Source: a virus
Direction: 5' to 3' (one strand)
IMG/VR virus record: IMGVR_UViG_3300028841_000078
Length of the DNA stretch: 64,000 nt
Position numbers and translations under genes: made by a program. Below the pieces are notes generated by a model. That model did no database searches. It was not told the DNA's origin and worked only from the letters and a program-made list of their open reading frames with translations. This document shows, one piece after another, positions 1-64,000 of the stretch. How positions within the stretch are numbered: the first letter of the stretch is position 1; each line of letters opens with the position of its first letter.

Positions 1-146
1 TCATTGGCGCGAACCTGAATCATCTGGGTCAATTGGTTCTGTTTTTGCAAGAGCGTATTTAGCTCGCTGGCATGGGCGACTTCCATATCCTTGAGCAGTT
101 TTGTGGCTGTCTCAAGCATGGTTTTGATGTCATCTTCTCCTAACAT
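1..146 (-). CDS. small coiled-coil protein, runs off window edge (MLGEDDIKTMLETATK...)
   Basis: Hand-translated ATG at 146, open to the window edge; class-B promoter motif ends 27 nt upstream. Confidence 0.4.
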   Translation of the reverse strand, partial: MLGEDDIKTMLETATKLLKDMEVAHASELNTLLQKQNQLTQMIQVRAN

Positions 147-176
147 GTCAAAATTTTTGCACAGGGCTTTTTTAAC

Positions 177-590
177 TCACGCAATAGACTGGGTAATTAC
201 CGGGACGATGTTGAGTGACCCCTTGGCCAGCACTTGTATATAGCCATCGGCTAACTTCACCTTGCAGTCGCACACACACGCGGCGGCGGCATTGGGCAGG
301 TCATCCCCGATATCGTTGGCGGCAACCGTGACAATATTGTGATCGGTGCCACTCACGGAGATCCCCCCGCCGGTCTTGGTGACCTGAATGATGGCGGCGT
401 TGTCGGCATCGTTTATCGAGTTCTTGACCGTGAACCAGATTTGAGCAGCGCTGCTCAGATCAATCGGCAAGCCATCTTCTTTGTTGGTGACCTCCAGCTT
501 AAAGCTGACAGAACCGCGCCAATCGACGGTTAATTTAAGTGGGGCAGGGACAATTTTTACTTGGTTCATAGTCTGGTCGAATTGTGACAA
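177..590 (-). CDS. virion structural protein, BppU N-terminal-like beta domain
   Basis: 'PIDLSSAAQIWFTVK...CDCKVKLADGYIQVLAKGSLNIVP' resembles BppU-type Ig-like domains; in structural block. Confidence 0.55.
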   Translation of the reverse strand: MSQFDQTMNQVKIVPAPLKLTVDWRGSVSFKLEVTNKEDGLPIDLSSAAQIWFTVKNSINDADNAAIIQVTKTGGGISVSGTDHNIVTVAANDIGDDLPNAAAACVCDCKVKLADGYIQVLAKGSLNIVPVITQSIA

Positions 591-612
591 AGAGCGTTTT
601 TAAGTCACACCA

Positions 613-2193
613 TTAGCAGTCATCCGTGAGGCATTTCACTTTTGTAACTTTGGCACTGAGCTTTTGCTGGTAAACATCGGCCAGTAAGTGATTACTTTCG
701 GCGCTGGCGGATAGCTGATAGACGCTTGGCAGGGCCACCAATTGACTGACCCGCACTACTGCCACCAGCTTGAACACGGTGAGTGCCACGCACCCGACCA
801 CATCCCCGCCGGGTTGAATGGCGAACTCTATGGCATCGCGGGCAAAGCCCCACCCCCACGCCGGGGACACCGGCAAGACCACATCGATCATCAAAGCGGC
901 ATCGCGGGCAAACCCGCTGCCAAAGGCTTTATCGGCTTGTAGGATTGCATCAGCCCGCAGAAGGGCATCGCGGGCCGTGCCCCACCCATAGGCTTTGTCG
1001 GTAAGCAATGTCACATCGATGTGACAAATCGCATCGCGGGCAAAGCCGCTGCCATAGGCTTTATCGGCCTGTAGCGTCACCCCGGCGCTCATGGCGGCAT
1101 CTTTGGCAACGCCTGCCCCATAACCCTTATCGACGCTCAAATTCACGCCAATCGTGAGATTTACGTCCTTGGCAATGCCCCACCCATACGCATGATCGGC
1201 CTGCACATTGACGCTAACCCCGGTTGAGATAATGGCATCTTTAGCAAACCCGTTGCCGTAAGCGTAATCAACGGGCAAATTGACCCCTATCGAAAGGGAG
1301 GCATCCTTGGTAAACCCGCTGCCGTGGGCGTGATCGACAGATAGGTTGACCCCGGTCGATAGCGAGGCATCCCTGCCAAGGCCACTGCCAAAGCCCTTGT
1401 CCGCCAGTAAATTAACCCCTGCGCTCACCGTTGCGTCTTTGGTAAATCCCGCCCCAAACCCCTTATCGGGTAGCACGGTCACCCCAATATTCACCGTGGC
1501 ATTGCGGGCAAAGCCTGACCCAAAGGACTTATCCACAGATAGATTTATCCCTGTGGATAACGTTGCGTCCTTGGCAAAGCCCGCGCCGTGGGCCTTGTCC
1601 ACCAACAGGGTCACCCCGGCGGAGATCTGGGCATCTTTGGCGACCCCTGACCCAAAGCCCTTATCGGCGGTAACCGTTATCGACACGCCGACACTGACCG
1701 TGGCATCTTTGGCAAAGCCCGACCCATGCGCCTTGTCTGCCAACAGATTAACCCCGGTTGATAGGCTGGCATCCTTAGCGAAGCCGCTGCCTTGCGCCTT
1801 GTCTGAAAGCAGGGTCACCCCGGCGCTGACCGTGGCATCCTTAGCGAAGCCTGCGCCGTGGGCCTTGTCTGCCGAAACGGTGATGCCAATATTGACAGGG
1901 GCATCTTTGGCGAACCCCGCGCCGTGGGCTTTGTCCACGGACAAATTGATCGAGTTGGCAATGGCCGCATCTTTGGCAAACCCGCCGCCAAAGGCTTTAT
2001 CAGCCACCACCCCCACCCCGGCGCTGACCGTGGCATCTTTAGTGAAGCCTGCCCCATGCGCCTTATCAACCGTCAAGTTCAAGGAGCATGAAATAACAGC
2101 GTCTTTTGCAAAGCCGCTGCCAATGCACTTATCAACCGTGACGTTGACATCCGTGCTTCCTGATTGCGGAATCGGCTGCCATACCCAAGCCAT
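613..2193 (-). CDS. 22-aa tandem repeat virion protein (putative beta-solenoid fibre)
   Basis: About 20 repeats of DKAxGxGFAKDAxxSxGVxLx counted in the translation. Confidence 0.75.
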   Translation of the reverse strand: MAWVWQPIPQSGSTDVNVTVDKCIGSGFAKDAVISCSLNLTVDKAHGAGFTKDATVSAGVGVVADKAFGGGFAKDAAIANSINLSVDKAHGAGFAKDAPVNIGITVSADKAHGAGFAKDATVSAGVTLLSDKAQGSGFAKDASLSTGVNLLADKAHGSGFAKDATVSVGVSITVTADKGFGSGVAKDAQISAGVTLLVDKAHGAGFAKDATLSTGINLSVDKSFGSGFARNATVNIGVTVLPDKGFGAGFTKDATVSAGVNLLADKGFGSGLGRDASLSTGVNLSVDHAHGSGFTKDASLSIGVNLPVDYAYGNGFAKDAIISTGVSVNVQADHAYGWGIAKDVNLTIGVNLSVDKGYGAGVAKDAAMSAGVTLQADKAYGSGFARDAICHIDVTLLTDKAYGWGTARDALLRADAILQADKAFGSGFARDAALMIDVVLPVSPAWGWGFARDAIEFAIQPGGDVVGCVALTVFKLVAVVRVSQLVALPSVYQLSASAESNHLLADVYQQKLSAKVTKVKCLTDDC

Positions 2194-2540
2194 TACACCG
2201 CCCGGATATCACCGACAATCGTTCTGTCGGTGCCTGCTAATTTCTTTACCGTCACGTCCCAACCATGCAGCACCATGAGGGCGGGTAACACAAACATCTT
2301 GCTTTGCGCCCCGGTCAAGATGGCCTCATACACCACGCGCTGTGTGCCGCCGGAGATGGCCTTTTCGTAGACCCTGATCTGATACTGGTCGCCCGCCGCC
2401 ATGTTGAACATGTCGAGCCAAACCTGAATCGTGTAATCGGTGGTCTGCGGAGAACCGGATGAATAAGTTGTGCCGGTCGGGATACTGATTTCGGTTGTGC
2501 TGACCGAGGCATTGATCGTAAAGAGTTCAGATGGGGCCAT
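2193..2540 (-). CDS. small virion structural protein
   Basis: Beta-rich ORF coupled to neighbours in the structural block. Confidence 0.6.
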   Translation of the reverse strand: MAPSELFTINASVSTTEISIPTGTTYSSGSPQTTDYTIQVWLDMFNMAAGDQYQIRVYEKAISGGTQRVVYEAILTGAQSKMFVLPALMVLHGWDVTVKKLAGTDRTIVGDIRAV

Positions 2541-2542
2541 GC

Positions 2543-3373
2543 TTAACCTCCCAGAGCATAGACAACCATGCTCATATTGCTGTCCGGGGTGCCTTCACAC
2601 CACGATCGGCCATAGATCGAGGCCCCGGCAGGCACCTCTCGTTCACAAGGAATGGCAATCCCGGCGCTGTTGGTTTCAACAGAGTTGGTAAACCACAGGT
2701 GATCAGTGATCAGTGGCACTTCTCCGCTTGACCCAACCGCGACATCGTTGAGATAGCACTGGCTGGTCATGGTCGTGTCATTGACACCGAATCCGTCTTG
2801 AAACCACCATGCGCTGTTTGTTAGCGACCCTATCGAGGTCCAAGCACCTTCATTTGTGGTGCCCGGTGTGATTGCGGTGCCGTTCGAGGAGGCTGCGGTA
2901 ACCCCAATCGCCTCGACTCGGCTCCCCACCCGACACGCCGCCGGATTCTTGGGCAGGCCATAGCACTTAATCCATACCCGGAAACCGGTGGTGGACCCGT
3001 TCTGGCTGGCGCGAGCGGCGATTGTGCTACCGGACTTGATAAACAGCGGAAAGACATAGTTAATGCCGCCGCCGCCGTTATTGGTGCTGGCACAAGAGCC
3101 GATCAAGTCTGGAATCTTGACTGTGTAACTGGTGCCGCCAGCCTCGTCAATGCCAATATCACAAATAATGTCACGCGCCGTGGCAGACGTGTTGGCATTG
3201 TTGATATTGACATGGACGAGGTAAACGTCATTGGCAACCGCAGACAATAACTGCGCCCATGACCCCTTACTGTTGTTTCCGGGCGTGACAATCGTGCCCA
3301 TGAAGCCGGTGGGCCTCGTGGTGTGATTGGTCACCGACCAGCCATAGTCTCCGCCGCCATCAGGAACAAACAT
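2543..3373 (-). CDS. minor tail/virion protein with internal duplication
   Basis: G/T/S-rich; two similar halves (GTIVTPGNNSKGSWAQL vs GTAITPGTTNEGAWTSI). Confidence 0.6.
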   Translation of the reverse strand: MFVPDGGGDYGWSVTNHTTRPTGFMGTIVTPGNNSKGSWAQLLSAVANDVYLVHVNINNANTSATARDIICDIGIDEAGGTSYTVKIPDLIGSCASTNNGGGGINYVFPLFIKSGSTIAARASQNGSTTGFRVWIKCYGLPKNPAACRVGSRVEAIGVTAASSNGTAITPGTTNEGAWTSIGSLTNSAWWFQDGFGVNDTTMTSQCYLNDVAVGSSGEVPLITDHLWFTNSVETNSAGIAIPCEREVPAGASIYGRSWCEGTPDSNMSMVVYALGG

Positions 3374-3375
3374 AG

Positions 3376-3537
3376 TTAATCCAAGTGATCTAAAAAGAAG
3401 TTCCTGATGGCAAGACCAAGCAAGAACGCCAGATACACCGATACGCCGGTCGCCGGTCCAAGTGCTGCGGACAAGAAGATGGCCGGTGCCATTAAGACAA
3501 GAAACTCTGTAACACCGGCTGAGTTTTGATCGTTCAT
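3376..3537 (-). CDS. 53-aa two-TM membrane protein (holin candidate), absent from ORF track
   Basis: Hand translation MNDQNSAGVTEFLVLMAPAIFLSAALGPATGVSVYLAFLLGLAIRNFFLDHLD*; fills the gap exactly and abuts the upstream stop. Confidence 0.55.
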   Translation of the reverse strand: MNDQNSAGVTEFLVLMAPAIFLSAALGPATGVSVYLAFLLGLAIRNFFLDHLD

Positions 3538-4173
3538 TTATTTAGCAGCGAACCACATCAAAATGCCTTGCGCGTCAAAAGTTGCCGCCCATGTGCCGTT
3601 TACCGTGGTCACGGCAGCGCCCTGATCGATGAGCGCGATCAGGGGGCGGGTCGCGTCCGTGCCGGGGCTGCGATCTACGATAGCGATATAGCGGGCGGTG
3701 ATGTTGCTCGATGTCCACGAAGGGTCATTGGCATCCAGCACAGTCACACCCTTACCCGCGCACTCCCATGTCACGCCTGAGTCGGTCACCTCGCCGCCAA
3801 TGGTGGTCGGCCAAGTGGGTTCAACCGATGCGTGCGAGGTGCCTGCGGTCTTGACTCGATACAAATACCCGTTGCCTGTGGTGGGTCGCACCACATAGTC
3901 AGCGGCATAAGCAGTATTAGCGACCCATGTCGTCGCCCATGAGTTCGCCGGGGTATAGGTGATGGTGCAGCCGGTCAGCAATTGCCCGTTGGTCGTGTAG
4001 CCATTGCCGTTAGCAACCTCGTTGGCGGAGATATCGTTCCAGTAATCATCCGTGTCGAGGTTGGGGGTGTAGCTTGTGGTCAACAAGGCTGCGTAGATTG
4101 TGTCGCTATTCCAGTCGATTTCTTTATTCCAAACTTGTGATTGAACCTTTCGATATTGAGTTGCTGTTGCCAT
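3538..4173 (-). CDS. virion protein with inserted carbohydrate-binding-like module
   Basis: 'WVANTAYAADYVVRPTTGNGYLYRVKTAGTS...EPTWPTTIG...DSGVTWEC' is a CBM5/12-like insert common in tail proteins. Confidence 0.6.
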   Translation of the reverse strand: MATATQYRKVQSQVWNKEIDWNSDTIYAALLTTSYTPNLDTDDYWNDISANEVANGNGYTTNGQLLTGCTITYTPANSWATTWVANTAYAADYVVRPTTGNGYLYRVKTAGTSHASVEPTWPTTIGGEVTDSGVTWECAGKGVTVLDANDPSWTSSNITARYIAIVDRSPGTDATRPLIALIDQGAAVTTVNGTWAATFDAQGILMWFAAK

Positions 4174-4189
4174 TTCTTACTCCACTAAA

Positions 4190-5602
4190 TTAGTTGCCAA
4201 ACGCGGGCGCTGTGGGCGTTCCGAGAATGGGTGCGCCGCCTCCGCCGACATTGTTGGAGGCGTTGTTTGTAATGACCTGAAACGCTGCCGCCATCGTCTC
4301 AAAGTCCTTGTACCAGTTTTGCTTGTCAAAGTTCGTATCCGGTTCTTGCCGCCACGAAAGACCCTCAAAGAGCGCGGCCACCTCATCAACCACGTTGCCA
4401 GCCGGTCCTTTCTCTAATGACATCGCGCAAGAGTTCCAAGTGGTGTCGTCGGTGAGATAGGCTCCAAAGCGAATGAGCGTCCCGGCGATGATCTTGCCAA
4501 GCGGGGTGAGCAACCCGGACACGTTAAACGTGGGCAAAAGCGCAATCAAGCTGCCGGGTTTGAGTTGGCTGTTGGCTCCGCCATAAGTCGTTCCGTTGGC
4601 GTATCCGTCCGCCGTGGTTGCTGGCCAGCGGTATTGATTGCCGCCACCGCCGCCCCAGTAATAGAAATACTTGGCCTGCCAGTTCATCTTGAGGGCATGG
4701 CTTAGATAGGCTAGATTGTTGGCGACACAGTTGGTCAGTTCGCCGTAACGAATCGTCCCGCCCAAGCCGCTCAAATTTGAGCCACCGTGCCCGCCGTTTT
4801 CACCGGAACTGGTCTTGATGTTGACCGTGGCGAATGTCACAAAACTTGTACCATCAGCCCCGGCAGTGCAACGGGCAAGAGGCTGGTGATGCAACACCGT
4901 GTCACCGTCCACATGCGCGGCAACGTTGTTGCCTCCGTCATTGGGCACGGTGTAAGTGGATGGCATTCTGACCGAGATCGGGAATGACCCACTCGACCCG
5001 TTGGGTGAACAGCGGTTTGCCCCGGTCCACGCAGCGTCTGAGTATCGAATGGTCGTTACCGGAGCGTTTGGGTCAAGGAATAGGTATTCTTCCTCCTCAA
5101 TCAAGCGGGTGATATAGCCATCGCGGGAGGCAAACGAGAAGCCCGCTGACGCATAGACTGCGTCCGCGCCAATCGGGGTATTCCACGCCGAGGTCGAAAG
5201 AAACGGCCACTTGTATTTATCGCGCAGTCCTGACGAAACCCCGGACTGATACACCCCAAACTCGCGGCGACTGGTCGATGAGGCCACCTTGATCGGCGCG
5301 GGCTGAAAGTTGATGATTGATACAGGAGACCCCGGAGTAAATACCGCCGTTGCCACCCAAGGACTATTGATGTAGCCACTGGAGAGACTCGCGGTGACCG
5401 TGATGGTGCCGGGGACAAGTGATAGCGTCCCGCTGTAAAACCCGGTGCTGTCCAATGTGACAGACACGGTTCGACCCGCTGAATCGTTGATGACAGCAGA
5501 GGCTCCCGGCACGGCGGCCCCAAGCGTATCCCTCAGTTGAATACTGACGGTTGCATTGACCGGGGTTAATGCAGTGGTTCGCCCAATAACAAAGTTTGGC
5601 AT
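4190..5602 (-). CDS. putative receptor-binding/tail protein: Ig-like N-domain plus GHGGSxLSxLGGTIRxGEL-family domain
   Basis: Likely start ATG 5602 (TAATG overlap with upstream stop); motifs WPFxxxSAWNTPIG and GGHGGSNLSGLGGTIRYGEL. Confidence 0.6.
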   Translation of the reverse strand: MPNFVIGRTTALTPVNATVSIQLRDTLGAAVPGASAVINDSAGRTVSVTLDSTGFYSGTLSLVPGTITVTASLSSGYINSPWVATAVFTPGSPVSIINFQPAPIKVASSTSRREFGVYQSGVSSGLRDKYKWPFLSTSAWNTPIGADAVYASAGFSFASRDGYITRLIEEEEYLFLDPNAPVTTIRYSDAAWTGANRCSPNGSSGSFPISVRMPSTYTVPNDGGNNVAAHVDGDTVLHHQPLARCTAGADGTSFVTFATVNIKTSSGENGGHGGSNLSGLGGTIRYGELTNCVANNLAYLSHALKMNWQAKYFYYWGGGGGNQYRWPATTADGYANGTTYGGANSQLKPGSLIALLPTFNVSGLLTPLGKIIAGTLIRFGAYLTDDTTWNSCAMSLEKGPAGNVVDEVAALFEGLSWRQEPDTNFDKQNWYKDFETMAAAFQVITNNASNNVGGGGAPILGTPTAPAFGN

Positions 5603-6933
5603 TACTTGAGTAGCTCCTCCAAGATGAGATAGGGTTGATACTTGCCGTTGGCGGTTTCGTTGAAGTTCACGACCCCGGTCGCTCCGGTTGACCACTCAAC
5701 CGCGTATCGCACAATGATGGGATTTGCCCCCGCCACAGACACAAAGCTGAATGGCAGGGTGAGGTTGTGATAGCTGGCGTTGGCCGGTTCCACAAAAGAG
5801 GCCACGAGGCCGGAGTTGGCCCAGACGTGGATGTGTAGATAGGCGGTGCCGGAGGCGGTGACTTTGACATCGGGCACCACCAGCGTCCCCTTAATCGTGC
5901 GCCCCTCAACTCCCGGTGTAAACGTGGTACCGGTAGGAATCAAGGTGTCGCCCATCGAGGTTGTCGGGGCGGTGGTGTGGTTAATTGAGGAGTTAAAGGT
6001 AACTTGATACCCAACCGGGATGTTGGTGCAGGAAACAATGGCACTCGACGCGCCCTTCTCAAGAAAGGTTTTCTCGACGTAAAACGTGTTTGGATTGAGG
6101 GTCAACACCCATGTTGGCGAATTGTTCTCCGCTGTGCTTGGAAGCCACAATAGGCCCTGCAGCGACAAGTTGCCGCTAATAGCGGCGTTTGCAATCACGC
6201 TAAACCCGCTCTCAACCACAGCCCCGGCCTTGAACGTGTTTGGCCCGGTCCAGATGTTGGGTAAGGGCAAATAGTTGGTGCCGCCGCCACCGCCACCGGT
6301 ATTGCCTGTGACCAGCACCTTCCATAGCTTTCCGGTAGCATCGACCATGAGCGTGTAGATGCCAGCTGTCTCAGTGCGAGGGACTTGCGAGAAGGTAATC
6401 GTGTCAGAGTCAAACACGGTTTGACATGCCACGGTGAACTTCGACACAACCCCAACGGTCGGGCTGCGGAGGAACGTGTTGTTGCCGGTGTATGTGTTGT
6501 CACCGGCCATCAGCATCGACTTGGAGAAGAATGGCGCTGTCCACATCTGACCAAGTCCGTCCATCACAACATTAAACGTCGGTGCGGCGAGAGGAAACAA
6601 GTTGACCCGGAATGCGCCATAGATCGTGACCGCATTCGAGAAGGTGTTCGATGCGCCAGTGAAGTTGTTGGTGAGCGGGCGAATATCCGGCGCACCGCCT
6701 CCGCCACCGCCGCCGAGAGCCGTGGCAGGTCCATACACCAGACGACCGTTTTCGATGTAGAGGATGACCGAGCTTGTGGTTGGGGCTGAGTTGCCCTGAA
6801 CCAGCTTGCCCAAGATATATTCGTTGTCGATATCGCCGAGCACAATCCCATACTGGGCGATGGAATCCATCAGCGCACAGATGTCTGCCACCGTGACACT
6901 TCCGGGCGGGTTATAGCCATCAATCAAACTCAT
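5602..6933 (-). CDS. tail fibre protein
   Basis: Repeated 'PxxNxFTGxNTF' segments and poly-Gly hinges; beta-rich C-terminus. Confidence 0.65.
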   Translation of the reverse strand: MSLIDGYNPPGSVTVADICALMDSIAQYGIVLGDIDNEYILGKLVQGNSAPTTSSVILYIENGRLVYGPATALGGGGGGGAPDIRPLTNNFTGASNTFSNAVTIYGAFRVNLFPLAAPTFNVVMDGLGQMWTAPFFSKSMLMAGDNTYTGNNTFLRSPTVGVVSKFTVACQTVFDSDTITFSQVPRTETAGIYTLMVDATGKLWKVLVTGNTGGGGGGTNYLPLPNIWTGPNTFKAGAVVESGFSVIANAAISGNLSLQGLLWLPSTAENNSPTWVLTLNPNTFYVEKTFLEKGASSAIVSCTNIPVGYQVTFNSSINHTTAPTTSMGDTLIPTGTTFTPGVEGRTIKGTLVVPDVKVTASGTAYLHIHVWANSGLVASFVEPANASYHNLTLPFSFVSVAGANPIIVRYAVEWSTGATGVVNFNETANGKYQPYLILEELLK

Positions 6934-6934
6934 C

Positions 6935-7759
6935 TTATGCAGCCTCCAGCGCGGCCACCCGGCCCGCCAAATGTTTTACGGCCCCAAGCAACAGCGACAC
7001 AACGCCATCCATGCTTAAGGTGTGAATCGTCCCGGCCTCTGTGTTGATCGCTCGCGTGACCCGCTCCTCGATGTCTTTAATGTCATTGGCCGAAAAGCCA
7101 AGTTCGACATCCTCCGGCGGGTTTCCATTGCGGACAAAAGAGATCGGGTTAATCAACATCACCTTGTCAAACGACTCCGAATCAACAAGGTCTGTGATGT
7201 TGTATTTTGTGGACACGTCCGAGACGGTGGTTTGGGCTTTGTAGAACGTGATCGCGCCCCCGTCGAGGGTCATGATCAGGTTCTCGGAGGCCGTGCCAAG
7301 GTTATGAGTCACAAAGCGATGCAAGGCAGAGGCGTGTGTGGTTGGGCTGCACCATAGCGTGTATGTGACCGCATTGTTTTGGCCTGCCCCGCGAGTAATT
7401 GAGAAGCCGCCAAACTCAGCATTGGCCGCATCGCCCCCATAAGCGGCAAGGTCGCCATTGGCCCGCAAGTGCAGCGCACTGTTGACCGTGGCCCCGGCTG
7501 CTTTTTTGTTGGGTCCAATCCGGAGCGTGGCGTAGTCGCCGGGGGTGACCGTCTCTTTGAGCAGACTGCCGTTCTTGAGGCTATCGGCGGTTTCCATTTG
7601 AAACCCGCGCATCTGGGCAATGGCGTTGACATCCGTGAACACCGCAGAGTCCCCCATTGTGTTGATGGCAGAGCTTGGGGTGGCCCACGCCGCGCCGTTC
7701 AACCGCAGGAGTTCTAGGATTTGACACCGGTCAAGGCCGGGTGGAATTTGACTGATCAT
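6935..7759 (-). CDS. tail fibre with C-terminal intramolecular chaperone (Peptidase S74-like)
   Basis: 'SDVSTKYNITDL...INPISF...LGFSANDI...' plus terminal coiled coil LAGRVAALEAA. Confidence 0.75.
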   Translation of the reverse strand: MISQIPPGLDRCQILELLRLNGAAWATPSSAINTMGDSAVFTDVNAIAQMRGFQMETADSLKNGSLLKETVTPGDYATLRIGPNKKAAGATVNSALHLRANGDLAAYGGDAANAEFGGFSITRGAGQNNAVTYTLWCSPTTHASALHRFVTHNLGTASENLIMTLDGGAITFYKAQTTVSDVSTKYNITDLVDSESFDKVMLINPISFVRNGNPPEDVELGFSANDIKDIEERVTRAINTEAGTIHTLSMDGVVSLLLGAVKHLAGRVAALEAA

Positions 7760-7803
7760 GGTTTTTGTTGCTTACCCTGTCACATCGATGTGACACTGAA
7801 TTC

Positions 7804-8220
7804 TTATGCCGCACGAATGGGCACCGGAGACAACGCTGACGCGATGACCGTGGAGTGATTGGTGGCTGAGATCGAAAACGAGGCGGTAAACGGCCCATTG
7901 GTGTAACCGATGGGATTTGAGGCCACCTTTAGCAGATTGTTGTTCAGCCACGGCCCCTTGATGCGATACACCCCGGAGTTGTCCGTTTGCCCTGACAGAG
8001 CCACCCCGGAGGCATCGGTGATGATGACCGTGGCCCCGCGCACCGGGCGGCTTAAGGTGTCCACAATCGTTCCCTGAATCGTCACCTCCCAGTCGGCGAT
8101 TGCGTCCTGCTGATTGACACAGGTTGACGGATATTGGTGATAGGGCAACAGCAATAGGCCATGCTCAACAATCCAGTCCAGCATGGCATCCGGCGATGAC
8201 CCGGCAGGAAAGACCTTCAT
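7804..8220 (-). CDS. virion protein with carboxypeptidase-regulatory-like (Cna-B/Ig) domain
   Basis: 'TIQGTIVDTLSRPVRGATVIITD...QTDNSGVYRI'. Confidence 0.6.
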   Translation of the reverse strand: MKVFPAGSSPDAMLDWIVEHGLLLLPYHQYPSTCVNQQDAIADWEVTIQGTIVDTLSRPVRGATVIITDASGVALSGQTDNSGVYRIKGPWLNNNLLKVASNPIGYTNGPFTASFSISATNHSTVIASALSPVPIRAA

Positions 8221-9959
8221 CGCCCCACCCCCCGCATCAGATCGTCATACAGTTTTGAAACACCCCCGTAGAACTCAACCGATAGCCGGTCAAGGCTGCT
8301 TTGTGGGTTGACATACAGCGGCTCGTCGGCCAACCGCAGCAAGCGCGTTTTTAGATCTCCCGCCATTTCGCCCGCATACGCCCTCACCGCAGCCGCGTGT
8401 TGGCGACCCTTCGGGGTAAAGCGAGCCTCCGCCAACGTTCGGCGCAAGACTGACTCGATGCCGCCATTCACACTCACGCTAAAGGCATCGACCACATCAT
8501 CAATCCGCTCCGGGTCCACCCCATACCGGTCTGCCGATTGCATGATCGAGGCGCAACTTAAAGCGAGATCGGCCTTAAGCGCATCGACATCCCCCAAAGT
8601 CTTTTTGACAATCCCTTCCGTGCTCGATGAAATCTGACCGCCATCGTTAAAGGCTTCGCGGGGCGCACCAAGCATGATCGCCAAACGCCGCTGCTCGTCT
8701 GGCCCCATATACGTCGCCTGAGTGACGGTCTGAGCAATCCGAGCCTGATTGTCAATCTTGATCGAATCGGCAGCGCTCGACCCACCCACCCACATAAACT
8801 GCAACGGCAAATTAAAGAAATAGATGTTGTTGATAAAGCTCTGAAAGCGCGACATCACCCATTGAACAGTCGGCTCCTGAGCGTCCATCTGCACGGCACG
8901 CTTGGCGTTGCCGAATTTGCCGGAATTGTTTGCACTGTCGCCGGAGTTAATGCGCCATGCCTTAACCCCAAAGGCAGAGGCAACCATTTCATTCGCCATT
9001 CCCCAAAAATCGAGGAAGTCAATCCCTTCTGGAAACTGACGAAAGCTAACCCACTTGGCATCACCGACCTCTTTCCCGACATTGGCCGCATACAAAAACC
9101 CACCTTGATCTTCCGTATTTCTGACATCCTGCTTGCGCGTTTTCTTACGGGTTTCGATCTGTTTGAGCAGTGCCCGCCATGCCAAGTTATTCATGATGAG
9201 CAAGCCCGACTCATCGGTACCCGATGTGACGCGCTGAATGTATTCCTCTAATGTGGCCGATAGCCATAGGCGCAGGCGATTCTTCTCGACAATCGAACGC
9301 CCCACCAAAAAGGCCCCATGCCCCCGTGCCCCGTCCACGGACTGCTTGTAATTGGACTTGGGCAGCGCATAGGTGCGGTCCCCGTCTACCCACCAGATTC
9401 CGGCGGTGTTCATCACCCCGCGACTGTCCTCAACAATTCGCATCCGGCCACTCATCGAGGGCGAGAGCGAGTTGTAACTCTCCGTCTCAGAGTCATAGTA
9501 GGGGCGCGGGGTGCGGCAGTTAATGGTGCTGATGCCGACCGGTCTGCCGTTGCCATCGGTGGCATATTGCCCAAAAAATCCGGTTGGCTTGGTCAGCAGG
9601 TCATAGACGAACGCTGAGACAAGCCCATCGTAGCCATCGATTCGGCCCAGTGCCATCAGCAACTCGTTCTTGGCCCGCTTGGACGCTGCAATCAGATAGT
9701 CGCTGGAGTCGCCGGGGACGATGTTGAAGTCAAGGCTTGAGATTGTCCGGGCAATCGAATCAATCACACCCAAAGCGGCGGGGCAGTTGTCAACGATATC
9801 AATTGCAATCTCCTGCCTGCAAAACACATCACCGGCAACCTTGGCATAGGCCATGACTAAATCGTTGGCCCAGTGATTAGAGACGATAACCGTCTTTAGG
9901 TTTCCGTCCGGGTTCCCCTGCAGGGTGATATCGTTTGGAGTAATTTCTCGCTTTGCCAC
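8217..9959 (-). CDS. portal protein with C-terminal extension
   Basis: 'DFLDFWGMANEMVASAFGVKAWRIN' resembles the HK97-family portal motif; size and position after TerL. Confidence 0.75.
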   Translation of the reverse strand: MAKREITPNDITLQGNPDGNLKTVIVSNHWANDLVMAYAKVAGDVFCRQEIAIDIVDNCPAALGVIDSIARTISSLDFNIVPGDSSDYLIAASKRAKNELLMALGRIDGYDGLVSAFVYDLLTKPTGFFGQYATDGNGRPVGISTINCRTPRPYYDSETESYNSLSPSMSGRMRIVEDSRGVMNTAGIWWVDGDRTYALPKSNYKQSVDGARGHGAFLVGRSIVEKNRLRLWLSATLEEYIQRVTSGTDESGLLIMNNLAWRALLKQIETRKKTRKQDVRNTEDQGGFLYAANVGKEVGDAKWVSFRQFPEGIDFLDFWGMANEMVASAFGVKAWRINSGDSANNSGKFGNAKRAVQMDAQEPTVQWVMSRFQSFINNIYFFNLPLQFMWVGGSSAADSIKIDNQARIAQTVTQATYMGPDEQRRLAIMLGAPREAFNDGGQISSSTEGIVKKTLGDVDALKADLALSCASIMQSADRYGVDPERIDDVVDAFSVSVNGGIESVLRRTLAEARFTPKGRQHAAAVRAYAGEMAGDLKTRLLRLADEPLYVNPQSSLDRLSVEFYGGVSKLYDDLMRGVGR

Positions 9960-10043
9960 ACGCCAAACTTATCAGGGGTCATTTTTAACTCACGCAATAA
10001 AAATACAGGCGTGAGTTATGCACGGCCTAGAAATAATAATCGT

Positions 10044-10481
10044 ATGGGCAGCATTGATTTCATTGTGCTTGTGGTTGGGCTACTTGCTGCCATGTTCTTT
10101 ATCGACCGGTCCGTTAAAGCCAGAACGGAGGATTACCGGGTATTCATCAAGTATCTTGAAAGCAAACTTGATGAATGCAACGAGTTCTCAAAGTTCTGCC
10201 TACTGCTTGGGGAGGATGCAGGCGCAAACGGGGATGCTCATATCGAACTTGGGCAAGCCACCATCGCATACGGATACCGAGCAAAAATCTCCGAGTATTT
10301 CAACATGGACGAGATGAGGGTGATTTCATACGATCTTTACGGAGAGAAGTCGTCTGATATTCATGGGGAGACAAAAGATGTATATTCGATGCACCTGTTA
10401 TCCTACGCGGTCAGAACTGGAACGACTGGAATGCTCATCAGTCGCTGCAAAACCGATAGACCGCAGGTGAGGTGGGAATGA
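10044..10481 (+). CDS. hypothetical protein with N-terminal membrane anchor
   Basis: MGSIDFIVLVVGLLAAMFF; start chosen from the class-B promoter geometry. Confidence 0.55.
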   Translation: MGSIDFIVLVVGLLAAMFFIDRSVKARTEDYRVFIKYLESKLDECNEFSKFCLLLGEDAGANGDAHIELGQATIAYGYRAKISEYFNMDEMRVISYDLYGEKSSDIHGETKDVYSMHLLSYAVRTGTTGMLISRCKTDRPQVRWE

Positions 10482-11212
10482 ATCACGTTCCAATTAGCCA
10501 GAGAACGCTGACATCCTACATTGGATTTGTAAGTTCGTTTTTGGTGCTGGTGTTCGCATCAACGCACTTAAATATTCCAGCGTCCAAGCCCCCCGCCACA
10601 GGCATCCATATTCGCATCATTCGCCCCGAAGGGGTGACTGTGCGTGAATCCAAAATCATTCCGGTGACGGTCATGCCCAAGCCCCATATCGACCCACTGC
10701 CACAGGCTTACCCGACCGATGTCTATGAGTCGATCATGAGCGTCTACCCAAGCCCGGAACCGACGCTGGCAGAGCCTCCGATGGAGCCACTGGCAATCAA
10801 CTATGACAATGCGGTGGCGGTGGTGATCAAAAATACCCCGGTCGTCATCGAGCCATTGATCAAGGCCACGGTGCCCGGTGTGGCGCGGCTGACACTTGCT
10901 GCGCCCGCCACGCCTATTCCCAGTGTCACATCGATGTTACGCTATGTGCCGCCCGAATGGGTGTATCGGTCTGCCGCCGCTGCCGGGATGAACCCGGTGA
11001 CCCCTGCCAAGATCGAGCCAACCCTTGAGGGAGGCGATACCCCTAGCCCCACCCCGCAACCCACCCCCACCCCAACCGAATCTCCGCGCCCCTCTCCGGT
11101 GCCGCAGCCCACGCCCACCTTAACCCCGGTGCCGCTTCCAGAACCCACCCCCACCATCGACGCGCTGATTAGCCCGCTTGAGGTGCCCACCCCAATTCCC
11201 GATCTGCCGTGA
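10478..11212 (+). CDS. membrane-anchored Pro/Thr-rich protein
   Basis: N-terminal hydrophobic helix; PTPQPTPTPTESPRPSP tail; RBS GAGGTG. Confidence 0.6.
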   Translation: MNHVPISQRTLTSYIGFVSSFLVLVFASTHLNIPASKPPATGIHIRIIRPEGVTVRESKIIPVTVMPKPHIDPLPQAYPTDVYESIMSVYPSPEPTLAEPPMEPLAINYDNAVAVVIKNTPVVIEPLIKATVPGVARLTLAAPATPIPSVTSMLRYVPPEWVYRSAAAAGMNPVTPAKIEPTLEGGDTPSPTPQPTPTPTESPRPSPVPQPTPTLTPVPLPEPTPTIDALISPLEVPTPIPDLP

Positions 11213-11242
11213 GTTAAACCCCATGCCCGTTACAGTGCGGGC

Positions 11243-11668
11243 ATGGATAACCCACGCAACCCGGCGGTGATTACCGCCACGATCTACGCTGTCATTAAAG
11301 TCGCGCTCTATCTCATCGGGGTCATCTGGCCGAACGCCGCCCCTCACGCGCAATTTGTCACGAGCACCCTCACCCCGATCATCATTATTTTTGCGGTGTG
11401 GCACTTTAGCCAGCCGGTCACACAGGCCGCTACCACGCGCTCACTGAACCGCATGGATGAGGTCAAACCCCCATCCACCCTGCAGAAAGTCGGGCTGGCA
11501 ATCCTGTCACCATTTTTAACCATCGTCGGGGCCATCTTCGGACTCATCATTGTGTTGACCCAACAGCCCGGACCCGGCGGCATTTTTGGGAGTGGCAATG
11601 CGGCAACCGAACCGATTAAGCCGACCGAACCAGCCGAACCGGAGGAACACCGAACCGGCCAGTCTTAA
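11243..11668 (+). CDS. three-TM membrane protein (holin-like)
   Basis: Three hydrophobic segments and a charged C-terminus. Confidence 0.55.
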   Translation: MDNPRNPAVITATIYAVIKVALYLIGVIWPNAAPHAQFVTSTLTPIIIIFAVWHFSQPVTQAATTRSLNRMDEVKPPSTLQKVGLAILSPFLTIVGAIFGLIIVLTQQPGPGGIFGSGNAATEPIKPTEPAEPEEHRTGQS

Positions 11669-11715
11669 CCAAATTGTGATTGTGAGCCTTGCGGTGGTGG
11701 CGTTTTTGCTTGGGT

Positions 11716-13167
11716 CTACCTCAGTCGCAACACGCCCACGGCTTGACCGGCTTCCTCGCCCCACTGCATCTCCATCTCCGACTCCATCAATAAGTCCTCA
11801 GTATCAAGCTCTCCTGATCTTGATGCGTCGTTGTAGATCAGATAGCGCAGGCAGTCCGGTCCGTCCACCTCATCATCTTCAGGCTGACCGTTGGCTTTGC
11901 GCGAGTAGCGTTTGGCTTGTTTGATCAGCACAGCGCACTTGTGATCGATTTCAAGCCTAAATTTGCGAAACATCTCGTCCACCAGTTCATTGCCATCCAC
12001 GACCGGGACTTTGGTATCGATGACCGGAAAGCCCGCATCACGAGCGTCTGCCGCGAACTGATTGGCATTGGGGTCAGGTAAAAAGGTGATGTCGCTACGT
12101 GGGCAGGCCCGGATAATCTTTCGCAGGATTTGCTTTGAGGAGATCTGGTCTTGAGTGGCAATTTCGGCAAAGATGCGATAGACCGATTCCACAATCGGGT
12201 CATCGCGCCACTCGACCTTGACGGTGCGCTCATACTTTTGGCACAGCAGCGCAATCGTCCACGCCTCACCCTCACCTTTGTCGAGGCCAATAATGATCTC
12301 CCCGTCCAAGGTCTTGTCATACCCAAACTCGCCCACATGGATATCGGCAAAGTGCGGGAAGATGCGCCCTCCGGTGGGTTCAACTAGCTCCACCAAAATC
12401 TCACGCTTATACGCCGCCTCGCCAATCGTATAAAACAACTCTTTAAGTTGCTTCTCACCAAGCGCCTCATACACCTCCATTGGCCGCACTGGGCGCTTGA
12501 GGGTAATGTCGCGCTGCATGATGGCAAAGCCGATATCTTGGGCGGTGGTGGGGTGGTGCATCACCATCCAGTCAGGCCATTTCTCAGCACGTTCCTTCTC
12601 GTCGGCCATGACAATATCAATCCACCACTTTGATTCCACCCATTCGCTGTATGTTTTTGGGGCGGTGCCCATCCCGGCAAAAAAGCCCATTGTCGTCATC
12701 AACGTGGGGAGAAAGTTGTGCAAGACCTCAGACTTGACCAGTTGAATCTCGTCCACGATGGCCGCGTCATAGGTGTCGCCGCGCCCGACATCGGGGGTAA
12801 TAAATTCAAGTCTGCGCCAGATGGCACCTTCTGGGGCTTCTAAGATACCGTCCTCTGCCGGGGCAAAGCGCCAACCTTTCGCGCCGAACTCCTTGATCAT
12901 GCCCTTACAGTATTTGACGATCTCGCCCCACCCACCGGAGGTGCGTTTTTTGGTGACCGCGCCAAAGGCGAACTCCATTGGCTCGGTAAAGAATGAGGGG
13001 ATAAGTGCGGTGACGACGCTGAAGGTCTTTCCTGACCGACGACCTCCAGCGTCGATAAGTTTTGAGGGGCCTTCCCGCCTAGCTAAATAGCGACGAATCT
13101 GCCGAAAAACTTCCCTTTGGCGGGCGGTCATAGGGGGAGGGGTAATCTTGACTTGCTGTTGCATCAA
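11716..13167 (-). CDS. terL: terminase large subunit
   Basis: Walker A GGRRSGKT, Walker B AAIVDE, nuclease IIGLDKG, C-terminal DDEVDGPDCLRY. Confidence 0.9.
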   Translation of the reverse strand: MMQQQVKITPPPMTARQREVFRQIRRYLARREGPSKLIDAGGRRSGKTFSVVTALIPSFFTEPMEFAFGAVTKKRTSGGWGEIVKYCKGMIKEFGAKGWRFAPAEDGILEAPEGAIWRRLEFITPDVGRGDTYDAAIVDEIQLVKSEVLHNFLPTLMTTMGFFAGMGTAPKTYSEWVESKWWIDIVMADEKERAEKWPDWMVMHHPTTAQDIGFAIMQRDITLKRPVRPMEVYEALGEKQLKELFYTIGEAAYKREILVELVEPTGGRIFPHFADIHVGEFGYDKTLDGEIIIGLDKGEGEAWTIALLCQKYERTVKVEWRDDPIVESVYRIFAEIATQDQISSKQILRKIIRACPRSDITFLPDPNANQFAADARDAGFPVIDTKVPVVDGNELVDEMFRKFRLEIDHKCAVLIKQAKRYSRKANGQPEDDEVDGPDCLRYLIYNDASRSGELDTEDLLMESEMEMQWGEEAGQAVGVLRLR

Positions 13168-13453
13168 CGACGATCTTAATTCGGATGGCCGCTAACGCAT
13201 CCAACGCGGTCACGGCCAGCGAGTCAGCCATCGCGTCAAACAGCAACAGTTCGCGGTCATCGGTTCTGGTGTTCGGCACAAACCGCTGCCGCTTGGTCAG
13301 GCGCACCCGGCGCGACTTGTTAAGTTGGGCCTCAGCCGCCGCCGCGCACACTAACTTGATTTCCTTTTTAACGATATCGATCAGTTCTAGCACCGTTCGA
13401 TCTGAAAGACTTGAATCATGGGTTACCTCTGGGGGACGAATTTTTTTGGGCAT
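13079..13453 (-). CDS. hypothetical protein upstream of terL
   Basis: ORF overlapping both neighbours in the same operon. Confidence 0.45.
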   Translation of the reverse strand: MPKKIRPPEVTHDSSLSDRTVLELIDIVKKEIKLVCAAAAEAQLNKSRRVRLTKRQRFVPNTRTDDRELLLFDAMADSLAVTALDALAAIRIKIVVDATASQDYPSPYDRPPKGSFSADSSLFS

Positions 13454-13821
13454 GGTTCGCTCTGGGGGGATACTTGAACATGATTGCGTTCTAAGATGGC
13501 ATCGAGGGAAACGGGGACACGAAAGGGGATGTTTGCTATTTCGGTTTCAAGGTAAGTCCTCCCATAGTAATCAAGGATGGACTGGATACAGAGGGCATTC
13601 AGTCCGGGGTCCTTGCCGTGAAGCAGTGTGTGCCCCTCAGTGGTGAGGAGCACACAATTCCATGCTTGATCAATCCAGTGTTGGTCGCGTGGATTTAAGC
13701 CTGAGAAGCCACGTTCCAGCAAGCAATGATGAATCTCGTTACCCACCCCGCCGGTTACCGGGCAGCGTGGCCTGACTCGATAGATGGATTGGTAGAGGGC
13801 AAATGTTGCTTGTTTAGCCAT
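13423..13821 (-). CDS. HNH-like nuclease (possibly packaging-associated)
   Basis: 'CPVTG...EIHH...NCVLLTTEGHTLLH' pattern; lies near terL. Confidence 0.6.
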   Translation of the reverse strand: MAKQATFALYQSIYRVRPRCPVTGGVGNEIHHCLLERGFSGLNPRDQHWIDQAWNCVLLTTEGHTLLHGKDPGLNALCIQSILDYYGRTYLETEIANIPFRVPVSLDAILERNHVQVSPQSEPCPKKFVPQR

Positions 13822-14636
13822 CGTTCAACCTTTGGGTTCAGGCGCTTATACAGTCTGTCGTAGTCGGGCTGATTTTCCGCACCGCGCTTCTCATATCCGT
13901 AGCCAATCATCAGCCGCTTGATGATCTGCCCCTTGTTCAAGCCCTCACCGATGTACTGCGTAATCAGCGTGTTCTCATCATCAATCAGCAGAGTATCGGG
14001 CATGGTCGCGGGTTCCGGCAGCTTTGGCAATGAGACTTCGCTATGAATCCTCAAAGTGTCCCCAGATGAAACCACCTGTTGCAGCATGGGCCTGTTTCGG
14101 GCCTCATCCAGCTTGGCCGAAAGTTCCGCGATTTCGGTGTCTTTGGCCGCGATCTTTGCGTCTTGATCGACCTGCCATGTATTCCAGTCGGTGATCTGAT
14201 CGGTCAGGCGCTTAATCTCGCGGGAGACATCCCCGGCATCCCCGGCAAAGCGAATCACGGTCACGACCGCCATCGCAAAGGAGGGAATCGCGGCGACAAT
14301 GATCTTGGCCGGGGCATACGCCCACAATAGCTTCCCCGCCATTTCAGTATCGGTGTTCTCGACAAAAATATCCGCAACCTGAATTGCGCCACTGACAGTG
14401 ATCAAAAAGAGGCTGGTCAGCATCAGGGCGGTCCTAAAGAAGCCCACCCGCGCCTCCCCGTAACTGTTCAGCGCCAAAATCATGAGTTCCAAACAGGCCG
14501 CTCCGCTGATGGCATACAGCGCCCCGCGAAAGTTGGCCCCGCCAATCTCAAAGAAAAAGACAAGGGTGCCGACCATCTGAATCGCGGCAGCGGCCCAGTA
14601 GCCGATCTTGAACCAGTCCGTCTTTTGGGCGTTCAT
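13755..14636 (-). CDS. four-TM membrane protein with coiled coil (DUF2637/Spd-like)
   Basis: Four hydrophobic helices, coiled coil, C-terminal helical domain. Confidence 0.6.
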   Translation of the reverse strand: MNAQKTDWFKIGYWAAAAIQMVGTLVFFFEIGGANFRGALYAISGAACLELMILALNSYGEARVGFFRTALMLTSLFLITVSGAIQVADIFVENTDTEMAGKLLWAYAPAKIIVAAIPSFAMAVVTVIRFAGDAGDVSREIKRLTDQITDWNTWQVDQDAKIAAKDTEIAELSAKLDEARNRPMLQQVVSSGDTLRIHSEVSLPKLPEPATMPDTLLIDDENTLITQYIGEGLNKGQIIKRLMIGYGYEKRGAENQPDYDRLYKRLNPKVERWLNKQHLPSTNPSIESGHAAR

Positions 14637-14911
14637 ATTTCGTCCACCCCCGGCACATCCTTAAGCCCCTGCACAATAGCCCGGTCTTTCGGGGAATTGC
14701 CAGAAACTAAGTCTGATGCTATATACATTTCAGCCTTGACCAAGGCCTGCGAAACTTTCTCGCTGCTATTGCCAAATTTTGCCACGCCCATATTGAGGAC
14801 AGGAATCAGCATCTCCACCACCTCACCCTCGGTGATTCTGAGTTGCCCTGCAGCGGCGGCGACTGCCCGCTTTGTTTCGTCCGAAACGGTAATCACAATT
14901 CGATTTGCCAT
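14633..14911 (-). CDS. ribbon-helix-helix DNA-binding protein
   Basis: MANRIVITVSDETKRAVAAAA: alternating beta strand followed by a helix; ATG 8 nt below the -10 box. Confidence 0.6.
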   Translation of the reverse strand: MANRIVITVSDETKRAVAAAAGQLRITEGEVVEMLIPVLNMGVAKFGNSSEKVSQALVKAEMYIASDLVSGNSPKDRAIVQGLKDVPGVDEI

Positions 14912-14918
14912 GTCTGTC

Positions 14919-14947
14919 ATAGTAAGGCATGGCGTTACAAATGTCAA
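14919..14947 (-). promoter_or_regulatory. sigma70 promoter TTGACA-N17-TACTAT (leaderless, RHH gene)
   Basis: Near-perfect consensus; ATG at 14911 lies at the expected TSS. Confidence 0.8.
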
Positions 14948-14960
14948 CTAGGTAACAAAG

Positions 14961-14989
14961 TTGACATTTGATACATACGGTGCTAGTAT
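14961..14989 (+). promoter_or_regulatory. sigma70 promoter TTGACA-N17-TAGTAT (leaderless)
   Basis: Near-perfect consensus; ATG at 14997 lies at the expected TSS. Confidence 0.8.
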
Positions 14990-14996
14990 GAACGGT

Positions 14997-15395
14997 ATGA
15001 AGTCTCCGCATCCGATCTTTATTGTTTTGGCGACCCTGTTTGGTGTGGTGATCTCGGTGCTGATGACCAACGAGATTCGGTATACCCTCATCGGGTTTAT
15101 CTTTGGTCTACTCATGGCCCCGCTCATTGCGTGGTACGCCTATGCGCTTGGAATGCAGAAGGCGGTTGATTGGTTGTCTGATTTGCAAGACACCACCCGC
15201 CGCTCTGTCATCATTGAGCAGCGCATGGCTGACCGCGCACCGCAGCGAACCTCTGAACGAGCGCCGGTTCCATTGGCCGCATTGCCAGCCCCGGTGCCGA
15301 ACTACATGGGTCCACGCAGCGAAATGCCCACCCAACCTATTCCTGTGACCACGGTCACGGACAGTGATTCGGACATCCCCTTGATCGTTGGATAG
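14997..15395 (+). CDS. two-TM membrane protein
   Basis: Two hydrophobic helices then a Pro-rich tail. Confidence 0.65.
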   Translation: MKSPHPIFIVLATLFGVVISVLMTNEIRYTLIGFIFGLLMAPLIAWYAYALGMQKAVDWLSDLQDTTRRSVIIEQRMADRAPQRTSERAPVPLAALPAPVPNYMGPRSEMPTQPIPVTTVTDSDSDIPLIVG

Positions 15396-15397
15396 CC

Positions 15398-15520
15398 ATG
15401 AATGAACTGTATCAAAGTGCGGCACTGGTCTTTGTAGGGCTGACGCTTGGGTTGGCCCTACTGGTGGCCGTGGCGTTTGTTATAAGTGCCGTGAACCGGA
15501 GCAATGGAATCGATGAATAA
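15398..15520 (+). CDS. 40-aa single-TM peptide, absent from ORF track
   Basis: MNELYQSAALVFVGLTLGLALLVAVAFVISAVNRSNGIDE*; fills the gap and overlaps the next start. Confidence 0.55.
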   Translation: MNELYQSAALVFVGLTLGLALLVAVAFVISAVNRSNGIDE

Positions 15521-16364
15521 CCTGTATATCGTCACCCGCTATACCCCAGATGGATTTTTGGCCGGGACCATTCCCTCTCAGTGGATGTATGAACTGCAGC
15601 GCATCATTGCCGAACAAGCTCAACTGCTGGAGATGATTCGCTGGCGCGGCGGCATTTTGCATCTGGGTAAGTATGTTGAACTGTATTGGACCCCGATTCA
15701 CCCAGAGCTAAAAAACGCGCTGATTGGCCGCATTGCCATGATTACGCAGGTTCCGGTGTCGGTCGATGTCATGATGGGCATCGAGGTGATTCGAACCCAG
15801 ACCCGCGCCTTTTATGGGCAGAAGCATTCCAAGCTGAAAGAGGTCATCGAGCTTTCAAAGGCCAAGAACTTGAAACTTGCGGTCGATGAGTTCAAGGAAC
15901 TGTATAACTACAGCCCGCCCTATTCAGAAAAGCCTGACCCTAAATCCATCATCGACTTTGACGCTGATGCCGATGCCATCAAGAAAGCTCTCTTGGAGAT
16001 CCAAAAGCCCCATGAGAAAGAAACCAAGATCAAAAGCGCCGGTCATGGCGGCAGCAACCTATCGGCACTTGGCGGCACAATTCATTGCGGTGAGCTATCA
16101 AAGCCCCTCAAAAGCAACATGTTTCCGGCCAGCATCTGGGAGACTTCTTCTATCAGTCCGTGGAATATCCCGATCAAAACAGTGAAAGAAAACACAATCC
16201 CCGGACTAACCAGCGAAGCGTATCTCAATAGTTATTTAGGTGAGAAATATGAACACACACATCCAGACGACCAATCCAACTCAGCCCACCCCGGCAAGGG
16301 GCAGCATTCAGGAAGCGGCAAGAATGATGATGAACCGGGCGCGGGAGATGAACCGACCCTTTAA
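15513..16364 (+). CDS. hypothetical protein carrying motifs shared with tail protein 4190-5602
   Basis: Contains AGHGGSNLSALGGTIHCGEL and SISPWNIPI. Confidence 0.55.
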   Translation: MNNLYIVTRYTPDGFLAGTIPSQWMYELQRIIAEQAQLLEMIRWRGGILHLGKYVELYWTPIHPELKNALIGRIAMITQVPVSVDVMMGIEVIRTQTRAFYGQKHSKLKEVIELSKAKNLKLAVDEFKELYNYSPPYSEKPDPKSIIDFDADADAIKKALLEIQKPHEKETKIKSAGHGGSNLSALGGTIHCGELSKPLKSNMFPASIWETSSISPWNIPIKTVKENTIPGLTSEAYLNSYLGEKYEHTHPDDQSNSAHPGKGQHSGSGKNDDEPGAGDEPTL

Positions 16365-17745
16365 CATCGTCAACATCAACGTGATCGGGGAGCGGTCCAA
16401 TCCCTCCGGTTACGAGTGGCGGGTGGTGCCGACCGGTGCCACCAGCATTGATTCCATCGAGAAGATTGTCGATGACCTAGCGATGGTGGCCGGGTGCCCG
16501 ATTCGACTGATGCGGCGTGAGGGCGGGGTTTACCTGCGCTATGTGCGCCCCGGCGCGGTGTCCGCCAACTATGATGTTCTGCTTGAGGCGGTCAAGGAAC
16601 GGGCGGCAGGCCATATCCCGATGATGGGGTTGGGCTTTCTGCCCAATGGTCGCCCACTCATGGCCCGCCTTGATCGGCCCAACGCCTGCCATGTGGGGGC
16701 GTTCAGCCAGACCCAATCGGGCAAGACCAACATGTGTCAGGTGGCGCTGGCGACCTTGGCGGCGGGGTGCCATCACCGGCATGTCCAGATCGTCATCATC
16801 GACCACAAGGCCAATAAGTCGTTTGCAGCGCTGCTTGGCAAGCACGTTCACGCCCACGCCATCAACAAGCCGCAGTGGTTGAACGCCTTGCGCGACGTGC
16901 GCCGACTGATGGACTACCGCCGGGAGCATCTGGAGGAGATCGATAGTTGGTCACATGTGGTGGTGTATTGCGATGAGTTGGGCGAGGTGGCGCATGAGTC
17001 AGGTTCAGAAATCACCGATCAGTTCGACAGCATCGCCCGCCGTGGGGCTGGCCTCAAGGTCCACATGTTTGTCGCCACGCAGCGGCCAAGTTCCGATGAG
17101 GTCAAGACGATTGTCAACAGTCAGATTGCCTTTCGGATTGTCGGGCGCTGCAGCAGTGCGCGGGAGGCGGTCACCGCTGCCGGGGTAGGGGGCACCGGTG
17201 CCCACCTGATCAATCGCATCGGCCACTTCATCGCGGTCAAGGCCGATCAAGGCGGCGGGCATCTGGACTTCTTTGTGCCGCACATGGATGTCCCCGCGCT
17301 GCCGGAGGCGGACTTGTCAAAACTTGCCAACTTACCCGCCGGGCCAAGCCCGGTGTCATCAACAAAACGTCACATCGATGTGACAAAGGCCCGTCACATC
17401 GCCACGCAGGAACCTGCAGATACTGGCGAGAATACTCCGAGCAACTCGCAGCGAGTGGAGCATAGTGAGGGTGTCACGGGGTTTACTGAGATTGATGACC
17501 ATGACGATTCCCGTTTTATCAATGAGTCGGACGTGCTAGTGGCAGATCTGGTGGCCCGCATCATGTTCATCAAGACCGGCGCATCGGACGGAGCCAAGAT
17601 CAGTCAGAACGAAATCCTACGCCGTTGCAAGCTGACCGACAAGGAGGGCAACCCAATCACCCGACTGGGCGGCGGTAGTTTGCACCCGCGCTGGAAGATG
17701 GCGATGCAGATCGTGGAGGCCACCATTGACACATTGAGCAAGTAA
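16249..17745 (+). CDS. FtsK/SpoIIIE (TraB-like) ATPase
   Basis: Walker A-like SQTQSGKT, IIDHK, Walker B VVYCDELG, RRGAGLKVHMFVATQRPS. Confidence 0.85.
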   Translation: MNTHIQTTNPTQPTPARGSIQEAARMMMNRAREMNRPFNIVNINVIGERSNPSGYEWRVVPTGATSIDSIEKIVDDLAMVAGCPIRLMRREGGVYLRYVRPGAVSANYDVLLEAVKERAAGHIPMMGLGFLPNGRPLMARLDRPNACHVGAFSQTQSGKTNMCQVALATLAAGCHHRHVQIVIIDHKANKSFAALLGKHVHAHAINKPQWLNALRDVRRLMDYRREHLEEIDSWSHVVVYCDELGEVAHESGSEITDQFDSIARRGAGLKVHMFVATQRPSSDEVKTIVNSQIAFRIVGRCSSAREAVTAAGVGGTGAHLINRIGHFIAVKADQGGGHLDFFVPHMDVPALPEADLSKLANLPAGPSPVSSTKRHIDVTKARHIATQEPADTGENTPSNSQRVEHSEGVTGFTEIDDHDDSRFINESDVLVADLVARIMFIKTGASDGAKISQNEILRRCKLTDKEGNPITRLGGGSLHPRWKMAMQIVEATIDTLSK

Positions 17746-18013
17746 CCCTACGATAGGGGTTCAGGTCATCGAGAAGTCGATACGGGGAGGGTAGGGCACC
17801 AGACGTTACGCTGGTGCCCTATTCGTTTTCCCCGCCCCTGAACAGGCACAAAAAAGGCCGGTAACAAGGAGCGTTACCGGCCACACACATAGGAAGGCCG
17901 CTTTGCATCCGGCCTTCATCCAGCCGCCGCATCCGAGGGGAATTGCGGCGATTTGATTTTCCACACCTGACCCCCACTTGTCAATCAGACAGTTGGGCAG
18001 CAATGAGCATAGA

Positions 18014-18316
18014 TTATTGCATCCTCCAGACATAGCGTTGCGCCACAAAACTATCCGCCAAGATATGCGCCCCGCGCCGGTCGCGCACCACATCCCGATA
18101 GCTGTATTCACGCCCACTCTCCTGTGATATCGCCTTGTGGAACGATTGCACCACATGATCACCGGCATCGATACTGACACACCAGCGCGACACCACATCG
18201 ACTAGACCAATATCCACGGTAAAGATCGAGCCGATTTCGGTGTTCGTGATCGGGTCGAGCAGCCGATCTATGCGTTCACCATACTCCCACACCGGGGTTA
18301 TTACGTTGTTCCTCAT
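18014..18316 (-). CDS. hypothetical protein
   Basis: ATG with GGAG RBS upstream. Confidence 0.45.
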   Translation of the reverse strand: MRNNVITPVWEYGERIDRLLDPITNTEIGSIFTVDIGLVDVVSRWCVSIDAGDHVVQSFHKAISQESGREYSYRDVVRDRRGAHILADSFVAQRYVWRMQ

Positions 18317-18839
18317 CAGTTGAACTCCTACCAAGTATCTTCGCAACAATGTTCACGTTTTCAAGGTCGATTCGCCGAAACCCCCCAAATGGGCAGGAGG
18401 AGACTGCCCGATTATCCCAGTGGTTGTATTTATCCCAGACTAAACCGCACGACCGTCACATCGATGTGACAGGTATTGGCTGAGATTGGCCCCAAATTGG
18501 CCCCTTTTCGGCCACGCTTTTGTCACGCCTGAAGCAGCGCCAAACATGCCCCTAGATTCGCTCAGAATGGCCCGTAGCGGGGCAGTAGCACTGAGATAGG
18601 CATCCGTGGCCCGTAGCGCCGTGCTTCGCACGAAATCGGGGCTTTTTCGCGCTTCTGTGCTACCGGTAGCAAAATGAGATATGAATTTTTTCAAAGTTGG
18701 TCCGGCGATGATTTGGCGATGACAGACCGATGATTATGTAGGGTGGGGCAGTAGCGGTTTTGAAATTTTTTTAAGATGGCTAAGAGGGACGGTGCGTATT
18801 TTTGGGCGCAGCGCTAACGTGGGCCGGTTGCGCTGCCCT

Positions 18840-19480
18840 AGCCTATCGCTGATCGATGCCTAGGCGATGCCGTGCCGTGCCCCACTCTATTTTGTGGGCA
18901 TCGCCTGAATCCGTGCCCGCATCGCCTAGTCTATCGCTGCCGCATCGCCTGAACGTTGTCACATCGATGTGACATGACCATGATCAGGGCAGCGATAGGC
19001 GACACCATGACCTGACCATGAGGGCACCATGCCACGCATAGACAGCCACTAGGGGCGATGCCTAGGCGATGCTAGGCAATACCTAGGCCATACCAGCGGC
19101 ATCGCCTGATGTGACACGGAATAGACACATAGGCCACACATAGGCAGCGCATAGGCTGATTAGGAGGGCGATGGCTGAGAAGGGCATGATGCCCACCATG
19201 CCGCTATCCGCTATCCGCATCCCCTACACCATGCCCTACGCCTACACGCTGGCACCATGATCAGGCGATGCCTAGGCGATGCGGCATGGTGTCACATCGA
19301 TGTGACACCGGACAAACGGGCACCGTGTCAGCCTAGGCGTATATCGATAGGGCATGGGGTCAGCGGGGAATAATCGCCGGATTGACACCTAGCAGGGTAA
19401 ATCTGAGACCTAGGGCACCAAATAGGCCATTCACGTTCTATAGATAGTGCGTTTACGCCTAGTGTCGCCTAGGCTGAACC
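18840..19480. repeat. non-coding low-complexity region rich in CATCGCCT/AGGCGATG and CCTAGG
   Basis: Seven CCTAGG sites (18859-19473), three copies of CGATGCCTAGGCGATG, two 16-bp palindromes, no credible ORF. Confidence 0.7.
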
Positions 19481-19559
19481 GAACAATCCTCAGTCTAGGC
19501 GTGATAAATTGACAAGTTTTGACAAGTTCACTAGGCGCAATCTGATGTATAAACCTCAT

Positions 19560-19900
19560 GACACTAGGCACGTTCTAGCCATAGTGAGATTAGGCGGATT
19601 AGGTAGTTCTTTCTTTAGCCATCGTGTAGGGCGCGAATCCTAAACGAATTGCCCAACTAGACTGCGGTCATGGTGATGGGTGAAACGTAGAGGCAGGGTA
19701 AGTGAAACGTCCGACGATTGAGTGCAATTCTCAATCATGCCGTAGGTAAATAGCCAGACCATAGGACGCATAATTGTTTGATGTAGGTCAAGGAGCCCTA
19801 AGTAGATTATGCGGAATCAGCCTGATAGCGGGCACTGAGCCAACTGGTAACTAGTCGATGCCGTAAGGATAAGACGATGGCAGAGAATGATTTACCTGAT
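19560..19900 (+). ncRNA. candidate structured RNA upstream of the early genes
   Basis: Nested helices found by eye (19618-25/19874-81, 19666-74/19753-60, 19716-22/19730-36, 19768-75/19805-12). Confidence 0.35.
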
Positions 19901-20006
19901 CAGGCGAATAATTTAATTATGCTCAATAGTAAGTTATAGGGCACCATGCCTACATGGTGCCTTATGTCTATCGATTGAACATATACACACATAGGAAGGT
20001 AAATAA

Positions 20007-20255
20007 ATGAGTAAGACAACCAAAATAATGAGCGATGCCGCATTCGTGCCCGCTGGTCTAAATGATGTCAAAACTGCCCTGATCGTCTTAGCGGGCATCG
20101 ATGCGCTAAAGTGGCAATATCGATGCCTCATGGCGGATACATGCAACCGAATTGAAACGATGATCGATGGCATCGCATCGCGCAACGTCAGATTGGCGAT
20201 GTATGCAGACCTGCGCGACGAATGCAAGCGCATCGTGGCTGAACGCAATAATTAA
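20007..20255 (+). CDS. early hypothetical protein
   Basis: Preceded by ACACACATAGGAAGG start motif. Confidence 0.65.
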   Translation: MSKTTKIMSDAAFVPAGLNDVKTALIVLAGIDALKWQYRCLMADTCNRIETMIDGIASRNVRLAMYADLRDECKRIVAERNN

Positions 20256-20344
20256 ACCTGAACCAGTGCCCTACATCCTCAAATGGTGGGCACTGATACG
20301 GGCTTAATTCTAGGCACGTAATACACACATAGGAAGGTTAAAAA

Positions 20345-21097
20345 ATGTCAGACAATAACAATATGCAAGTCGAATTCGTGACAATTGAGGATGACGGGCG
20401 CGAAGGCGTTCTGATTGCTGAGGATGCGGGCACCGTTGAAACGTCCGGCGATGCCGCGCAGGATGCGGGCACCGACAAAACAACGGGCAAGGCCAAGCGC
20501 GAGAAGCTGCCTGAGTATCGACAATTGGCGGGGATGCCCGCTGAAATTGTCGCCATTCGTCCAGTCTTGGTGCAAATGTTGCAGGATGCCATTTGCAAGT
20601 TGAACGCGGATAGCGTTGAACCCAACACACCGGACAATCTGAAATTCATTGCCAAAGTTGGCCTACATGGTGTAGGCATCAGCGTGCAGGGTTGGGTGTC
20701 CGGCGATGGTCTCAACAAGGAGCTGAAGGCGGGCAAGAAGTCCTACGAATTCAACGCCAGCTTACGTGCCATTCATGAGCAAGATGGGACACGCTCAGGC
20801 TATACCGCCAAACAACGATCTGAAGCCGCTGAAGTGCTGATGTATGAGGATTACACCGCGCTTTTGGATGCCAAAGTCAAGGCTAAGACATTCAAAAATG
20901 CGGCAGCGGCAGCGGCAAAAATTCCTTACATGGCATGGTGCAAACAAAAGCGGGCAAACATGACAGTAAGTGACAAAAATGCCGACGATGTGAACACGGC
21001 AAACAAAGCCCGTTTGGATGCGTGGAATATCCGCATTGAGGCCAAGTGCGCGGAGATGGCGCAAGCTGAACCGCTGAACCTTGACGATATCGAATAG
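20345..21097 (+). CDS. early hypothetical protein
   Basis: Start motif upstream, terminator downstream. Confidence 0.75.
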   Translation: MSDNNNMQVEFVTIEDDGREGVLIAEDAGTVETSGDAAQDAGTDKTTGKAKREKLPEYRQLAGMPAEIVAIRPVLVQMLQDAICKLNADSVEPNTPDNLKFIAKVGLHGVGISVQGWVSGDGLNKELKAGKKSYEFNASLRAIHEQDGTRSGYTAKQRSEAAEVLMYEDYTALLDAKVKAKTFKNAAAAAAKIPYMAWCKQKRANMTVSDKNADDVNTANKARLDAWNIRIEAKCAEMAQAEPLNLDDIE

Positions 21098-21123
21098 ACA
21101 CCCATCGGCATCGCATCGCTACT

Positions 21124-21168
21124 AATGCCCGCTGACTGTTCACTCAGTCAGCGGGCATTTTTGTTTTT
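21124..21168 (+). terminator. intrinsic terminator
   Basis: 15-bp stem AATGCCCGCTGACTG/CAGTCAGCGGGCATT followed by a T-tract. Confidence 0.85.
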
Positions 21169-21226
21169 CCCCTAGGTTATAGCCTGATCAGGCTAGACAT
21201 ATACACACATAGGAAGGATTAAAAAC

Positions 21227-21601
21227 ATGTCTCAGAATCATCCAAAAGCCACTAAATTTGCGTCATTTGTTGCTATCGGTGCCCTTGTCCTAGTCGGTGC
21301 CTTGAACGCGCCAAAATCGGCCTATGCGGGCAATATTCAGCGATGCAAATATGCCACGGCATCGCGCACCATTAAGGCACCGTTTACGGTGCCTGATGGC
21401 ATCGCGCCCTATATCCCCGCCAATACATCAGGCTGCATTGTGTGGCTGAACCAGACGTATACGGCACCTGATGGCACTGAGTGGCCTAGCTATAAGGTCA
21501 TGACGTTTACGGGCAAACATCACACCATGACAATCATCGTGTCAAAAGAACTAGACACGGATGGAATCACCCGCGAATACATCAGCCTAGTCAATCCCTA
21601 G
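21227..21601 (+). CDS. secreted/exported protein
   Basis: Signal peptide ending AYA; start motif upstream. Confidence 0.7.
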   Translation: MSQNHPKATKFASFVAIGALVLVGALNAPKSAYAGNIQRCKYATASRTIKAPFTVPDGIAPYIPANTSGCIVWLNQTYTAPDGTEWPSYKVMTFTGKHHTMTIIVSKELDTDGITREYISLVNP

Positions 21602-21610
21602 CTGACACGG

Positions 21611-21663
21611 TGCCCGATGGCATCGCCTGAACTTAGGCGATGCTATCGGGCATTTTTGTTTTT
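21611..21663 (+). terminator. intrinsic terminator
   Basis: 18-bp stem TGCCCGATGGCATCGCCT/AGGCGATGCTATCGGGCA followed by a T-tract. Confidence 0.85.
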
Positions 21664-21796
21664 CCATAGGCAGGAGCAAGTTGCGTCCCTAGGGACGCGG
21701 CCTCCTGTGTGTAGGAAGGTCTGGTCTGGGGATGCCTAGGCCAGATCTTCCCATTAGTACGAAAGTCCAAAAATTCCCCATGTGACGAGGTGACAA

Positions 21797-22096
21797 ATGT
21801 TTCAAACAGCCCAAAACGCTACGGCAGCACTGACCGACGACACCGCGATGCACGATGAACTGCGTTTGCACGGATTCACCAGCACGAAACAGCTTCTGTG
21901 TCGGTTGGTTGAACTTCTGCAGGCCATCCCTACTGTTACGAACACATTCGAGGTCATCATGGCAATCGACGCGGACGATCTGGTTCGTCCGTGCATCAAA
22001 TCGACTGCGCCCAATGGTGTCAGCAAGAACCTGTTTCGGCGCGATTGCGAGTGGGTTTACCACGCGCTGACAGGCCACAAACCACTGTTTTATTAG
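21797..22096 (+). CDS. hypothetical protein
   Basis: ATG with GAGGTG RBS. Confidence 0.6.
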   Translation: MFQTAQNATAALTDDTAMHDELRLHGFTSTKQLLCRLVELLQAIPTVTNTFEVIMAIDADDLVRPCIKSTAPNGVSKNLFRRDCEWVYHALTGHKPLFY

Positions 22097-22134
22097 GTGT
22101 CACATCGATGTGACGGTTTAAGGAGACAAACATC

Positions 22135-22470
22135 ATGATCGAGATCAAAGACAAGACAGGCAAGGTCGTTCTCTCCGGCAAAGATAAGCGCATTATCACC
22201 AAGCACGCGCAAGAGGTCGGCGTGTATATCGTGGAGGCATGGTGGCGCGAAAGTGGCGGAGTGCCCTGCGCCGATTCCGTCTTTCACTTCGCTGACAACA
22301 CGCTGGCCTGCGTGTCGTGGATGTCGCTGACCGATGTCGAGGACTTCATCGAGCGCCAGCGTTCGTGGAAAGACACCGGTCTGAAACTGCAGGTCGGCAC
22401 ATGGCGCAGAAAGTTCTACAAAGCGCCCGATGAGTGCTTGCTGCAAAACAAGGAGGTGAAACCGGCCTGA
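22135..22470 (+). CDS. hypothetical protein
   Basis: AAGGAG RBS just after a palindrome copy. Confidence 0.65.
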   Translation: MIEIKDKTGKVVLSGKDKRIITKHAQEVGVYIVEAWWRESGGVPCADSVFHFADNTLACVSWMSLTDVEDFIERQRSWKDTGLKLQVGTWRRKFYKAPDECLLQNKEVKPA

Positions 22471-22593
22471 AAACGCTACTCGGAAATCGGCGGTGACCAT
22501 TGCCCGTAAAACGCAGATCGAAAATCGATTCTGGTTTATGGGCAATCGTGATTCTCCGATTTGGGAATCAATACACACATAAGGAGCGCTGAA

Positions 22594-22938
22594 ATGATTC
22601 TTTCTAATACAGTGGTCGTCAAAGCAAATAAGAATGAGGCCATCGCCATTCGTGGCATGACCATTGGCGAGGTGAGAGAACTGATCGATGGCTGGATGGA
22701 ACGTGAGACCGAAATCATCGAGGACGACAAGGAGCTTCTCAACTACGAAGATCACTATGTCTCGACCGGTCGCTACGCCAAGCTGTTCATCGACTACCTC
22801 GAGAGCCAGCTTGACAACACCTCAATCCTGACCAAAGCAGCCCGCTACTCAGCAGACATCAATGCCCGCGAGCGTCTGGTTCGGCGTGTCAATCGCGCCA
22901 ATGTGCGCCTAGGAGAGTTGGCGCACAAGGAGGACTGA
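22594..22938 (+). CDS. hypothetical protein, paralog of 22940-23281
   Basis: Start motif; shared W(M/I)ERExEIIxDD..L..Y..HY.S..RY..L..DY(L/I)ESQ. Confidence 0.7.
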   Translation: MILSNTVVVKANKNEAIAIRGMTIGEVRELIDGWMERETEIIEDDKELLNYEDHYVSTGRYAKLFIDYLESQLDNTSILTKAARYSADINARERLVRRVNRANVRLGELAHKED

Positions 22939-22939
22939 A

Positions 22940-23281
22940 ATGACTGCTGCAAAAACGATCTACATCAAAGCCAGCAGGACACGCGGCATCTCGATCAAGA
23001 ACACATCTGCCGATGTCGTTCAGCGCGCAGTCAATCAATGGATTGAGCGCGAGGGCGAAATCATCTCTGACGACTCGCTTCTCGTGGAATACGACGAACA
23101 CTACAGTTCTGTTCTGCGATACGTGACGCTGCTCATGGACTACATCGAAAGTCAGTTCAACAAGACAACCAGAATCGTCATTCCAAATGATCTGGATACG
23201 GATATCGATGTCTGCGAGATTCTGGACATCAATATTGGCAGGGCGCTTAAGCGCCTAAAGGAGTTGGCAGATCGTGGCTAA
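22940..23281 (+). CDS. hypothetical protein, paralog of 22594-22938
   Basis: Same shared motif; AAGGAGG RBS. Confidence 0.7.
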   Translation: MTAAKTIYIKASRTRGISIKNTSADVVQRAVNQWIEREGEIISDDSLLVEYDEHYSSVLRYVTLLMDYIESQFNKTTRIVIPNDLDTDIDVCEILDINIGRALKRLKELADRG

Positions 23282-23774
23282 GTTTTATCTGGCAAACCCA
23301 ACAACGTTTGATCACTTCGTCAAATATGAGCAGCTGCGCCGAAAGCTGAATGTCAGTCTGCTCGAAAGCAAGTCTTTCTCGCCGCAGGTATTCAACGACC
23401 GAACGGTCGAGGAGTGGACAATCGCGTTTAAGTTTGATCGCAACTTGAATGGCAATAACATCAAGCCAACAGACTTTGATTGGGCTTGGCACTACCACGC
23501 TGGCAAAGTCAGCGGGTATTCACTGGCTGAGAATTGCTGCCTATACAAGCATTGCATCATCTACCAGATGGTCGGTGCCGTGCCTGTGTTTGACGATGGC
23601 AGCTTCAATACGATGTATTGCCTTGACAACGGCAGTCGAGTCCCTGTGACATGGGAATCGGCCTACCTGTCAAAGATACTTGCATCAGTCAACTACGACT
23701 GGGCACCGAAAGAGATTCACCCAATCAAGCTCGAAAGATTGATGGACACGATTGCGCGCGAAGGTCTTGAGTGA
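23274..23774 (+). CDS. hypothetical protein
   Basis: Coupled ORF in the early operon. Confidence 0.6.
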   Translation: MAKFYLANPTTFDHFVKYEQLRRKLNVSLLESKSFSPQVFNDRTVEEWTIAFKFDRNLNGNNIKPTDFDWAWHYHAGKVSGYSLAENCCLYKHCIIYQMVGAVPVFDDGSFNTMYCLDNGSRVPVTWESAYLSKILASVNYDWAPKEIHPIKLERLMDTIAREGLE

Positions 23775-23864
23775 ATGGCAACCACTGCTTACGAATTCGC
23801 CTATCGGAATTCGCTGGCAGTGCTGGCGCATTCACGCCAAACACACACAAAGGGAAATCTGAAA

Positions 23865-24500
23865 ATGAGCATCAAACACAAAACACAAGTCGCCCTCTTG
23901 TCCGTCGCCGCTGCGTTGCTGGTGGGCCAAAACGCCCATGCAGACGGTGTGGCACTGTTCATGCCGAGCATCGTCAAAAACTACGGCATCTCGGCGTGGA
24001 CACCCGAAAAGACCACGCTGGACGATCTGAAAGCCTGCATCAAAGACGCGAAGGCGAACGATGCCTGCGAGATCACCGATGCCATGACAACGGCATGGCA
24101 GTTGATCGGGCACAAGGACAAGGTGCCATTCAAGGTGCGTGACCGGACGCAGCACACCGACCAAGCCATCTATCTGGCGTTCACGTCCGACGACGATGAG
24201 CGTTCCTGCCAGATCGGGTGGCACGTTCAGCGCGACTTCTGGTATAGCGATTGCAAAGGCCCGCTATACGGAGACGGTGGCATGGACACGATTTATCCAG
24301 TGCCCGATGTCACCAAGTCAGAGGCGCACATGTTCACGCTGGCAATCGGCGCGAACGCTGGCGCAGGACGCGCAGGCAACATCATCACCTATGTCATCAA
24401 CGGATTCTGGCTGGTGGATTGGACAGGACAGGCGAAACAAGGCTTCTGCCCAATCGATAACCCATTCACCGGCGCAGACGAGTCCAAGTGCATTCGTTAG
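23865..24500 (+). CDS. secreted protein
   Basis: Signal peptide ending AHA, followed by LFMPSIVKN. Confidence 0.7.
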   Translation: MSIKHKTQVALLSVAAALLVGQNAHADGVALFMPSIVKNYGISAWTPEKTTLDDLKACIKDAKANDACEITDAMTTAWQLIGHKDKVPFKVRDRTQHTDQAIYLAFTSDDDERSCQIGWHVQRDFWYSDCKGPLYGDGGMDTIYPVPDVTKSEAHMFTLAIGANAGAGRAGNIITYVINGFWLVDWTGQAKQGFCPIDNPFTGADESKCIR

Positions 24501-24594
24501 GCTAGGCGCAAATTGGCGTTTGCTACTGGGTGTCACATCGATGTGACACTCGGTGTCGAAATTCCAATTTCAAAACACACATAAGGAGTAAGTC

Positions 24595-25122
24595 ATGAAA
24601 GGTAAAACCAAAATCAAAACAGAAAGTGAGGCGCAAACTCAAGCACAACGCTGCGTGATCGTCGTTCAGGTCAAAGATGTCTGGATGGTTGAACTTCGTT
24701 TCGCCACCCACGCCGAGGCAGAGGCGCACATCGCCAAGAAGATCATCAAAACCGGCTATGTCATTCCGGAGATGATCATGCCGCCGTTTAGCGACATGAT
24801 TAGCTGGAAGCCGATTATTTCACTTGACCCTGTGGGTGGCATGGTTCGGGTTTATTCGGGCAGAATCTCATCGGTCAATCTTCTTGATCGTATTCTTGAG
24901 AATCTCACCAAGCAGTCACGCATCGCCAAGATGCGCGGAAGCAACAGGGGGATTGATACAGACAAAGATCACTTGGCAATTGTCTGGCGCTTCTTGGCGT
25001 TTGAGAACGAGGTCTGCCGAGAATTGATCAAGGGCAATGACACTCGAATCATTGATCATATCAACTACATTGCGGAGTCAATGGGCAAGCATATCGACCT
25101 CCTCAAGAAGAACATCGTCTAA
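24595..25122 (+). CDS. hypothetical protein
   Basis: Start motif ACACACATAAGGAG. Confidence 0.65.
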   Translation: MKGKTKIKTESEAQTQAQRCVIVVQVKDVWMVELRFATHAEAEAHIAKKIIKTGYVIPEMIMPPFSDMISWKPIISLDPVGGMVRVYSGRISSVNLLDRILENLTKQSRIAKMRGSNRGIDTDKDHLAIVWRFLAFENEVCRELIKGNDTRIIDHINYIAESMGKHIDLLKKNIV

Positions 25123-25203
25123 TCGGCGCTTACTACAGGGCATCACATCGATGTGATGCCCTGTGCTCAGATTCCGATTTATTACACACAAGGAGATTTA
25201 GAC

Positions 25204-25413
25204 ATGCTAGGGATAAAGATTCTAGGTGTTGGCAGCAGGGTGACCTGTGCGGGCAAAGTCGGAACGGTTATCTCTGTCAAGAAAGCCAAACAACTCGGCG
25301 CAACCAAGGACAAAAGCCGAATGACAGATCGTGGCGTTCAATTCGATGATGGCAGCGTTGCCATTGTCAACGTCAACAGTCTGAACGCATATAAGGGAGA
25401 CAAGAATGCCTAA
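25204..25413 (+). CDS. small SH3/KOW-like protein
   Basis: VGSRVTCAGKVGTVI; AAGGAG RBS. Confidence 0.55.
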   Translation: MLGIKILGVGSRVTCAGKVGTVISVKKAKQLGATKDKSRMTDRGVQFDDGSVAIVNVNSLNAYKGDKNA

Positions 25414-25882
25414 GATATTCAAAACCGGCGAGCGCGTTCGCATCGGCAACTACTGCGGCATCGACAGCAACAAGACCGGCAAAGTCATCACGTCGATTCA
25501 GGCAGGGCGCAACAATCCAGATGTTCAGCGCGTCCGCCACTACGAGCGCATCATTAGACTGGACGATGGCGGAATCTGCGTGACATCGACCGATAACCTG
25601 TTCCACGAGAACCCATTAGCACAGGCGGTTTACCGCAACGACTGGATGATGACCCGCGTCAAGCGCTGCAAGTGTCCAGACGGGGTGCGCCGATCTGTCG
25701 CCATCACCGGTCAGCCCGATACGTTCTTCTCGATTCCGGCCCAAGTGCGGGCGCACGGCAAGACAGTCACCGGCTACGTCACCGGCTGCGAAACGAATGG
25801 ACAACCCGACTATGAGTTTCACCCGTATCTCTACTGCAAAAACCATGTGGTCTTTCCACAGGCGAGCGAGGCGGCAAAATGA
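25406..25882 (+). CDS. hypothetical protein with KOW-like N-terminus
   Basis: FKTGERVRI...GKVI. Confidence 0.6.
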   Translation: MPKIFKTGERVRIGNYCGIDSNKTGKVITSIQAGRNNPDVQRVRHYERIIRLDDGGICVTSTDNLFHENPLAQAVYRNDWMMTRVKRCKCPDGVRRSVAITGQPDTFFSIPAQVRAHGKTVTGYVTGCETNGQPDYEFHPYLYCKNHVVFPQASEAAK

Positions 25883-26301
25883 TTCGTCAAACTGTGATCA
25901 GGCCACACATGACCATTCATGGCGAGTGTTTCGTGCTTGTCGATGGGGTCGCAACAAACGACAGACCGGCGAGCCTAATGGCGGCGTTAAATCAGTCTCG
26001 GCGCGTGGCCGAAAAGCTGGCAAGTGACAAGTTTGGCAATTTTGAAGTCACAAACAAAATTGGATTAACCCAGTTTGATTACCAGTTCTTTCTGGTGACA
26101 TGGGATGACGAACTCGCTTCGACAAAGCGCACATTGATCAAGGAGCGCCAAGTGATGCCGATACTTGGCGCTCTTTTGTCGTTCATCGGCGCGTATCTGA
26201 TTGGCACCCACGCAGAGACAGCACGAGATTGGTTTCTGTTTATCGTGATGACAATCTCATTCGCCTGTTCAGCGATTAACGCAATTGAGGCACGGAAATG
26301 A
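25879..26301 (+). CDS. hypothetical membrane protein
   Basis: Two C-terminal hydrophobic helices; ATGA coupling. Confidence 0.55.
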   Translation: MIRQTVIRPHMTIHGECFVLVDGVATNDRPASLMAALNQSRRVAEKLASDKFGNFEVTNKIGLTQFDYQFFLVTWDDELASTKRTLIKERQVMPILGALLSFIGAYLIGTHAETARDWFLFIVMTISFACSAINAIEARK

Positions 26302-26786
26302 CAATCGACTATTTCAATTCAGATCGACAGCACGAAATGATCAAGTTTATCGCCGAGATGCTCAAGGTTGAGCCAATGGCGGTCAAGCAAGCCATCGACG
26401 CATTTGAAGCGGAGTATCCAGAAGCGTGTGGCTTCACGATTGCGGACATCTTTGATCAAAACGAACGCGACCCAGATCGGTATCCCCTCAGCAGATCCAA
26501 CCCTGCCCATATTGAGATTGCCAAGGCAGCGGTGATCTCTATTGGTTCTGACTTTGAGTTGCACGATTCGGACTGGTATCGCGTCGATGAGGCCATCGAT
26601 GCCGCATGTGAGGAGGCCGGTCTGGTCAAAGAGAGTCACGACGGAGCGGAAGATGACGCAGACGGTGATGATGATGATCTTGACGATGAACTTCTTTCAG
26701 ACAAGGCAGAGCAGTTGCCAATAGATCAACCCACCCCGCCCGATCTGCGCTACTTTGAGGGAGACAACAAAAACGACTACGAATAA
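26298..26786 (+). CDS. acidic hypothetical protein
   Basis: Asp-rich C-terminus; ATGA coupling. Confidence 0.6.
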   Translation: MTIDYFNSDRQHEMIKFIAEMLKVEPMAVKQAIDAFEAEYPEACGFTIADIFDQNERDPDRYPLSRSNPAHIEIAKAAVISIGSDFELHDSDWYRVDEAIDAACEEAGLVKESHDGAEDDADGDDDDLDDELLSDKAEQLPIDQPTPPDLRYFEGDNKNDYE

Positions 26787-26873
26787 TCAGCAGGTGCTTC
26801 TGGGTGTCACATCGATGTGACACCCAGTGTCGTTCTTCTGATTAGTTAATACACACACATAAGGAAGGTCAAA

Positions 26874-27101
26874 ATGAAAGTCAGCATTCAGCGAATCACT
26901 CCAAAATCGCGCATGATGTGGATTATCCAAAACAAATGCGCGGGCTGCAGTTGGGAAGATGAAAGCAGCTATGAGCCGACCGAGTTCAAAGACATGATGG
27001 CGGACTTGAAAGAGTATCGTGAGTCCTCTGCCAGTCGTCAGATCGAATATCGCGCCATTAAGCGCCGTGTCAAATATGCGGAGGTGCCCAGTGAAAACTA
27101 A
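26874..27101 (+). CDS. hypothetical protein
   Basis: Start motif ACACACATAAGGAAGG. Confidence 0.6.
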   Translation: MKVSIQRITPKSRMMWIIQNKCAGCSWEDESSYEPTEFKDMMADLKEYRESSASRQIEYRAIKRRVKYAEVPSEN

Positions 27102-27708
27102 AACCCTCCGCTACACCGACACCGAAGATGGCCCTGTCAGCTTTGAGTATGACCACATTGCAAAAGGCAGCTTTGCCAAGGTCTACTCCAAAGAAGGCGA
27201 AAGCAAGGTTGTAATCGTGGTGCCGGATGACTGCTACGACAAAGAAATCGCCGCCGCCTGTCGCGGCTATGAGCATGACAACCCGCACATACCAGATGTC
27301 AATCTGGATGGCTACCTGATGATTCACGGTGAGCAATTCAAGGTCTACCGAATGCAGCGGTATCACCGACTCACCACGGGCAGTCAGGCCAAGCGCGATT
27401 ACAACCGCATCAAGCGGCTGTTGAAATTGGTGATCGGCGTTCGCTTCTGCATCGACCCGATTCAGCGATGCGTCGATGCGGCTGAGATTCTGGAGAAGCA
27501 ACCCGATACAGACCGCGTGGCGATGGCGCTGCTTGAGATTGTCCGCTACGCCACCAACTACGGTAAGGAGATGACCTTTGAGTATGGTCTACGAAACGTC
27601 ATGCAAGACGACGCTGGCAATTTAGTCTGGGTCGATATGGTGTTTGACACGAATCTTCTGAAGAAGATTCGCAGCAAAAAGAAGGTGCGTTATGCCTATC
27701 ATTTTTAA
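27091..27708 (+). CDS. divergent protein-kinase-like fold protein
   Basis: Gly-loop IAKGSFAKVY, HIPDV, EYGLRNVM catalytic-loop equivalent, WVDMV DFG equivalent; GTG start with GGAGG RBS. Confidence 0.6.
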   Translation: MKTKTLRYTDTEDGPVSFEYDHIAKGSFAKVYSKEGESKVVIVVPDDCYDKEIAAACRGYEHDNPHIPDVNLDGYLMIHGEQFKVYRMQRYHRLTTGSQAKRDYNRIKRLLKLVIGVRFCIDPIQRCVDAAEILEKQPDTDRVAMALLEIVRYATNYGKEMTFEYGLRNVMQDDAGNLVWVDMVFDTNLLKKIRSKKKVRYAYHF

Positions 27709-27976
27709 CGACGAAACCCCGACCACCTATGAGCTTCTAAAAGATGTGGACAACTTTGAGGTCGAGACGTGGTTTGAGCGCGACCGCGCCTTTGTCGGTC
27801 TCAAACTGAAAGATGGAATCACAGTCAACGAGGCGATGCCAAATCTGCCTGAGTGGTGGGATGAGGCGGTGCATGAAGCAGTTGAAGATGGCTTTCTTGA
27901 CCCGAAAGATTACCTCAGCAGCGCCCATGAATACTACGTGCAGATGTTTTTACAGCCTTGGGCTAAATGGAGTTAG
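27692..27976 (+). CDS. hypothetical protein
   Basis: Coupled ORF. Confidence 0.55.
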   Translation: MPIIFNDETPTTYELLKDVDNFEVETWFERDRAFVGLKLKDGITVNEAMPNLPEWWDEAVHEAVEDGFLDPKDYLSSAHEYYVQMFLQPWAKWS

Positions 27977-27979
27977 GCA

Positions 27980-29020
27980 ATGACAAACCTTAATCAACGT
28001 GAGCTTGAAGCGTATGCAGCCCTGACCAAGTTCTGGGTTGCCACAAACTTTCCGCTTGAGATTCCAACCTTCAGACAGCTTTGTGATCGCAAACCAGAGC
28101 ACAGCGGTCCGCGCTTTGCAATCAAAGAGTGCTACATCTTTAGAACGCATGTGATTCGCATCCCGATTCAATGGAGTTATTACTCCGGCACCGGAATTAA
28201 GATGGCGCTCACCCATGACGCTGTGGTGTTCTACTACTATTTCAAGAGTGAAATAGATGACATGGCAGACGACTGGGAAACGTTCGCAACGGACAACATG
28301 CAGCCCCTTGTCGCGGTGATGTTCGACAACTCACCAGAAATTCATCAGTGGTTCTGCGATCAGCTTCCTGACATCTTGGCTGATAAAAATAACTTCGCGC
28401 TCTATCTTGCAATGTCGGCCACCGATCAGCAGGTTACCCCGCACAAGTTGTATTTACCAGCGGGAGAGTCAGGTCGATACACCGACGCAAACAAAATGTA
28501 TGCCGCTGGTGATATCCAGTCACTTTGGAAATTCATCAATCTTGTCTGGATTGATGTCAAAACACTTTCGGTGGTTAAAGGTGTTTATCCGGTTGTGAAT
28601 GCGGGTGGCGCACGCCCTTGGCAATACTGGAGCGATGGCGCACGGACAAAATACTACATGCTTGGCTCGGTGATGGATATCTCTGTGAACAAATCAGCCG
28701 GTCAAGCAATTCAATGGCTTCTGGCCAGCGGCACACTGACCGTAGACACGGCAGACATCAACGAACTTCGGCAAGTCACCGATATCAAAGAGACGATCAT
28801 CGAGCAGAAGAAGGTTGGCGGCACCGGCAACGGTCAATCTGTCACGCTCTACATGAGTCGTTTCATGGTGAACGACAAGCAAATTCGGTCATACCTGCGC
28901 GTCTCAAGTGAGGAGTGGTCGCTTGGCGGGGATGGCGACTACGACGAAACGACCTCGTTATTTAATGAAAGAGATGAGGCGGATATCGCCTACAAAAATA
29001 GTGCTTCACTTCTCGCGTAA
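27980..29020 (+). CDS. hypothetical protein
   Basis: 346-aa ORF with GGAG RBS. Confidence 0.7.
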   Translation: MTNLNQRELEAYAALTKFWVATNFPLEIPTFRQLCDRKPEHSGPRFAIKECYIFRTHVIRIPIQWSYYSGTGIKMALTHDAVVFYYYFKSEIDDMADDWETFATDNMQPLVAVMFDNSPEIHQWFCDQLPDILADKNNFALYLAMSATDQQVTPHKLYLPAGESGRYTDANKMYAAGDIQSLWKFINLVWIDVKTLSVVKGVYPVVNAGGARPWQYWSDGARTKYYMLGSVMDISVNKSAGQAIQWLLASGTLTVDTADINELRQVTDIKETIIEQKKVGGTGNGQSVTLYMSRFMVNDKQIRSYLRVSSEEWSLGGDGDYDETTSLFNERDEADIAYKNSASLLA

Positions 29021-29060
29021 ATCTGTCACATCGATGTGACAGCAATTCTGATTGACCCTA

Positions 29061-29089
29061 TTGACATTTGTTACAAATGTCGCTAATGT
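29061..29089 (+). promoter_or_regulatory. sigma70 promoter of the Y-RNA array, overlapped by inverted repeat GACATTTG-tta-CAAATGTC
   Basis: TTGACA-N17-TAATGT; inverted repeat at 29063-29081. Confidence 0.7.
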
Positions 29090-29100
29090 ATCGCGGGGGT

Positions 29101-29168
29101 AACGCAGTGGTGTAGACGGTGGTTACTTCACATCTACAAAAGGCCCATCGTCGTCCGTTCCCTGTGTT
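29101..29168 (+). ncRNA. Y-RNA-like unit 1 (minimal)
   Basis: Terminal stem AACGCAG/CTGTGTT; conserved TGGTGTA...GTTCC internal loop; helix GACGGTG/CATCGTC; GTTACTTC. Confidence 0.7.
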
Positions 29169-29180
29169 CGTTCGTCTGTG

Positions 29181-29245
29181 AATTGGTGGTGTAGATTGCG
29201 GTTACTTCTTTGGTTGAAAGCCCGCAGTCGCCTAGTTCCCCAATT
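29181..29245 (+). ncRNA. Y-RNA-like unit 2 (minimal)
   Basis: AATTGG/CCAATT; TGGTGTA...GTTCC; GATTGCG/CGCAGTC; GTTACTTC. Confidence 0.7.
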
Positions 29246-29257
29246 GCTTTGTCTCTG

Positions 29258-29347
29258 ACTGGTGGTGAATAAATCGAGTTCTTCGACTCATTATCGGGCT
29301 GGCGAGCAGTGCTCGTTGGCGTGACGCGATTTAGAACGTTCCCCAGT
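29258..29347 (+). ncRNA. Y-RNA-like unit 3 (anticodon-arm-like CAU hairpin)
   Basis: ACTGG/CCAGT; TGGTGAA...GTTCC; TAAATCG/CGATTTA; TTCGA-CTCATTA-TCGGG hairpin. Confidence 0.7.
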
Positions 29348-29358
29348 GTCTGGTTCGT

Positions 29359-29496
29359 AAATCGGTGGTGTATAAGGCGAGTTCTTCCTATGTTAAAGGG
29401 CTGGTCGGAGGTTCAAGTCCTTCCCCGTCCATTCGTGGACGGGTAGCTCAGGTGGTTAGAGCAGCTTGTAACGCGCTTTAGAATGTTCCCCGATTT
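29359..29496 (+). ncRNA. yrlA: YrlA-like Y RNA with circularly permuted tRNA domain
   Basis: AAATCGG/CCGATTT; T arm GGAGG-TTCAAGT-CCTTC; acceptor CCCGTCCA-TTCG-TGGACGGG; D arm GCTC-AGGTGGTTA-GAGC; next to TROVE gene. Confidence 0.85.
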
Positions 29497-29510
29497 TGTT
29501 TCGTGCAATT

Positions 29511-29545
29511 GGGCAGCAGGTATACCTGCTGCCCTTTTTGTTTTT
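29511..29545 (+). terminator. intrinsic terminator between the Y-RNA array and the Ro60 gene
   Basis: GGGCAGCAGG-TATA-CCTGCTGCCC followed by TTTTTGTTTTT. Confidence 0.85.
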
Positions 29546-29561
29546 CACACACACATAAATC

Positions 29562-30941
29562 ATGAAAAAGCCAATCGATCAGCTTGCCGGTGGGTTCGGG
29601 GCAGTAGCGGCCATCCAAACCCCAGAACAAACGCTTCGCCGCTTAGTGATGGCATCGCTCCTATGGGAGAAGTTGGCCTATGAATCGGGCGAATACAACG
29701 CCCTTGCCATCAAAGAGGCCATCTCGAAAGTGCCCGCGCCACAGGTGGCGGCAATTGCGATTGAGGCCCGCGAAAAGCAGCACCTGCGCCACACCCCGCT
29801 CTTCATCGCCGCCCAGATGTGCAAGTTGCCGACGCATCGCCCGTTTGTGGGCGGTGTGCTTGAGAAGATCTGCACTCGCCCCGACATGTTGGGCGACTTT
29901 ATGGCGCTGTATCAGATGGACAACAAAGACGCGCCCATCGCCAAGCAGGTCAAGACCGGCCTAGCCAAAGCCTTTGTCAAGTTCAGCGAGTATCAGCTTC
30001 GCAAATACGCCTCGCGTCAGGGCCAAGTCACCCTGCGTGATGTGATGTTTTTGGTGCATCCCAATCCGATTGAGAAGTGGCAGGTTGAGGCATTCAAGCA
30101 ACTGGCAAACAAAGAACTACCCCCCGCTGAAACGTGGGAGGTCATGCTGAGTTCAGGGGCAGACAAGTGCCGCACGTTCACTCAGTTGGTGCAAGGCGAC
30201 AAGCTGGGCGGCATGGCGCTATTACGCAACCTGCGCGGCATGAAAGAGGCCGGGGTGGATAAGCGCGTGATTCTGGGCGGGCTTGAACGCATGAAAACGG
30301 GCTACCTCTTGCCGATGAACTTTCTCTCCGCCGCCAAGAACGCGCCGGACTTTAGCGGTGCAATCGAACAGGCCATGTATCGCTGCTATGGCACCCAAGA
30401 GAAGCTGCCCGGAACGACCGTGTTCGCGGTGGACCGGTCGGGCAGCATGAATCAGCGCATCAGCGCACGGTCGGAGAATCAGCGCCTCGATGTGGCAATT
30501 GCGATGGCGATTCTGGCGCGGGAACGCTGCGAGAACCCGATCATCTACGCCACGGCAGGTCATGCCGGTCACGCCACAGTCCGGGTTCATCAGCGCGGCT
30601 TCGGATTGGCTGAGGAAATCAAGAACGCGCCCATCGGTGGCGGCGGTATCTATACCCGCCAGTGCCTTGAGTTCATTAGAAAGGACTTGGGCGACACCCA
30701 TGTTGACCGAGTGATCGTGTTCAGTGACAGCCAAGATTGCGACACCAGCCACAAGCTGCCCGCGCCGTTTGGCACCACGAATTACATCGTGGATGTATCG
30801 GCTCACAGCAAGGGCATCAATTACGGCCAGCTTTGGACCGCCGAAATCAGCGGCTGGTCTGATCACTTTCTCGACTACATTTTTGCGCTGGAAGGCATCA
30901 ACACAGTTGTCGATGACACGGGTGACGAAATCGAAGGCTAG
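29562..30941 (+). CDS. rsr: Ro60/Rsr-family TROVE domain RNA-binding protein with vWA domain
   Basis: LRHTPLF, VKTGLAKAFVKFSEYQLRKY, TLRDVMFLVHP, TWEVMLS, LGGMALLRNLR, MIDAS-like DRSGSM, VIVFSDSQ. Confidence 0.9.
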   Translation: MKKPIDQLAGGFGAVAAIQTPEQTLRRLVMASLLWEKLAYESGEYNALAIKEAISKVPAPQVAAIAIEAREKQHLRHTPLFIAAQMCKLPTHRPFVGGVLEKICTRPDMLGDFMALYQMDNKDAPIAKQVKTGLAKAFVKFSEYQLRKYASRQGQVTLRDVMFLVHPNPIEKWQVEAFKQLANKELPPAETWEVMLSSGADKCRTFTQLVQGDKLGGMALLRNLRGMKEAGVDKRVILGGLERMKTGYLLPMNFLSAAKNAPDFSGAIEQAMYRCYGTQEKLPGTTVFAVDRSGSMNQRISARSENQRLDVAIAMAILARERCENPIIYATAGHAGHATVRVHQRGFGLAEEIKNAPIGGGGIYTRQCLEFIRKDLGDTHVDRVIVFSDSQDCDTSHKLPAPFGTTNYIVDVSAHSKGINYGQLWTAEISGWSDHFLDYIFALEGINTVVDDTGDEIEG

Positions 30942-31015
30942 TTAAACAGTCAGTCTAGGCGTGAGTTTAGGGGAACACGGTGAATAATCACCGTGTTCTT
31001 TTTTTAGGAGGCACC

Positions 31016-31768
31016 ATGCAGGTAGTGAACTTTCACATCAAACTCATTGAACACGCTGGCCTCAAGTTGATACCGGGCAAGAAGTTCTGGGCCAAGCCAA
31101 TTCTCGGATTTGATTTAGACAAAAAAGACGGTTGGCGCTTCAAGAGCCGCGACAAGCCCCCATTCATCCAGTCGGTTGACTACTTTGATGTGCCACAAAA
31201 ACCGCTGGTGATGATCTGCTGCGCTTACCTCAGCGATTCGTTTGCCAGATACGCAGTCGTGGTTTGGGATGGCAACGCCATTCACAGAACGACGATTCGG
31301 ACTGAGGCGACGAAATGGGCAATGGACATCACCGCACAGGTCGAGGACCTATTTAACCTGATCAAAGAGGGTCAGCCGTGGGAGCACTACATCGACACCA
31401 AGCCGCTGCAGGTAGACCTGCTTGATGAAGGCGATGTGGCGACCCATGTCGTAGACGAGGAGATCGTCAAAATCGCCGATGGCATCTCGATCAACAAGAT
31501 CAACAAAAAGATCAAGTCGGCCAAAACAGCCCACAGCGCGGCCAAAGCCGCTGATGCGTTCGGGGTGGTCAAGATCACCCCGCAGCGCAAAGAGTTGATC
31601 GAGGCCATCAATGAGTTATCCGAGAAGTGCCCCGGTATGAGCCTGTGGAGCACGCTACTCATTGCGGTGGGCGACAAGAAAGACACCGACATCAGCGATG
31701 AGGATTTAATCGATCTGGTCTTTGACTACACCATGTCAATCGCTGGTGAGAATCTAGCCCTTGATTAA
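31016..31768 (+). CDS. hypothetical protein
   Basis: AGGAGG RBS; class-B promoter upstream. Confidence 0.65.
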   Translation: MQVVNFHIKLIEHAGLKLIPGKKFWAKPILGFDLDKKDGWRFKSRDKPPFIQSVDYFDVPQKPLVMICCAYLSDSFARYAVVVWDGNAIHRTTIRTEATKWAMDITAQVEDLFNLIKEGQPWEHYIDTKPLQVDLLDEGDVATHVVDEEIVKIADGISINKINKKIKSAKTAHSAAKAADAFGVVKITPQRKELIEAINELSEKCPGMSLWSTLLIAVGDKKDTDISDEDLIDLVFDYTMSIAGENLALD

Positions 31769-31770
31769 CC

Positions 31771-32070
31771 ATGACACAGCAAATCCAAACCCTCTCCCCC
31801 GGCGAGTTCATCGCCTTTCGTATAGACACCCTGAAACAGAACACCGGCACGGTGATCTTAGGCATTGTCTGCGGTATGGATATCGATCTAGCCGGACTGA
31901 ATGCCAACCTGTCCGTTGTTCGCAGTCCAAAGTTCAAAGACGGTCAAGTCGATGTCAAGTTTCGCCGCGTCTATGCCAACCCGCCAGAGCTTAAAGACAA
32001 TGCCGGTGCCCCACTCAAGCGCGACGGTCGCTTCTTTGTCTTTGATCACTCAATGGAGTTTGTCGTTTGA
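31771..32070 (+). CDS. hypothetical protein
   Basis: Coupled ORF. Confidence 0.55.
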   Translation: MTQQIQTLSPGEFIAFRIDTLKQNTGTVILGIVCGMDIDLAGLNANLSVVRSPKFKDGQVDVKFRRVYANPPELKDNAGAPLKRDGRFFVFDHSMEFVV

Positions 32071-32161
32071 ACGTTGACCGCGATTACAGTTCATAAGTCA
32101 CCTTGTGAACTGTGCTGGCGGCACAACCGGCTTATCGGCAACCGTCCAAAGGAAACACAGA

Positions 32162-32692
32162 ATGGAAACCCCGAACGAAAATGAAACCCCTGAAACAAGT
32201 CAACCCAATCAGCCAGACGAACCCACGAACACCAACCCCATCGACAGCTTTCTGAGCGAGATCTCCGGCGGCGTGGCCTCGGACGCTGAGGAGCAAGACC
32301 ACAGCGACGATGCCGCGCACGATTCGGCCAGCGGGCTGACGGTCGATTTTGACAAGTGGTGGAGCGGTCAGGTACGCCTCTATCCGGGCTGGCCCGTCTT
32401 TCACTTTCAGATCGACAAGCCGTTTGCGGCGTTGGACAAGTCATACACCGCATTCAACACCGTTGCCACCCCGGAGATCGTCGCAAAGTGGGTTGAATTG
32501 CAGAGCGCCGGTCAGGTCAATCTGAATTCCAAGTATGGCAGTTCAAATCAATATGCCGCCTGTGAAATTGCGGGTGACCCGGACAACCCTGAGAAAGGCT
32601 TTCTCATTCGACTGGGCGGCGAACGCTACCGACTCGATGGAATGGCCTACGATGGCAAGGAATACACGACCGCGCAGATCATCGGCGAATAA
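32162..32692 (+). CDS. hypothetical protein with acidic N-terminus
   Basis: AAGGA RBS. Confidence 0.6.
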   Translation: METPNENETPETSQPNQPDEPTNTNPIDSFLSEISGGVASDAEEQDHSDDAAHDSASGLTVDFDKWWSGQVRLYPGWPVFHFQIDKPFAALDKSYTAFNTVATPEIVAKWVELQSAGQVNLNSKYGSSNQYAACEIAGDPDNPEKGFLIRLGGERYRLDGMAYDGKEYTTAQIIGE

Positions 32693-32706
32693 ATGAGGGA
32701 GGCAAC

Positions 32707-34491
32707 ATGGCGGCAATCGTCGTTGGTGAGGAGCATCTATTCTCTCAAAAGGCCAAGGGGCTGGTGCGGCTGAACAAACACCGCAGCGACACCCTGCCCG
32801 TTGCCTTTATCCCCGGCGGGTCGCACCGTCCGGTGATTTACGGAGAGATGGAGAAGTTCTTCACCCAACACAAGCATCCTGTTTTGTTTGTGCGGCCCTG
32901 CCCTGAATCGCCCAATCACGGCGGCGAGGTGGCGGGCTTTCAGTCTGAGGCTGTCAAGCGCGAGGCATCCATTCAGCAGGTCTGGAAGGTTCGCCAAGCA
33001 ATTGCCAAGAAGAATCTGCGGGCCGACATTGTGGTGATGCCCTATGTCCACGCCGATCTGTCCTGCGTGGTCGCACCGGGCAAATACTACGTGTGGGGAC
33101 TGGGCAACAACGGAGTCACCGCCGGGACAAGCGAGACGGTGGTGATTCCGATCAACCCCAAGAACCCCGGCCATTACTTTCTGTCCGCCGCCGGGTATGA
33201 CCCCAAGACCGTCGAGGTTGAGTTTGTGCGCGACAAGGCCAATCGAAAGGTCTACTGTGTCCAGATTCGTGCCGCCTCCGCCCACTTGGACATCGACCCC
33301 GCGCCCGAAGGAGCGTTGCCGGGGTTTGTCCCCGGCGGCAAGATGACGGTCGTCAAAACTTATCAAGTGAAAGACCTGAATGATCTTGGCGAACTGGAGT
33401 TTTTGAAGGGAACCGACACCGCAGGGCTATTAGTCATTCAGCCCACCGGCTCAATGCTCAGTCACGCGGCAGCGCACTGTCGCGGAGCCAAGATCGCATT
33501 TTGCATCGGGAAACCGGACATCAAGCCCGGAAGTGTCGTGGCCGAACCCGCGTCCGGTTGGCTGGTGGTCGGGGATGTCGAGGCCAAGCCGTATGACCCG
33601 GCCACCTACTGGGCGGACTTTCGGCGCGGCTTTGATGCGCCCCTCATCTGGGAGAGCATGAAACTAGGCACGTTCTTTCATCAGTGGGCCACCAAGCCCC
33701 TAGGCAGTCCAAATCGAGTCGCCTATCTGGGCGGTCGCTTTTGCAAATGGCTGGTGCAAGCGGGCATCACCGCCTTTTGTGGCGAGTCGCGTCACACCGA
33801 TTGTGTCCACAACAAAGGCGACTGGGGCGGGTATCAGATTCACCACCACTATGTCAACATGACCGGAGAACATGAACCACAACGCGCCACGATCTTAAAG
33901 ATGCTGCGCGACAGTCACGCGACCCTGCCCGATCTGTTGAAAGTCGCCCAATGGACCCACCAGATGTTTAGTCTCAGTTGGATGCACTCAATGGGTGGCT
34001 ACAAGTGGCAGATGTGCGCGGCATCGGCCATCAACTCGATTGAGGCGATTATGAAAGGCGACTGCAGCGCGGCCATCACCGCCCTCAACGCGCTTGAGAA
34101 CGGCGTTCACAACGGCGGGAAGCTGTTCAACAAGTTTCATGAGTCGCTGAAGTGGCTGGATATCGCCACAGCCGGGGTCAGCATGGACACAGGCGAAACC
34201 GGGCTTTCATCCGAGATCGCAGAGGTGGCCTTGCTCACCAAGTTCAACGACACCCCGGTAAAAGAATCTTCTATCCAATGGGCGACGACAGCGGCCTTGG
34301 CCGATATCGTCATCCCCAAGATGGGCAATCCTAAAGCGGTGCAGCCATCGGTTACATCGTCGGCGACGTTTACCGACAACGACTTCGCCCAGAAGTTCAA
34401 CGCAGGCGCGATGGCGGCGATGAACAAATCTCAACCAGAGGTTCCACCTAAAAAATCAGCAATGGTCATTCGACCAAAAAAGGGAATATGA
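32707..34491 (+). CDS. PEP-synthase/RPH-type dikinase: ATP-grasp, His-swivel domain, unknown C-domain
   Basis: KAKGLVRL..LPV, LFVRP, GLGNNGVTAG, VEVEF..VYCVQIRA (PPDK_N-like); GSMLSHAAAHCR phospho-His motif. Confidence 0.75.
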   Translation: MAAIVVGEEHLFSQKAKGLVRLNKHRSDTLPVAFIPGGSHRPVIYGEMEKFFTQHKHPVLFVRPCPESPNHGGEVAGFQSEAVKREASIQQVWKVRQAIAKKNLRADIVVMPYVHADLSCVVAPGKYYVWGLGNNGVTAGTSETVVIPINPKNPGHYFLSAAGYDPKTVEVEFVRDKANRKVYCVQIRAASAHLDIDPAPEGALPGFVPGGKMTVVKTYQVKDLNDLGELEFLKGTDTAGLLVIQPTGSMLSHAAAHCRGAKIAFCIGKPDIKPGSVVAEPASGWLVVGDVEAKPYDPATYWADFRRGFDAPLIWESMKLGTFFHQWATKPLGSPNRVAYLGGRFCKWLVQAGITAFCGESRHTDCVHNKGDWGGYQIHHHYVNMTGEHEPQRATILKMLRDSHATLPDLLKVAQWTHQMFSLSWMHSMGGYKWQMCAASAINSIEAIMKGDCSAAITALNALENGVHNGGKLFNKFHESLKWLDIATAGVSMDTGETGLSSEIAEVALLTKFNDTPVKESSIQWATTAALADIVIPKMGNPKAVQPSVTSSATFTDNDFAQKFNAGAMAAMNKSQPEVPPKKSAMVIRPKKGI

Positions 34492-35021
34492 ACACACAAC
34501 CAACCAAAATCGAAAATCAGAACTCCGCTCCAATCTTCACAATGAAGTGGTGGCGTGGCATCTTTATCACCAATGTCACCTGTGGCGGTCGTCAACCCAT
34601 GACGGACTTTGAACATCGAACCGATAAGCCCGATCTGGTCATCGGTGCAGCGGGGCTTGCCAAAGAGACGTACGCCTTTGGGGGCGGGTTTGACTTCATC
34701 AATCGCACCGCCAGACGCGCCGTGTATATCAACTGGCAAGACTTCGGGGTGCCCGACATGGACAAGTCATGGTGGGAGAACCTTTACGAATCCATCGAGC
34801 AGATCAAGCCCCGCCACATTCATGTGCAGTGCATGGGCGGGATGGGCAGGACGGGCACGATCTTGACGATTCTGCTCATCTTGTCGCGCCGGGATAAGAA
34901 GGACGCATTCAAGACGGTGGGCAGCGCGATTCAGTACATCCGGGCGCATGGCAATCCTCATGCGGTCGAAACCCCGGCCCAACGCCAGTACATCGCCGAC
35001 ATGACAGGAACCCAACTATGA
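34488..35021 (+). CDS. CX5R protein-tyrosine/dual-specificity-type phosphatase 1
   Basis: WQDFGVP acid loop; HVQCMGGMGRTGT; AVETPAQ. Confidence 0.85.
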   Translation: MNTQPTKIENQNSAPIFTMKWWRGIFITNVTCGGRQPMTDFEHRTDKPDLVIGAAGLAKETYAFGGGFDFINRTARRAVYINWQDFGVPDMDKSWWENLYESIEQIKPRHIHVQCMGGMGRTGTILTILLILSRRDKKDAFKTVGSAIQYIRAHGNPHAVETPAQRQYIADMTGTQL

Positions 35022-36028
35022 GCAGCCTTGTCAACGGCGATGATGCCGATGACTTCTTTTTTGGCAACGCCACAGGCGACCATGAGAAGTCAGAACCCAC
35101 ATCCACGCCCCTGCCCTTATTTACAGGGCACAAACACGACTCAGGGGTGAACTCAGCCTACACCTTAAGCTGGAGCGGCGGCAACAAAACCAAAGTGACC
35201 GGCGGCGGCAAGATGTATGCGGGGGACTTTAAGCACGACAAGACGATTGACTTTCTCATCTCGGCGGTCGCGCTTGAACCCCAAGCCCACTATGCCATCG
35301 GCGCAGATCTATCCTGCGCCGATGGCATTAGCGGCGTTCGCCATGCCGTGCTGCTCGATTGGCCGGACATGCAGGTGCCAAAAGTGCCGCTGAATTTTTG
35401 GGTCAATCTGATCAAAGACCTATCCACGATTCGGCCACAACACTTACATGTGCAGTGCGCGGGCGGCAACGGGCGCACCGGGACCACCTTAGCCATTCTG
35501 TTGCAGCTTGCAACCGGCGGCTACCCCTCCGTCGAGGTGTTGGTCAAGTCGCTTCGCGCAGGGTACCGTCAGGCGGCGGTCGAAACCAAATCCCAGTTTG
35601 ATTACATTGCTTACGTCTGCAACATCCCGGTCGGCGATGTGAAAGACATGATTCGGAAAGACCCGGTTGTGGTGAGTACGGCCACAAAGAAGCCGGTCAA
35701 AACCCCGCCGCTGGAAGGGCTTAAGAAGTCGGGCACAACCACGACCATTCAACTCTCGCCTGAGAAAGAGAAGATTCGCAAATCGAAATACTTTCTACAG
35801 TTCGATGCCGACTTCACGAGCAATCTACCGATTGACCTAGCGGTGGCTTACTACGAAATCTGGGAGAGCATCGGTAAGCCCATTCTGATCAAGAAGGGCA
35901 ACGTGCCCTATGCCGCCAAGGTGCCCACTGACCGGGTATATCCAGAACACATCCACCTTTACAAGCTGAGTGAGGACAAGCAGTTTTACCTGTCCGTGGC
36001 CCTCGCTCATGTGAACGAGAAGAAATGA
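35018..36028 (+). CDS. CX5R phosphatase 2 with C-terminal extension
   Basis: WPDMQVP; HVQCAGGNGRTGT; AVETKSQ. Confidence 0.85.
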   Translation: MSSLVNGDDADDFFFGNATGDHEKSEPTSTPLPLFTGHKHDSGVNSAYTLSWSGGNKTKVTGGGKMYAGDFKHDKTIDFLISAVALEPQAHYAIGADLSCADGISGVRHAVLLDWPDMQVPKVPLNFWVNLIKDLSTIRPQHLHVQCAGGNGRTGTTLAILLQLATGGYPSVEVLVKSLRAGYRQAAVETKSQFDYIAYVCNIPVGDVKDMIRKDPVVVSTATKKPVKTPPLEGLKKSGTTTTIQLSPEKEKIRKSKYFLQFDADFTSNLPIDLAVAYYEIWESIGKPILIKKGNVPYAAKVPTDRVYPEHIHLYKLSEDKQFYLSVALAHVNEKK

Positions 36029-38133
36029 ACCCAAACAAGAAGCCATCCTCAGTCAAGCCCCACATGAACACCGCCAAAGATTACGCTGTTAAACCCACCA
36101 GTGTCTCCTCCTCTTGGCATGAGGATGGAGACTTGTTCAAGTGTGTTGCCAAGGTTCGCACCCTGTCTGGCGATACCCTGCGAATGCAGATCGTGGACCT
36201 GTCTGCTGAGTTCAACATCCCGGTCGATGTCGATATCTCCTCGCTCATCACCAATATCTGTGAGGGCAATCCGGGCAAGATGCTGTCATCGAACGTGGCC
36301 GGGTCAAACAAGAAGTATTACCCCTGCTTACTGGCCGTGAACAAAAGCAAGAACTTCGTGATGCGAATTCAGTGCAATCCAGTCAATCGGCCTTATGGCC
36401 TGAGCATCGCCTTCGTGGATGCCGATGTGATCAAGCTGATTCTGGACCAAATCAAAGGCATCAATCAAAGCAAACTCACCGCCAAGGGCTATGAGGGTGA
36501 GGGTGAGGGCGATGATAAGCCACCCACCTTTACCGGCCCATCGCTGGCCGCACAGATTCAAACAAATCCAGACCCGGCAACACCGGTGCACATCATTGTT
36601 AAGACCCAAATCGTCAACTCGACCATTGTCCTAGCCACCAAGATACGCCACCTGCTTGAGTGTCTGCATGAGGGCGTGGCGATGGACGTTCAGCAGGACG
36701 CGATGAATCAGGCGTATGTTGCGGCCAATCATCTAGTGAATAAGCTGACCGAGCACAATCTCTTTTTGTCAGACCGCGACAACATCAAGAGCTTTGCCTA
36801 CTTCGTCAGCGACAACTTTAATACCTTTGTCGGCAACAAGATCGAACCGATTCTGTCCCGCGCCCAGACCGCGCTGGTGTCAGCGGAGCATGTCGCCAGC
36901 CAGTATTCAGCCTACATCACCCCTGACATCAACGATATTTTGGTCCAGCACATCAAGACCTACACATGGGTCAATATGTTGGACGCGAGTTTAAGTCTAT
37001 ATCAACATCACCATGACACCGGCTCCGCCGCTCATATCGCAGCGGCCAGTCAAGCATTTCAATACGCCACCAAAATCGCTAGTCACATCGATGTGACACC
37101 GGCCTACGCTCACGAACTCAAGGCAGACCTGTTGACTGAAAACCCGATCAACCCGGACTATGCCAAGTATTTAAGTGGCAAGGTCAAATCGACCCTGCAT
37201 CAGTTTCACAGCGCCAATGGCAAGCTGATTCTCATGGTGGGCAAAGAGGTTGCCCAAGCCCTCTCGGTGGTAGCGCTGCTTGAGTTGGCGATGGGAATTC
37301 AAGGCCCGGACTGCGCCGATCACCTCATCAAAGAAGCAATCACGGCGCACAACAAGATCATTCTTGGACTGCCCGATGTGGTCCCGGCGCTCATGAAACT
37401 GCTTGGCGGGTCATCCCCGCTATCGATCTATGTCAACAATGGCAGCGCCCTTGATGTTAAAAACGCCTACCTAAATCTGGCACGTGATCTTGTCTACAAA
37501 CACATCTTCCGGCCCATTGGCCCAACCTATACCGGAAACGTGTTGCTAGAACATGAAGAAGAAACGCTGGCAAAGATCGGGCTGCTCATGCTTTACGGGA
37601 TGCACTCCGCACCTGAGACGATGAAAGGCTATGCTCAGTACATTATCACCCTGATCAGGCCGCTGCTGCTTGCCATCAAAGAGGATGGCAAACCGGTGTC
37701 GTATGGCTATCACCTGTCGCTGATGCGGGCGATATCGGCCTGTTTAACCGTGCCCAAGCACAGTTTACAGATGACCGGCAAGGCCGAGATGTTCGCCGGA
37801 ATTAGCCCCGGCGAGATGGATGTAAAGATCACCCTAAGCTCGATTCAGTTTGAAAGCACATTCGGGGTCATCGTGGCGGATATGGCCTTCTTGTATCTGA
37901 CCGCAACACGGCACCTGCCGGTGGGCGCGGCCACCCTGCAAAAGATCGCTATTCAGGCCAAGTCTCTAGCCAATCACCCACTCAAGCACATCTTCCTTGG
38001 CTATGCCACCCGGCTTCTGGGAATCGCCAAATACATCAACGAGAATGAGCAGGGCGCACTGATCACAGACGTTCAAGACAAGATTGCCGACACCGCAGAC
38101 AATGCCTTACAAATGATTCTAGCCTCACTGTGA
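36025..38133 (+). CDS. 702-aa hypothetical protein (helical C-terminal half)
   Basis: Long ORF, ATGA-coupled; no recognisable motif. Confidence 0.75.
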   Translation: MNPNKKPSSVKPHMNTAKDYAVKPTSVSSSWHEDGDLFKCVAKVRTLSGDTLRMQIVDLSAEFNIPVDVDISSLITNICEGNPGKMLSSNVAGSNKKYYPCLLAVNKSKNFVMRIQCNPVNRPYGLSIAFVDADVIKLILDQIKGINQSKLTAKGYEGEGEGDDKPPTFTGPSLAAQIQTNPDPATPVHIIVKTQIVNSTIVLATKIRHLLECLHEGVAMDVQQDAMNQAYVAANHLVNKLTEHNLFLSDRDNIKSFAYFVSDNFNTFVGNKIEPILSRAQTALVSAEHVASQYSAYITPDINDILVQHIKTYTWVNMLDASLSLYQHHHDTGSAAHIAAASQAFQYATKIASHIDVTPAYAHELKADLLTENPINPDYAKYLSGKVKSTLHQFHSANGKLILMVGKEVAQALSVVALLELAMGIQGPDCADHLIKEAITAHNKIILGLPDVVPALMKLLGGSSPLSIYVNNGSALDVKNAYLNLARDLVYKHIFRPIGPTYTGNVLLEHEEETLAKIGLLMLYGMHSAPETMKGYAQYIITLIRPLLLAIKEDGKPVSYGYHLSLMRAISACLTVPKHSLQMTGKAEMFAGISPGEMDVKITLSSIQFESTFGVIVADMAFLYLTATRHLPVGAATLQKIAIQAKSLANHPLKHIFLGYATRLLGIAKYINENEQGALITDVQDKIADTADNALQMILASL

Positions 38134-38293
38134 GACTAGATTGCGTGAGTTACACACATGGTGTGGAAACATCCAGTCATAGGCGGCTTCGGGGGGAGCC
38201 GCCTACGGGGGAGTGCCTATGTAAAACAGACACAAAAAGACACGAATCAAAAGCAACGAATTAAAGACACGAATTAAAAGGAACAAATTAGCA

Positions 38294-39625
38294 ATGACAA
38301 CTTTGAACGTTTCCCACCTCGCCGGGTATAAGGGCGAGGAGATGGACACCCAAGAAATCGGCAGCTTCGGGGTGCCTTACCTGCAATTCTTCAACCCCGC
38401 CACCTTGCACGTCGATACCGAGATCGAGAAGGGTGGGTGGGGAGTCAAGACCGGCGGCGACGGTGGGTATACCCCGCCGAACTTTGGCCCAACCCAGACG
38501 ATTACCCATCAGGGCAACCGCACCTCCAACATGGTCGTGACGAACAAGCCGCTGGAGATGGCAATCATCTGGTATTCCGGCCCCTACACCCGTTGGTGGC
38601 CAGACGGGGACCGCAGCAAAGGCCCGCGCATCTTTCATCAGGACTTCCTGTTTCAGAACATGCACAAGGCCCAAGGCGGTCGCGCTGAAACCGGGGTGAG
38701 CCTGTTTGTCGCGCTCAAGTGCGACGAGCAGCGCGACATCTTGGAGATTCTGGGCAAGACCTATGCGGTCGATGACTGGCTGCGTATCCTCAGCTTGACC
38801 CGCCGCCGCGTGGCTGCGGTGGCCGACTTTCTGATCAAGGCGGGCGAGTTGCCCAAGGGCTTTGTGCTGCCGATCTATTCCCAGTGGATAAAGATCGGGG
38901 TGGGCGGGTTCAGCACCGAGGGGACCGGTGATAAGACCAGCCTGATCGCGCACCCGGAGATCGAGTGGCCGGGGCTTGAAACCCCGCTCAAGGCGGTGTG
39001 GACCGCCGCCGCGCAGCGCAAGCCGGGGAAGGCGATGATCTGTGACGGGGACAAGCAATGGTCACAGATCAAAGATGTCCTCAAGATCGACGACCTGATC
39101 GCCTGTGTGCCCTCCGATCAAGACATGGCCCGCTTTGATGAGCAGCGCAAGTTCTTGGTCGAGAAGCACAAGACGGTCGGCTTTCGCGCCATCGCCGCGC
39201 CGACTCCGGAGAACATCAGCAAGGCCAAGGGTGAATACATGGCCCTGCCGAGCGGCAACACGGACGGTGAGCCGCCAATGCCGGATGAGCCGGGTGAACC
39301 TGTTGGCCCAACCGGACCCGCCGCCACCGCCATCATCGACAGCACCCCCGCCCCGGCAAAACAAATCGCCTACGACGAGAACGGCAATGAGGTTGTCACC
39401 TCACCGAGCCTAGGCGAGGAGGTCACGGCCAACTCCAAGGTTGCCAGCGACTTCTTCAACTTTGTCAAAAAGAGTTTCGATGTGGCCCCTCCAAAAGTCT
39501 TTCAGATTCTGGGCGTGAAGTCGCTGACGAACGTCAAGATTAGCCAAGACGAGGCGCTGGCCCTGATCGAGCGGTTCGTCAACGGTGACATCGTTGATAA
39601 AGCGGTCGGCACGATCACCTACTAA
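38294..39625 (+). CDS. hypothetical protein (possibly replication/recombination related)
   Basis: AAGGA RBS; first gene after a class-B promoter. Confidence 0.7.
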   Translation: MTTLNVSHLAGYKGEEMDTQEIGSFGVPYLQFFNPATLHVDTEIEKGGWGVKTGGDGGYTPPNFGPTQTITHQGNRTSNMVVTNKPLEMAIIWYSGPYTRWWPDGDRSKGPRIFHQDFLFQNMHKAQGGRAETGVSLFVALKCDEQRDILEILGKTYAVDDWLRILSLTRRRVAAVADFLIKAGELPKGFVLPIYSQWIKIGVGGFSTEGTGDKTSLIAHPEIEWPGLETPLKAVWTAAAQRKPGKAMICDGDKQWSQIKDVLKIDDLIACVPSDQDMARFDEQRKFLVEKHKTVGFRAIAAPTPENISKAKGEYMALPSGNTDGEPPMPDEPGEPVGPTGPAATAIIDSTPAPAKQIAYDENGNEVVTSPSLGEEVTANSKVASDFFNFVKKSFDVAPPKVFQILGVKSLTNVKISQDEALALIERFVNGDIVDKAVGTITY

Positions 39626-39628
39626 CCC

Positions 39629-40135
39629 ATGAACACAGACAACTACGTGTCTGTGCTTCACCTTTATCAAGACCTGCCGCCGCTGGACATCTGTCTCACG
39701 GCGGCGGGTCAGATGAGGCAAGACAACCCATCAAGTAACGCATTCATCAAAGCGCATGAGTTCTTTATTGAACTGTGCGCCTCAGATGCAAACATTCAAT
39801 ATGATGCAGCAGGCATTCTTGCCGCGCACACGCTTGGTCAAAGTCATCTCCCCGATGATGTGATCGCCCTGCTTGAACGAGTTAAGGCCATGAAAACCTC
39901 GGCCTTTGTTCGCTCAGATGACACCCATGTATTCATTCGGCGCAGCGCTTCGACCCACGAAGGGTATTACAACGTGAGCGCCCACGAGTGCGAGTGCAAT
40001 GGGTATCAATACCGCAAGGAGCAGTTCAGCGACTTTATCTGTGTTCACATCGCCATCGTGCGTGTCATCGAGCGTGCCCTCATCGATATGACCCTTCACT
40101 CTTTTGCAAAAGGAGTCCCCGTATGGCAAACGTAA
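39629..40135 (+). CDS. SWIM zinc-finger protein
   Basis: CECNGYQYR...ICVHI (CxC-Xn-CxH). Confidence 0.75.
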   Translation: MNTDNYVSVLHLYQDLPPLDICLTAAGQMRQDNPSSNAFIKAHEFFIELCASDANIQYDAAGILAAHTLGQSHLPDDVIALLERVKAMKTSAFVRSDDTHVFIRRSASTHEGYYNVSAHECECNGYQYRKEQFSDFICVHIAIVRVIERALIDMTLHSFAKGVPVWQT

Positions 40136-41094
40136 ATGCGGTAAAGAAAGCCCAAGAGAACAAGGAGAAAGGCTTGACCGTCTTTCAACCCGCGCAAGGG
40201 CTTGTCTCTCAGTTGACCTCCCTGAATGTCACGATTGACACGGTTGGGGTCAACCTCCCCGACACCCTGACCCTGAAAGATTGTTCTGGGGTGATGGAAT
40301 CGATTGCGAACTTTCAAGAGACGTTCGCCGGAACCTATCGCTGGGCGGTCGGTGATATCGTCCTGTATGCCCAGAACAAGTTCGGTGATACAAAGTATTC
40401 GCAAGTTCTGGCCCATACCAAGATGGACGCGGGTGATGCCCGTAACTGCGTCTGGGTCAGCCGCGCCATTCCCCCGGCTTACCGAGTCGAAGGGCTGTCG
40501 TGGACCCATCACCGAGTGGTGGCAACCGACGACATCCCCGATGTCTCAGACAAGCGGGCGCTGCTGCTTGAGGCGCGTGACAACAACATGTCGGTGTCTC
40601 AGTTCAGAATCTACGTCGAGAGCAAGATCAGCAAAAAGGCCAAGCCCAAGTCCGCCCCGGCCAGCGAACCGGTTGCTAGTGTCTCATCGACCCCGCCGCC
40701 GCCAAGCTACTCCGTGACGAGCTTTCAGGCGGTCTGCAAGTGGGCGGAGAATGCCGGTTCACAGCCGGAGATTCAATACCTAATCGACACCTTGACCAAG
40801 AAGGTCACCGACATTCAGTATCTGGCCGGTCTAACCATGATGGCCGATGCCCAGATCGAGGCGCTTGGCAAACTCATCGGCATGGAGGGCATCCCGTCCG
40901 CCAACGCCGAGGACATCGAGGATGACCCCGCCACCAACGCCATCGCCGCGCTGGAATCGATTGGGGTTCAGGTCTACACCCCGAACGGTAAGCAGACGGT
41001 CGAAACAGACGATGACGGTGTGATCGTTGACACCACCGAGTATGTCCCTATCGATGAGGTCGAGACGACCGACGAAAGCGATACCGGTTATTGA
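40123..41094 (+). CDS. LmbU-like DNA-binding protein
   Basis: YRWAVGDIVLYAQNKFGDTKY...RNCVWVSR...LSWTHHRVVA; AGGAG RBS. Confidence 0.65.
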   Translation: MANVNAVKKAQENKEKGLTVFQPAQGLVSQLTSLNVTIDTVGVNLPDTLTLKDCSGVMESIANFQETFAGTYRWAVGDIVLYAQNKFGDTKYSQVLAHTKMDAGDARNCVWVSRAIPPAYRVEGLSWTHHRVVATDDIPDVSDKRALLLEARDNNMSVSQFRIYVESKISKKAKPKSAPASEPVASVSSTPPPPSYSVTSFQAVCKWAENAGSQPEIQYLIDTLTKKVTDIQYLAGLTMMADAQIEALGKLIGMEGIPSANAEDIEDDPATNAIAALESIGVQVYTPNGKQTVETDDDGVIVDTTEYVPIDEVETTDESDTGY

Positions 41095-41142
41095 CCTGTC
41101 ACATCGATGTGACAGGCGTTCAGAAACGCAAAACACAAAATC

Positions 41143-41604
41143 ATGAACGAACAAACCCCTACCCCTATCTTAAGACAAGCCAGCGAAACCTATATCGGAG
41201 CCTCACCGCCCCGGTGGGATATCTTCTCTGACCGCAAGGCGACCGTGGTCGGTGGTCCCTGCGTGGCCCCCGGCGCACTGGAGCGGTTTATCCTGACCGA
41301 TCTCTCTGACGCGGAGATCGAGAAAGCCAAGGTCAATGCCCTCCTGCACATGGACTTGATGCTTGGCCGGATTGACGTGGGTCGAATCCAATTGCACAGC
41401 AACAAATACATCATGATCGACGGGCACGAGATCACATTCAAGCCCCTGCACGTCATGGTGGTCCTCAACACGATTGACTCTAAAGACCCTGATCGCAAAG
41501 CATTCTGTTTTGCGTTGGCAAAGAAGTTTGAACTGATCGCCAGCTTCTCAGGCGATGCCGGTCTTTGGAAAGAAGCCTGTAACGCGGTGGACAAATACAA
41601 ATGA
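41143..41604 (+). CDS. hypothetical protein
   Basis: ORF directly after a palindrome copy. Confidence 0.55.
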   Translation: MNEQTPTPILRQASETYIGASPPRWDIFSDRKATVVGGPCVAPGALERFILTDLSDAEIEKAKVNALLHMDLMLGRIDVGRIQLHSNKYIMIDGHEITFKPLHVMVVLNTIDSKDPDRKAFCFALAKKFELIASFSGDAGLWKEACNAVDKYK

Positions 41605-41930
41605 CAAAATCTCCCGACAAGGGAGGAGGAAAATCATGGTCGGTTGGAGATGTTGCCGGTCAACATCTCCAACAAGCCAAAGGCGAAGCTCACAACTCCA
41701 TCAAAGAAGTCCAAGCCCAATACGGCTTCAGGGTTCAGTTAGAACGCGGCACTGCCAAATCTGGTCGCGCCGACGACAAGACGCTGAACGCACTCGCGCC
41801 GATGCGTGTGATGCGTCTCAGCAACACCCCCCGCAAGATGCGTAAGAAAATCCCCAAGCTGCTCATCGTCCTTTCGATTGCGGTGATTATCCTCACCCTG
41901 ATCGTGATGGCGGTGGCCCTCTCAAGTTAA
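41601..41930 (+). CDS. C-terminally anchored membrane protein
   Basis: C-terminal hydrophobic helix. Confidence 0.5.
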   Translation: MTKSPDKGGGKSWSVGDVAGQHLQQAKGEAHNSIKEVQAQYGFRVQLERGTAKSGRADDKTLNALAPMRVMRLSNTPRKMRKKIPKLLIVLSIAVIILTLIVMAVALSS

Positions 41931-41932
41931 TC

Positions 41933-42316
41933 ATGCTCTCGCTGATTGCAAAATACGTTCGAGATATCAAATCGAATCAAGGCAATCGCAGCCATGCGCT
42001 GGAGATGACTCAAGAGTTCGCCAAGTTCATTCCCTCATTCAAAGGGAATGACTTGGCGATTCTTCTGTTTATCGCGCTTTCCTCAAACGAATATGGCTGC
42101 GCGGCCCTCTCGGCGGCGGATATTGCCAGCCGCTTCTCAATGTCCGATGCGTCTGTATTTGAGGCACTGGCGCGTCTGAGCCGAACCCGCCTTGAAACCA
42201 GACGGTTGATCTTTGTCGGCCATGCCAACAACAAGGAGACTAGCCTGTTTCAAATTGTCTTGCCGACCGATGAGGAACTCGACAAGATGCCAAAGAAGGT
42301 AAAGGAACTCAAATGA
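41933..42316 (+). CDS. winged-HTH protein
   Basis: LSAADIASRFSMSDASVFEALARL. Confidence 0.6.
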   Translation: MLSLIAKYVRDIKSNQGNRSHALEMTQEFAKFIPSFKGNDLAILLFIALSSNEYGCAALSAADIASRFSMSDASVFEALARLSRTRLETRRLIFVGHANNKETSLFQIVLPTDEELDKMPKKVKELK

Positions 42317-42528
42317 ACGAGTCAAATCAAAAACCCGCGACAACCCCGCGCCCGGAGATCGTCAAAGATGAACATCTTGACTATCTTGATGTCTTAAGAG
42401 CGAGTGCCATCACCAACATGTTTGGTGCCGCCCCGTATATTGCAAAAGCATTCGCGCTCGACCTCAAGGATGCCCGTATCATCCTTAGTTACTGGATGGA
42501 CTCATACAGGGAGCGTCATACACAATGA
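42313..42528 (+). CDS. conserved small phage protein
   Basis: YLDVLRASAITNMFGAAPYI motif recalled from many phages. Confidence 0.7.
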   Translation: MNESNQKPATTPRPEIVKDEHLDYLDVLRASAITNMFGAAPYIAKAFALDLKDARIILSYWMDSYRERHTQ

Positions 42529-42890
42529 AACCGCGTGGACCAATTACACCGGAGGCGCTGAGAGCCATTGGCGCTGGAGATCTAAATAAATACCTAAAGC
42601 ACATGGAGAGTAGACCACCCCGGTTTTATCTCACCATCAAAGGCGAGGACATGGAGTTTGACGGGTGGCGCATCGAGATTGACTTCGACAGCACCGTGCT
42701 GGCCGGTCACCCGTTTATGGTGTGGGTGCATGTGCGAGGCAGTTCGATTGCCTTTAGGCACATTGATGACATGACAAAACTCATGGCGCTGTATGAGCTA
42801 TGGAAGGGCGAACCGTGGAAAGGCATGACCTCACTGTTTGCCCCGTCCAATCATCCGGACAAACCCGTTCGCATTACCGGTGACGGTTAA
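42525..42890 (+). CDS. hypothetical protein
   Basis: ATGA-coupled ORF. Confidence 0.55.
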   Translation: MKPRGPITPEALRAIGAGDLNKYLKHMESRPPRFYLTIKGEDMEFDGWRIEIDFDSTVLAGHPFMVWVHVRGSSIAFRHIDDMTKLMALYELWKGEPWKGMTSLFAPSNHPDKPVRITGDG

Positions 42891-42899
42891 GGCGGCATC

Positions 42900-43196
42900 A
42901 TGCTCCCGATTCAATTCATCTTGAAAGATCACAAGCAATTCATCAAACAAGCTGAATGGAGTATCGCCATCCACAAGGGCAAGATGGGGGTATGCGTGTT
43001 CCCCAATATCTGCAGGGGCTTTACGCAATTTATCGCGTTTGACGATTTAGGTTACAACCGAACCGACGAACTGTTTAACACCCGCGAGTTCCCCGATGCC
43101 CCCAACATGGCAGACCCCTATAGTTCGGAGCATGACTGGTATATCGGTGTGGCGATTTTTGAAATAACCCGCCGATATGAATTGACAATTGCCTAG
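42900..43196 (+). CDS. hypothetical protein
   Basis: ORF in operon. Confidence 0.5.
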   Translation: MLPIQFILKDHKQFIKQAEWSIAIHKGKMGVCVFPNICRGFTQFIAFDDLGYNRTDELFNTREFPDAPNMADPYSSEHDWYIGVAIFEITRRYELTIA

Positions 43197-43296
43197 GCTC
43201 AGACTAGGCTTTGAGCGCCTCCGGTTGATCTTCCTCCTCTAGTAGTCTCTAAATCTTGCGCTATATCACACCGGAGGCGCTCTTTACGGTGCCCCC

Positions 43297-45024
43297 ATGA
43301 AAACGATAGTCAAAGCCGATGCCAGCACATACAAGATTGAACTTCATGATTTATCGGTGCTGTTTTTGTATTCGTCCAAACATCCCCTAATTCTGCCCAT
43401 CTTTCTATACATGCTTGCCATGACCGACAAGGCCCGCCGTGGGCAATTGGCGCGAGTGTTGGGTGGGCACCCCATGAATAGCGAGGTGATTGCCCAACTA
43501 TTCGGGGTGGGGCAGTCCACCGTCCGCACCGCCATCAAGGTCATGATCGAGTGCGACCTTGTGCGGTTCAACGAAATAACCCTGCCCGCAAAAAAGGATG
43601 GCCCGCCCATCAAGCGCCGAACGTATACGGTCATGATTCACAAGCTGACCAAGCGGGCGGTTGATCTGTCCAAAGATATCGCCCGTTCAAACAAGGGCGC
43701 GGTCAAGGCCCGCCGAATGGGGCTGGACCCGGAGGCCCTGCTGCGGCTGATTGGGGATACCTTTCAGTGGGTGCCGCAAGTCGGACAACACCCCGCCAAC
43801 GATGCCGCCGCGTCAGGAGCCGTGTCGGACAACGACGATTCTGCCTGCGTCCGTACACTGACGCAGGCAAATCAGCACCGCCTGCGTCCGTACACGGACG
43901 CTATATATACCAGTAGCTCTCAAGTTCTAAAGTCTAAAGAAAAACTGGTACATTCTGTATATTCCGGTGTGACACCGAAAAACATAGAGGTTTCTGGCGT
44001 GACACCGACCCCCGAAATTTTGGCGGGGAATCTTGAACCCCGTCACATCGATGTGACAAATGCTCCCGCTGACGGATTATCCGCCGAAATTCCCGGCGGC
44101 GACAAAAACCGCGTGACACCCTCTGAGACTGCAGTAAATGCAGAACACTCGGAGTATTCTCCGAAGTCTGCTATCTCAGACCCCCAAAAGGCCCAAAATA
44201 GCCCCGTAATCGCACTTACCCATCCTGCCATAGCCAAGTTAGCGAATCACGCCTCAAATGACCCAATAGACGCAAATTTGGGGCATGTTTCAGAGGCTCC
44301 GGCAACGGCGGATAAACCCAATCGGCCCGGTGCGCGGCTGATCGAGGCCCATCGGCAAAATGGCAGGGTTGACCCACTGGAATTTGCATTCGAGGCATCG
44401 GCGGCGGCCAACGATAGCGAACTGGGTGAGGCCACCTTGACCCTACGCAATTGGGGGATGCCTGAAATTTGGGAGCGGCTGTTGATTGAGTTCTGTCGCA
44501 TCACCAAGGTTTATCCGTCGCGCAGCAACAAGGGCAAGGCCAGCCGCTCGGCGTGGACCGCCGCGATGGAGCGCATGACCCAAGACAAGCAAACCGATAG
44601 CTTTGTCGAGGCGTGTCAGATTGCGGTGGAGAAGGCCCGCCGTGGCACATGGACGATCACCGGCCCCTTCTCGATCAAGGTCGATGCGGCGGATATCCGG
44701 TCGCGTAAATCTCGCGGCGAATGGCCGGGGATTGAGGAGTTCATTAGAAAGCACTATCGCGGCGGCGAGTTGGACCGACTTGATCGGTCTGAGGAAAGCG
44801 CCACACAAGAGGAGGTGGTGACCCAAACGACCGATGTGGTCTGGACGATCACAAAGGCCCAACAAGAACAACTGATGAAAGCGCGAATCGTGAAAGACCG
44901 CGCCGTGCTCTGGAAGAAGTTCATCCCAGATGCGGTCATCGTGATTCGCGGAGATCAAAATTCGCCGGTCAATGAATACAACTTTGTTGGCCCTGAAACC
45001 GGAACAGTAAAGGTGATTCCATGA
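43297..45024 (+). CDS. putative replication initiator (N-terminal wHTH, long linker)
   Basis: MNSEVIAQLFGVGQSTVRTAIKVMIECDLV; upstream of helicase and primase. Confidence 0.6.
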   Translation: MKTIVKADASTYKIELHDLSVLFLYSSKHPLILPIFLYMLAMTDKARRGQLARVLGGHPMNSEVIAQLFGVGQSTVRTAIKVMIECDLVRFNEITLPAKKDGPPIKRRTYTVMIHKLTKRAVDLSKDIARSNKGAVKARRMGLDPEALLRLIGDTFQWVPQVGQHPANDAAASGAVSDNDDSACVRTLTQANQHRLRPYTDAIYTSSSQVLKSKEKLVHSVYSGVTPKNIEVSGVTPTPEILAGNLEPRHIDVTNAPADGLSAEIPGGDKNRVTPSETAVNAEHSEYSPKSAISDPQKAQNSPVIALTHPAIAKLANHASNDPIDANLGHVSEAPATADKPNRPGARLIEAHRQNGRVDPLEFAFEASAAANDSELGEATLTLRNWGMPEIWERLLIEFCRITKVYPSRSNKGKASRSAWTAAMERMTQDKQTDSFVEACQIAVEKARRGTWTITGPFSIKVDAADIRSRKSRGEWPGIEEFIRKHYRGGELDRLDRSEESATQEEVVTQTTDVVWTITKAQQEQLMKARIVKDRAVLWKKFIPDAVIVIRGDQNSPVNEYNFVGPETGTVKVIP

Positions 45025-45512
45025 ATGTTGAAAGGAGATTTGCAGAACAAACCACGGTGCCACCCAGTGACACCTTGGCAGACATCGAGGCGCTACTCAC
45101 GCGCTACGGAATGCCGCCCCATTCGTTTGAGTTTATCCGCGACGAAACAGGAACTTTGTGGGTCTTACGGGTGATCTGTGAGGAGATGACGCTGCGGTTC
45201 ACCGCCAAGCACATCATGAACCCACGCGCAAGGCTCACCCAAGATCAGCACAAAAAGCGGGCGGCAAGACGACTGTTGCGGGTGGCGCTGCTTGTCCTCA
45301 AGGGCAAGTTTGAGGAATTGGCGGGCGCAAACGAGATCGGGATTGGCCCTGAAATCGTGGCACGAAACCTGCCCGGAAACTTTGAACTTGCCAACGGCAA
45401 CACATTAGCCGATGAGATTCCAAGTCTCATCGGGAGACGAAAATGGAACAGGAAAATCAAGATCAAGAACCCGGTAAGCGCGGCTATCGCGCCACCCTTG
45501 ACGCAGCCATGA
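45021..45512 (+). CDS. conserved phage hypothetical protein
   Basis: FAEQTTVPPSDTLADIEALLTRYG-type N-terminus. Confidence 0.6.
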   Translation: MNVERRFAEQTTVPPSDTLADIEALLTRYGMPPHSFEFIRDETGTLWVLRVICEEMTLRFTAKHIMNPRARLTQDQHKKRAARRLLRVALLVLKGKFEELAGANEIGIGPEIVARNLPGNFELANGNTLADEIPSLIGRRKWNRKIKIKNPVSAAIAPPLTQP

Positions 45513-45694
45513 TCAGATTGGCCGAGGTCATCAAGACCACCCCGCCCGAACTGATTGGCAATGTTCAATCTTTTGAATCGGGCTGGATGGCGGCGTGTCG
45601 ATTTATCGAGATGAATATCGGGCGGGCACCTTATAAGACTCAAGAACGTAAAAAACTTAAGGCCCCGGTTGTAATTAAAAGGGCAAAACCATGA
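45509..45694 (+). CDS. small hypothetical protein
   Basis: ATGA-coupled at both ends. Confidence 0.5.
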   Translation: MIRLAEVIKTTPPELIGNVQSFESGWMAACRFIEMNIGRAPYKTQERKKLKAPVVIKRAKP

Positions 45695-46056
45695 GCTTTC
45701 TTGAACGCAATCAGATGAGCGAACCGCTGCACAAGGCGATGCGAATGATGTGGAATAGCCCGCTGTCCGGCCCAATGTATGCCGTGATTGATTTGATGTG
45801 GCAAGACAACATCAGATTCGAGAATGGCAATGCGGAGTGGGGCAGTTGGTTGGACCAAGTTCATCGCGTCACCAAAGATTGCAAGACGTATCAAGAGGCA
45901 GCACTGTGCGCCAAGCGCAATAAGTTCCGGGTTAATTTAGGGAGTCACTGCAGCATCATCTTGTTTGGTCTGACTGACCTAATGACCCTTGATGATTGGG
46001 AGACTCTACTGTGCTATTGCCAAATGCACCAAGAACAGATTAGCCATGAATCTTGA
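45691..46056 (+). CDS. hypothetical protein
   Basis: ATGA-coupled. Confidence 0.55.
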   Translation: MSFLERNQMSEPLHKAMRMMWNSPLSGPMYAVIDLMWQDNIRFENGNAEWGSWLDQVHRVTKDCKTYQEAALCAKRNKFRVNLGSHCSIILFGLTDLMTLDDWETLLCYCQMHQEQISHES

Positions 46057-47107
46057 CACCAAACTTCCGCCGATCTTCAACGCCTCCACCGCCGACACCG
46101 CGCTGCTGAAGCTAGTTCAAAAGCGTCAAGCCGAGGGGGTCCACCCGCTGCGCTGGCATATCCCTTACTTTGACAACACCGCCTTCCCCTTGTTCCCCAC
46201 ATGGTCGTATCTGATCTGTGGGCGACCGGGCAGCATGAAGTCCACGCTCCTAGCCTATCTGGTCAAGATGTGGGGCAAGGACTTAGCCGTTGAGAACGAG
46301 GGGCGCGACCTGAAGCGAGTCGGCATCATCTATCGGCCTGAAGAAACCGTTGAACAGGCCCGTCATGCCACATGGGAATACAAGGCCACTAGTTACGTCG
46401 ATATCTTGAACGGCAAGCCCAAGATTGAGGACATGAAGAAGATCATCGCCATGCAAAAGCAGCCGCCGATTCTGTATATGGGTCAGACGGAGGTGAAAGA
46501 ACTCGCCCCCACTGCCCGGATTAACCGGGGGCGGGTGTCCACGCGAGATCTGTGGCGGGCGTGTGAGGCGGTCAAAAAGGGGCAGTTCTTTGAGAAAACA
46601 GAGATTGCGTTCTTAGCCGTGGACGGAATGCACCTGCTTGACGACGAATCTCACGAACGAAAGAAGGTCGAGCGCATGGCAAACGTGCCGACTGAACTGA
46701 ACGCCATCGGCTTTGACTTTGACTGCAGCATCATCGTCACCACCCAAGCCACCCAAAAAGGCACCAAAGATCAGAAAGATTCGATTCCGCGCATGGAGGA
46801 CATCGCGTGGAACTCGACCGCATCCCAAGACTTTTATGCCTTTCTAGGGGTGGAGCGGTTGGTTAAAAAGCCCAATATCACGATGGCAAAGATGAATGCA
46901 CTGGGTCTTTGGGAGGGAGACTTTGTAAAGGTGCAGGACGAACAAAACAAAAAATACGAGGTGCCCATCACGATCAATCTGATGACCGCGATGTTCGACA
47001 AGTTTCGCGGCACCCGTAACTGTGAATCAAGGCGCTTTGCGATGTGGGCGGAGGAGGATGGCGACATCACCCAAAAGCATCTGCCCGCATTTCAGAAAGG
47101 ACTTTAG
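46046..47107 (+). CDS. DnaB/RecA-fold replicative helicase
   Basis: Walker A GRPGSMKST, Walker B LAVDGMHLL, IIVTTQ, DKFRG arginine finger. Confidence 0.8.
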   Translation: MNLDTKLPPIFNASTADTALLKLVQKRQAEGVHPLRWHIPYFDNTAFPLFPTWSYLICGRPGSMKSTLLAYLVKMWGKDLAVENEGRDLKRVGIIYRPEETVEQARHATWEYKATSYVDILNGKPKIEDMKKIIAMQKQPPILYMGQTEVKELAPTARINRGRVSTRDLWRACEAVKKGQFFEKTEIAFLAVDGMHLLDDESHERKKVERMANVPTELNAIGFDFDCSIIVTTQATQKGTKDQKDSIPRMEDIAWNSTASQDFYAFLGVERLVKKPNITMAKMNALGLWEGDFVKVQDEQNKKYEVPITINLMTAMFDKFRGTRNCESRRFAMWAEEDGDITQKHLPAFQKGL

Positions 47108-47174
47108 TTCAACTCACGCGGGTCGTAACGGATTCGCGTGAGTTATCACATCGATGTGACATCCTAGGTGACCT

Positions 47175-48152
47175 ATGACAACTCCCCGTTTCGACAAAGA
47201 CGCTCTCAAACGACAAATCCCAATTGAAGAAGTCATTGCGGCAGATCACCCACTCAAACAAAAAAGTCCTAGATTGCTAGTCGGTGCCGCCGACGACTGC
47301 GATAGCTTAATGGTCGAGGTCGATAAACAGATGTTCAGTTGGTGGCGACCCGGCTGGCACGGCGATGTCTTTGTCTACCTGATGGAGACGCGCAACATCG
47401 ACTTTCGGGAAGCCTTACGCATCTTGGCTGAGTTTCGGTCAGCCTGCCCAGACATCCCGCCGCCCAAAGCCTTTAAGCAATACGACGAAAAGCCCAAGCC
47501 CGCCATTGACCCGACCCTGCCAGACCGGTTGCACAACAACCTGTTAGACAACACCGTGGCCCTTGATTACCTGATCAATCGCGGCATCGGCTTTGATGAC
47601 ATCACCCGCTACAAACTAGGCTTCCAGTCGAATTACTTAGGCCAAGGCGACATCATCGCCATCCCGGTCTACGATGGCGAGAAACTCATGAACATGCGCT
47701 TTCGGCGCATGGTGGACAGCAAACAGTCCAAGCTACCGCGCTATGGCTACATGCTCACCGGTCACGGTGCCCAACTGTATAACGCCGCGCTGCTCGATCA
47801 AAAGCGCGATACGGTCTACATCGTGGAGGGTGAGTTCAAGGCCATCACCGCCAACGCCTTTGACCTGCCCGCAGTCGGCATCATGGGCGCGTCCTCAATG
47901 AAAACTGAATGGTTTGGCCGGTTCAAGTCTGCCCGCCGGGTGATCGTCGCACTCGACAATGATCAACGTCCGTTTGAGTTACCGTGGGTGAAGGGCCTTG
48001 CCGCCGCACATGGCAACGTGCGGGTCATTCAACTCTACGACAAGATCGATGACCTTTTACTGAGTGGAGGCGCATCGTTCGTATTGAGCGCCAGCGAATC
48101 TGCTCAAAAGGTTATTCCTGATGAAAGTCAAAAACAACCAAGATACGGTTAA
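47175..48152 (+). CDS. DnaG-type/TOPRIM primase
   Basis: GDVF..LM....DFREAL; YIVEGEFKAI; IVALDND. Confidence 0.85.
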   Translation: MTTPRFDKDALKRQIPIEEVIAADHPLKQKSPRLLVGAADDCDSLMVEVDKQMFSWWRPGWHGDVFVYLMETRNIDFREALRILAEFRSACPDIPPPKAFKQYDEKPKPAIDPTLPDRLHNNLLDNTVALDYLINRGIGFDDITRYKLGFQSNYLGQGDIIAIPVYDGEKLMNMRFRRMVDSKQSKLPRYGYMLTGHGAQLYNAALLDQKRDTVYIVEGEFKAITANAFDLPAVGIMGASSMKTEWFGRFKSARRVIVALDNDQRPFELPWVKGLAAAHGNVRVIQLYDKIDDLLLSGGASFVLSASESAQKVIPDESQKQPRYG

Positions 48153-48654
48153 TAAGATCGGCAAACGTGCCGCTGTCGAACTAGCCCTGTCCAAAGCGCC
48201 AAAGGCAAAACATCCCTTTGGCGCTTTTGGCGAGGCGGTCATTCTTGCCAACGGCAAACCCTATTTCCCCTCACCGGCTGAGGTGATGCGGGCAGAGCGG
48301 GTGGTCTTGCCTTACATCGTCAGCTTCTATGTCTCACATGGCCGGGTGCCCAGCGCGGTCGAATGCAGCCAAGACTTGAATATCTCAAGCATTGACCGAG
48401 TTCGCAAGCTCTTTCACATCCTAATCGGGCGCGGGCACCTGAGCAAGTCATCAACCGGCGGCTTCATGCAACTCGTCGGCCACGCTGACCAAAAGGGCGC
48501 GGCGGAGTTGCTCAAGCAAATCACCCCGGAATACTTGAAAGGGCTGGACGCGCTGGACAGCAAAACCCGCGACGACATGCTGGCGCTGATTAAATTTGTG
48601 GCACTCACAAAATGGGTGTTGCCTGCAGGAGAGGTGAAATGGGGAAAGAGTTAA
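48121..48654 (+). CDS. LexA-like wHTH DNA-binding protein without peptidase domain
   Basis: GRVPSAVECSQDLNISSIDRVRKLFHILIGRGHL. Confidence 0.65.
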   Translation: MKVKNNQDTVNKIGKRAAVELALSKAPKAKHPFGAFGEAVILANGKPYFPSPAEVMRAERVVLPYIVSFYVSHGRVPSAVECSQDLNISSIDRVRKLFHILIGRGHLSKSSTGGFMQLVGHADQKGAAELLKQITPEYLKGLDALDSKTRDDMLALIKFVALTKWVLPAGEVKWGKS

Positions 48655-49169
48655 TCATGGGGCTGGACCTTGGCATCGCCTCCCCCTGCGGGGTGGCGGT
48701 CATTAACTACGACACCGAGAAACTGCTCTTTTGCTTTCAGGTAGAGCAGCCGTTTAGCAAGGGCAGGCACCCGACCGAGCAAAAGATCATGGCGATGGTG
48801 GACGCGGTTGACAAAGCCTGTCGTGACATCTGGCCGCTTTCGGCGTGGTGCGGCTTTGAGGCCGCGCCTTTCATGCAGAACCGAAAAATATACGGCGACA
48901 TGGCCCGACTGTCCGGGGCGCTCATGTGGATGCTGCGGTCGCGTGGGGTGGGGTATCAGAATATCTCCGTCTCAGAGGCCAAGGGGTCACTTGGACTGAC
49001 GGCGGGTAAAAGCGACAAGGCCGATGTGCAGCGCATGGTGCGCGGTATCTACGGCGAGTCGATTGGGGCGGTGCCTGAACATGCCGCCGATGCCGTGGCC
49101 GTGGCCCGCGCCACAGTGCTACGCATCAAAAACATTCAAGCCGAAATGAAAGCGGCGGCGTTTATGTAA
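48639..49169 (+). CDS. ruvC: RuvC-like Holliday junction resolvase
   Basis: IMGLDLG, FE, SEAK...GKSDKADV, HAADAVAVA. Confidence 0.85.
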   Translation: MGKELIMGLDLGIASPCGVAVINYDTEKLLFCFQVEQPFSKGRHPTEQKIMAMVDAVDKACRDIWPLSAWCGFEAAPFMQNRKIYGDMARLSGALMWMLRSRGVGYQNISVSEAKGSLGLTAGKSDKADVQRMVRGIYGESIGAVPEHAADAVAVARATVLRIKNIQAEMKAAAFM

Positions 49170-49213
49170 CAGTGAAAATCCTGCTTATCAGGGTTTTGGT
49201 CAATAGGAGATTT

Positions 49214-49549
49214 ATGGCTAAGAAATTCTTTTCATACGACCCACTTGAAGGGATGTTGTTTTGGGATACAGCAGAGCAAGCCAAGGCCGAAGCCGAACGG
49301 GCATTGAGTGGCAATGTGGACTTTGGCGAGTGGTCATCGCAAGAGGATGAGATTGAGTTGATTTGTTGGGGCGCTGTCACTGAGGCCGCCACTTGCACTC
49401 TACGCAAGGAGCGACCGTCTTTGGCCGAACTGGATAACGAGGGGTACAGCAAGGATGGCACATGGTGGGGGCGCAATGTTGATTCAATTTTGGATTTCAA
49501 GATGAAGCCAATCAGTGAACACATGGAGCCTATCAGAGCAAAACCCTGA
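49214..49549 (+). CDS. hypothetical protein
   Basis: AGGAG RBS. Confidence 0.6.
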   Translation: MAKKFFSYDPLEGMLFWDTAEQAKAEAERALSGNVDFGEWSSQEDEIELICWGAVTEAATCTLRKERPSLAELDNEGYSKDGTWWGRNVDSILDFKMKPISEHMEPIRAKP

Positions 49550-49567
49550 TAAGGCACGTTATCAAGG

Positions 49568-50110
49568 TCACCCGTCCCACTCTTTGCTAAAGACCGCAAC
49601 CTTGCCGCCGGGGATATCGATGTGGGTGGCTGCGATATTCTTGATCTCGATCTTGGTTACGGCGGCGGCGGCTTTGATTAGGATGTTGGCAAGTCGCTCC
49701 TGCGCCCGGAGTGCCTCTTTGTAATCTGGGTCGTCGATTCCTAAGCCATCTTCACGCAGCTTGTTGATGCGTTCAACCACAGCGGCGTGAGCCTCAAGCG
49801 CGGTCTTAACCGCCTGAGACACGCCGATGTAGCTGGTCGTTTGGGCTTGTGCGGCGGCAATCTCCTTGACCGCTAAGACATAGGCCGTGCGACGGTTCCA
49901 CCAGTCATTCATCGCGGCGGTGGTCAACAGGTCTTTCTCATCCGGGTAAACACGGGCGAGATACTCAGTGATGCTTTCGGTCAGCATGGAGTTTCGGCTG
50001 AACTCAAGGAACCGCGAATAATCAACCTCAGTCTCTTGAGGCCAGCGCTCCCATGCTTGGGCGGGGGCGGCAACGGGGGTATCGACGGTGGCAAGGTTTA
50101 GTGATGGCAT
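49568..50110 (-). CDS. terminase small subunit-like protein
   Basis: WERWPQETEVDYSRFLEF...WWNRRTAY pattern typical of TerS-like proteins; -10 TATGCT at leaderless distance. Confidence 0.55.
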   Translation of the reverse strand: MPSLNLATVDTPVAAPAQAWERWPQETEVDYSRFLEFSRNSMLTESITEYLARVYPDEKDLLTTAAMNDWWNRRTAYVLAVKEIAAAQAQTTSYIGVSQAVKTALEAHAAVVERINKLREDGLGIDDPDYKEALRAQERLANILIKAAAAVTKIEIKNIAATHIDIPGGKVAVFSKEWDG

Positions 50111-50279
50111 CAAACAAGCATATCAAAACCTGCAGACATGTCACATCAATGTGACAGGCAACCGGAATTGCCAATAAACGCTCAGACAACGCCTGTGTGA
50201 TATCGATAAATATCTTGTGTCTGAGCGTGGAAAATGGTAAAACTGAGTTAAATCATCATTCATCCACAATGCGGACACT

Positions 50280-50510
50280 ATGAACAACGATATTCAAATC
50301 CGACGCTTAGAGTTCACCATCCAAAGCCTGTTGGTTCGTCTGGCCGATGCCCGCTTCGGCAACCCGCACGAGTCTGCCTCAGCGGTGGCCGCATGGTCGA
50401 ACTTCATCGATCTCCCCAGTGAGAGTTTGTCTGAACGTGCCGCCCGCGATCTTGAGGTCGAGAAACTTATCAACCAACTTACACCGAGGCCAAGCGATGA
50501 TCAACTGTGA
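50280..50510 (+). CDS. hypothetical protein
   Basis: Class-B-like promoter upstream. Confidence 0.55.
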   Translation: MNNDIQIRRLEFTIQSLLVRLADARFGNPHESASAVAAWSNFIDLPSESLSERAARDLEVEKLINQLTPRPSDDQL

Positions 50511-50563
50511 ATTTGTCCTTGTCCTCTTGATTGTGGCGGTGCTGCTCAGTCTTAGGTCTAAAT

Positions 50564-51286
50564 ATGATTGAAACCACTTACGAATTGTTCAACGAAGATT
50601 GCACTAAGTTTTTACGTGAGGCGAAAGACAAACAGTATCAGGTGGTCGTGACTGACCCGCCGTATGGGATTAACGAGAACGAGAAGAAAATCATGTCGCG
50701 TGGCTCAAAGGCAGCGCCCCCGATTGACTATGGCGTGGTCGATTGGGACAAGGAACGGGTGCCCGACGAACTGATCATCAACTGCCTTCGCATCAGCAAG
50801 CAGCAGGTGATCTTCGGCGGCAATTACTACATCGATCTGTTGCGCCCCGGCCCCTCATGGATTGTCTGGGACAAGCAAAACAGCGGCGACTTTGCGGACT
50901 GTGAACTGGCGTGGACCAGCCACAACAAGGCGGTGCGTAAGTTCACCCACATGTGGAATGGCTTCTTGAAGAAAGTCCCTGAGAAGCGATACCACCCCAC
51001 TCAAAAGCCACTAGCCCTCATGCAGTGGGTGATTGAGAACTACACCGAACTCGGCGACACCGTGATCGACCCGTTTATGGGCAGCGGCACGACCGGGGTC
51101 GCGTGTGTGATGCTTGGCCGAAACTTTATCGGCATCGAGCGCAATGAACGTTATTTCGAGGATGCCAAGATGCGGATTGAGTTTGCCTCTAGTCAACCCA
51201 CACTGCTAGGTCTAATGAATGGGGTGGGGCAGGTTGATCTAACGCAAGGCTCAATCGATTTTGGCGAGTCTGAATTATTCAAATAA
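50564..51286 (+). CDS. DNA N6-adenine/N4-cytosine methyltransferase (beta class)
   Basis: VTDPPY, HPTQKP, VIDPFMGSGTTG. Confidence 0.9.
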   Translation: MIETTYELFNEDCTKFLREAKDKQYQVVVTDPPYGINENEKKIMSRGSKAAPPIDYGVVDWDKERVPDELIINCLRISKQQVIFGGNYYIDLLRPGPSWIVWDKQNSGDFADCELAWTSHNKAVRKFTHMWNGFLKKVPEKRYHPTQKPLALMQWVIENYTELGDTVIDPFMGSGTTGVACVMLGRNFIGIERNERYFEDAKMRIEFASSQPTLLGLMNGVGQVDLTQGSIDFGESELFK

Positions 51287-51298
51287 GGAGATCTAAAA

Positions 51299-51880
51299 GT
51301 GACAGAACAAAAGAAAGAAATTGACAAGATCGATTTTCTCAGTTGCCGCTGGTTACCAACCCCTGATGACAATGTTGTATTAGGGGTCGTGATGGTGCGC
51401 GACTCTGACGGAGTGCCCTTTGTCAAGGCGGCAACCTGTTCAGCCAAAAGAAGCGCGGTAGACAATGCCGCCGCCATCTTGGAGCGTGGCGGGCGTATCT
51501 ACGCCACAGATGCCAACGTCATTCAAGCCTTTCTGCAGGACAAGAAAGACAGTGAAATCTTCAAGGTCGCCGAAGGCGGGCACCCCAAAAAGATCGTGTT
51601 CTATCGCTGGATTCAATGGGTGCTTGAACTGATGGGCCAAGAGCAGGAGTATGGGCGTTACCTGATTCAAGACCCCAACTGGGCGCGTTGCTTTGAGGAT
51701 GAAATGTCACCGACCGCCGCACTAGGCGAGGCGGTCGATGCCGGGATTGTGATTCAAAAAGAGGACAAGTGGGTTGTGGTCGATGAGGCGGAGCTAAAAG
51801 AAATGATTGGCAAGGCCATTGCCGATATGATCGGCAGTGTTGCTGATGAGGTTAAGAACGATGTTAAACCTGCCGCTTGA
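51299..51880 (+). CDS. hypothetical protein
   Basis: AAGGAG RBS, GTG start. Confidence 0.6.
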   Translation: MTEQKKEIDKIDFLSCRWLPTPDDNVVLGVVMVRDSDGVPFVKAATCSAKRSAVDNAAAILERGGRIYATDANVIQAFLQDKKDSEIFKVAEGGHPKKIVFYRWIQWVLELMGQEQEYGRYLIQDPNWARCFEDEMSPTAALGEAVDAGIVIQKEDKWVVVDEAELKEMIGKAIADMIGSVADEVKNDVKPAA

Positions 51881-52154
51881 GGTCCAAAACGATTCCAAGA
51901 TTGTCGATGTCATGTGGCTGCGGCCCGGTCAAGGGACAAACTTTGGCATCGTGCTGGTTGAGACGCTATCGGGCAATAAGGCCTATGTTGGTTCGTGCTT
52001 TGGCTACGATGAGCAGGTTGATGCACTGCATATCTATCACACCGGAGCCAAGATTTTGGCAGAGCAAGCCGTGACGATGGCCGCGCACATGATGGCGCAC
52101 AGGGAAGGAGAGGACGACAAATCCCATGAAAGAGACAATCAAAAGACTTTATGA
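51861..52154 (+). CDS. hypothetical protein, similar to the N-terminus of 51299-51880
   Basis: Both contain W-x-x-x-x-x-x-x-x-G(I/V)VxV followed by an AxxI..xG.(K/R)I motif. Confidence 0.55.
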   Translation: MLNLPLEVQNDSKIVDVMWLRPGQGTNFGIVLVETLSGNKAYVGSCFGYDEQVDALHIYHTGAKILAEQAVTMAAHMMAHREGEDDKSHERDNQKTL

Positions 52155-52368
52155 ACGACTTGGCTGGCGCACAATGTTCTTTGGCAAAGAGGAAAGCGTC
52201 GAGGTCAATCAGCAATGCGACTACGACACCGGCAAGCCTGAGTTTCTTTGCTCCATAGAGATCAGAGCACATCACATCGATGTGACGACCGCCGAGGCTC
52301 TGGTTAATGACATCAAGGCGGCGATTACACAGGCGCGGACGTGGAATCGCGGAGTAATTGAACTGTGA
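52126..52368 (+). CDS. hypothetical protein
   Basis: GGAGG RBS; contains a palindrome copy (HIDVT). Confidence 0.55.
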   Translation: MKETIKRLYERLGWRTMFFGKEESVEVNQQCDYDTGKPEFLCSIEIRAHHIDVTTAEALVNDIKAAITQARTWNRGVIEL

Positions 52369-52571
52369 AACAAATAGAACTAAGAACATACGGCGATATG
52401 TTTGTCGCACATGTATACATTTCTCCATTTCAGGAAATGCCCGAAGCCGTTGTGTGGGGCCAGAGAATCTTTATCCACCGTAAAGATTTAATTTACGACG
52501 AGGGCATGTGCGCTGTGGCTTATGACTCAGAAGTGCCGCCGCATGTAGGCATAGGGTCACAGGGTAATTGA
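52365..52571 (+). CDS. hypothetical protein
   Basis: GTGA coupling. Confidence 0.5.
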   Translation: MKQIELRTYGDMFVAHVYISPFQEMPEAVVWGQRIFIHRKDLIYDEGMCAVAYDSEVPPHVGIGSQGN

Positions 52572-52574
52572 ACC

Positions 52575-52928
52575 ATGAATGAACCTCTAACCGTGGAATG
52601 GGTTGACTTTAACGACCCACGACTAAGCGACGACAAAACAATTGGCTGGATGGGAGGATGGGTGCGCGGCGAACAATGGGATGAATATCTCAAACTTATT
52701 GCCGAGCAGTGGCACCCTTACATGAACGCGGTCAAAGACTCTATCATCGCCAACAACATCAAATGCACCGGGTCAGAACATTCCGAGGGCGAAGGCTTTA
52801 CCCCGCTGTTCAGCGATGGTTATCAGCTTGGCCTGACGTGGCGGGCATGGGGCGACCTGATGGCGGCGGTATGGAACACCGCTGAGGACACCAATCGATA
52901 CAGTTACACAAATTTTTACATGAGTTAG
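52575..52928 (+). CDS. conserved phage hypothetical protein
   Basis: PLFSDG...TWRAWGDLMAAVWN. Confidence 0.65.
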   Translation: MNEPLTVEWVDFNDPRLSDDKTIGWMGGWVRGEQWDEYLKLIAEQWHPYMNAVKDSIIANNIKCTGSEHSEGEGFTPLFSDGYQLGLTWRAWGDLMAAVWNTAEDTNRYSYTNFYMS

Positions 52929-52970
52929 CCATATTAACACAATGGCGATTAAGTTAATATAAGGAGATAA

Positions 52971-53291
52971 GTGACAACGCAGAATAATAAACAGGAGACT
53001 ACGGCAATGAACCGTGCCCACCCTTTTGTAAAGGCGCTTGAGGCTGCTGATTGGCAGGTTCAGGCGAAACTTTGTAATCCCGGCGTGATTGTGATGATGC
53101 GAATGTTGACCGAGCCACTGCTGTTCATTTACAGCCACGGACTCATTGAGTTGGGCTACGAAGATAGTCCAAAGCGCAAGTCAATTTGCCGCCCCAAGCA
53201 TGACCCATTTGAGAAGATGAGTGAGTGGGTCAAGCCGATTCGCCAGCTATGGATGGAAGAAACTGAACGGAGACGACTCAACCATGTCTAA
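52971..53291 (+). CDS. hypothetical protein
   Basis: AAGGAG RBS. Confidence 0.55.
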   Translation: MTTQNNKQETTAMNRAHPFVKALEAADWQVQAKLCNPGVIVMMRMLTEPLLFIYSHGLIELGYEDSPKRKSICRPKHDPFEKMSEWVKPIRQLWMEETERRRLNHV

Positions 53292-53679
53292 GCAAATGAC
53301 AGCACCGCAATTTTTGACGGTGATATTTATTGGCGCACTTGTCTTTGCCCTACTCCAGTCTTGCAACTCGTCGCGCACGATTGAGAACAAGGAAGGGCGA
53401 CTGGGCGAGGTGCGCGATGCGATTTATTCGATTGAACCCCGCGCCAACAATGCTTATGTGGTTTGGTTACGCTATGACAACGAGGGCGTGTATTGCACAG
53501 ATGACTTTGCCAAGGTTGCCAAGCTGAGGCAGATTCACAAAGAAGGCACCGGTTGGGCTTACATGAGCTATCACACACTGGCCTACGGCGACAACACAAA
53601 CGTCTGCTACAACGTGGAATCCACCCCCACCCACACGATCTACATCATCAACGACTTTAGCGAGGTTAAGCCGAACTGA
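53284..53679 (+). CDS. putative lipoprotein
   Basis: Hydrophobic N-terminus ending LLQSC. Confidence 0.55.
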   Translation: MSKQMTAPQFLTVIFIGALVFALLQSCNSSRTIENKEGRLGEVRDAIYSIEPRANNAYVVWLRYDNEGVYCTDDFAKVAKLRQIHKEGTGWAYMSYHTLAYGDNTNVCYNVESTPTHTIYIINDFSEVKPN

Positions 53680-53768
53680 TGTGGCGCGATGCTACAAATA
53701 ATTCCCCGGTGCTGCCGCGTCTAACAATCATGGAAGGCGTGTCACATCGATGTGACAAGGAGATTCAA

Positions 53769-53981
53769 ATGCCCGATCTTGAAGATTTTGCTCCGTGGCC
53801 TGAACATGGAACGTTTATCACCATTCTGTCGATTTATGCCCGCAAAATTGGCGGCGACCTTTACAAGGTTGTTTCAGTAGATGCGACGATGAACGAGATC
53901 AAACTGCAGCACACCGGATACAAACACTTTTATTGGATAGGGACTTATCAACAGCTAATTGATGAGTTTTACCTCAGATGA
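53769..53981 (+). CDS. hypothetical protein
   Basis: AAGGAG RBS directly after a palindrome copy. Confidence 0.55.
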   Translation: MPDLEDFAPWPEHGTFITILSIYARKIGGDLYKVVSVDATMNEIKLQHTGYKHFYWIGTYQQLIDEFYLR

Positions 53982-54283
53982 GCGACCTAGCCGACGACTT
54001 CCGGGCGATGACTGAGCGCAAGAATGCCAAGCGAAAGAGCAACACGATTCGGTCCACTCGTATCTTAGACGACCTCAAGATCGGCTACCAGTCTCACAAC
54101 AACGGGGCACACCTGATTATTCGATATCAGGGCAGAACCATTGACTTTTGGCCTTCGACCGGCAAGTGGCAAAACCGCTATACGACTGACAAAACGGTTC
54201 ATCGTGGCATATTCCCACTCCTAAATTCACTAGGAATCGAAACTAAGAAGGGCAGCTATGGCAATCGTATCACCGTCAGTTAG
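53978..54283 (+). CDS. conserved phage hypothetical protein
   Basis: HLII...TIDFWPSTGKW. Confidence 0.65.
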   Translation: MSDLADDFRAMTERKNAKRKSNTIRSTRILDDLKIGYQSHNNGAHLIIRYQGRTIDFWPSTGKWQNRYTTDKTVHRGIFPLLNSLGIETKKGSYGNRITVS

Positions 54284-54569
54284 TCAATTCATCCAGATCA
54301 CCCCGGCAACCGGCTGGTCGGCTGTGGTGCAATACCGCAACGATGGCGGGCTGGTCAGCCAGATCTATCCGGTGCTGTGCTTTGCGCTGCGAACCGATGG
54401 GGTTGTGGTGCCGCTTATCACCAATACCTCACCCGCAATTGTCGATGCGACCAAGGAGCCGGGGTATCAGGGCATGTATCACTCAAGCGAGAGTGCCTAT
54501 GTCAATGTCGAGGGCACCGTGGTCTTTATGAACAACACCCTAGGCCGCCAAACACAGGAGGAGTCTTAA
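54258..54569 (+). CDS. hypothetical protein
   Basis: ORF in operon. Confidence 0.5.
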   Translation: MAIVSPSVSQFIQITPATGWSAVVQYRNDGGLVSQIYPVLCFALRTDGVVVPLITNTSPAIVDATKEPGYQGMYHSSESAYVNVEGTVVFMNNTLGRQTQEES

Positions 54570-54893
54570 ATGCCCAAAGGTAGACGATCGCCACCCATTC
54601 CGCGCACCGAGCATCAGTATCAAATGGACATGCGCCATGACCCGACTATGGCCTTTCTGTTTGATCTGACCCACGACGAACAAACCAAGTATCACCTCTA
54701 CGTCTTGCACGAAGGGTATTGCGGTGCCCATGTTGGCCGACTGTGCAACTGTCACGCCGATGTGGACCTATACAAAAAGGCAGAAACAGAAGATGGAACC
54801 CCAACCAAGATCGCCGAGCTTCACCCCGAAAGAAACCGGCGCGGTGAACGAATACAGCCGATACGTGTCGTCAGTTTTAGACAAGGTGGCTGA
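54570..54893 (+). CDS. Cys/His-containing hypothetical protein
   Basis: GGAGGAG RBS; HEGYC...CNCHAD. Confidence 0.55.
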   Translation: MPKGRRSPPIPRTEHQYQMDMRHDPTMAFLFDLTHDEQTKYHLYVLHEGYCGAHVGRLCNCHADVDLYKKAETEDGTPTKIAELHPERNRRGERIQPIRVVSFRQGG

Positions 54894-55089
54894 GGCACTG
54901 GGCGACGAGGAACTGCCCACCTATCTCTGGAACGCCTTTATGAATGCCATGATGAAGCACCCGCCGACCCCGATGATGATGAAGGAGTATCAAGATGCTG
55001 TGATCTCAGAGCAACTACGCGCCAAATGGAGGCAAGATGCCGAACAACAAATACCCGATGGTGGTTTCATTCCCGGTCAGCCCCAATAA
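54793..55089 (+). CDS. hypothetical protein (start uncertain)
   Basis: Helical ORF overlapping both neighbours. Confidence 0.4.
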   Translation: MEPQPRSPSFTPKETGAVNEYSRYVSSVLDKVAEALGDEELPTYLWNAFMNAMMKHPPTPMMMKEYQDAVISEQLRAKWRQDAEQQIPDGGFIPGQPQ

Positions 55090-55339
55090 CGGTATTGCTG
55101 CCACGCCGGGGGACTATCTCAAGACCCAAACCAAACTGCACGTTACCTACAAAAGCGCCGATCATGCGGCGTTTTTGTTGTACCTGTCCGGGGATAAGTC
55201 GCCGGAAATTCTGGCCGGGGCGTGTCGCTACCTTGAAACAGAATTGCCCTATATCCCCCCACCCCCACCCCCACCTGAACCCCCCGCCCAGTCAGCCAAG
55301 ATCAACGATGAAACGCAAGGCCAACTCAACCTCTTTTAG
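55037..55339 (+). CDS. hypothetical protein with poly-Pro tract
   Basis: GGAGG RBS. Confidence 0.5.
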   Translation: MPNNKYPMVVSFPVSPNNGIAATPGDYLKTQTKLHVTYKSADHAAFLLYLSGDKSPEILAGACRYLETELPYIPPPPPPPEPPAQSAKINDETQGQLNLF

Positions 55340-55490
55340 TCCGCTTGGGCAGCGTCATCTTGCCCAAAATCTGCACACCCCGACCCCAATTAAAAAGGGT
55401 GACCCGGTGATTCGCCGCGCCACCCTTTTAGTGTTCATCTTGGCAACCATTGTTGCCGTGGTTTTTATTGTCACATCGATGTGACACCGA

Positions 55491-56972
55491 TCAGACCGGC
55501 CCCGCCACGGTCACCGCCCCAACTGCCGGGTAAGCCGCCGCCGTGACACACAAGGTGGCCTGTGACTTTGTGGCGGTCAGCAGCACGGCAGTCCCCCCGA
55601 CCGGTGCCGTAATCGTGAGGGTTGGGACTGCCGTGTAGTGCGCCCCGGAATAATCAACCGTCACCTGTCGGCCCGTCACCCCGCAGACCGGGTTCGTGAC
55701 CGTGGCAACAAAGCTAACAACCTGCGTGATGCTGCCCACGCCCGTCACCGGCACCTTATCACCCTTCGTATTGACGTTTTGGTTGCTGCTGGATAGCAGA
55801 TCATCCGGGTCATACAACTGGCTTGATAGCGTAACCGCCGTGGTCATCGAGTCGGATTGATAGCGATGCTCGTATTCGGTGACATACATGCTCTCGCTGA
55901 TCACATAGCCGCCATTGCCATCTGGGATTGTGACCAAGGCTTTTTTGCCCACGATCATGTCTAAAATAATCCACGGACACACCAGATCGACCCGCCGCAC
56001 GGCTTGAGATTTCATCTCCAGATACTTGACCGCGATATCGGTGAGCAACTGCTGCGCGGGGTAAATATGTTCAAGCAGCTTCTCGCCCAGTGGGGTCACG
56101 CCGCCGATATTGATGGCGCGGGTGCAGCCCACTGCGCCGATTTTGCGAAGGCGAAAGTAGTCTTTGAGATTGCGCTTGATCAGTTCAATGACATACCCGG
56201 CGGGCACTGTTGAATACTCCGGAGCCTTTCCGGTGGTGTTATCCCCCATCAGCAGCACGTAATTGTCGTTTGACCCCTCTTTGGTGTATCCCCCACCCTC
56301 CACATACAGCGCCGAGGTCAGTTCCGAAATATCATCGGTGAACTGAGAATGAATCCAGCTTAAGCGAATGTCGCTGTGATCATTCCCCGGCCCCCCAAAA
56401 ATCAGCCCCGACTCCTCTCCGAATTGCCCCACCTCAATTGTGCAGTCATCCTTCACCCTAAAGCTATTCCCACTCACCCCGCACAGATTCCGAATCACCT
56501 CCAGCATGTTGCGCCCGTTTGCATTCAGTCGCCCCCCAAAGTTAAAGTTGTTGGGGTTGACAAAGACCAGCGGAATCGTGCGCCCGGTTTCGTCCAAGAT
56601 GTATTGGCCGATCTTGTTAAAAGTATCGACCACGGTCAGGTCATCAAAGACGGTTGCCCCGCTGGTGGCCGCGCAGCGCAGCACCGAACCACACGAAGGC
56701 TCAAGGCTGAGGGTCACCCCGCCATCGGTTTCTGAGGCATCGTTGACGACCAGATGCACCCGGTAATCCTCAAACTTGACCCCGCTGATATAGACCCGAA
56801 TCGTGTCGTTGTTCTGCACCGTATAAAGATCGGTGATGGGCAGAATCAGTTCAGGCTCGCGCACCTCGTTGAGTGCCCCACTCCGGGTAAAGGACTTGAA
56901 TTTGAGAATTCGGCGAATGAAGTTCACGCCGCGCCACTGCTCGATGACGGGCAACTCTTTACTGACGATCAT
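55491..56972 (-). CDS. siphovirus baseplate hub/Tal-like minor tail protein
   Basis: Position after Dit; 'IVGKKALVTIP...MYVTEYEHRY' OB-like region. Confidence 0.65.
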   Translation of the reverse strand: MIVSKELPVIEQWRGVNFIRRILKFKSFTRSGALNEVREPELILPITDLYTVQNNDTIRVYISGVKFEDYRVHLVVNDASETDGGVTLSLEPSCGSVLRCAATSGATVFDDLTVVDTFNKIGQYILDETGRTIPLVFVNPNNFNFGGRLNANGRNMLEVIRNLCGVSGNSFRVKDDCTIEVGQFGEESGLIFGGPGNDHSDIRLSWIHSQFTDDISELTSALYVEGGGYTKEGSNDNYVLLMGDNTTGKAPEYSTVPAGYVIELIKRNLKDYFRLRKIGAVGCTRAINIGGVTPLGEKLLEHIYPAQQLLTDIAVKYLEMKSQAVRRVDLVCPWIILDMIVGKKALVTIPDGNGGYVISESMYVTEYEHRYQSDSMTTAVTLSSQLYDPDDLLSSSNQNVNTKGDKVPVTGVGSITQVVSFVATVTNPVCGVTGRQVTVDYSGAHYTAVPTLTITAPVGGTAVLLTATKSQATLCVTAAAYPAVGAVTVAGPV

Positions 56973-57265
56973 GATTCACCAATGACTTTAGCAACCTTGC
57001 TAATCAGTTTGAGCTTGACCCGCTTGCGCGGGGGCAGCGCCTGAATCGTTTTCCATTGCCCGGTCGCGGGCAGGTAATGCCGACGCTCGGCGCGGGCGGA
57101 CCACATGATGATTTTGCCGGTAAGTAGATCAGGCATCTTGACCCTGCCGGAGGTTTTGATATCACTCAAGACCGACTCGACAATGGCATCGTAGACCTTG
57201 GCAACGTCAGCGGCGGAGATCTCGGTGGCCTCAGCAATGCGCTTGATAAACTGTTTCTTTCTCAT
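56969..57265 (-). CDS. hup: HU/IHF-like DNA-binding protein
   Basis: MRKKQFIKRIAEATEISAADVAKVYDAIVESV...GRVKMP...RARR..PATGQ..I...RKRVKL. Confidence 0.8.
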   Translation of the reverse strand: MRKKQFIKRIAEATEISAADVAKVYDAIVESVLSDIKTSGRVKMPDLLTGKIIMWSARAERRHYLPATGQWKTIQALPPRKRVKLKLISKVAKVIGES

Positions 57266-58311
57266 AATATCCAGCGGGGCTTGATGCCGATCACGGCACG
57301 GCCCTCGACTTCCAACCGGTTAATACCGGGGGCAATGCGGGGGAAACGACTGGTTTGGGAGGGCTTGGGGGTGCACTGAGAATACACGGATTGTTTGTCT
57401 AAATCAATCGTGTCTTTGTTATTCAGTGTCACCGTCTGCACAAAGTAATGCTCATTGATGATACGAACCGTGGTGTTGTCTTGCTCGGCCCGGATATACC
57501 CGGTCGCCTCAAAGGTTCCGGGGACGTTGACCCCTAAACTCGCCTTCCCCATCAATCGATAGTTGATACTGCCCCACAGACATTCCGCGTCATAAAAACA
57601 AAAACACCCCTGCGCAATACAGGCGAGTGGGTCTTTGTGATACCAGCGCTGGCTGTCCCCACAATCGGGCAGTGATCTTGGTTTACGGGTGTTGCCCGCT
57701 GATATTAACTGCTCCATTTCGTCAATTGTTCGCGCTTGACGGACCGGCGGCGGTGAACCAAAACGCCACTCCGATTTAGTCATGTAGGTAAACGGCGCGG
57801 CCAGCGTGAATTTGACTTCAACCGCATCAAAGCCTTTCAGAATGTCATCGATCTGATTTTTGATATGCGGCTCCTCGATCTTGGCATACGTCCACATCCA
57901 CTCACCAGAAGACTGTGCCGGGAGATAACCATCACAGTTCTCACAGTCACCCGCCGCGTCGTCTTGCACATAGACCACCAGCGGCCTCCAGATACCTGCT
58001 TGCGCCATAATGCCCGATAACTCACTTTGAGCCAAACACGATGAAAGCTGGTTGTTCTGGTAGGTATTGGCATACTTCCCCGACCACGACATCTCGCCGG
58101 TCGAGATGGGGCTGCGAATAATCCCTTGAGAACTGTCAATCACCCCATCCACCAAAAAGGCGCTTTCGGATTTGGTGTCTCGATACTTCCAAGAGATATC
58201 CCCGGAATACTGGACACGCGGCAATAGAAACTTGCCGAACTGATACGCAATGACGCTGCGCCCCATCCGGCCTACCTTTCTGAACTGTTGGGTTGGACTG
58301 AGTTTGATCAT
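57262..58311 (-). CDS. distal tail protein (Dit-like)
   Basis: Follows the tape measure gene; C-terminal 'FPRIAPGINRLEV...PRW'. Confidence 0.7.
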   Translation of the reverse strand: MIKLSPTQQFRKVGRMGRSVIAYQFGKFLLPRVQYSGDISWKYRDTKSESAFLVDGVIDSSQGIIRSPISTGEMSWSGKYANTYQNNQLSSCLAQSELSGIMAQAGIWRPLVVYVQDDAAGDCENCDGYLPAQSSGEWMWTYAKIEEPHIKNQIDDILKGFDAVEVKFTLAAPFTYMTKSEWRFGSPPPVRQARTIDEMEQLISAGNTRKPRSLPDCGDSQRWYHKDPLACIAQGCFCFYDAECLWGSINYRLMGKASLGVNVPGTFEATGYIRAEQDNTTVRIINEHYFVQTVTLNNKDTIDLDKQSVYSQCTPKPSQTSRFPRIAPGINRLEVEGRAVIGIKPRWIL

Positions 58312-61300
58312 TAAATTCTCCCCGTTGCGCGGGCACGTCGCCGCGCCATCGCCTCACTCACCCCGGCGCGGGCACCCCGCTGCGCGGCCCGTTGCACGGC
58401 TTGTGGATTGGTGGCTCCCCGCGCATCGATCTGGAAGGTCTGACGGTTGTCGTAGCTGTGGCTGACCACCGAGGTTGCCCCATCCAAGAAGCGCCCCCCG
58501 CTGATCGAGTTTAGGCGGCTTGAGTTGGCCGCGTTGACAAAGATACCGCTTGAGTCTGACACAAAGTATTCCGGTCCAAGTTCCCCCACCATCGCCAACT
58601 GTCCAGCCTGATACATCCCACCCGCCGCAAATTGCTGCACCGGCCCCCGGCTTCCCGGCCTCCGTGTTGAACGAGGAACGGGGTCTGCGGGGCGATAGGG
58701 GCGATTCCCACTACTACCCCCCGCCCCGGTCACAATCGACGCTGAGAGGGCCTCTGCGGTGATTTTGGTGGCACTATTGATGATCGCCTGCGTGGTCGAT
58801 TGCAGGGCTTTGAAGCGCAACAAATTCTCTTGGCGTTGTTTCTCCGCCAGACTGTCGGCGGTCGATTGGGCGGTCAGCGAACTCATCGACTGAATCCCGC
58901 CCATCCCCACGGCAAACTTTCTGCCGGTGGCCGGGTCGTAGTATTGCGATGACGCGGCCTGCCGCGCCGATTTCGCCGACAGGCGTAGATCATCGATCTG
59001 CTTGTTCAGTGTGTCGATGGCCCCTTCGGTCCGGTAAATTGCCGGGGCATCGCGCTGCTGAATCAGAGCATCCATCTTGGCCTTCTCCGCCAGATACACC
59101 CCCGCCGCACTGTTGGGAGTTTGGTTGGCAATTTCGCGCAGCTTCTTATCGCTGAGTTGTGGACCGATGTCCGGGTGAATGAAGGCGATATCGCTGCCCT
59201 GATTGCGCTTGACCCACTTCGCCAGTTCGCTGGCCGGATAGATATTCGCCAAATCCTCAACCTGTTTGACGGTCGTCGGAGGCGGAATAAAGTCATACGG
59301 CCCGCGTGAGTCTACGGCATAACCAAGCGCATAAAGCTGCTTGAGGATGTCTTTGGTGGTGCCGCCCTGCACGATCAGGCCATCATTGTCAGGCACGAAC
59401 ATTTCCGGCAGACCGCCATCGCCCACGACCACGGCCTGACCGCGCTTGACGCGACCACCCCGCGCCCGCTCGTCCGGCGGCTTACCCCCAATCCCCTTAC
59501 TCTTGCCTTTGTTGCCGGTGCCGCCTCCCCCTGTGCCAGAGCCGGTGCCTGACCCTGTTCCGCTGCCAGTACCGCTGCCGGTGCCACCGACCCCTCCAGA
59601 CCCATCCCCGGTCGCGGTCGTATCGGTGACCACGGTGATCGGCACATACACCGTGCGGCCCTTGATGCTGCCGACAATGCTATCGAGCGAGGCATTGATT
59701 GGCCCGCTGATGTTGTCGGTGACCTTGCCTAAACTCATCGTGACCGGCGGCTGTGGCTCAAGTGGCTTCTCGGCATCCTTCTTGATGCCCTCCCGCGCAT
59801 CGGTGATCGACTTATCAATCGCTGCCGTATCTACACCGGCAGCGGTCAGCGTTGACTTCACCGGAATCTCTAAGCCCTTATCAACGTCGATGCCTTGGCT
59901 GGCCAGCAATTGCTGCACGATCTGACCAGACCCGGCGTTGGCGATTTTATTTTTAGCATCAATCGCCAGCATCAGTTTTTTGTCGTCGGCCTCGGTGCCT
60001 TGATTGACCTTGCCGCCCTTGCCCTTTTTGCCGAACTGATTGGCCTCTTTGGTGAGTTGATCAACCTGACCGGCCAGATCTGCCTCAAAGTTGGTGACCA
60101 ACTTGAACTTCACCGCCTGTTCAATCGTCAGCGGTGCCGCCCCGGTAATCTGAGGGGCTAGGCCCTTGATGCCATCTTGCAGGTTCTTGAGCTTGGTCAG
60201 ATATTCCTCGTAGCTGACCTTGCCTGAAGCCAAGTCATTATCCAGCGCCTGCAAGCCAAGTCCAAGTGTGTAAGTTGTGGTCTTTGCTTTTCCAGTCGCT
60301 CCCAAGTAATTCTCTAGTTGCTTAGTGGTCTCGGCCAACCCCGGCGCGACTCCATCCTTGCTAGTTTCTGCCAAATTCTGAAGCGCGGTTTCAAAGCCGC
60401 CCACCGCCCGGTCTTGAAATGAGTTATCCAAGAACTGATTGAACGCCTCAATCTTGGCTTGTGCCTCGTCAAGATCGCGCTGTTCGGTTTTAGATAGGCC
60501 ACGCCGACGAGTGCCACGAACCACTGTCGGGGTGGCCGGGGTGCCATCTGGGTTGACAATCGGGGTGCCATCATCGTTGTAAGCAGCGGCAACAGTTGAC
60601 GCATTGGGCTTCTCGGCATTAAACACATTGAGGTTGCGTTGTGCGCTGACTAAATTGGCCTCTGCGTTGCCAATCGTGTTTGGGTTGGGTTTCTTGGCAT
60701 TTCGAGCGTTGTTGAGACTTCGCTCTGCGTTTTCAACCGCCTTGACTTTATCTTTGTACTGATCGGCCAACTTCATTGACTTAATCGTTGACTCATTTTC
60801 AACCCGCTTGCCATTCACCACGGTATAGCTATATGCCACCTGTGCGTCTTTGAGCTTGCCCAACTTCTCAACCGTCTTAAATGCGTCCCCGGTGCCTTTG
60901 AATGCGTCATCGAAACTAGCCGAGGTCTTAAGGACGTTATCAACCTGTCCGGTCACGTTTTGAATGATGAACTTATTGCGAGCCTCTAACTCTTTGGGTT
61001 CAAGCGGCTGACCATAGACTGAGGCATCCGGAGGCGGTGCTTGTCCGGGCACCTGTTGGGTTTCATATTGCTCGCGAACTTTGCTTGACCCGCCGGGAAG
61101 CACGGCTCCAAAATTGCCGGTCTGTTGGGCTTTGAGTTGTGAAATGTAGCTGGTCAAATTCTCAACATCGGCCTTCCCGTAAAAATCCAATCCGCCTAAA
61201 AAGCCTTCATTTTTCATTCGGGTTTGGGCTTTAACGAGCTCGGCTTGTGCGGCCTCGATCTGTTTGCCAATGTCTTGCGAGGGAATTTCTTTCGGACTGA

Positions 61301-63161
61301 TCAAGCCAAAGCCGGTCGAGGTCAGTGGCGAACCGCCGACGGTTGGGTTGATGCCCAGTGCGCGAAGGATGCCATACCCTTGAAAGAGTTGACCTGCCGC
61401 CCCCGGAAGAAACTGGCCAAAGGGAGATAGCGCGTCGATAAAGTTGGTTGCATTATTGGCTTTGCGAGTTTGCTGCGTGAGTCTCCCCTTGCCGACATCT
61501 CCAATATCGCCGCCAAGATCATTGTTGATTCTCAGCAGCATTGCCTCAATTGCGTTGCCAACCTCTTGCGTTGCCGGGGCAAACTTATCACCAAGCGTGA
61601 TTTGAATGCCATCAAAGGCCGATTGAATTCGGGCGGCTTGCTGCTCCATCGTGGAACCCATGATGACCGCCGCCTGCATGGTATTCCCTTGGCTCTGGGT
61701 AATGCGTCCTAGGATTTCGTCGTAGGTGTCAAACTCACCCCGCGCCAATGACAGCACGCCGGTATAGGCCCGAATGTTGCCAAAGATTTGACTAAGCACC
61801 GTCTCGCGGTTGCCGGTGGCCGTGGCGCGTAGATCGATATCTTTTAGCACCTCGCCCAACCCCTCGGACTTGAGGCGCTTGGCGATGTCCCCCGGCGTAA
61901 TCCCCAACTCTTTCAGCGCCTTAATCGCCTCTTTTGATGGGTCAATCAAGTTGGAGATCGTCTGCTTGAGTTGTGTAACCGCTTGTGGAGCGGTCGAGCC
62001 TGTTCGGGTGATTGTGGCGATGGCCGCGCCCACCTCCTCGATGCGAACCCCCGCCGCCGCCGCAATGGGCAGCACCAAGCCAAGCGACTTCGCCAACTGT
62101 TCCGGTTCGGCTTTGCCCTCGCGCACCGTGGCGGTAAAGACATCGGTGTATTTAATGGCGCTTGATGCTTGTTCACCGTAGGCCTGCAATGAGCTTGTCA
62201 GCAGGTCCGCAAAGTTCTTGGTGGACCCTAGACCGGCTTGGTTGGCTAGAGACGAGGCCGACAAGACCTGTTGAGCGCCCCGACCGCTGAAACCGGATGA
62301 CGAAATAAAGTAAGCCGCCTGCGCCAGATCTTCCTGAGACTGACCGGTGCCAAGCGAAAGCTGCCGACCCTGTTGTTGCAATCCCCGCGCCTCAGTCGGC
62401 GATGCGCCGGTCAGGGCACGAAGCAGCGCAATCGGGGTTTGCACCCCCTGATACTTCTGAACCGATTCGCGGCCAAAGTTGATCGCCGCTCCGCCCGCCG
62501 TGACGAGCGCCCCCACCCCGGCAGCGGCGGGAACCCCTAGCGACCCACCCAACAACTGAACGATGTTACCGACGCTCGATAGGGTCTTACCACCGGGCAG
62601 GTTTAGAGTGTTAAGTAGGCTTGACGCACCGTAAAACTTTTGCGCGGCGACATAGGCGCTGAACTCTTTATAGGCTTGGCTCTCTTGCTTGGCCTGTTCG
62701 CGGGCGATGCGTTGCTGATCTTGGAACGCTTGACGCGAGGCCAAAATCTGCTGCTGATAGCCGAACTTTTGCGCGGCAAGTTGTTGGTTGTTGTTGGCAT
62801 AGGTGTTCGCCAGCAAAATCGAGGCGGCTGATTTCTGACCGGCCAACTGCTGCGCGGCCCCGGCCTTTTGGCTGGCTAGTTGTTGGGCGAGGGCAGACTT
62901 TGACGCGGCAAGCGACAGTGCATCATTGGCTTTCTGCGATTGAATCTGTTGGGCTTGCTGAAAGTTTTGCTGACTAAGCGCGGCCTTGCCCTGCTGTTGC
63001 AACTGAGCAAGTTGCACCTTGTATTGCTGCAGAATCTGTTGAGCAGGGCTGGCCCCGCCCGTTCCACCCGCCGCTCCACCCAAACTAGCAAGTTGCGCCT
63101 TAATCGCCCCTAGTGCCGCCGGGTCAAGTTGCAAGCCTACCGTTAAAACAATCGTGGACAT
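58311..63161 (-). CDS. tape measure protein (TP901 family)
   Basis: 1616 aa, Ala/Gln-rich helical; DLAQAAYFISSSG...TATVREGKAEP; RARGG/FAAGG...VGELGPE motifs. Confidence 0.92.
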   Translation of the reverse strand: MSTIVLTVGLQLDPAALGAIKAQLASLGGAAGGTGGASPAQQILQQYKVQLAQLQQQGKAALSQQNFQQAQQIQSQKANDALSLAASKSALAQQLASQKAGAAQQLAGQKSAASILLANTYANNNQQLAAQKFGYQQQILASRQAFQDQQRIAREQAKQESQAYKEFSAYVAAQKFYGASSLLNTLNLPGGKTLSSVGNIVQLLGGSLGVPAAAGVGALVTAGGAAINFGRESVQKYQGVQTPIALLRALTGASPTEARGLQQQGRQLSLGTGQSQEDLAQAAYFISSSGFSGRGAQQVLSASSLANQAGLGSTKNFADLLTSSLQAYGEQASSAIKYTDVFTATVREGKAEPEQLAKSLGLVLPIAAAAGVRIEEVGAAIATITRTGSTAPQAVTQLKQTISNLIDPSKEAIKALKELGITPGDIAKRLKSEGLGEVLKDIDLRATATGNRETVLSQIFGNIRAYTGVLSLARGEFDTYDEILGRITQSQGNTMQAAVIMGSTMEQQAARIQSAFDGIQITLGDKFAPATQEVGNAIEAMLLRINNDLGGDIGDVGKGRLTQQTRKANNATNFIDALSPFGQFLPGAAGQLFQGYGILRALGINPTVGGSPLTSTGFGLISPKEIPSQDIGKQIEAAQAELVKAQTRMKNEGFLGGLDFYGKADVENLTSYISQLKAQQTGNFGAVLPGGSSKVREQYETQQVPGQAPPPDASVYGQPLEPKELEARNKFIIQNVTGQVDNVLKTSASFDDAFKGTGDAFKTVEKLGKLKDAQVAYSYTVVNGKRVENESTIKSMKLADQYKDKVKAVENAERSLNNARNAKKPNPNTIGNAEANLVSAQRNLNVFNAEKPNASTVAAAYNDDGTPIVNPDGTPATPTVVRGTRRRGLSKTEQRDLDEAQAKIEAFNQFLDNSFQDRAVGGFETALQNLAETSKDGVAPGLAETTKQLENYLGATGKAKTTTYTLGLGLQALDNDLASGKVSYEEYLTKLKNLQDGIKGLAPQITGAAPLTIEQAVKFKLVTNFEADLAGQVDQLTKEANQFGKKGKGGKVNQGTEADDKKLMLAIDAKNKIANAGSGQIVQQLLASQGIDVDKGLEIPVKSTLTAAGVDTAAIDKSITDAREGIKKDAEKPLEPQPPVTMSLGKVTDNISGPINASLDSIVGSIKGRTVYVPITVVTDTTATGDGSGGVGGTGSGTGSGTGSGTGSGTGGGGTGNKGKSKGIGGKPPDERARGGRVKRGQAVVVGDGGLPEMFVPDNDGLIVQGGTTKDILKQLYALGYAVDSRGPYDFIPPPTTVKQVEDLANIYPASELAKWVKRNQGSDIAFIHPDIGPQLSDKKLREIANQTPNSAAGVYLAEKAKMDALIQQRDAPAIYRTEGAIDTLNKQIDDLRLSAKSARQAASSQYYDPATGRKFAVGMGGIQSMSSLTAQSTADSLAEKQRQENLLRFKALQSTTQAIINSATKITAEALSASIVTGAGGSSGNRPYRPADPVPRSTRRPGSRGPVQQFAAGGMYQAGQLAMVGELGPEYFVSDSSGIFVNAANSSRLNSISGGRFLDGATSVVSHSYDNRQTFQIDARGATNPQAVQRAAQRGARAGVSEAMARRRARATGRI

Positions 63162-63224
63162 AGTTCACCCTTATTTTTGTTATTCTGATGACATGTCACA
63201 TCGATGTGACAACAATCAGAATTG

Positions 63225-63695
63225 CTAACTCAGTGCCTGTGTCACCGCGTCAATAATTTCTTGCTGCTTTTCATTAACCACATGACCGATAAAATCACGC
63301 GGAGCAATCGTGGTTGGCCTACGTTCATACACCAGACCGTCATACGATTTCTCGCCCGGACCAGCAAACGGGTCACCGGGCTGCGAGAAAGCATCATAGG
63401 GGCCAATGGTCATCAGTGTGTGAGACACGCCCGGTGAGGTCGAACCAAAGTTGATCGCCTCCCACCAGCTATCCCCGGAATCGGTGATGACCACATCGGC
63501 ACTGGTAATGCCAGCGTCCACTTTTGGACCATCAATGTCAATGGCGGGCTGATGACTCCAGTCATCGACAATCTTTTGATGCGCCTTTTGGCCCACCTCG
63601 GCCCCGGCCTTGACCGCGATGGCAAATTTAACCGCCAGCGCCTGATTAATGTCGGCCTCGTTGACCAAAGCATTCGTGATAAAGACATTGATCAT
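63225..63695 (-). CDS. tail completion/neck protein
   Basis: Position; 'INFGS...PRDFIG' resembles HK97 gp10-like proteins. Confidence 0.5.
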   Translation of the reverse strand: MINVFITNALVNEADINQALAVKFAIAVKAGAEVGQKAHQKIVDDWSHQPAIDIDGPKVDAGITSADVVITDSGDSWWEAINFGSTSPGVSHTLMTIGPYDAFSQPGDPFAGPGEKSYDGLVYERRPTTIAPRDFIGHVVNEKQQEIIDAVTQALS

Positions 63696-63977
63696 TTAGT
63701 TCCAACCCTCCAGCCAATCCTCAAAGGATTGATCATTCTTAATCGGCACCACAAACTCCGACAGATCAATTTCATCGATGTGCTCGGCGACCATCTCAGT
63801 CGCATCCGAAATGATTGATCTAGCGACAAAATCTAACTTATCTCTGTCGGTCCATTCGTTCACCCATTCACTAATCCGCACCCCGGCGCGGCCTGCCCAA
63901 TACGATGCCTCATGCAGTCGGCTGTGCCTCACGAACGGAGTCTTCCGCTTGTTGCGGACATTCATCGCTAGACTCAT
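63696..63977 (-). CDS. tail assembly chaperone-like protein
   Basis: Small ORF upstream of the tape measure gene. Confidence 0.45.
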   Translation of the reverse strand: MSLAMNVRNKRKTPFVRHSRLHEASYWAGRAGVRISEWVNEWTDRDKLDFVARSIISDATEMVAEHIDEIDLSEFVVPIKNDQSFEDWLEGWN

Positions 63978-64000
63978 CAGGTCGCGGCCCTGATAGGTCG

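What the first reader, a model, noticed from the sequence alone, without database searches (positions are those of the whole stretch)
1010..63210. Genome-wide 16-bp perfect palindrome GTCACATCGATGTGAC (at least 21 copies)
Seen: 16 exact and 5 variant copies, against a chance expectation far below one in 64 kb. Fifteen are intergenic, often just after a stop codon (22099, 29025, 41098) or within a promoter (47145, 50140). Six are intragenic, five of them read as HIDVT. Signs of selection: at 10925 the one mismatch turns an in-frame TGA into TTA; at 25142 both ends change compensatorily within a 30-bp palindrome; at 1010 the site replaces the S-x-G-V consensus of a 22-aa protein repeat; flanks extend some copies to 22-28 bp (19288, 26800, 41095). 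Known analogues: mycobacteriophage stoperators, parS sites, HIP1. Inference: binding sites for a dimeric phage or host protein (repression roadblock, partition, or genome organisation). The central ATCGAT could also be a target of the phage MTase.
Basis: partly seen in the sequence, partly recalled or inferred. Interest (0 to 1): 0.82.

Follow-up and report, generated by a model that had tools for sequence, protein, structure and literature searches.

The report
Phage genome-wide 16-bp palindromic binding sites
An uncultured wastewater phage carries 21 copies of one 16-base palindrome that related phages keep letter for letter at the same places while everything around it changes, so it is most likely a set of docking sites for a phage regulatory protein, a known kind of feature whose function is still unproven.

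Summary
In detail: 16 exact and 5 near copies of GTCACATCGATGTGAC, against about 0 expected. Fifteen lie between genes (P about 1e-8).

The new evidence comes from syntenic relatives whose proteins are 45-90% identical. They keep the motif at orthologous positions, with 97% core identity against about 41% in the flanks. One copy sits in a hypervariable protein linker and is read in different frames. Selection therefore acts on the nucleic acid.

No bacterial genome of about 185,000 species is enriched. More distant relatives carry their own repeated palindromes instead: TGTAACTTCAGAGTTACA, TAACACYRGTGTTA and TAACAAYRTTGTTA. One copy always lies beside a conserved minus-strand gene. The arms never vary; the centre does.

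Best reading (about 0.5): double-stranded DNA operators for a phage-encoded dimeric regulator. The candidates are a LexA-type winged-helix protein (48121-48654) and the 181-aa protein (49568-50113). They would work like stoperators or the Cluster O palindromes.

Complication: three copies cap 60-nt hairpins with strong compensatory covariation on the sense strand, so an RNA role remains possible.

The motif is not a terminator, not a host-wide repeat and not a known RNA family. The binder and the function are untested. Verdict: a new member of a known kind.

The parts
1010..1025 (.). M copy (exact), intragenic in the tail-fibre-like gene 613-2193(-), read as HIDVT
   Evidence: Orthologous copies occur in L247 (1 mismatch) and L249 (exact).
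7779..7794 (.). M copy (exact), intergenic between the minus-strand genes 7804-8220 and 6935-7759
   Evidence: Exact orthologues at L247 12155 and L249 8056.
10925..10940 (.). M variant GTCACATCGATGTTAC, intragenic in 10472-11212(+); the mismatch removes an in-frame TGA
   Evidence: Orthologue in L249 with 2 mismatches.
17369..17384 (.). M copy (exact) in the hypervariable linker of the FtsK/SpoIIIE-like gene 16240-17745(+)
   Evidence: The relatives keep it (1 mismatch each) but read it in another frame: SHQCD and SHRYD against HIDVT.
18455..18470 (.). M copy (exact) in the roughly 1.7-kb non-coding, repeat-rich region 18350-20006
18958..18973 (.). M copy (exact) in the non-coding region
19291..19306 (.). 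M copy (exact) in the non-coding region, extended by ggt/acc
22099..22114 (.). M copy (exact), 2 nt after a stop codon and just upstream of the AAGGAG ribosome-binding site of gene 22135
24510..24570 (+). Conserved three-helix hairpin of about 60 nt with M (24532-24547) at its tip
25120..25180 (+). Conserved three-helix hairpin with the variant ATCACATCGATGTGAT (25142-25157) at its tip
26784..26844 (+). Conserved three-helix hairpin with M (26806-26821) at its tip
29025..29040 (.). M copy (exact), 4 nt after a stop codon and 20 nt upstream of TTGACA at 29061; the spacing is 19 nt in L237
37082..37097 (.). M copy (exact), intragenic in 36025-38133(+); absent from the L244 and L246 orthologues
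41098..41113 (.). M copy (exact), 3 nt after a stop codon, extended by cct/agg
44042..44057 (.). M copy (exact), intragenic in 43297-45024(+); conserved in L244
47145..47160 (.). M variant ATCACATCGATGTGAC, 14 nt upstream of the primase-like gene 47175
50140..50155 (.). M variant GTCACATCAATGTGAC in the divergent region between the conserved minus-strand gene 49568-50113 and 50280(+)
   Evidence: The same position holds each lineage's own palindrome in L244, L253 and L255.
52271..52286 (.). M variant ATCACATCGATGTGAC, inside the weak ORF 52126-52368
53741..53756 (.). M copy (exact), directly abutting AAGGAG-N6-ATG (start at 53769)
55470..55485 (.). M copy (exact) at the convergent junction of the plus-strand and minus-strand gene blocks
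63195..63210 (.). M copy (exact), 33 nt upstream of the tape-measure gene start (minus strand)
48121..48654 (+). Candidate binder: 177-aa protein with a LexA-type winged helix (residues about 50-118) and no peptidase domain
49568..50113 (-). Candidate binder or regulated gene: conserved all-helical 181-aa protein, the only minus-strand gene in the early block, with a palindrome copy just upstream in four lineages

Best explanation
The 16-mer, really an 18-bp palindrome TGTCACA-TCGA-TGTGACA, is a high-affinity recognition site on double-stranded DNA. A phage-encoded protein would bind it as a symmetric dimer.

About twenty copies sit mostly in the short gaps between genes. Many lie directly upstream of ribosome-binding sites. 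One lies in the divergent control region next to a conserved minus-strand gene. Several lie in a 1.7-kb non-coding region.

Binding at these sites would control transcription across the whole genome, by repression or roadblock, or by timing the switch from early to late genes. That is how mycobacteriophage stoperators and phage P1 C1 operators work.

The likeliest binder is the LexA-type winged-helix protein (48121-48654). The 181-aa product of the minus-strand gene (49568-50113) is the alternative.

Shown: the copies, their conservation, the lineage-specific variants and the protein fold. Inferred: that a protein binds, which protein, and the regulatory outcome.
For: 1. The motif is far beyond chance and enriched between genes.
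2. Selection acts on the nucleic acid. Across 28 orthologous pairs from phages whose proteins are 45-90% identical, the core is 97.3% identical and the flanks about 41%. All 9 sites of window 17.3-29.1 kb are kept in both L237 and L240. The site in the FtsK-like gene lies in a hypervariable linker and is read in different frames.
3. The arms (positions 2-6 and 11-15) are almost invariant. Variation is concentrated at the centre (positions 8-10) and the ends. This fits a dimer reading two half-sites, not loop recognition on an RNA hairpin.
4. Variants of the core create A.C mismatches on the sense strand four times and never a G.U pair. The core is therefore not kept for RNA pairing.
5. Related clades have their own repeated palindromes:
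   - L253: TGTAACT-TCAG-AGTTACA, 2 copies in 10.8 kb.
   - L255: TAACAC-YR-GTGTTA, 5 copies in 20.5 kb.
   - L250/L251: TAACAA-YR-TTGTTA, at least 7 copies in 21.7 kb.
   The 14-mers have only a 2-nt centre and could form at best a weak hairpin.
6. In W, L244, L253 and L255 one copy lies just upstream of the same conserved minus-strand gene.
7. The 177-aa protein is conserved in those lineages. Its model has a winged helix at pLDDT 74-88, and the best PDB matches are LexA (1LEA, rmsd 2.3 over 65 residues; the LexA-DNA complex 3JSO). Its putative recognition helix is invariant within the M clade. It is nearly the same in L253, whose site has a similar layout, and most changed in L255, whose site has a different layout.
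8. No bacterial genome is enriched for M.
Against: - No binding was tested, and the binder is only a candidate. The helix-to-site correlation rests on three lineages.
- The window has no integrase, no classical repressor and no ParAB. A lysogenic repressor in the stoperator sense is therefore not indicated.
- Three copies sit at the tip of hairpins with strong sense-strand covariation. A pure DNA operator does not need that.
- G001 is an unrelated phage contig from the same metagenome as L237. It carries 4 exact copies but no detectable homologue of either candidate binder. It is only about 50% complete.
- The fold matches to LexA have weak E-values (0.025-0.09).
Confidence: 0.5

Rival explanations
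1. M works in RNA. It would be a short hairpin (7-bp stem, UCGA loop) in polycistronic transcripts, recognised by an RNA-binding protein or a ribonuclease. Its job would be to process or stabilise mRNAs, or to control translation of the gene just downstream. The three 60-nt hairpins would be the full-size version, comparable to the RNase III sites between T7 early genes.
For: - The three loci in three lineages fold into the same three-helix hairpin. 97.1% of cells are paired, and 12 of 23 pairs show compensatory double changes. None of 500 shuffles reaches this, and slid controls pair only 30-45%.
- There are 16 G.U cells against 1 A.C on the sense strand, which is a strand-specific signature.
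- Many copies abut the ribosome-binding site of the next gene.
- The phage carries RNA-related genes such as Ro60/TROVE.
Against: - About 70% of the copies have no pairing beyond the T/A at position +-1.
- The stem is invariant in sequence while the loop varies. This is the reverse of usual hairpin recognition.
- Core variants give A.C mismatches on the sense strand and never G.U.
- The loop is itself palindromic, which RNA does not require.
- The sister clades' 14-mers with a 2-nt centre can hardly fold.
- There is no Rfam match.
Confidence: 0.2
2. M is a site for a host protein that several phages of the same host exploit. [quoted passage not shown] Read as GTCACA-TCGAT-GTGACA, M is also two GTnAC boxes 11 bp apart, and GTCACAtcg resembles the mycobacterial MtrA box GTCACAgcg.
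For: - G001 shares only a distant FtsK-like ATPase with the window, yet it has 4 exact copies. It comes from the same metagenome as the relative L237.
- The MtrA motif GTCACAgcg is cited in PMC2945938. PMC10714768 describes two GTKAYS boxes 5 nt apart.
Against: - The host is unknown.
- No genome is enriched. Five candidate genomes show only background counts at up to 2 mismatches.
- The sister clades use different palindromes. That fits a phage-encoded partner that co-evolves with its site.
- The perfect 18-bp symmetry goes beyond what tandem-binding regulators need.
- The phage GC of 54% is low for typical actinomycetes.
Confidence: 0.12
3. M acts in DNA transactions rather than transcription. 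It might be a hairpin in single-stranded DNA used for priming or replication. It might be a recombination or module-exchange point. It might be a loading or partition site for the FtsK-like translocase or the HU-like protein.
For: - Three copies cluster in a repeat-rich non-coding region that looks like an origin. G001 shows a similar arrangement.
- In another viral contig (L004), GTCACA/TGTGAC half-sites form an iteron-like array inside a gene for a winged-helix replication initiator.
- Gene insertions and replacements lie next to copies 25142 and 29025.
- One contig in run X2 joins the flanks of 41098 and 18455 across M.
- The FtsK-like gene is the only gene shared with G001.
Against: - The main strains in X2 and X4 are colinear across 18455 and 41098, and the reciprocal junction was not seen.
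- A palindrome cannot give the polarity that FtsK/KOPS-type loading needs.
- The gamma-like C-termini of the two FtsK-like proteins are unrelated.
- No ParB or ParA was found.
- The sites are dispersed rather than clustered.
Confidence: 0.1
4. M is a selfish or mutational by-product, for example a spreading mini-palindrome, with no function.
For: - The copies are identical.
- Some copies lie inside genes, in frames that tolerate them.
Against: - Positions are orthologous in lineages whose flanks have diverged to about 41% identity. This excludes recent spread.
- The genome otherwise avoids palindromes very strongly.
- No transposase or RAYT-like gene was found.
Confidence: 0.02

Closest known systems
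Cluster O mycobacteriophage 17-bp repeats (TGTTCGGNNNCCGAACA; PMC4351075)
   Same: - Tens of copies of one short sequence with dyad symmetry across a siphovirus genome of about 70 kb.
- Invariant arms and a variable centre.
- Mostly intergenic, with about a third inside genes.
- The phage is not obviously temperate.
- Function unknown.
   Different: - A different sequence and layout (7+4+7 against 7+3+7).
- No protein or DNA similarity to any GenBank phage.
- Here conservation is shown across lineages with 45-90% protein identity, sister clades carry different palindromes, and three copies cap covarying hairpins.
Cluster A mycobacteriophage stoperators (L5 gp71 type)
   Same: - More than 20 dispersed sites in short intergenic gaps.
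- The site consensus differs between related lineages. From my own knowledge, stoperators co-evolve with the repressor.
   Different: - Stoperators are asymmetric 13-14-mers oriented with transcription, and they belong to temperate phages with a known repressor.
- M is a perfect palindrome, and the window shows no integrase or classical repressor.
LexA SOS boxes
   Same: - A 16-bp palindromic operator bound by a dimer of winged-helix domains.
- The candidate binder's domain matches LexA best.
   Different: - The sequence matches no LexA consensus that I know.
- The phage protein has no S24 peptidase domain.
- Binding is untested.
Cluster K start-associated sequences (SAS/ESAS; PMC3203893) and the RNase III sites between T7 early genes
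   Same: - Conserved elements placed immediately upstream of translation starts.
- Inverted repeats or hairpins between cistrons.
   Different: - SAS elements are asymmetric and contain the ribosome-binding site itself.
- T7 sites are conserved in shape, not in a 16-nt sequence.
- M also occurs inside genes and in non-coding DNA.
Phage P1 C1 operators and phiC31 conserved inverted repeats (from my own knowledge; not checked in a paper here)
   Same: One regulator with many dispersed operator copies around the genome.
   Different: Both belong to temperate phages with identified repressors, and the sequences are unrelated.

Membership tests
Stoperators (Cluster A mycobacteriophages) | Many (more than 20) copies dispersed through the genome, mainly in short intergenic gaps | tested here: met
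   21 copies, 15 of them intergenic.
Stoperators (Cluster A mycobacteriophages) | An asymmetric site oriented with the direction of transcription | tested here: not met
   M is a perfect palindrome.
Stoperators (Cluster A mycobacteriophages) | Bound by the phage immunity repressor of a temperate phage | tested here: inconclusive
   Pfam finds no integrase, repressor or ParAB in the window. About 3.7 kb of the genome lies outside the window. Binding cannot be tested with these tools.
Cluster O-type palindromic repeats | Tens of copies with dyad symmetry, invariant arms, a variable centre, and about one third inside genes | tested here: met
   compared with PMC4351075.
Cluster O-type palindromic repeats | The sequence TGTTCGGNNNCCGAACA in a Cluster O phage | tested here: not met
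   The sequence is different, and there is no similarity to any GenBank phage.
parS / ParB centromere | A ParB (and ParA) gene, with sites clustered near it | tested here: not met
   No ParB or ParA family was found. The sites are spread over 62 kb.
HIP1-like host-wide palindrome | High density in the host chromosome | tested here: not met
   There are 106 hits in 596 Gb (about 139 expected by chance), and no assembly holds more than two. Five genomes show background counts at up to 2 mismatches. The host itself is not identified.
Intrinsic terminator | A G+C-rich hairpin followed by a T-run | tested here: not met
   No T-run follows M. Classical terminators occur at 21124, 21609, 29511 and 17882(-).
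LexA operator (SOS box) | Matches a known LexA consensus and is bound by LexA, which carries an S24 peptidase domain | tested here: not met
   The layout is similar, but the sequence differs. The phage protein has the winged helix only.
MtrA / OmpR-family box | Two GTnAC-type boxes 11 bp apart, bound by the host response regulator | tested here: inconclusive
   The layout fits, and GTCACAtcg resembles GTCACAgcg. The host is unknown and binding was not tested.
Known RNA family (Rfam) | A match at the family's gathering score | tested here: not met
   No matches anywhere in the window.

The most novel reading that the evidence does not exclude
The palindrome is a shared regulatory code with two layers.

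1. It is an operator on DNA that also forms the tip of functional sense-strand RNA hairpins.
2. An unrelated, integrase-bearing element (G001) living in the same community as a window relative also reads it. One phage's regulator, or a common host factor, would then cross-control another phage, by exclusion, satellite-like hijacking or shared immunity.

Each clade of this uncultured phage group would have its own palindrome-and-protein pair, which would amount to a set of orthogonal switches.
Probability: 0.15. Interest if true: 0.75.

Novelty: new member of a known kind. Interest (0 to 1): 0.55.

Why it matters
Genome-wide short repeats in phages are known: stoperators, the Cluster O palindromes and P1 C1 operators. 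The palindromic kind still has no assigned function. This case offers an unusually clean comparative data set from an uncultured group of wastewater phages. Orthologous sites are kept letter for letter while the flanks diverge. Sister clades carry different palindromes. There is a short list of two conserved candidate binders. Three copies are built into covarying hairpins. Together these make the open question of what such palindromes do testable in vitro without a cultured host. If the protein-site pairs are confirmed, they would be a natural set of orthogonal operator and regulator parts.

Tried and rejected
- **Host-wide repeat.** The scan of species genomes gave only chance-level single hits. 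Five candidate genomes gave background counts.
- **GenBank phages and IMG/VR.** DNA, portal and terminase queries found no relatives. A search with the winged-helix alignment also found none.
- **Metagenome scan for the 16-mer.** Most hits were single chance copies. Two unrelated repeat families contain the same core: one at about 35% GC with a conserved element of more than 150 bp, and a vent-type family where M sits upstream of a -10-like box. Neither shares proteins with the window. I treated them as analogies only.
- **Terminator role.** Rejected.
- **Restriction or methylation target.** ATCGAT is common outside M as well (42 copies). The PF01555 methyltransferase could not be given a specificity.
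- **Recombination at M.** One X2 contig end equals the reverse complement of 41114-41143 joined to M and 18471 onwards. The dominant contigs are colinear, and no reciprocal junction was listed. This is left unresolved.
- **FtsK-like protein as the common binder.** Its C-terminus and that of the G001 protein are unrelated.
- **RHH protein (14633-14911, minus strand).** Its own promoter carries a different inverted repeat, TTGACATTTG, and it is only 28-54% conserved. It is an unlikely binder.
- **The 181-aa protein.** Pfam, PHROGs and Atlas gave nothing. The AlphaFold model was poor, with pLDDT 47.
- **Variant tables from read laying.** The tables were truncated, so I could not compare substitution rates inside and outside M among the roughly 5%-divergent strains.
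Full report
**1. Observation**

The window holds 16 exact copies of GTCACATCGATGTGAC and 5 copies with one or two mismatches, at exactly the coordinates reported. Shuffled sequence gives 0.00 and 0.05. Position -1 is T and +1 is A in most copies, so the unit is really the 18-bp palindrome TGTCACA-TCGA-TGTGACA.

With my own ORF map, 14 copies are clearly intergenic. Site 53741 abuts AAGGAG-N6-ATG at 53769 and is best counted as intergenic too. Against a non-coding fraction of 13.8% this gives P between 4e-8 and 3e-9.

- The HIDVT frame in five intragenic copies.
- The TGA-to-TTA change at 10925.
- The double end change at 25142 inside a 30-bp palindrome.
- The flank extensions at 19291, 26806 and 41098.
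- The replacement of the x-S-x-G-V consensus of a 22-aa repeat at 1010.

**2. What the genome is**

The window is a tailed phage. It has a portal, a 1616-aa tape measure, a terminase-like gene, a DnaB-like helicase, a primase-like gene, RuvC, a PF01555 methyltransferase, Ro60/TROVE, an FtsK-like ATPase and an HU-like protein.

It has no relatives in GenBank phages or IMG/VR. Its sequence occurs in bioreactor, wastewater and activated-sludge runs. The contig it comes from is 67.7 kb. No integrase, classical repressor or ParAB was found in the window.

**3. Not a host-wide repeat**

A scan of one genome for each of about 185,000 species found 106 hits, no more than two in any one assembly, scattered over many phyla. 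The chance expectation for 596 Gb is about 139. Five candidate genomes showed only background counts at up to 2 mismatches. The host remains unknown.

**4. Conservation in relatives (the main new evidence)**

Protein searches and contig look-ups gave syntenic relatives from other samples: L237/L238, L240+L244+L249, L246 and L247/L248. Their proteins are 45-90% identical to the window's.

They carry the same 16-mer at orthologous places. All nine sites of window 17.3-29.1 kb have a counterpart in both L237 and L240. Over 28 orthologous pairs the core is 97.3% identical, while the 30-bp flanks are about 41% identical in ungapped comparison.

The copy inside the FtsK-like gene lies in a hypervariable linker. 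It is read as HIDVT in the window but as SHQCD and SHRYD in the relatives. Selection is therefore on the nucleic acid, not on the protein.

Within the motif the arms hardly ever change. Variation sits at the centre (positions 8-10) and at positions 1 and 16.

**5. Sister clades have their own palindromes**

| Lineage | How related | Repeat | Copies |
|---|---|---|---|
| L253 | winged-helix protein 46% identical | TGTAACT-TCAG-AGTTACA | 2 in 10.8 kb |
| L255 | winged-helix protein 34% identical | TAACAC-YR-GTGTTA | 5 in 20.5 kb |
| L250/L251 | portal 48% identical | TAACAA-YR-TTGTTA | at least 7 in 21.7 kb |

None of these lineages carries M.

In W, L244, L253 and L255 one copy of the lineage's own palindrome lies just upstream of the same conserved minus-strand gene (44-78% identity). 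This is the pattern expected of a protein-site pair that co-evolves within the phages. The 14-mers with a 2-nt centre could form at best a weak hairpin, which argues for recognition as duplex DNA.

**6. Candidate binders**

- **The 177-aa protein (48121-48654).** It is 74% identical to its L244 orthologue, and residues 27-128 are nearly invariant. An exhaustive HMMER search found only three homologous clusters. Its AlphaFold model has a confident winged helix: H52-73, H79-85, H91-103 and a two-strand wing, at pLDDT 74-88. The best PDB matches are LexA (3K2Z, 3JSO, 1LEA), although the E-values are weak. The putative recognition helix is identical in the M clade. It is almost unchanged in L253, whose site has the same 7+4+7 layout. 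It is most changed in L255, whose site has a different layout.
- **The 181-aa product of the minus-strand gene.** It is the other candidate because of its position. Its fold could not be established.

Nothing here shows binding.

**7. The complication: three structured hairpins**

The copies at 24532, 25142 and 26806, and their orthologues in L237 and L240, sit at the tip of a three-helix hairpin of about 60 nt. In the nine-sequence alignment 97.1% of cells are paired, and 12 of 23 pairs show compensatory double changes. None of 500 shuffles reaches these values, and slid controls pair only 30-45%.

There are 16 G.U cells against one A.C on the sense strand. The structure is therefore read on that strand, most simply as RNA.

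These hairpins lie between cistrons. A conserved CACACA-AGGAG leader follows them.

By contrast, about 70% of all copies have no pairing beyond +-1. Variants of the core itself give A.C mismatches, never G.U. I therefore treat the hairpins as a second layer built around three copies, not as the general mode of action. An RNA-level role remains the main rival.

**8. Other readings examined**

- **Terminator: rejected.** The phage has classical terminators with T-runs at other places.
- **Known RNA family or tRNA: none**.
- **Host factor.** G001 is an unrelated, integrase-bearing IMG/VR contig. It comes from the same metagenome as L237, has four exact copies, and shares only a distant FtsK-like ATPase with the window. 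This could mean a common host protein. M read as GTCACA-TCGAT-GTGACA resembles actinobacterial MtrA-type boxes. The host is unknown, however, and the clade-specific palindromes argue for a phage partner.
- **Replication, recombination or translocase loading.** The evidence is circumstantial only: three copies in a repeat-rich non-coding region, variable genes next to 25142 and 29025, and one odd junction in run X2 that the dominant colinear contigs did not confirm.

**9. Comparison with what is known**

The closest known case is the set of 17-bp palindromes in Cluster O mycobacteriophages. Those have 34 copies, invariant arms, a variable centre, about a third inside genes, and no known function (PMC4351075).

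Stoperators share the dispersed, lineage-specific logic, but they are asymmetric and belong to temperate phages.

M is therefore a new member of a known kind. What this case adds is unusually strong comparative support, a short list of candidate binders, and an RNA-structure twist.

**10. Verdict**

The feature is real and functional, and selection acts on the nucleic acid. The most likely mechanism, at about 0.5, is a set of double-stranded DNA operators for a phage-encoded dimeric regulator. The binder and the regulatory outcome remain to be shown.

Noticed in passing
window 1-64000: Short palindromes are avoided very strongly. 22 of the 64 six-base palindromes are absent altogether, for example CCGCGG (0 seen against about 25-30 expected), CCCGGG, GGCGCC, CCATGG and AAGCTT. 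GTAC occurs 21 times against 246 expected. The relatives and G001 show the same trend. This suggests a host with many restriction systems and makes 21 copies of a 16-bp palindrome stand out more.
   Followed up: partly
window 18350-20006: A non-coding region of about 1.7 kb is packed with short repeats (CTAGGCGATGC / GGCATCGCCTGA, ACCATG, TAGGC) and three M copies. It may be an origin or a control region. G001 has a similar 0.9-kb non-coding stretch with two M copies between divergent gene blocks.
   Followed up: partly
window 17883, 19985, 20323, 21203 (and the similar CACACA-AGGAG after the three hairpins): A conserved leader, ACACACATAGGAAGG, sits directly before several early start codons, often just after a strong terminator.
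   Followed up: no
L253 6891 and 9589; L255 2533, 6292, 11903, 15779, 18562; L250 (7 sites): Related phage lineages each carry their own repeated palindrome: TGTAACTTCAGAGTTACA, TAACACYRGTGTTA and TAACAAYRTTGTTA.
   Followed up: partly
L004 2770-2835 (IMGVR_UViG_3300043446_001263): Six alternating GTCACA/TGTGAC half-sites about 11 bp apart lie inside a 354-aa ORF with a winged-helix N-terminus. A DnaC-like AAA+ gene follows. This looks like an origin inside the initiator gene, as in lambda O.
   Followed up: partly
window 27980-29020 and 25153-25413: These genes are absent from all fetched relatives and lie directly beside M copies. The relatives have other small genes at the same places.
   Followed up: no
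window 52370-52926: The strain in runs X2 and X4 lacks these 557 bases, which hold gene 52575-52928.
   Followed up: no
window 56972-57265 (-): A divergent HU/IHF-fold protein (Pfam Bac_DNA_binding, E 2e-12) is encoded among the tail genes.
   Followed up: no
L076 3200-3260 (Microthrixaceae MAG): The single genomic copy of M there sits at the tip of a perfect hairpin with arms of about 22 bp. It is probably a chance terminator-like palindrome.
   Followed up: no

What the first reader, a model, noticed from the sequence alone, without database searches (positions are those of the whole stretch)
29061..30941. Phage Ro60 gene with a tandem array of four Y-RNA-like units
Seen: a sigma70 promoter (29061-29089), four units (29101-168, 29181-245, 29258-347, 29359-496), a strong terminator (29511-545), then a TROVE+vWA ORF. 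Each unit folds the same scaffold: terminal stem, conserved internal loop (5' UGGUG(U/A)A, 3' GUUCC), 7-bp helix, bulge or mismatch, GUU helix, then CUUC. The paired sequences differ between units while the pairing is kept, which amounts to covariation within one genome. The distal domains grow from a short loop (units 1-2) to a partial (unit 3) and a complete (unit 4) tRNA mimic. Known: bacterial Ro60 (Rsr) binds Y RNAs whose distal module recruits effectors (PNPase in Deinococcus RYPER), and Salmonella rsr-yrlBA lies with rtcBA. Inference: a modular Ro RNP with one protein and four swappable RNA adaptors, made in excess because a terminator separates the RNAs from the protein gene. No RtcB is visible, so the partners may be the downstream phage enzymes or host enzymes.
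Basis: partly seen in the sequence, partly recalled or inferred. Interest (0 to 1): 0.92.

Follow-up and report, generated by a model that had tools for sequence, protein, structure and literature searches.

The report
Phage Ro60 gene with four Y RNAs
A wastewater phage carries a gene for the ring-shaped RNA-binding protein Ro60, preceded by four small partner RNAs on one transcript; this is a real example of a known protein–RNA partnership, in a form widespread in phages and not yet annotated.

Summary
ORF 29562-30941 is a Ro60: it has a TROVE domain, its AlphaFold model matches only Ro60 structures at the top, and it carries a DRSGS MIDAS motif. Upstream lie four tandem units (29098-29170, 29177-29248, 29253-29351, 29356-29498). 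A strong terminator (29511-29545) follows them.

All four units share one "handle": a terminal stem, GGUG(U/A)A facing GUUCC, and a 7-8 bp helix. The paired bases differ between units but pairing is kept. Covariance models built here find the same RNA beside the same Ro60 clade in over 100 phage and MAG loci. All 187 hits lie on the Ro strand, and covariation is 0.87 against 0.23 for shuffles. Arrays of 2-6 units are common, so four is not exceptional.

Unit 4 is a YrlA-like tRNA mimic. Units 1-2 are short, like YrlB. Unit 3 is a decayed tRNA-like unit: intact in one relative, absent in another.

This is a Ro60/Y-RNA particle, a known kind (Chen 2014; Thermus phage phiLo 2025). The handle misses the published GNCGAA motif and Rfam YrlA's threshold, and there is an anticodon-arm-like hairpin. 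I therefore class it as a new variant.

No expression data were found. The promoter, RNA processing, RNA excess and partner enzymes are all inferred. This scan has flagged similar phage Ro60-like gene/RNA-array loci many times on other DNA.

The parts
29024..29041 (.). One copy of an 18-nt perfect palindrome that is dispersed across the phage genome. It lies between the upstream ORF's stop codon and the Y-RNA promoter. Role unknown; probably not part of the RNP.
   Evidence: 18 copies in the window against 0 expected. Folds as a hairpin at -10.2 kcal/mol.
29061..29089 (+). Putative sigma70-type promoter: TTGACA, 17 nt, TAATGT. It overlaps a 19-nt palindrome (29063-29081) that looks like an operator. 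The predicted start falls just before unit 1.
   Evidence: Read from the sequence. The -35 and the palindrome are conserved in L001 and L003. The consensus scan does not call it because the -10 matches 3 of 6. TTGACATTTGT occurs only here and at 14937-14947.
29098..29170 (+). Unit 1: a short, YrlB-like Y RNA. It consists of the handle plus a small unpaired or hairpin distal part.
   Evidence: R1 61.6 bits, E 1e-13. R2 46.5 bits. Folds alone. Compensatory changes against L001 and L003.
29177..29248 (+). Unit 2: a short, YrlB-like Y RNA. It consists of the handle plus a small hairpin (UUC-UUUGGUU-GAA).
   Evidence: R1 70.9 bits, E 3e-16. R2 43.9 bits. Folds alone.
29253..29351 (+). Unit 3: the handle is intact, but the distal part is two hairpins with no T or D arm. 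It is a decayed or remodelled tRNA-like unit.
   Evidence: R2 39.0 bits, E 9e-7. R1 20.9 bits with filters off. The orthologue in L003 (3648-3791) is a full tRNA-like unit at 108 bits, and L001 lacks the unit. Three compensatory pair changes in helix 2 against L003.
29356..29498 (+). Unit 4: a YrlA-like Y RNA. In order it has the handle, an anticodon-arm-like hairpin UCCU-AUGUUAA-AGGG (29387-29401), a variable-loop-like UGGUC (29403-29407), a T arm, a 7-bp acceptor-like hairpin closed by UUCG, and a D arm.
   Evidence: R2 120 bits, E 3e-26. Rfam YrlA RF02553 local match at 29400-29465: 39.4 bits, E 3.9e-7, below the gathering score of 69. Structure and covariation. Hairpin register test.
29511..29545 (+). 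Intrinsic terminator between the RNA array and the Ro60 gene: a 10-bp GC-rich stem, a 4-nt loop and a T-run.
   Evidence: Found by the scan. Folds at -23.4 kcal/mol, z -5.5. Conserved in L001 and L003 with a compensatory G-C to A-U change in the stem.
29562..30941 (+). Ro60 orthologue: a TROVE/HEAT-repeat ring plus a vWA domain with MIDAS motif DRSGS at residues 291-295. There is no Shine-Dalgarno; the leader is CA-rich.
   Evidence: Pfam TROVE 55 bits. PDB sequence search finds only phage phiLo Ro60, E 9e-13. AlphaFold model pLDDT 83, pTM 0.80. The top 13 Foldseek hits are all Ro60: 9kop TM 0.68, 2nvo TM 0.63, then 1yvp and 9nen. Invariant D291, S293, G294, S295 in 30 homologues.
30974..31006 (+). 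Second intrinsic terminator, closing the Ro60 transcription unit. The next gene starts at ATG 31017 behind AGGAGG.
   Evidence: Folds at -20.6 kcal/mol, z -7.3, followed by seven U.

Best explanation
This is a phage-encoded Ro60/Y-RNA ribonucleoprotein module.

Transcription. One unit runs from a probable promoter at 29061-29089, through four tandem Y-RNA-type units, to a strong terminator at 29511-29545. Read-through would continue into the Ro60 gene and stop at a second terminator at 30974-31006.

The handle. Each RNA carries the same handle: a terminal stem formed by its 5' and 3' ends; the conserved 5' GGUG(U/A)A(G/U) facing 3' GUUCC; a 7-8 bp helix; and then (U/G)U(A/U)CUUC. This handle is a divergent form of the GNCGAA-containing Ro-binding module of bacterial YrlA/YrlB. 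It is inferred to be what the Ro60 ring binds.

The distal parts. They differ between units:
- Units 1-2 have minimal distal parts.
- Unit 3 has two hairpins, a decayed tRNA-like body.
- Unit 4 is a full tRNA look-alike. It has T, D and acceptor-like arms and, in exact tRNA register, an anticodon-arm-like hairpin with GUU.

By analogy with Deinococcus RYPER and Thermus phage phiLo, the distal modules are inferred to tether Ro60 to other factors during infection. Candidates are host PNPase and proteins that recognise tRNA. Alternatively they may gate Ro60's cavity.

Shown: the protein's family and fold, the RNA structures, their covariation, and their strict linkage to this Ro60 clade.
Inferred: binding, processing into four RNAs, stoichiometry and partners.
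For: Protein:
- TROVE above the Pfam cut-off.
- The only PDB sequence relative is phage phiLo Ro60.
- The fold search returns Ro60 structures as its top 13 hits.

RNA:
- All four units fold into one scaffold.
- Helices 1 and 2 differ in sequence but stay paired in all four units.

Two syntenic relatives (Ro 80% and 75% identical) keep the array, with compensatory changes.

Family level:
- R1 gives 117 hits and R2 gives 187 hits in about 120 loci that carry this Ro60 clade. Every hit is on the Ro strand and next to the gene.
- Short units: 94.2% of cells paired against 61.8% shuffled; covariation 0.869 against 0.230; slid registers at most 0.17.
- Long units: 97.1% against 65.3%; 0.875 against 0.230; 28 of 31 pairs show double changes.

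Other support:
- Unit 4's core matches Rfam YrlA locally at E 3.9e-7.
- Published precedents: YrlA and YrlB lie upstream of rsr and are cut from one precursor in M. smegmatis; YrlA occurs in 22 phages (PMC4201824); phiLo Ro60 binds two upstream Yrl RNAs and host PNPase (PMC12135203).
- The crAss001 homologue is an early gene (PMC8375218).
Against: - There is no expression or binding evidence. The public runs that hold this DNA are metagenomes, and the runs labelled RNA-Seq look like DNA.
- Rfam YrlA's gathering score is not reached: 39.4 against 69 bits, with only the tRNA-like core aligned.
- The published strict motif GNCGAAN0-1G is absent from the window units and present in only 3 of 91 family units.
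- The -10 element is weak and the scanner calls no promoter.
- Unit 3 may be a decaying copy.
- The Ro60 ORF has no visible ribosome-binding site, so how it is translated is unclear.
Confidence: 0.85

Rival explanations
1. The array is mainly a cis-acting autoregulatory leader of the Ro60 mRNA. Ro60 would bind its own handles in the 5' leader and modulate termination at 29511-29545 or translation of the ORF that lacks a Shine-Dalgarno. The units would not act as free RNAs.
For: - The array, the terminator and the ORF lie on one strand, with only 17 nt between the T-run and the ATG.
- No promoter or Shine-Dalgarno is visible in between.
- A terminator recurs at this position in 8 of 29 upstream-array loci.
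Against: - In many relatives, including the crAss-like phages, the units lie downstream of Ro60 or hundreds of nt away, where they cannot be a leader.
- 21 of 29 upstream arrays have no terminator there.
- The conserved tRNA-like bodies, with covarying T, D and acceptor arms, have no role in this model.
- Characterised Y RNAs are stable trans-acting RNAs (PMC4201824).
Confidence: 0.07
2. The units are tRNA-derived decoys or spare parts that work without Ro60. For example, they might soak up host tRNA-cleaving defence nucleases or tRNA-modifying enzymes. On this reading the adjacency to Ro60 reflects a shared early operon, not a complex.
For: - Unit 4 and about 45% of long units in the family have a 5-bp, 7-nt-loop hairpin in exact tRNA register, with U33, R37 and A38.
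- Anticodon-like triplets vary between phages: GUU, GCU, UUU, UCG and others.
- In many relatives the RNAs sit among true tRNA genes.
Against: - The most conserved part of every unit is the handle, not the tRNA-like body. Units 1-2 have the handle only.
- The RNA family was found beside this Ro60 clade in about 100 of 120 loci fetched through the protein.
- The ARAGORN test for a complete tRNA is weak: it still% with a shuffled anticodon arm.
Confidence: 0.05
3. The region holds decayed tRNA genes or chance hairpins in an intergenic spacer, with no function.
For: - ARAGORN and Rfam at gathering thresholds find nothing here.
- Single-unit folding z-scores are modest, at -1.7 to -2.5.
- Unit 3 looks degenerate.
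Against: - Covariation is strong in every helix across dozens of divergent loci.
- All 187 R2 hits are on the Ro strand.
- The array is conserved in relatives whose Ro60 is only 75-80% identical.
Confidence: 0.02

Closest known systems
Bacterial and phage Rsr (Ro60) with YrlA/YrlB Y RNAs (Chen et al. 2014, PMC4201824; Rfam RF02553; YrlA structure, bioRxiv 10.1101/312249)
   Same: - The RNAs lie next to the Ro60 gene on the same strand.
- The 5' and 3' ends form a long stem with a conserved purine-rich motif near the 5' end.
- One RNA carries T-arm, acceptor-like hairpin and D-arm modules in the same order.
- It is accompanied by shorter YrlB-like RNAs.
- In M. smegmatis the two RNAs lie upstream of rsr and come from one precursor.
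   Different: - The handle reads GGUG(U/A)A(G/U), not GNCGAAN0-1G.
- Rfam's model aligns only positions 24-84 and scores 39 against a gathering score of 69.
- There are four units rather than two.
- An anticodon-arm-like closed hairpin stands in tRNA register, whereas S. [quoted passage not shown]
Thermus phage phiLo Ro60 with Yrl1/Yrl2 (PMC12135203; PDB 9KOP, 9L5Y)
   Same: - It is the closest solved relative by sequence (E 9e-13) and by fold (TM 0.68).
- It is phage-encoded.
- Its Y-like RNAs lie upstream of the gene.
- It is reported to bind host PNPase in a RYPER-like complex.
   Different: - Only 21-22% identity.
- Two RNAs, defined by a CGAA motif; that paper nowhere uses the term 'tRNA-like' (0 occurrences in its main text).
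- Here there are four units, with a different handle consensus and a tRNA-like unit.
Deinococcus radiodurans Rsr-Yrn1-PNPase (RYPER) and the four small RNAs upstream of rsr
   Same: - Several small RNAs are encoded upstream of the Ro60 gene.
- The RNA is modular: a Ro-binding stem plus an effector-binding distal module with a T-arm-like loop.
   Different: - It is a cellular stress-response system, not a phage one.
- PNPase recruitment is shown there and only inferred here.
- There is no sequence similarity between the RNAs.
crAss001 gp96 and other 'TROVE domain-containing proteins' of cultured phages (Bacteroides, Xanthomonas, Rhizobium, Brevundimonas, Caulobacter, Vibrio phages)
   Same: - Same Ro60 clade: 40-51% identity over the full length.
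- My models hit unannotated RNAs beside the gene in the crAss001 contig (L017).
   Different: - In crAss-like phages the RNAs lie downstream of the gene and near tRNA genes.
- They score lower with my models.
- No RNA is annotated or described there. PMC8375218 calls gp96 only 'a possible ribonucleoprotein component'.

Membership tests
Ro60 / Rsr (TROVE2) proteins | TROVE domain (PF05731) above the curated threshold | tested here: met
   55 bits against a cut-off of 23, E 1e-14. Also phrog_850 at E 1.5e-23 over residues 13-396.
Ro60 / Rsr (TROVE2) proteins | Ring of HEAT-like helical repeats closed by a vWA domain (the overall Ro60 fold) | tested here: met
   AlphaFold model pLDDT 83.4, pTM 0.80, with 17 helices followed by an alpha/beta domain. 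The top 13 Foldseek PDB hits are all Ro60: 9kop TM 0.68, E 5e-18; 2nvo TM 0.63; then 1yvp, 2i91 and 9nen.
Ro60 / Rsr (TROVE2) proteins | MIDAS motif DxSxS in the vWA domain | tested here: met
   DRSGS at residues 291-295. D291, S293, G294 and S295 are invariant in 30 homologues. Pfam VWA_2 itself is below its cut-off, at 20 against 27 bits.
Y RNAs (general) | An RNA of about 70-150 nt whose 5' and 3' ends pair into a long stem interrupted by a conserved internal loop or bulge, encoded near Ro60 | tested here: met
   Single-unit folds. Covariation of the terminal stem and helix 2 in 56 and 44 homologues. All hits lie next to Ro60 and on its strand.
Y RNAs (general) | Physical association with Ro60 and Ro60-dependent stability | not testable with these tools
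   Needs a pulldown or EMSA, or a Ro60 knockout. No RNA data were found.
YrlA (Rfam RF02553) | Score at or above the Rfam gathering threshold (69 bits) | tested here: not met
   39.4 bits, E 3.9e-7, with model positions 24-84 of 114 only. No hit at gathering in the window or in 20 relatives.
YrlA (Chen et al. 2014) | tRNA-like module: a T stem-loop, an acceptor-like closed stem and a D stem-loop, in that order | tested here: met
   Unit 4 reads GGAGGUUCAAGUCCUUCC, then CCGUCCA-UUCG-UGGACGG, then GCUCAGGUGGUUAGAGC. The three arms covary in 44 homologues at 97-100% paired. This holds for unit 4 only; units 1-3 lack the module.
YrlA/YrlB (Chen et al. 2014) | GNCGAAN0-1G motif near the 5' end | tested here: not met
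   The window units read GGUGUAG (units 1 and 2), GGUGAAU (unit 3) and GGUGUAU (unit 4). The strict motif occurs in 3 of 91 family units; the relaxed form GN[CU]G[AU]A occurs in 61 of 91. The position in the RNA is the same, but the sequence is a variant.

The most novel reading that the evidence does not exclude
In this phage clade the Ro60 ring may present a panel of adaptor RNAs. The long members would be complete, circularly permuted tRNAs: acceptor closed by a loop, the handle inserted at the D/anticodon junction, and a true anticodon-arm mimic (GUU, Asn-like, in this window). The particle would then act on the host's tRNA-directed machinery. It could work as a decoy or sensor for anticodon nucleases of anti-phage defence, or as a tether bringing PNPase or repair enzymes to damaged tRNAs. 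The choice of anticodon-like loop would be tuned to the host's defences.
Probability: 0.1. Interest if true: 0.8.

Novelty: new variant of a known kind. Interest (0 to 1): 0.42.

Why it matters
Ro60/Y-RNA particles are studied in animals and a few bacteria as RNA quality-control machines and as autoantigens. Their role in phages has been opened by only one biochemical study (phiLo, 2025).

This locus is a clean, compact example: promoter, four RNAs, terminator, Ro60, terminator. It belongs to a large Ro60 clade carried mostly by phages, which includes model phages such as crAss001. In that clade the partner RNAs are neither annotated nor caught by Rfam.

The covariance models built here would allow these RNAs to be annotated widely. 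The natural variation at unit 3 (full, decayed or absent) and the anticodon-like loops offer testable handles on what the distal modules do. For this single window, however, the finding is an instance of an established partnership, not a new principle.

Tried and rejected
- Rfam at gathering thresholds gave no hit on the window or on 20 relatives.
- ARAGORN found no tRNA or tmRNA in the window.
- blastn of the locus against GenBank phages gave no match.
- The first viral-contig scan with the single protein found nothing. The scan with a protein alignment worked.
- No whole genome is held for this window.
- Expression: the runs holding this DNA are bioreactor, wastewater and sludge metagenomes. 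Four were laid on the locus. Their contigs cover coding and non-coding parts alike, so there is no evidence on RNA ends or abundance.
- R1 cannot span unit 4 because the unit is too long. R2 solved that.
- In-silico de-permutation followed by ARAGORN of 27 long units as tRNAs (Asn-GUU for unit 4). A control with a shuffled anticodon arm is still called in 68% of cases. I therefore do not count this as evidence for the anticodon arm. The register test is the better one.
- The 'GUU helix' after helix 2 shows no consistent pairing across the family.
- The downstream genes gave no Pfam or PHROG clue, apart from two cysteine-phosphatase (PTP/DSP) paralogues at 34488-36028. There is no evidence that they are Ro60 partners.
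- No RtcB or PNPase was seen among the scanned ORFs.
- I did not use complex prediction, because it does not test protein-RNA pairs.
Full report
**What is in the sequence.**
The ORF at 29562-30941 (+, 459 aa) matches TROVE PF05731 at 55 bits against a cut-off of 23. It matches VWA_2 only weakly. It also matches PHROG 850, 'RNA-binding protein', at E 1.5e-23.

A sequence search of the PDB finds only the Ro60 of Thermus phage phiLo (9KOP/9L5Y), at E 9e-13 over the whole length. An AlphaFold2 model built from 30 homologues has pLDDT 83.4 and pTM 0.80. The top 13 Foldseek hits for that model are all Ro60 structures: phiLo at TM 0.68, Deinococcus Rsr at 0.63, then Xenopus and human Ro60. The vWA domain carries the MIDAS motif DRSGS at residues 291-295, and these residues are invariant in 30 homologues. 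The protein is therefore a Ro60, of a divergent and short type.

**The RNA region.**
Upstream of the gene lie a perfect TTGACA (29061-66), a 17-nt spacer and TAATGT (29084-89). Four units follow, and then a hairpin with a T-run at 29511-29545.
- The scanner calls the terminator. It folds at -23.4 kcal/mol, z -5.5.
- The scanner does not call the promoter, because the -10 matches only 3 of 6 positions.
- A second strong terminator follows the Ro60 gene at 30974-31006 (-20.6 kcal/mol, z -7.3).
- The next gene starts at ATG 31017 behind AGGAGG.
- The Ro60 ORF has no Shine-Dalgarno. It sits 17 nt after the T-run, behind CACACACACAUAAAUC.

Each unit folds on its own into the same scaffold. The scaffold is a terminal stem of 5-7 pairs, a bulged U, and G-G paired with C-C. 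Next comes an internal loop with 5' UG(U/A)A facing 3' ...GUU, followed by a helix of 7-8 pairs. The distal part follows that helix. In a model-guided alignment the two helices use different sequences in all four units and remain paired.

**Close relatives.**
Two syntenic contigs encode Ro60 proteins that are 80% and 75% identical (L001, L003). Both keep the promoter, the array, the terminator and the CA-rich leader.
- L001 has three units and lacks unit 3.
- L003 has four units, and its unit 3 is a full tRNA-like RNA (108 bits with my model).
- The window's unit 3 keeps the handle, with three compensatory pair changes against L003. It has lost the T and D arms.
- The terminator stem also shows a compensatory G-C to A-U change.

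**The family.**
Using an alignment of 30 Ro60 homologues I fetched 80 viral contigs and 36 MAG contigs that encode this clade. Many of the viral contigs are about 100 kb. A tblastn search of GenBank phages shows that the clade includes crAss001 gp96 (49.6% identity). It also includes 'TROVE domain-containing proteins' of Xanthomonas, Rhizobium, Brevundimonas, Caulobacter and Vibrio phages.

I built two covariance models. R1 comes from 17 short units and R2 from 19 long units.
- R1 gives 82 + 35 hits and R2 gives 132 + 55 hits.
- Every hit is on the Ro60 strand, directly upstream or downstream of the gene.
- Within the 64-kb window, R2 finds exactly the four units and nothing else.

Pair counts are shown below.

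| Alignment | Units | Cells paired, observed / shuffled | Covariation, observed / shuffled | Slid registers | Pairs with double changes |
|---|---|---|---|---|---|
| Short units | 56 | 94.2% / 61.8% | 0.869 / 0.230 | ≤0.17 | all 13 |
| Long units | 44 | 97.1% / 65.3% | 0.875 / 0.230 | ≤0.19 | 28 of 31 |

These alignments are fitted to the models. Even so, the gap to the slid and shuffled controls is too wide, and the strand bias too complete, to be an artefact.

Arrays of two to six units are common. L074 has six, L089 five, and L003, L060, L062, L064 and L105 four each. Four units is therefore ordinary for the clade.

**Relation to known Y RNAs.**
Chen et al. 2014 (PMC4201824) found YrlA next to Ro60 in 254 bacteria and 22 phages. 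They defined a GNCGAAN0-1G motif near the 5' end. They showed that M. smegmatis YrlA and YrlB lie upstream of rsr and come from one precursor. They also recalled four small RNAs upstream of Deinococcus rsr. The phiLo paper (PMC12135203) describes two Y-like RNAs upstream of a phage Ro60 and a RYPER-like complex with host PNPase. The kind of system is therefore known, phage context included.

The differences here are these:
- Rfam YrlA aligns only to the tRNA-like core of unit 4 (positions 24-84 of 114). It scores 39.4 bits against a gathering score of 69, at E 3.9e-7.
- A consensus-like relative behaves the same way.
- At the place of GNCGAA the handle reads GGUGUAG, GGUGAAU or GGUGUAU.
- The strict motif occurs in 3 of 91 family units, and a relaxed form GN[CU]G[AU]A in 61 of 91.
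I checked it.

**The tRNA-like body.**
Unit 4 has a T arm, a 7-bp acceptor-like hairpin closed by UUCG, and a D arm. In addition, the 17 nt that end exactly 5 nt before the T arm form UCCU-AUGUUAA-AGGG.

I tested this register across the family without selecting for pairing.
- 17 of 38 long units have at least 4 of 5 pairs in this register. In registers shifted by 1-3 nt, only 2-6 units do.
- The loops show U at position 33 in 14 of 17, a purine at 37 in 15 of 17, and A at 38 in 14 of 17.
- Partner shuffling never reaches the observed pairing (0 of 1000).

About half of the long units, including the window's, thus carry a hairpin with anticodon-arm geometry. It is followed by a class-I-like variable loop (NGGUC). 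The solved S. Typhimurium YrlA has no anticodon loop (bioRxiv 10.1101/312249).

ARAGORN of 27 de-permuted units as tRNAs, with Asn-GUU for unit 4. It also% of controls whose anticodon arm was shuffled. I give that test little weight.

**What is inferred rather than shown.**
- The promoter. Its -35 and an overlapping 19-nt palindrome are conserved, but its -10 is weak.
- Processing of the precursor into four RNAs. The linkers are only 4-8 nt long.
- An excess of RNA over protein caused by the terminator. A terminator stands at this place in 8 of 29 upstream-array loci, or 5 of 26 outside this subclade.
- All partner proteins.

No RtcB or PNPase is present among the ORFs scanned. The genes downstream of Ro60 are conserved only in the two close relatives. 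Apart from two PTP/DSP-type phosphatases they give no clue.

Public runs place the phage in bioreactor, wastewater and activated-sludge metagenomes. They give no usable RNA evidence. The only expression data for the clade come from the literature: crAss001's TROVE gene is an early gene (PMC8375218).

**Phage context.**
The window carries a large terminase (11716-13167, -), a minor tail protein, a DnaB-like helicase and a primase. The contig is about 68 kb.

**Verdict.**
The core of the interpretation, a phage Ro60 with Y-RNA partners, is well supported by comparative evidence. The adaptor-panel, stoichiometry and partner ideas are untested.

I do not file the RNAs under Rfam YrlA, because two of its defining tests fail. 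They work like YrlA and YrlB and are plainly related to them. I class the finding as a new variant of a known kind.

The earlier-findings index of this scan lists 235 notes on phage Ro60-like genes with RNA arrays on other DNA. I did not use that to set the score.

Noticed in passing
window, 18 sites including 1009-1026, 7778-7795, 29024-29041, 41097-41114 and 63194-63211: The 18-nt perfect palindrome TGTCACATCGATGTGACA occurs 18 times with at most 1 mismatch, against 0 expected by chance. One copy sits just upstream of the Y-RNA promoter. L001 keeps it at the same place. Assembly contigs of other runs break exactly there.
   Followed up: partly
window 29063-29081 and 14937-14947(-): The Y-RNA promoter's -35 is embedded in a 19-nt palindrome, GACATTTGT-T-ACAAATGTC. 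L001 and L003 keep it as a palindrome even though the inner A/T bases are swapped, which looks like an operator. TTGACATTTGT occurs only once more in the window, at 14937-14947 on the minus strand.
   Followed up: partly
L123 2871-3777 (crAss001, MH675552.1 about 95964-96870); L017 4145-4375: Cultured phage crAss001 has a 900-nt unannotated gap right after its TROVE gene gp96. My RNA models and an over-long Rfam 'tRNA' match fall there. These are probably unannotated Y-like RNAs in a model gut phage.
   Followed up: partly
window 29387-29401; family alignment A6: A hairpin with exact anticodon-arm geometry (5 bp, 7-nt loop with U33, R37 and A38, ending 5 nt before the T arm) is present in 17 of 38 long units. 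The anticodon-like triplets vary: GUU, GCU, UUU, UCG, UGG, GAU, UCC and others. The window's unit 4 shows GUU.
   Followed up: yes
window 34488-35021 and 35018-36028: Two adjacent cysteine-phosphatase (Y_phosphatase / PTP-SAK) paralogues lie 3.5 kb downstream of Ro60. One is conserved at the same place in L001 and L003. Some enzymes of this superfamily act on RNA 5' ends, but nothing links these two to Ro60.
   Followed up: no
window 29546-29564: The Ro60 ORF has no Shine-Dalgarno. Its 16-nt leader, CACACACACATAAATC, is conserved in both relatives. The next gene (ATG 31017) has a canonical AGGAGG.
   Followed up: no
L005 3743-3999 (a contig with ordinary bacterial genes, GCA_965193525.1): A called 62-aa ORF on the opposite strand, upstream of a TROVE gene, overlaps two Y-RNA hits (R1 at 3786-3863, R2 at 3870-3999). 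It is probably a spurious gene call over the RNAs. The neighbouring genes (HisRS, YoeB/YefM) look bacterial, so the module also occurs outside phages.
   Followed up: no

What the first reader, a model, noticed from the sequence alone, without database searches (positions are those of the whole stretch)
29281..29401. Y-RNA units display different anticodon-like loops: possible decoy panel against anticodon nucleases
Seen: after the shared CUUC, unit 3 has TTCGA-CTCATTA-TCGGG (5 bp, 7-nt loop, U33, CAU) and unit 4 has TCCT-ATGTTAA-AGGG (4 bp, GUU, A37 A38). Both continue GGGCTGG. Unit 2 has a weaker TTC-TTTGGTT-GAA loop, and unit 1 contains CTACAAA without a good stem. Known: several anti-phage and toxin RNases cut specific anticodon loops (VapC family on tRNA-fMet, colicin E5 on QUN tRNAs including Asn, PrrC on Lys). 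Inference: Ro-protected, non-chargeable anticodon mimics could sponge such nucleases or RtcR-type tRNA-fragment sensors, with array diversity tracking host defences.
Basis: inference. Interest (0 to 1): 0.75.

Follow-up and report, generated by a model that had tools for sequence, protein, structure and literature searches.

The report
Anticodon-arm mimics in phage Y RNAs
A phage Ro60 gene is preceded by four Y RNAs, two of which carry a small hairpin that comparison with about 50 relatives shows to be a conserved copy of a tRNA anticodon arm, so these RNAs mimic a whole tRNA; that they act as decoys for anticodon-cutting nucleases is possible but untested.

Summary
The hairpins are at the stated places: unit 3 stem 29282-86/29294-98 with loop CUCAUUA, and unit 4 stem 29386-89/29397-400 with loop AUGUUAA. 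Thermodynamics alone does not favour them. About 50 related Y RNAs beside Ro60 genes in phage and MAG contigs support them.

- **Stem and loop:** the stem covaries. The loop is 7 nt, with U33 in 26/27, R37 in 25/27 and A38 in 24/27.
- **Composite stem:** three local pairs plus two covarying pairs, made by the strand after the D arm, give a 5-bp anticodon stem in exact tRNA numbering.
- **Likeness to real tRNAs:** 6 of 19 distinct loops match real tRNA loops from the same loci letter for letter. G37 occurs only after G36. ARAGORN calls six relatives tRNAs through this hairpin.

These YrlA-type RNAs are therefore complete tRNA mimics, with the Ro-binding stem entering between nt 28 and 29. The hairpin equals the 'V' stem-loop of Chen et al. 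2014, re-read as an anticodon arm. Units 1 and 2 are YrlB-type and have no convincing mimic.

The decoy idea is untested. Positions 34-36 change fastest and differ between array units, but they are invariant among strain variants and biased to GUU. A related competitive-inhibitor idea is already published.

The parts
29061..29089 (+). Promoter-like site for the array: TTGACA 29061-29066, a 17-nt spacer holding an inverted repeat (GACATTT / AAATGTC), then TAATGT 29084-29089
   Evidence: Read directly. TTGACA, 17 nt and TAnnGT stand at the same place in L001 and L003. The consensus scanner did not call it, so this is inferred.
29099..29169 (+). Unit 1: short YrlB-type Y RNA (Ro-binding stem plus a pyrimidine/A-rich apical loop), with no anticodon-like hairpin
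   Evidence: R1 28.5 bits and R2 37.1 bits; fold
29178..29247 (+). Unit 2: short YrlB-type Y RNA with apical UUC-UUUGGUU-GAA
   Evidence: R1 27.7 bits; fold; the same apical sequence in L003 unit 2
29254..29350 (+). Unit 3: truncated YrlA-type Y RNA. It keeps the Ro stem and the anticodon-like hairpin, but the T arm, acceptor stem and D arm are replaced by a 10-bp hairpin (29298-29320).
   Evidence: R1 39.9 bits; alignment; its counterpart L003 unit 3 has the full tRNA-like body; strain variants 29317 T>C and 29302 G>A keep the 10-bp hairpin paired
29282..29298 (+). Unit 3 anticodon-like hairpin: core pairs 29284-86 with 29294-96, loop CUCAUUA 29287-29293
   Evidence: It is homologous by alignment to the family hairpin. 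It differs by one letter (U for A at 37) from CUCAUAA, the loop of five real tRNA-Met genes in related loci.
29357..29497 (+). Unit 4: full YrlA-type Y RNA, a complete tRNA mimic
   Evidence: R1 161 bits and R2 129.7 bits; partial RF02553 match of 39.4 bits at 29400-29465
29386..29401 (+). Unit 4 anticodon-like arm. In tRNA numbering 29-31 = 29387-89, loop 32-38 = 29390-96 (AUGUUAA), 39-43 = 29397-29401. Nucleotides 42-43 pair with 28-27 at 29465-29464.
   Evidence: all five pairs of the composite stem are present
29402..29465 (+). Unit 4 tRNA body: variable loop UGGUC 29402-06; T arm 29407-23; 7-bp acceptor-like stem closed by AUUCGU 29424-43; U8 A9 29444-45; D arm 29446-62; nt 26-28 29463-65
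   Evidence: (T, acceptor-like and D helices 98-100% paired with covariation)
29511..29544 (+). Intrinsic terminator after the array (10-bp G+C-rich stem followed by a T tract)
   Evidence: conserved in L001 and L003
29562..30941 (+). Ro60 (TROVE + vWA) gene
   Evidence: Pfam PF05731 E 1e-14; 2917 homologues

Best explanation
The region is a single promoter-to-terminator array of four Y RNAs in front of a phage Ro60 gene: two short YrlB-type units, one truncated YrlA-type unit and one full YrlA-type unit.

In unit 4 and its relatives, every part of a tRNA is present in exact tRNA register: a 7-nt loop (U33, purine 37, A38), a 5-bp anticodon stem, a 5-nt variable loop, a T arm, a 7-bp acceptor stem closed by a loop, U8 A9, a D arm and nt 26.

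The anticodon stem is composite. Pairs 29-41, 30-40 and 31-39 are local. Pairs 27-43 and 28-42 use the strand that follows the D arm. The Ro-binding helix therefore enters the tRNA between nt 28 and 29, forming a three-way junction.

Inferred: the arm is inherited from a tRNA (tandem-tRNA) ancestor. It is kept because a tRNA-binding partner of the Ro60-Y RNA particle reads it, which could be a modification enzyme, a nuclease or another factor. The triplet is the least constrained part, so paralogous units come to display different tRNA-like loops (CAU-like and GUU here).

Shown: sequence, covariation and likeness to tRNA. Not shown: expression, Ro binding, the stacking of the two half-stems, and the partner.
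For: - **Context:** Ro60 lies 65 nt downstream on the same strand. The window is a phage (tape measure and DnaB-like helicase).
- **Hairpin covariation:** the alignment was not fitted to the hairpin.
- **Pairs 27-43 and 28-42:** both covary strongly (A-U 19, G-C 17, C-G 6; and G-C 23, C-G 10, U-A 8).
- **tRNA register:** with a fixed 5-nt variable loop and one nt 26, 23 of 48 distinct RNAs have all five stem pairs. Other registers give 0-6.
- **26/44 pairing:** combinations follow tRNA habit, such as G26 with A44 and A26 with U44 or G44.
- **Loop composition:** U33 26/27, R37 25/27 and A38 24/27. In 31 real tRNAs of the same loci the figures are U33 31/31, A37 24 and A38 24.
- **Identical loops:** 6 of 19 distinct loops equal real tRNA loops (Asn, Lys, Ser, Gly, Pro). 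Column shuffles give a mean of 1.7, p about 0.0003. G37 occurs only with G36, 5/5 against 0/14.
- **Independent tools:** ARAGORN calls six relatives tRNAs with this hairpin as the anticodon arm. Tandem tRNA genes match model R1, with their anticodon loop in the hairpin columns.
- **Unit 3:** it keeps the hairpin although it lost the tRNA body.
Against: - Single-sequence folding of the window's units prefers other pairings.
- In unit 4 the loop letters GUUA can pair with a 3' UAAC to give a continuous stem like that of Salmonella YrlA.
- The window's loops depart from typical tRNA loops: A32 in unit 4 and U37 in unit 3.
- About 40% of related YrlA-type units lack a clean 7-nt hairpin.
- Coaxial stacking of the 3-bp and 2-bp parts is inferred from contiguity and base-pair count only.
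- The G36-G37 and loop-identity tests are not corrected for shared ancestry.
- Chen et al. 2014 drew this stem-loop as a variable arm.
Confidence: 0.6

Rival explanations
1. One reading: the units are Ro-protected, non-chargeable anticodon mimics. They soak up or inhibit host anticodon nucleases (or tRNA-fragment sensors), and array diversity tracks host defences.
For: - The anticodon mimicry itself.
- Positions 34-36 are the fastest-changing sites, 0.42-0.58 differences per site against 0.14-0.28 elsewhere at 70-90% identity.
- Units of one array show different triplets, for example AUG, CCU and UGA in L082, and CAU and GUU here.
- Arrays often sit among phage tRNA genes, and phage tRNAs are known to counter anticodon nucleases (PMC10264068, PMC11555353).
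- Ro/Y RNA genes sit in RtcB repair operons that are induced by anticodon-loop cleavage, and Hughes et al. proposed YrlA as a competitive inhibitor of that nuclease (PMC7790460).
Against: - No nuclease, target or phenotype is known.
- Fast change at 34-36 is equally what relaxed constraint gives.
- The triplets are biased to GUU and GCU rather than diverse.
- No loop change appears among strain variants, while 24 other sites in the array vary.
- The hairpin also occurs on MAG contigs, including a cyanobacterial one (L124).
- A cleavable decoy is a weak answer to a catalytic nuclease unless it binds without being cut.
Confidence: 0.15
2. The hairpin is only the 'V' (variable-region) stem-loop of YrlA described in 2014. 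It would be a structural spacer or evolutionary relic at the junction, with no reading of its loop. Its likeness to anticodon loops would be leftover ancestry.
For: - Chen et al. [quoted passage not shown] Loops such as CUAUGGA and CUACGGA fit this.
- Salmonella YrlA works without it (bioRxiv 10.1101/312249).
- Many relatives lack it.
- It is thermodynamically marginal.
Against: - **Topology:** the two nucleotides after the hairpin pair with the strand after the D arm (covariation). That places the hairpin at 29-41, not between 44 and 48.
- A relic would not keep U33, R37 and A38 at about 90% across RNAs that are under 60-70% identical.
- A relic would not hold whole-loop identity to several different tRNAs or the G36-G37 link.
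Confidence: 0.15
3. In this particular phage the hairpins do not form. Unit 4 would have a continuous kinked anticodon-like stem as in Salmonella YrlA, and unit 3 a GAGUU-CUUC-GACUC hairpin. The reader's hairpins would then be chance alternatives.
For: These are the RNAfold MFE structures. Hairpin pair probabilities are 0.03-0.10.
Against: The alternative pairings are not kept in the closest relatives. L003 unit 4 has GCUA against UAAC, and L001 has a different 3' strand. The hairpin is kept with compensating changes: CCU/AGG, CCA/UGG and UCA/UGA.
Confidence: 0.1

Closest known systems
YrlA of Salmonella Typhimurium (Rfam RF02553; crystal structure 6CU1; Chen et al. 2014, Wang et al. 2018)
   Same: It is encoded beside Ro60/Rsr. 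It has a Ro-binding stem plus a permuted tRNA-like module: T arm, closed acceptor-like stem, then D arm. Unit 4 matches model positions 24-84.
   Different: Salmonella YrlA has a continuous kinked stem and, in its authors' words, lacks the anticodon loop. The window's RNA scores 39 bits against a 69-bit cut-off, has a different 5' scaffold (GGUGGUGUA...GUUCUUC), and carries a 7-nt anticodon-like hairpin at a three-way junction.
'V' stem-loop of many YrlA RNAs (Chen et al. 2014, PMC4201824)
   Same: It is the same element: a less conserved stem-loop just upstream of the T arm, often starting with YUAY.
   Different: It was drawn as a variable arm. Here covariation places it at tRNA positions 29-41, and its loop statistics are those of anticodon loops.
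Mycobacterium smegmatis YrlA
   Same: It has a 7-bp acceptor-like stem, as here (29424-30 with 29437-43), and several Y RNAs are made from one precursor upstream of Ro.
   Different: The M. smegmatis RNA is cut by RNase P and receives CCA. Whether this happens here is unknown.
Deinococcus radiodurans Yrn1
   Same: Chen et al. model a possible anticodon arm with a 5-bp stem.
   Different: In Yrn1 the loop is 6 nt, the arm lies between the T and D arms, and the lineage is separate.
Phage-encoded tRNAs that evade anticodon nucleases (PMC10264068, PMC11555353)
   Same: These are phage RNAs whose anticodon loops matter in conflicts with tRNA-cutting defences. Such tRNA genes are interleaved with Y RNA arrays in related loci.
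   Different: Those are chargeable replacement tRNAs. The Y RNAs have a closed acceptor end and a Ro-binding stem.
Tandem or permuted tRNA genes (dimeric-tRNA origin model cited in bioRxiv 10.1101/312249)
   Same: The order of parts matches: anticodon arm, variable loop, T arm and acceptor 3' strand, then acceptor 5' strand and D arm. Real tandem tRNAs score 35-42 bits with model R1.
   Different: The Y RNAs have the conserved Ro scaffold and a closed acceptor stem.

Membership tests
YrlA-type bacterial/phage Y RNA | Encoded close to a Ro60/Rsr gene on the same strand | tested here: met
   The array at 29099-29497 ends 65 nt before the TROVE ORF at 29562-30941. The layout is the same in L001 and L003.
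YrlA-type bacterial/phage Y RNA | tRNA-like module with a T arm, a closed acceptor-like stem and a D arm, in that order | tested here: met
   Met by unit 4: RF02553 positions 24-84, E 3.7e-7, and helices 98-100% paired with covariation. Units 1-3 lack it.
YrlA-type bacterial/phage Y RNA | Reaches the Rfam RF02553 gathering score (69 bits) | tested here: not met
   There is no match at gathering in the window, and the best is 39.4 bits. Related phage loci also fail. The Rfam consensus has no hairpin here.
YrlA-type bacterial/phage Y RNA | GNCGAAN0-1G motif near the 5' end (proposed Ro contact) | tested here: inconclusive
   Unit 4 has GGCGAGUU and unit 3 has AUCGAGUU. Most relatives have GGUGGUGUAGA...GUUACUUC instead.
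YrlA-type bacterial/phage Y RNA | Bound and stabilised by Ro60 | not testable with these tools
   No RNA run holds the region.
YrlB-type Y RNA (units 1 and 2) | Long hairpin with the Ro scaffold and a small pyrimidine-rich loop, and no tRNA-like body | tested here: met
   Folds; scaffold matches to R1 and R2; description in PMC4201824
tRNA anticodon stem-loop (as a structural mimic, not as a tRNA) | 7-nt loop with U33 and purine 37 | tested here: met
   Unit 4 AUGUUAA meets both. Unit 3 CUCAUUA has U33 but U37. Family figures are U33 26/27 and R37 25/27.
tRNA anticodon stem-loop (as a structural mimic, not as a tRNA) | 5-bp stem in register with nt 26, the variable loop and the T arm | tested here: met
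   A composite stem is present in unit 4 and in 23 of 48 relatives, against 0-6 in other registers.
tRNA gene | Called by a tRNA finder; open acceptor end able to carry CCA | tested here: not met
   ARAGORN finds none in the window. The tRNA model scores 14 bits. The acceptor stem is closed by a loop. Six relatives are (mis)called tRNAs.
Anti-defence decoy or inhibitor of anticodon nucleases | A cognate nuclease that binds or cuts the loop, and a defence phenotype | not testable with these tools
   No host and no nuclease are known, and none is encoded nearby.
Anti-defence decoy or inhibitor of anticodon nucleases | Loop hypervariable on a fixed scaffold among relatives | tested here: inconclusive
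   Positions 34-36 change 2-3 times faster than other sites at 70-90% identity. They are biased to GUU and unchanged among strain variants.

The most novel reading that the evidence does not exclude
Phage (and some bacterial) Ro60 particles carry arrays of complete tRNA mimics whose anticodon loops copy particular host tRNAs (Asn, Met, Lys, Ser, Pro, Gly and others). Held by Ro60 and unable to be charged, they would bind tRNA-targeting defence nucleases or sensors as inhibitors or baits. This would be an RNA-based, modular counter-defence whose specificity is written in three loop letters.
Probability: 0.15. Interest if true: 0.85.

Novelty: new variant of a known kind. Interest (0 to 1): 0.6.

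Why it matters
Bacterial Y RNAs are described as mimicking the tRNA elbow (D arm, T arm and acceptor stem) but lacking an anticodon loop, and their partner is unknown. A widespread subfamily with a full anticodon arm in exact tRNA register, and loops equal to those of specific tRNAs, narrows the search. It points to proteins that read anticodon loops, such as modification enzymes, anticodon nucleases and repair factors. It also turns the published 'competitive inhibitor' idea into a concrete experiment, with predicted specificities (GUU and CAU here). Finally, it gives sequence-level support to the tandem-tRNA origin of Y RNAs.

Tried and rejected
- **Rfam at gathering threshold:** nothing in the window or in 10 related phage loci, apart from real tRNAs.
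- **blastn of the locus against 50,697 phage records:** no match.
- **Single-protein scan of viral contigs:** nothing. The alignment-based scan worked.
- **Whole genome:** none is held.
- **Exact-pattern scan of metagenome contigs for the 5' scaffold:** 13 loci, none with a Y RNA by model R1, so these are chance matches. The same pattern found nothing in viral contigs.
- **RF02553 in four genomes and 14 controls:** none over the cut-off.
- **R1 over 121 genomes of one class:** five hits, most of them tandem tRNA genes.
- **RNA evidence:** no RNA holder is listed. The 'RNA-Seq' wastewater runs are probably DNA and are kept as contigs, so nothing can be said on expression, ends or processing.
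- **Naive lowest-energy hairpin search:** it picks inconsistent registers, so it was replaced by register-based counts.
- **Continuous-stem model (loop GUUA with 3' UAAC):** rejected as not conserved.
- **Variable-arm reading:** rejected on topology.
- **Loop-loop kissing between units 3 and 4 (CAU with AUG):** only 3 bp, not pursued.
- **Recent copying of whole arms from neighbouring tRNA genes:** stems stay CGA/UCG or CGC/GCG whatever the loop, and the one pair compared by eye (L072 Y RNA against its tRNA-Asn) has different T arms. Not supported.
- **Two reviews (PMC10870794, PMC6047535):** not held.

Full report
**What is in the window.** The window is a phage contig. It has a tape-measure protein at 58311-63161 and a DnaB-like helicase at 45989-47107. 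No whole genome is held for it. The ORF at 29562-30941 is a Ro60 orthologue, with a TROVE domain at E 1e-14 and a weak vWA match. It has thousands of homologues.

The 470 nt before the ORF hold four tandem units on the same strand:
- unit 1 at 29099-29169
- unit 2 at 29178-29247
- unit 3 at 29254-29350
- unit 4 at 29357-29497

A conserved TTGACA-17-TAnnGT site stands in front of them. A strong terminator follows at 29511-29534.

All four units share a scaffold: an outer stem, then GG/CC, an internal loop, a 7-bp helix, and a GUU helix followed by CUUC. Units 1 and 2 are short hairpins, matching the YrlB type of Chen et al. 2014.

Unit 4 contains a permuted tRNA body. Rfam YrlA positions 24-84 match at 29400-29465 with 39.4 bits, below the 69-bit cut-off. 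Unit 3 has the same 5' part, but a plain 10-bp hairpin stands where the tRNA body should be. Its counterpart in the relative L003 still has the full body.

**The observation.**
- Unit 3: UUCGA 29282-86, loop CUCAUUA 29287-93, UCGGG 29294-98.
- Unit 4: UCCU 29386-89, loop AUGUUAA 29390-96, AGGG 29397-400.

On their own they are weak. RNAfold prefers other pairings. Unit 4 with the hairpin is -47.6 kcal/mol against -48.9 for the MFE, with pair probability about 0.10. Unit 3 is -31.3 against -33.6, about 0.03. The case therefore rests on comparison with relatives.

**Relatives.** Two close relatives were found, with Ro60 80% and 75% identical: L001 has three units and L003 has four. An alignment-based scan gave 80 Ro60 loci in IMG/VR and 40 in GTDB genomes, the latter all MAG contigs.

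I built covariance model R1 from the four full units, leaving the hairpin region unpaired. It found 56 units (52 distinct) at E <= 1e-5. A second model found 72. Arrays of two to five units are common.

**The hairpin is real.** In the R1 alignment, which is not fitted to the hairpin, the three core pairs are 73% paired. Pair types vary: A-U 18, C-G 9, U-A 4, G-U 2 and U-G 2 at the innermost pair. Slid controls give 23-43%, and no shuffle reached the observed percentage paired, doubly changed cells or covariation score.

Among the three close phages the stem changes in a compensating way: CCU/AGG, CCA/UGG and UCA/UGA. The rival pairing that RNAfold prefers for unit 4 (loop GUUA with 3' UAAC) is broken in L003 and absent in L001.

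**It sits where an anticodon arm sits.** The two nucleotides right after the hairpin pair with the two nucleotides that follow the D arm plus one spacer. Both pairs covary strongly: A-U 19, G-C 17, C-G 6; and G-C 23, C-G 10, U-A 8.

I then counted in strict tRNA numbering from the T stem (5-nt variable loop) and from the D stem (one nt 26). In this register 23 of 48 distinct RNAs have all five pairs 27-43, 28-42, 29-41, 30-40 and 31-39, with a 7-nt loop. Eight other registers give 0-6. The 26/44 combinations follow tRNA habit, for example G26 with A44 in AGGUC loops.

The anticodon stem is therefore composite. Two pairs come from the strand leaving the D arm and three are local. The Ro-binding helix joins between nt 28 and 29 through a conserved CUU linker and an A-rich linker.

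Chen et al. 2014 saw this element and called it V, a variable-arm equivalent. The covariation places it at 29-41 instead. The Salmonella RNA whose structure is solved lacks it and was described as lacking the anticodon loop. The Rfam consensus has no hairpin there either.

**The loop looks like a real anticodon loop.**
- In 27 same-register hairpins: U33 26/27, purine 37 25/27, A38 24/27 and pyrimidine 32 19/27.
- In 31 real tRNA genes from the same loci: U33 31/31, A37 24 and A38 24.
- Six of the 19 distinct Y RNA loops are identical to real tRNA loops in those loci: CUGUUAA, CUUUUAA, CUUGAAA, CUUCCAA, UUUGGGA and UUUGGGU. Column shuffles give 1.7 on average, p about 0.0003.
- G37 occurs only when position 36 is G, 5/5 against 0/14. 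This is the rule of m1G37-bearing tRNAs (established knowledge). The test is not corrected for shared ancestry.
- ARAGORN calls six of the Y RNAs tRNA-Ser, -Pro or -Lys, or an undetermined tRNA, using the hairpin as the anticodon arm.
- Real tandem tRNA genes match R1, with their anticodon loop in the hairpin columns. This fits the tandem-tRNA origin model quoted by Wang et al..

The window's own loops are near-canonical. AUGUUAA is the Asn loop with A32. CUCAUUA is the Met loop CUCAUAA with U37.

**The decoy idea.** Several points are in its favour:
- Positions 34-36 change fastest, at 0.42-0.58 differences per site against 0.14-0.28 for other sites in pairs of 70-90% identity.
- Units of one array show different triplets.
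- Arrays are often interleaved with phage tRNA genes, which are known to counter anticodon nucleases.
- Ro/Y RNA genes sit in RtcB repair operons that respond to anticodon-loop cleavage. Hughes et al. 2020 suggested that the YrlA tRNA-like domain may competitively inhibit that nuclease.

Several points count against it, or are neutral:
- Fast change is also what low constraint gives.
- The triplet is biased: GUU 9, GCU 4 and UUU 3 of 27.
- Contigs from wastewater, bioreactor and sludge runs show 24 variable sites across 29050-29560, and none in either loop.
- The hairpin also occurs on MAG contigs, including a cyanobacterial one (L124).
- No nuclease, RtcB or RtcR is nearby.
- There is no expression or binding evidence.

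I put the decoy reading at about 0.15.

**Verdict.** Its structural meaning is a full anticodon arm completing the tRNA mimic. This goes beyond what the papers I could read describe, so it is a new variant of a known kind. The functional claim remains a hypothesis with clear tests.

Noticed in passing
L082, L074, L072, L051, L120, L096, L103: Real tRNA genes (Met, Asn, Gly, Pro, Asp, Phe, Val, Thr and others) are interleaved with or adjoin Y RNA arrays next to Ro60 in many phage loci. The window itself has no tRNA gene.
   Followed up: partly
L082:1344-1418, L006:1824-1900, L124:1719-1794, L096:213-287, L089:19-87, L087:1736-1804: ARAGORN reports the 5' two-thirds of YrlA-type Y RNAs as tRNA genes (Ser, Pro, Lys, or undetermined). 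Rfam's tRNA model does the same at L074:347-414 (36.6 bits). Such calls in phage annotations may be Y RNAs.
   Followed up: partly
L146, L147, L148, L128: Model R1 scores tandem tRNA genes at 35-42 bits, through the T arm of one tRNA and the D arm of the next. This illustrates the tandem-tRNA origin idea, and warns that low-scoring hits without the Ro scaffold are not Y RNAs.
   Followed up: yes
window 29023-29042; L001 about 3561-3578: A perfect 20-bp palindrome (CTGTCACATC/GATGTGACAG) lies just upstream of the array promoter. Its 18-bp core recurs in L001 although the upstream gene differs; it is absent from L003. No T tract follows, so it may be a protein-binding site.
   Followed up: no
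window 29063-29081: An inverted repeat (GACATTT ... AAATGTC) fills the promoter spacer. L001 and L003 have a similar palindrome at the same place, which looks like an operator.
   Followed up: no
window 34488-35021 and 35018-36028: Two adjacent CX5R (protein-tyrosine/dual-specificity type) phosphatase genes lie downstream of Ro60 (Pfam PF00102, E 8.5e-10 and 6e-9). The gene order Ro60, three small ORFs, a protein of about 600 aa, then a phosphatase is kept in L001 and L003.
   Followed up: partly
window 29298-29320: The 10-bp hairpin that replaces the tRNA body in unit 3 keeps pairing in strain variants (29317 T>C turns G-U into G-C; 29302 G>A turns G-U into A-U). Unit 3 therefore seems to be under structural constraint and not a dead copy.
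   Followed up: partly
window 29050-29560: Near-identical and 90-95% similar copies of the array occur in bioreactor, wastewater and activated-sludge metagenomes from several studies.
   Followed up: partly
L060:1498-1572, L081:1091-1176, L008:1742-1818, L053:3372-3452: Some short (YrlB-type) units also end in a 3-4 bp hairpin with a tRNA-like 7-nt loop (CUGUUAA, CUUGAAA, UUGCGGA, ACUUGAA). The anticodon-like hairpin is therefore not tied to the presence of the tRNA body.
   Followed up: partly
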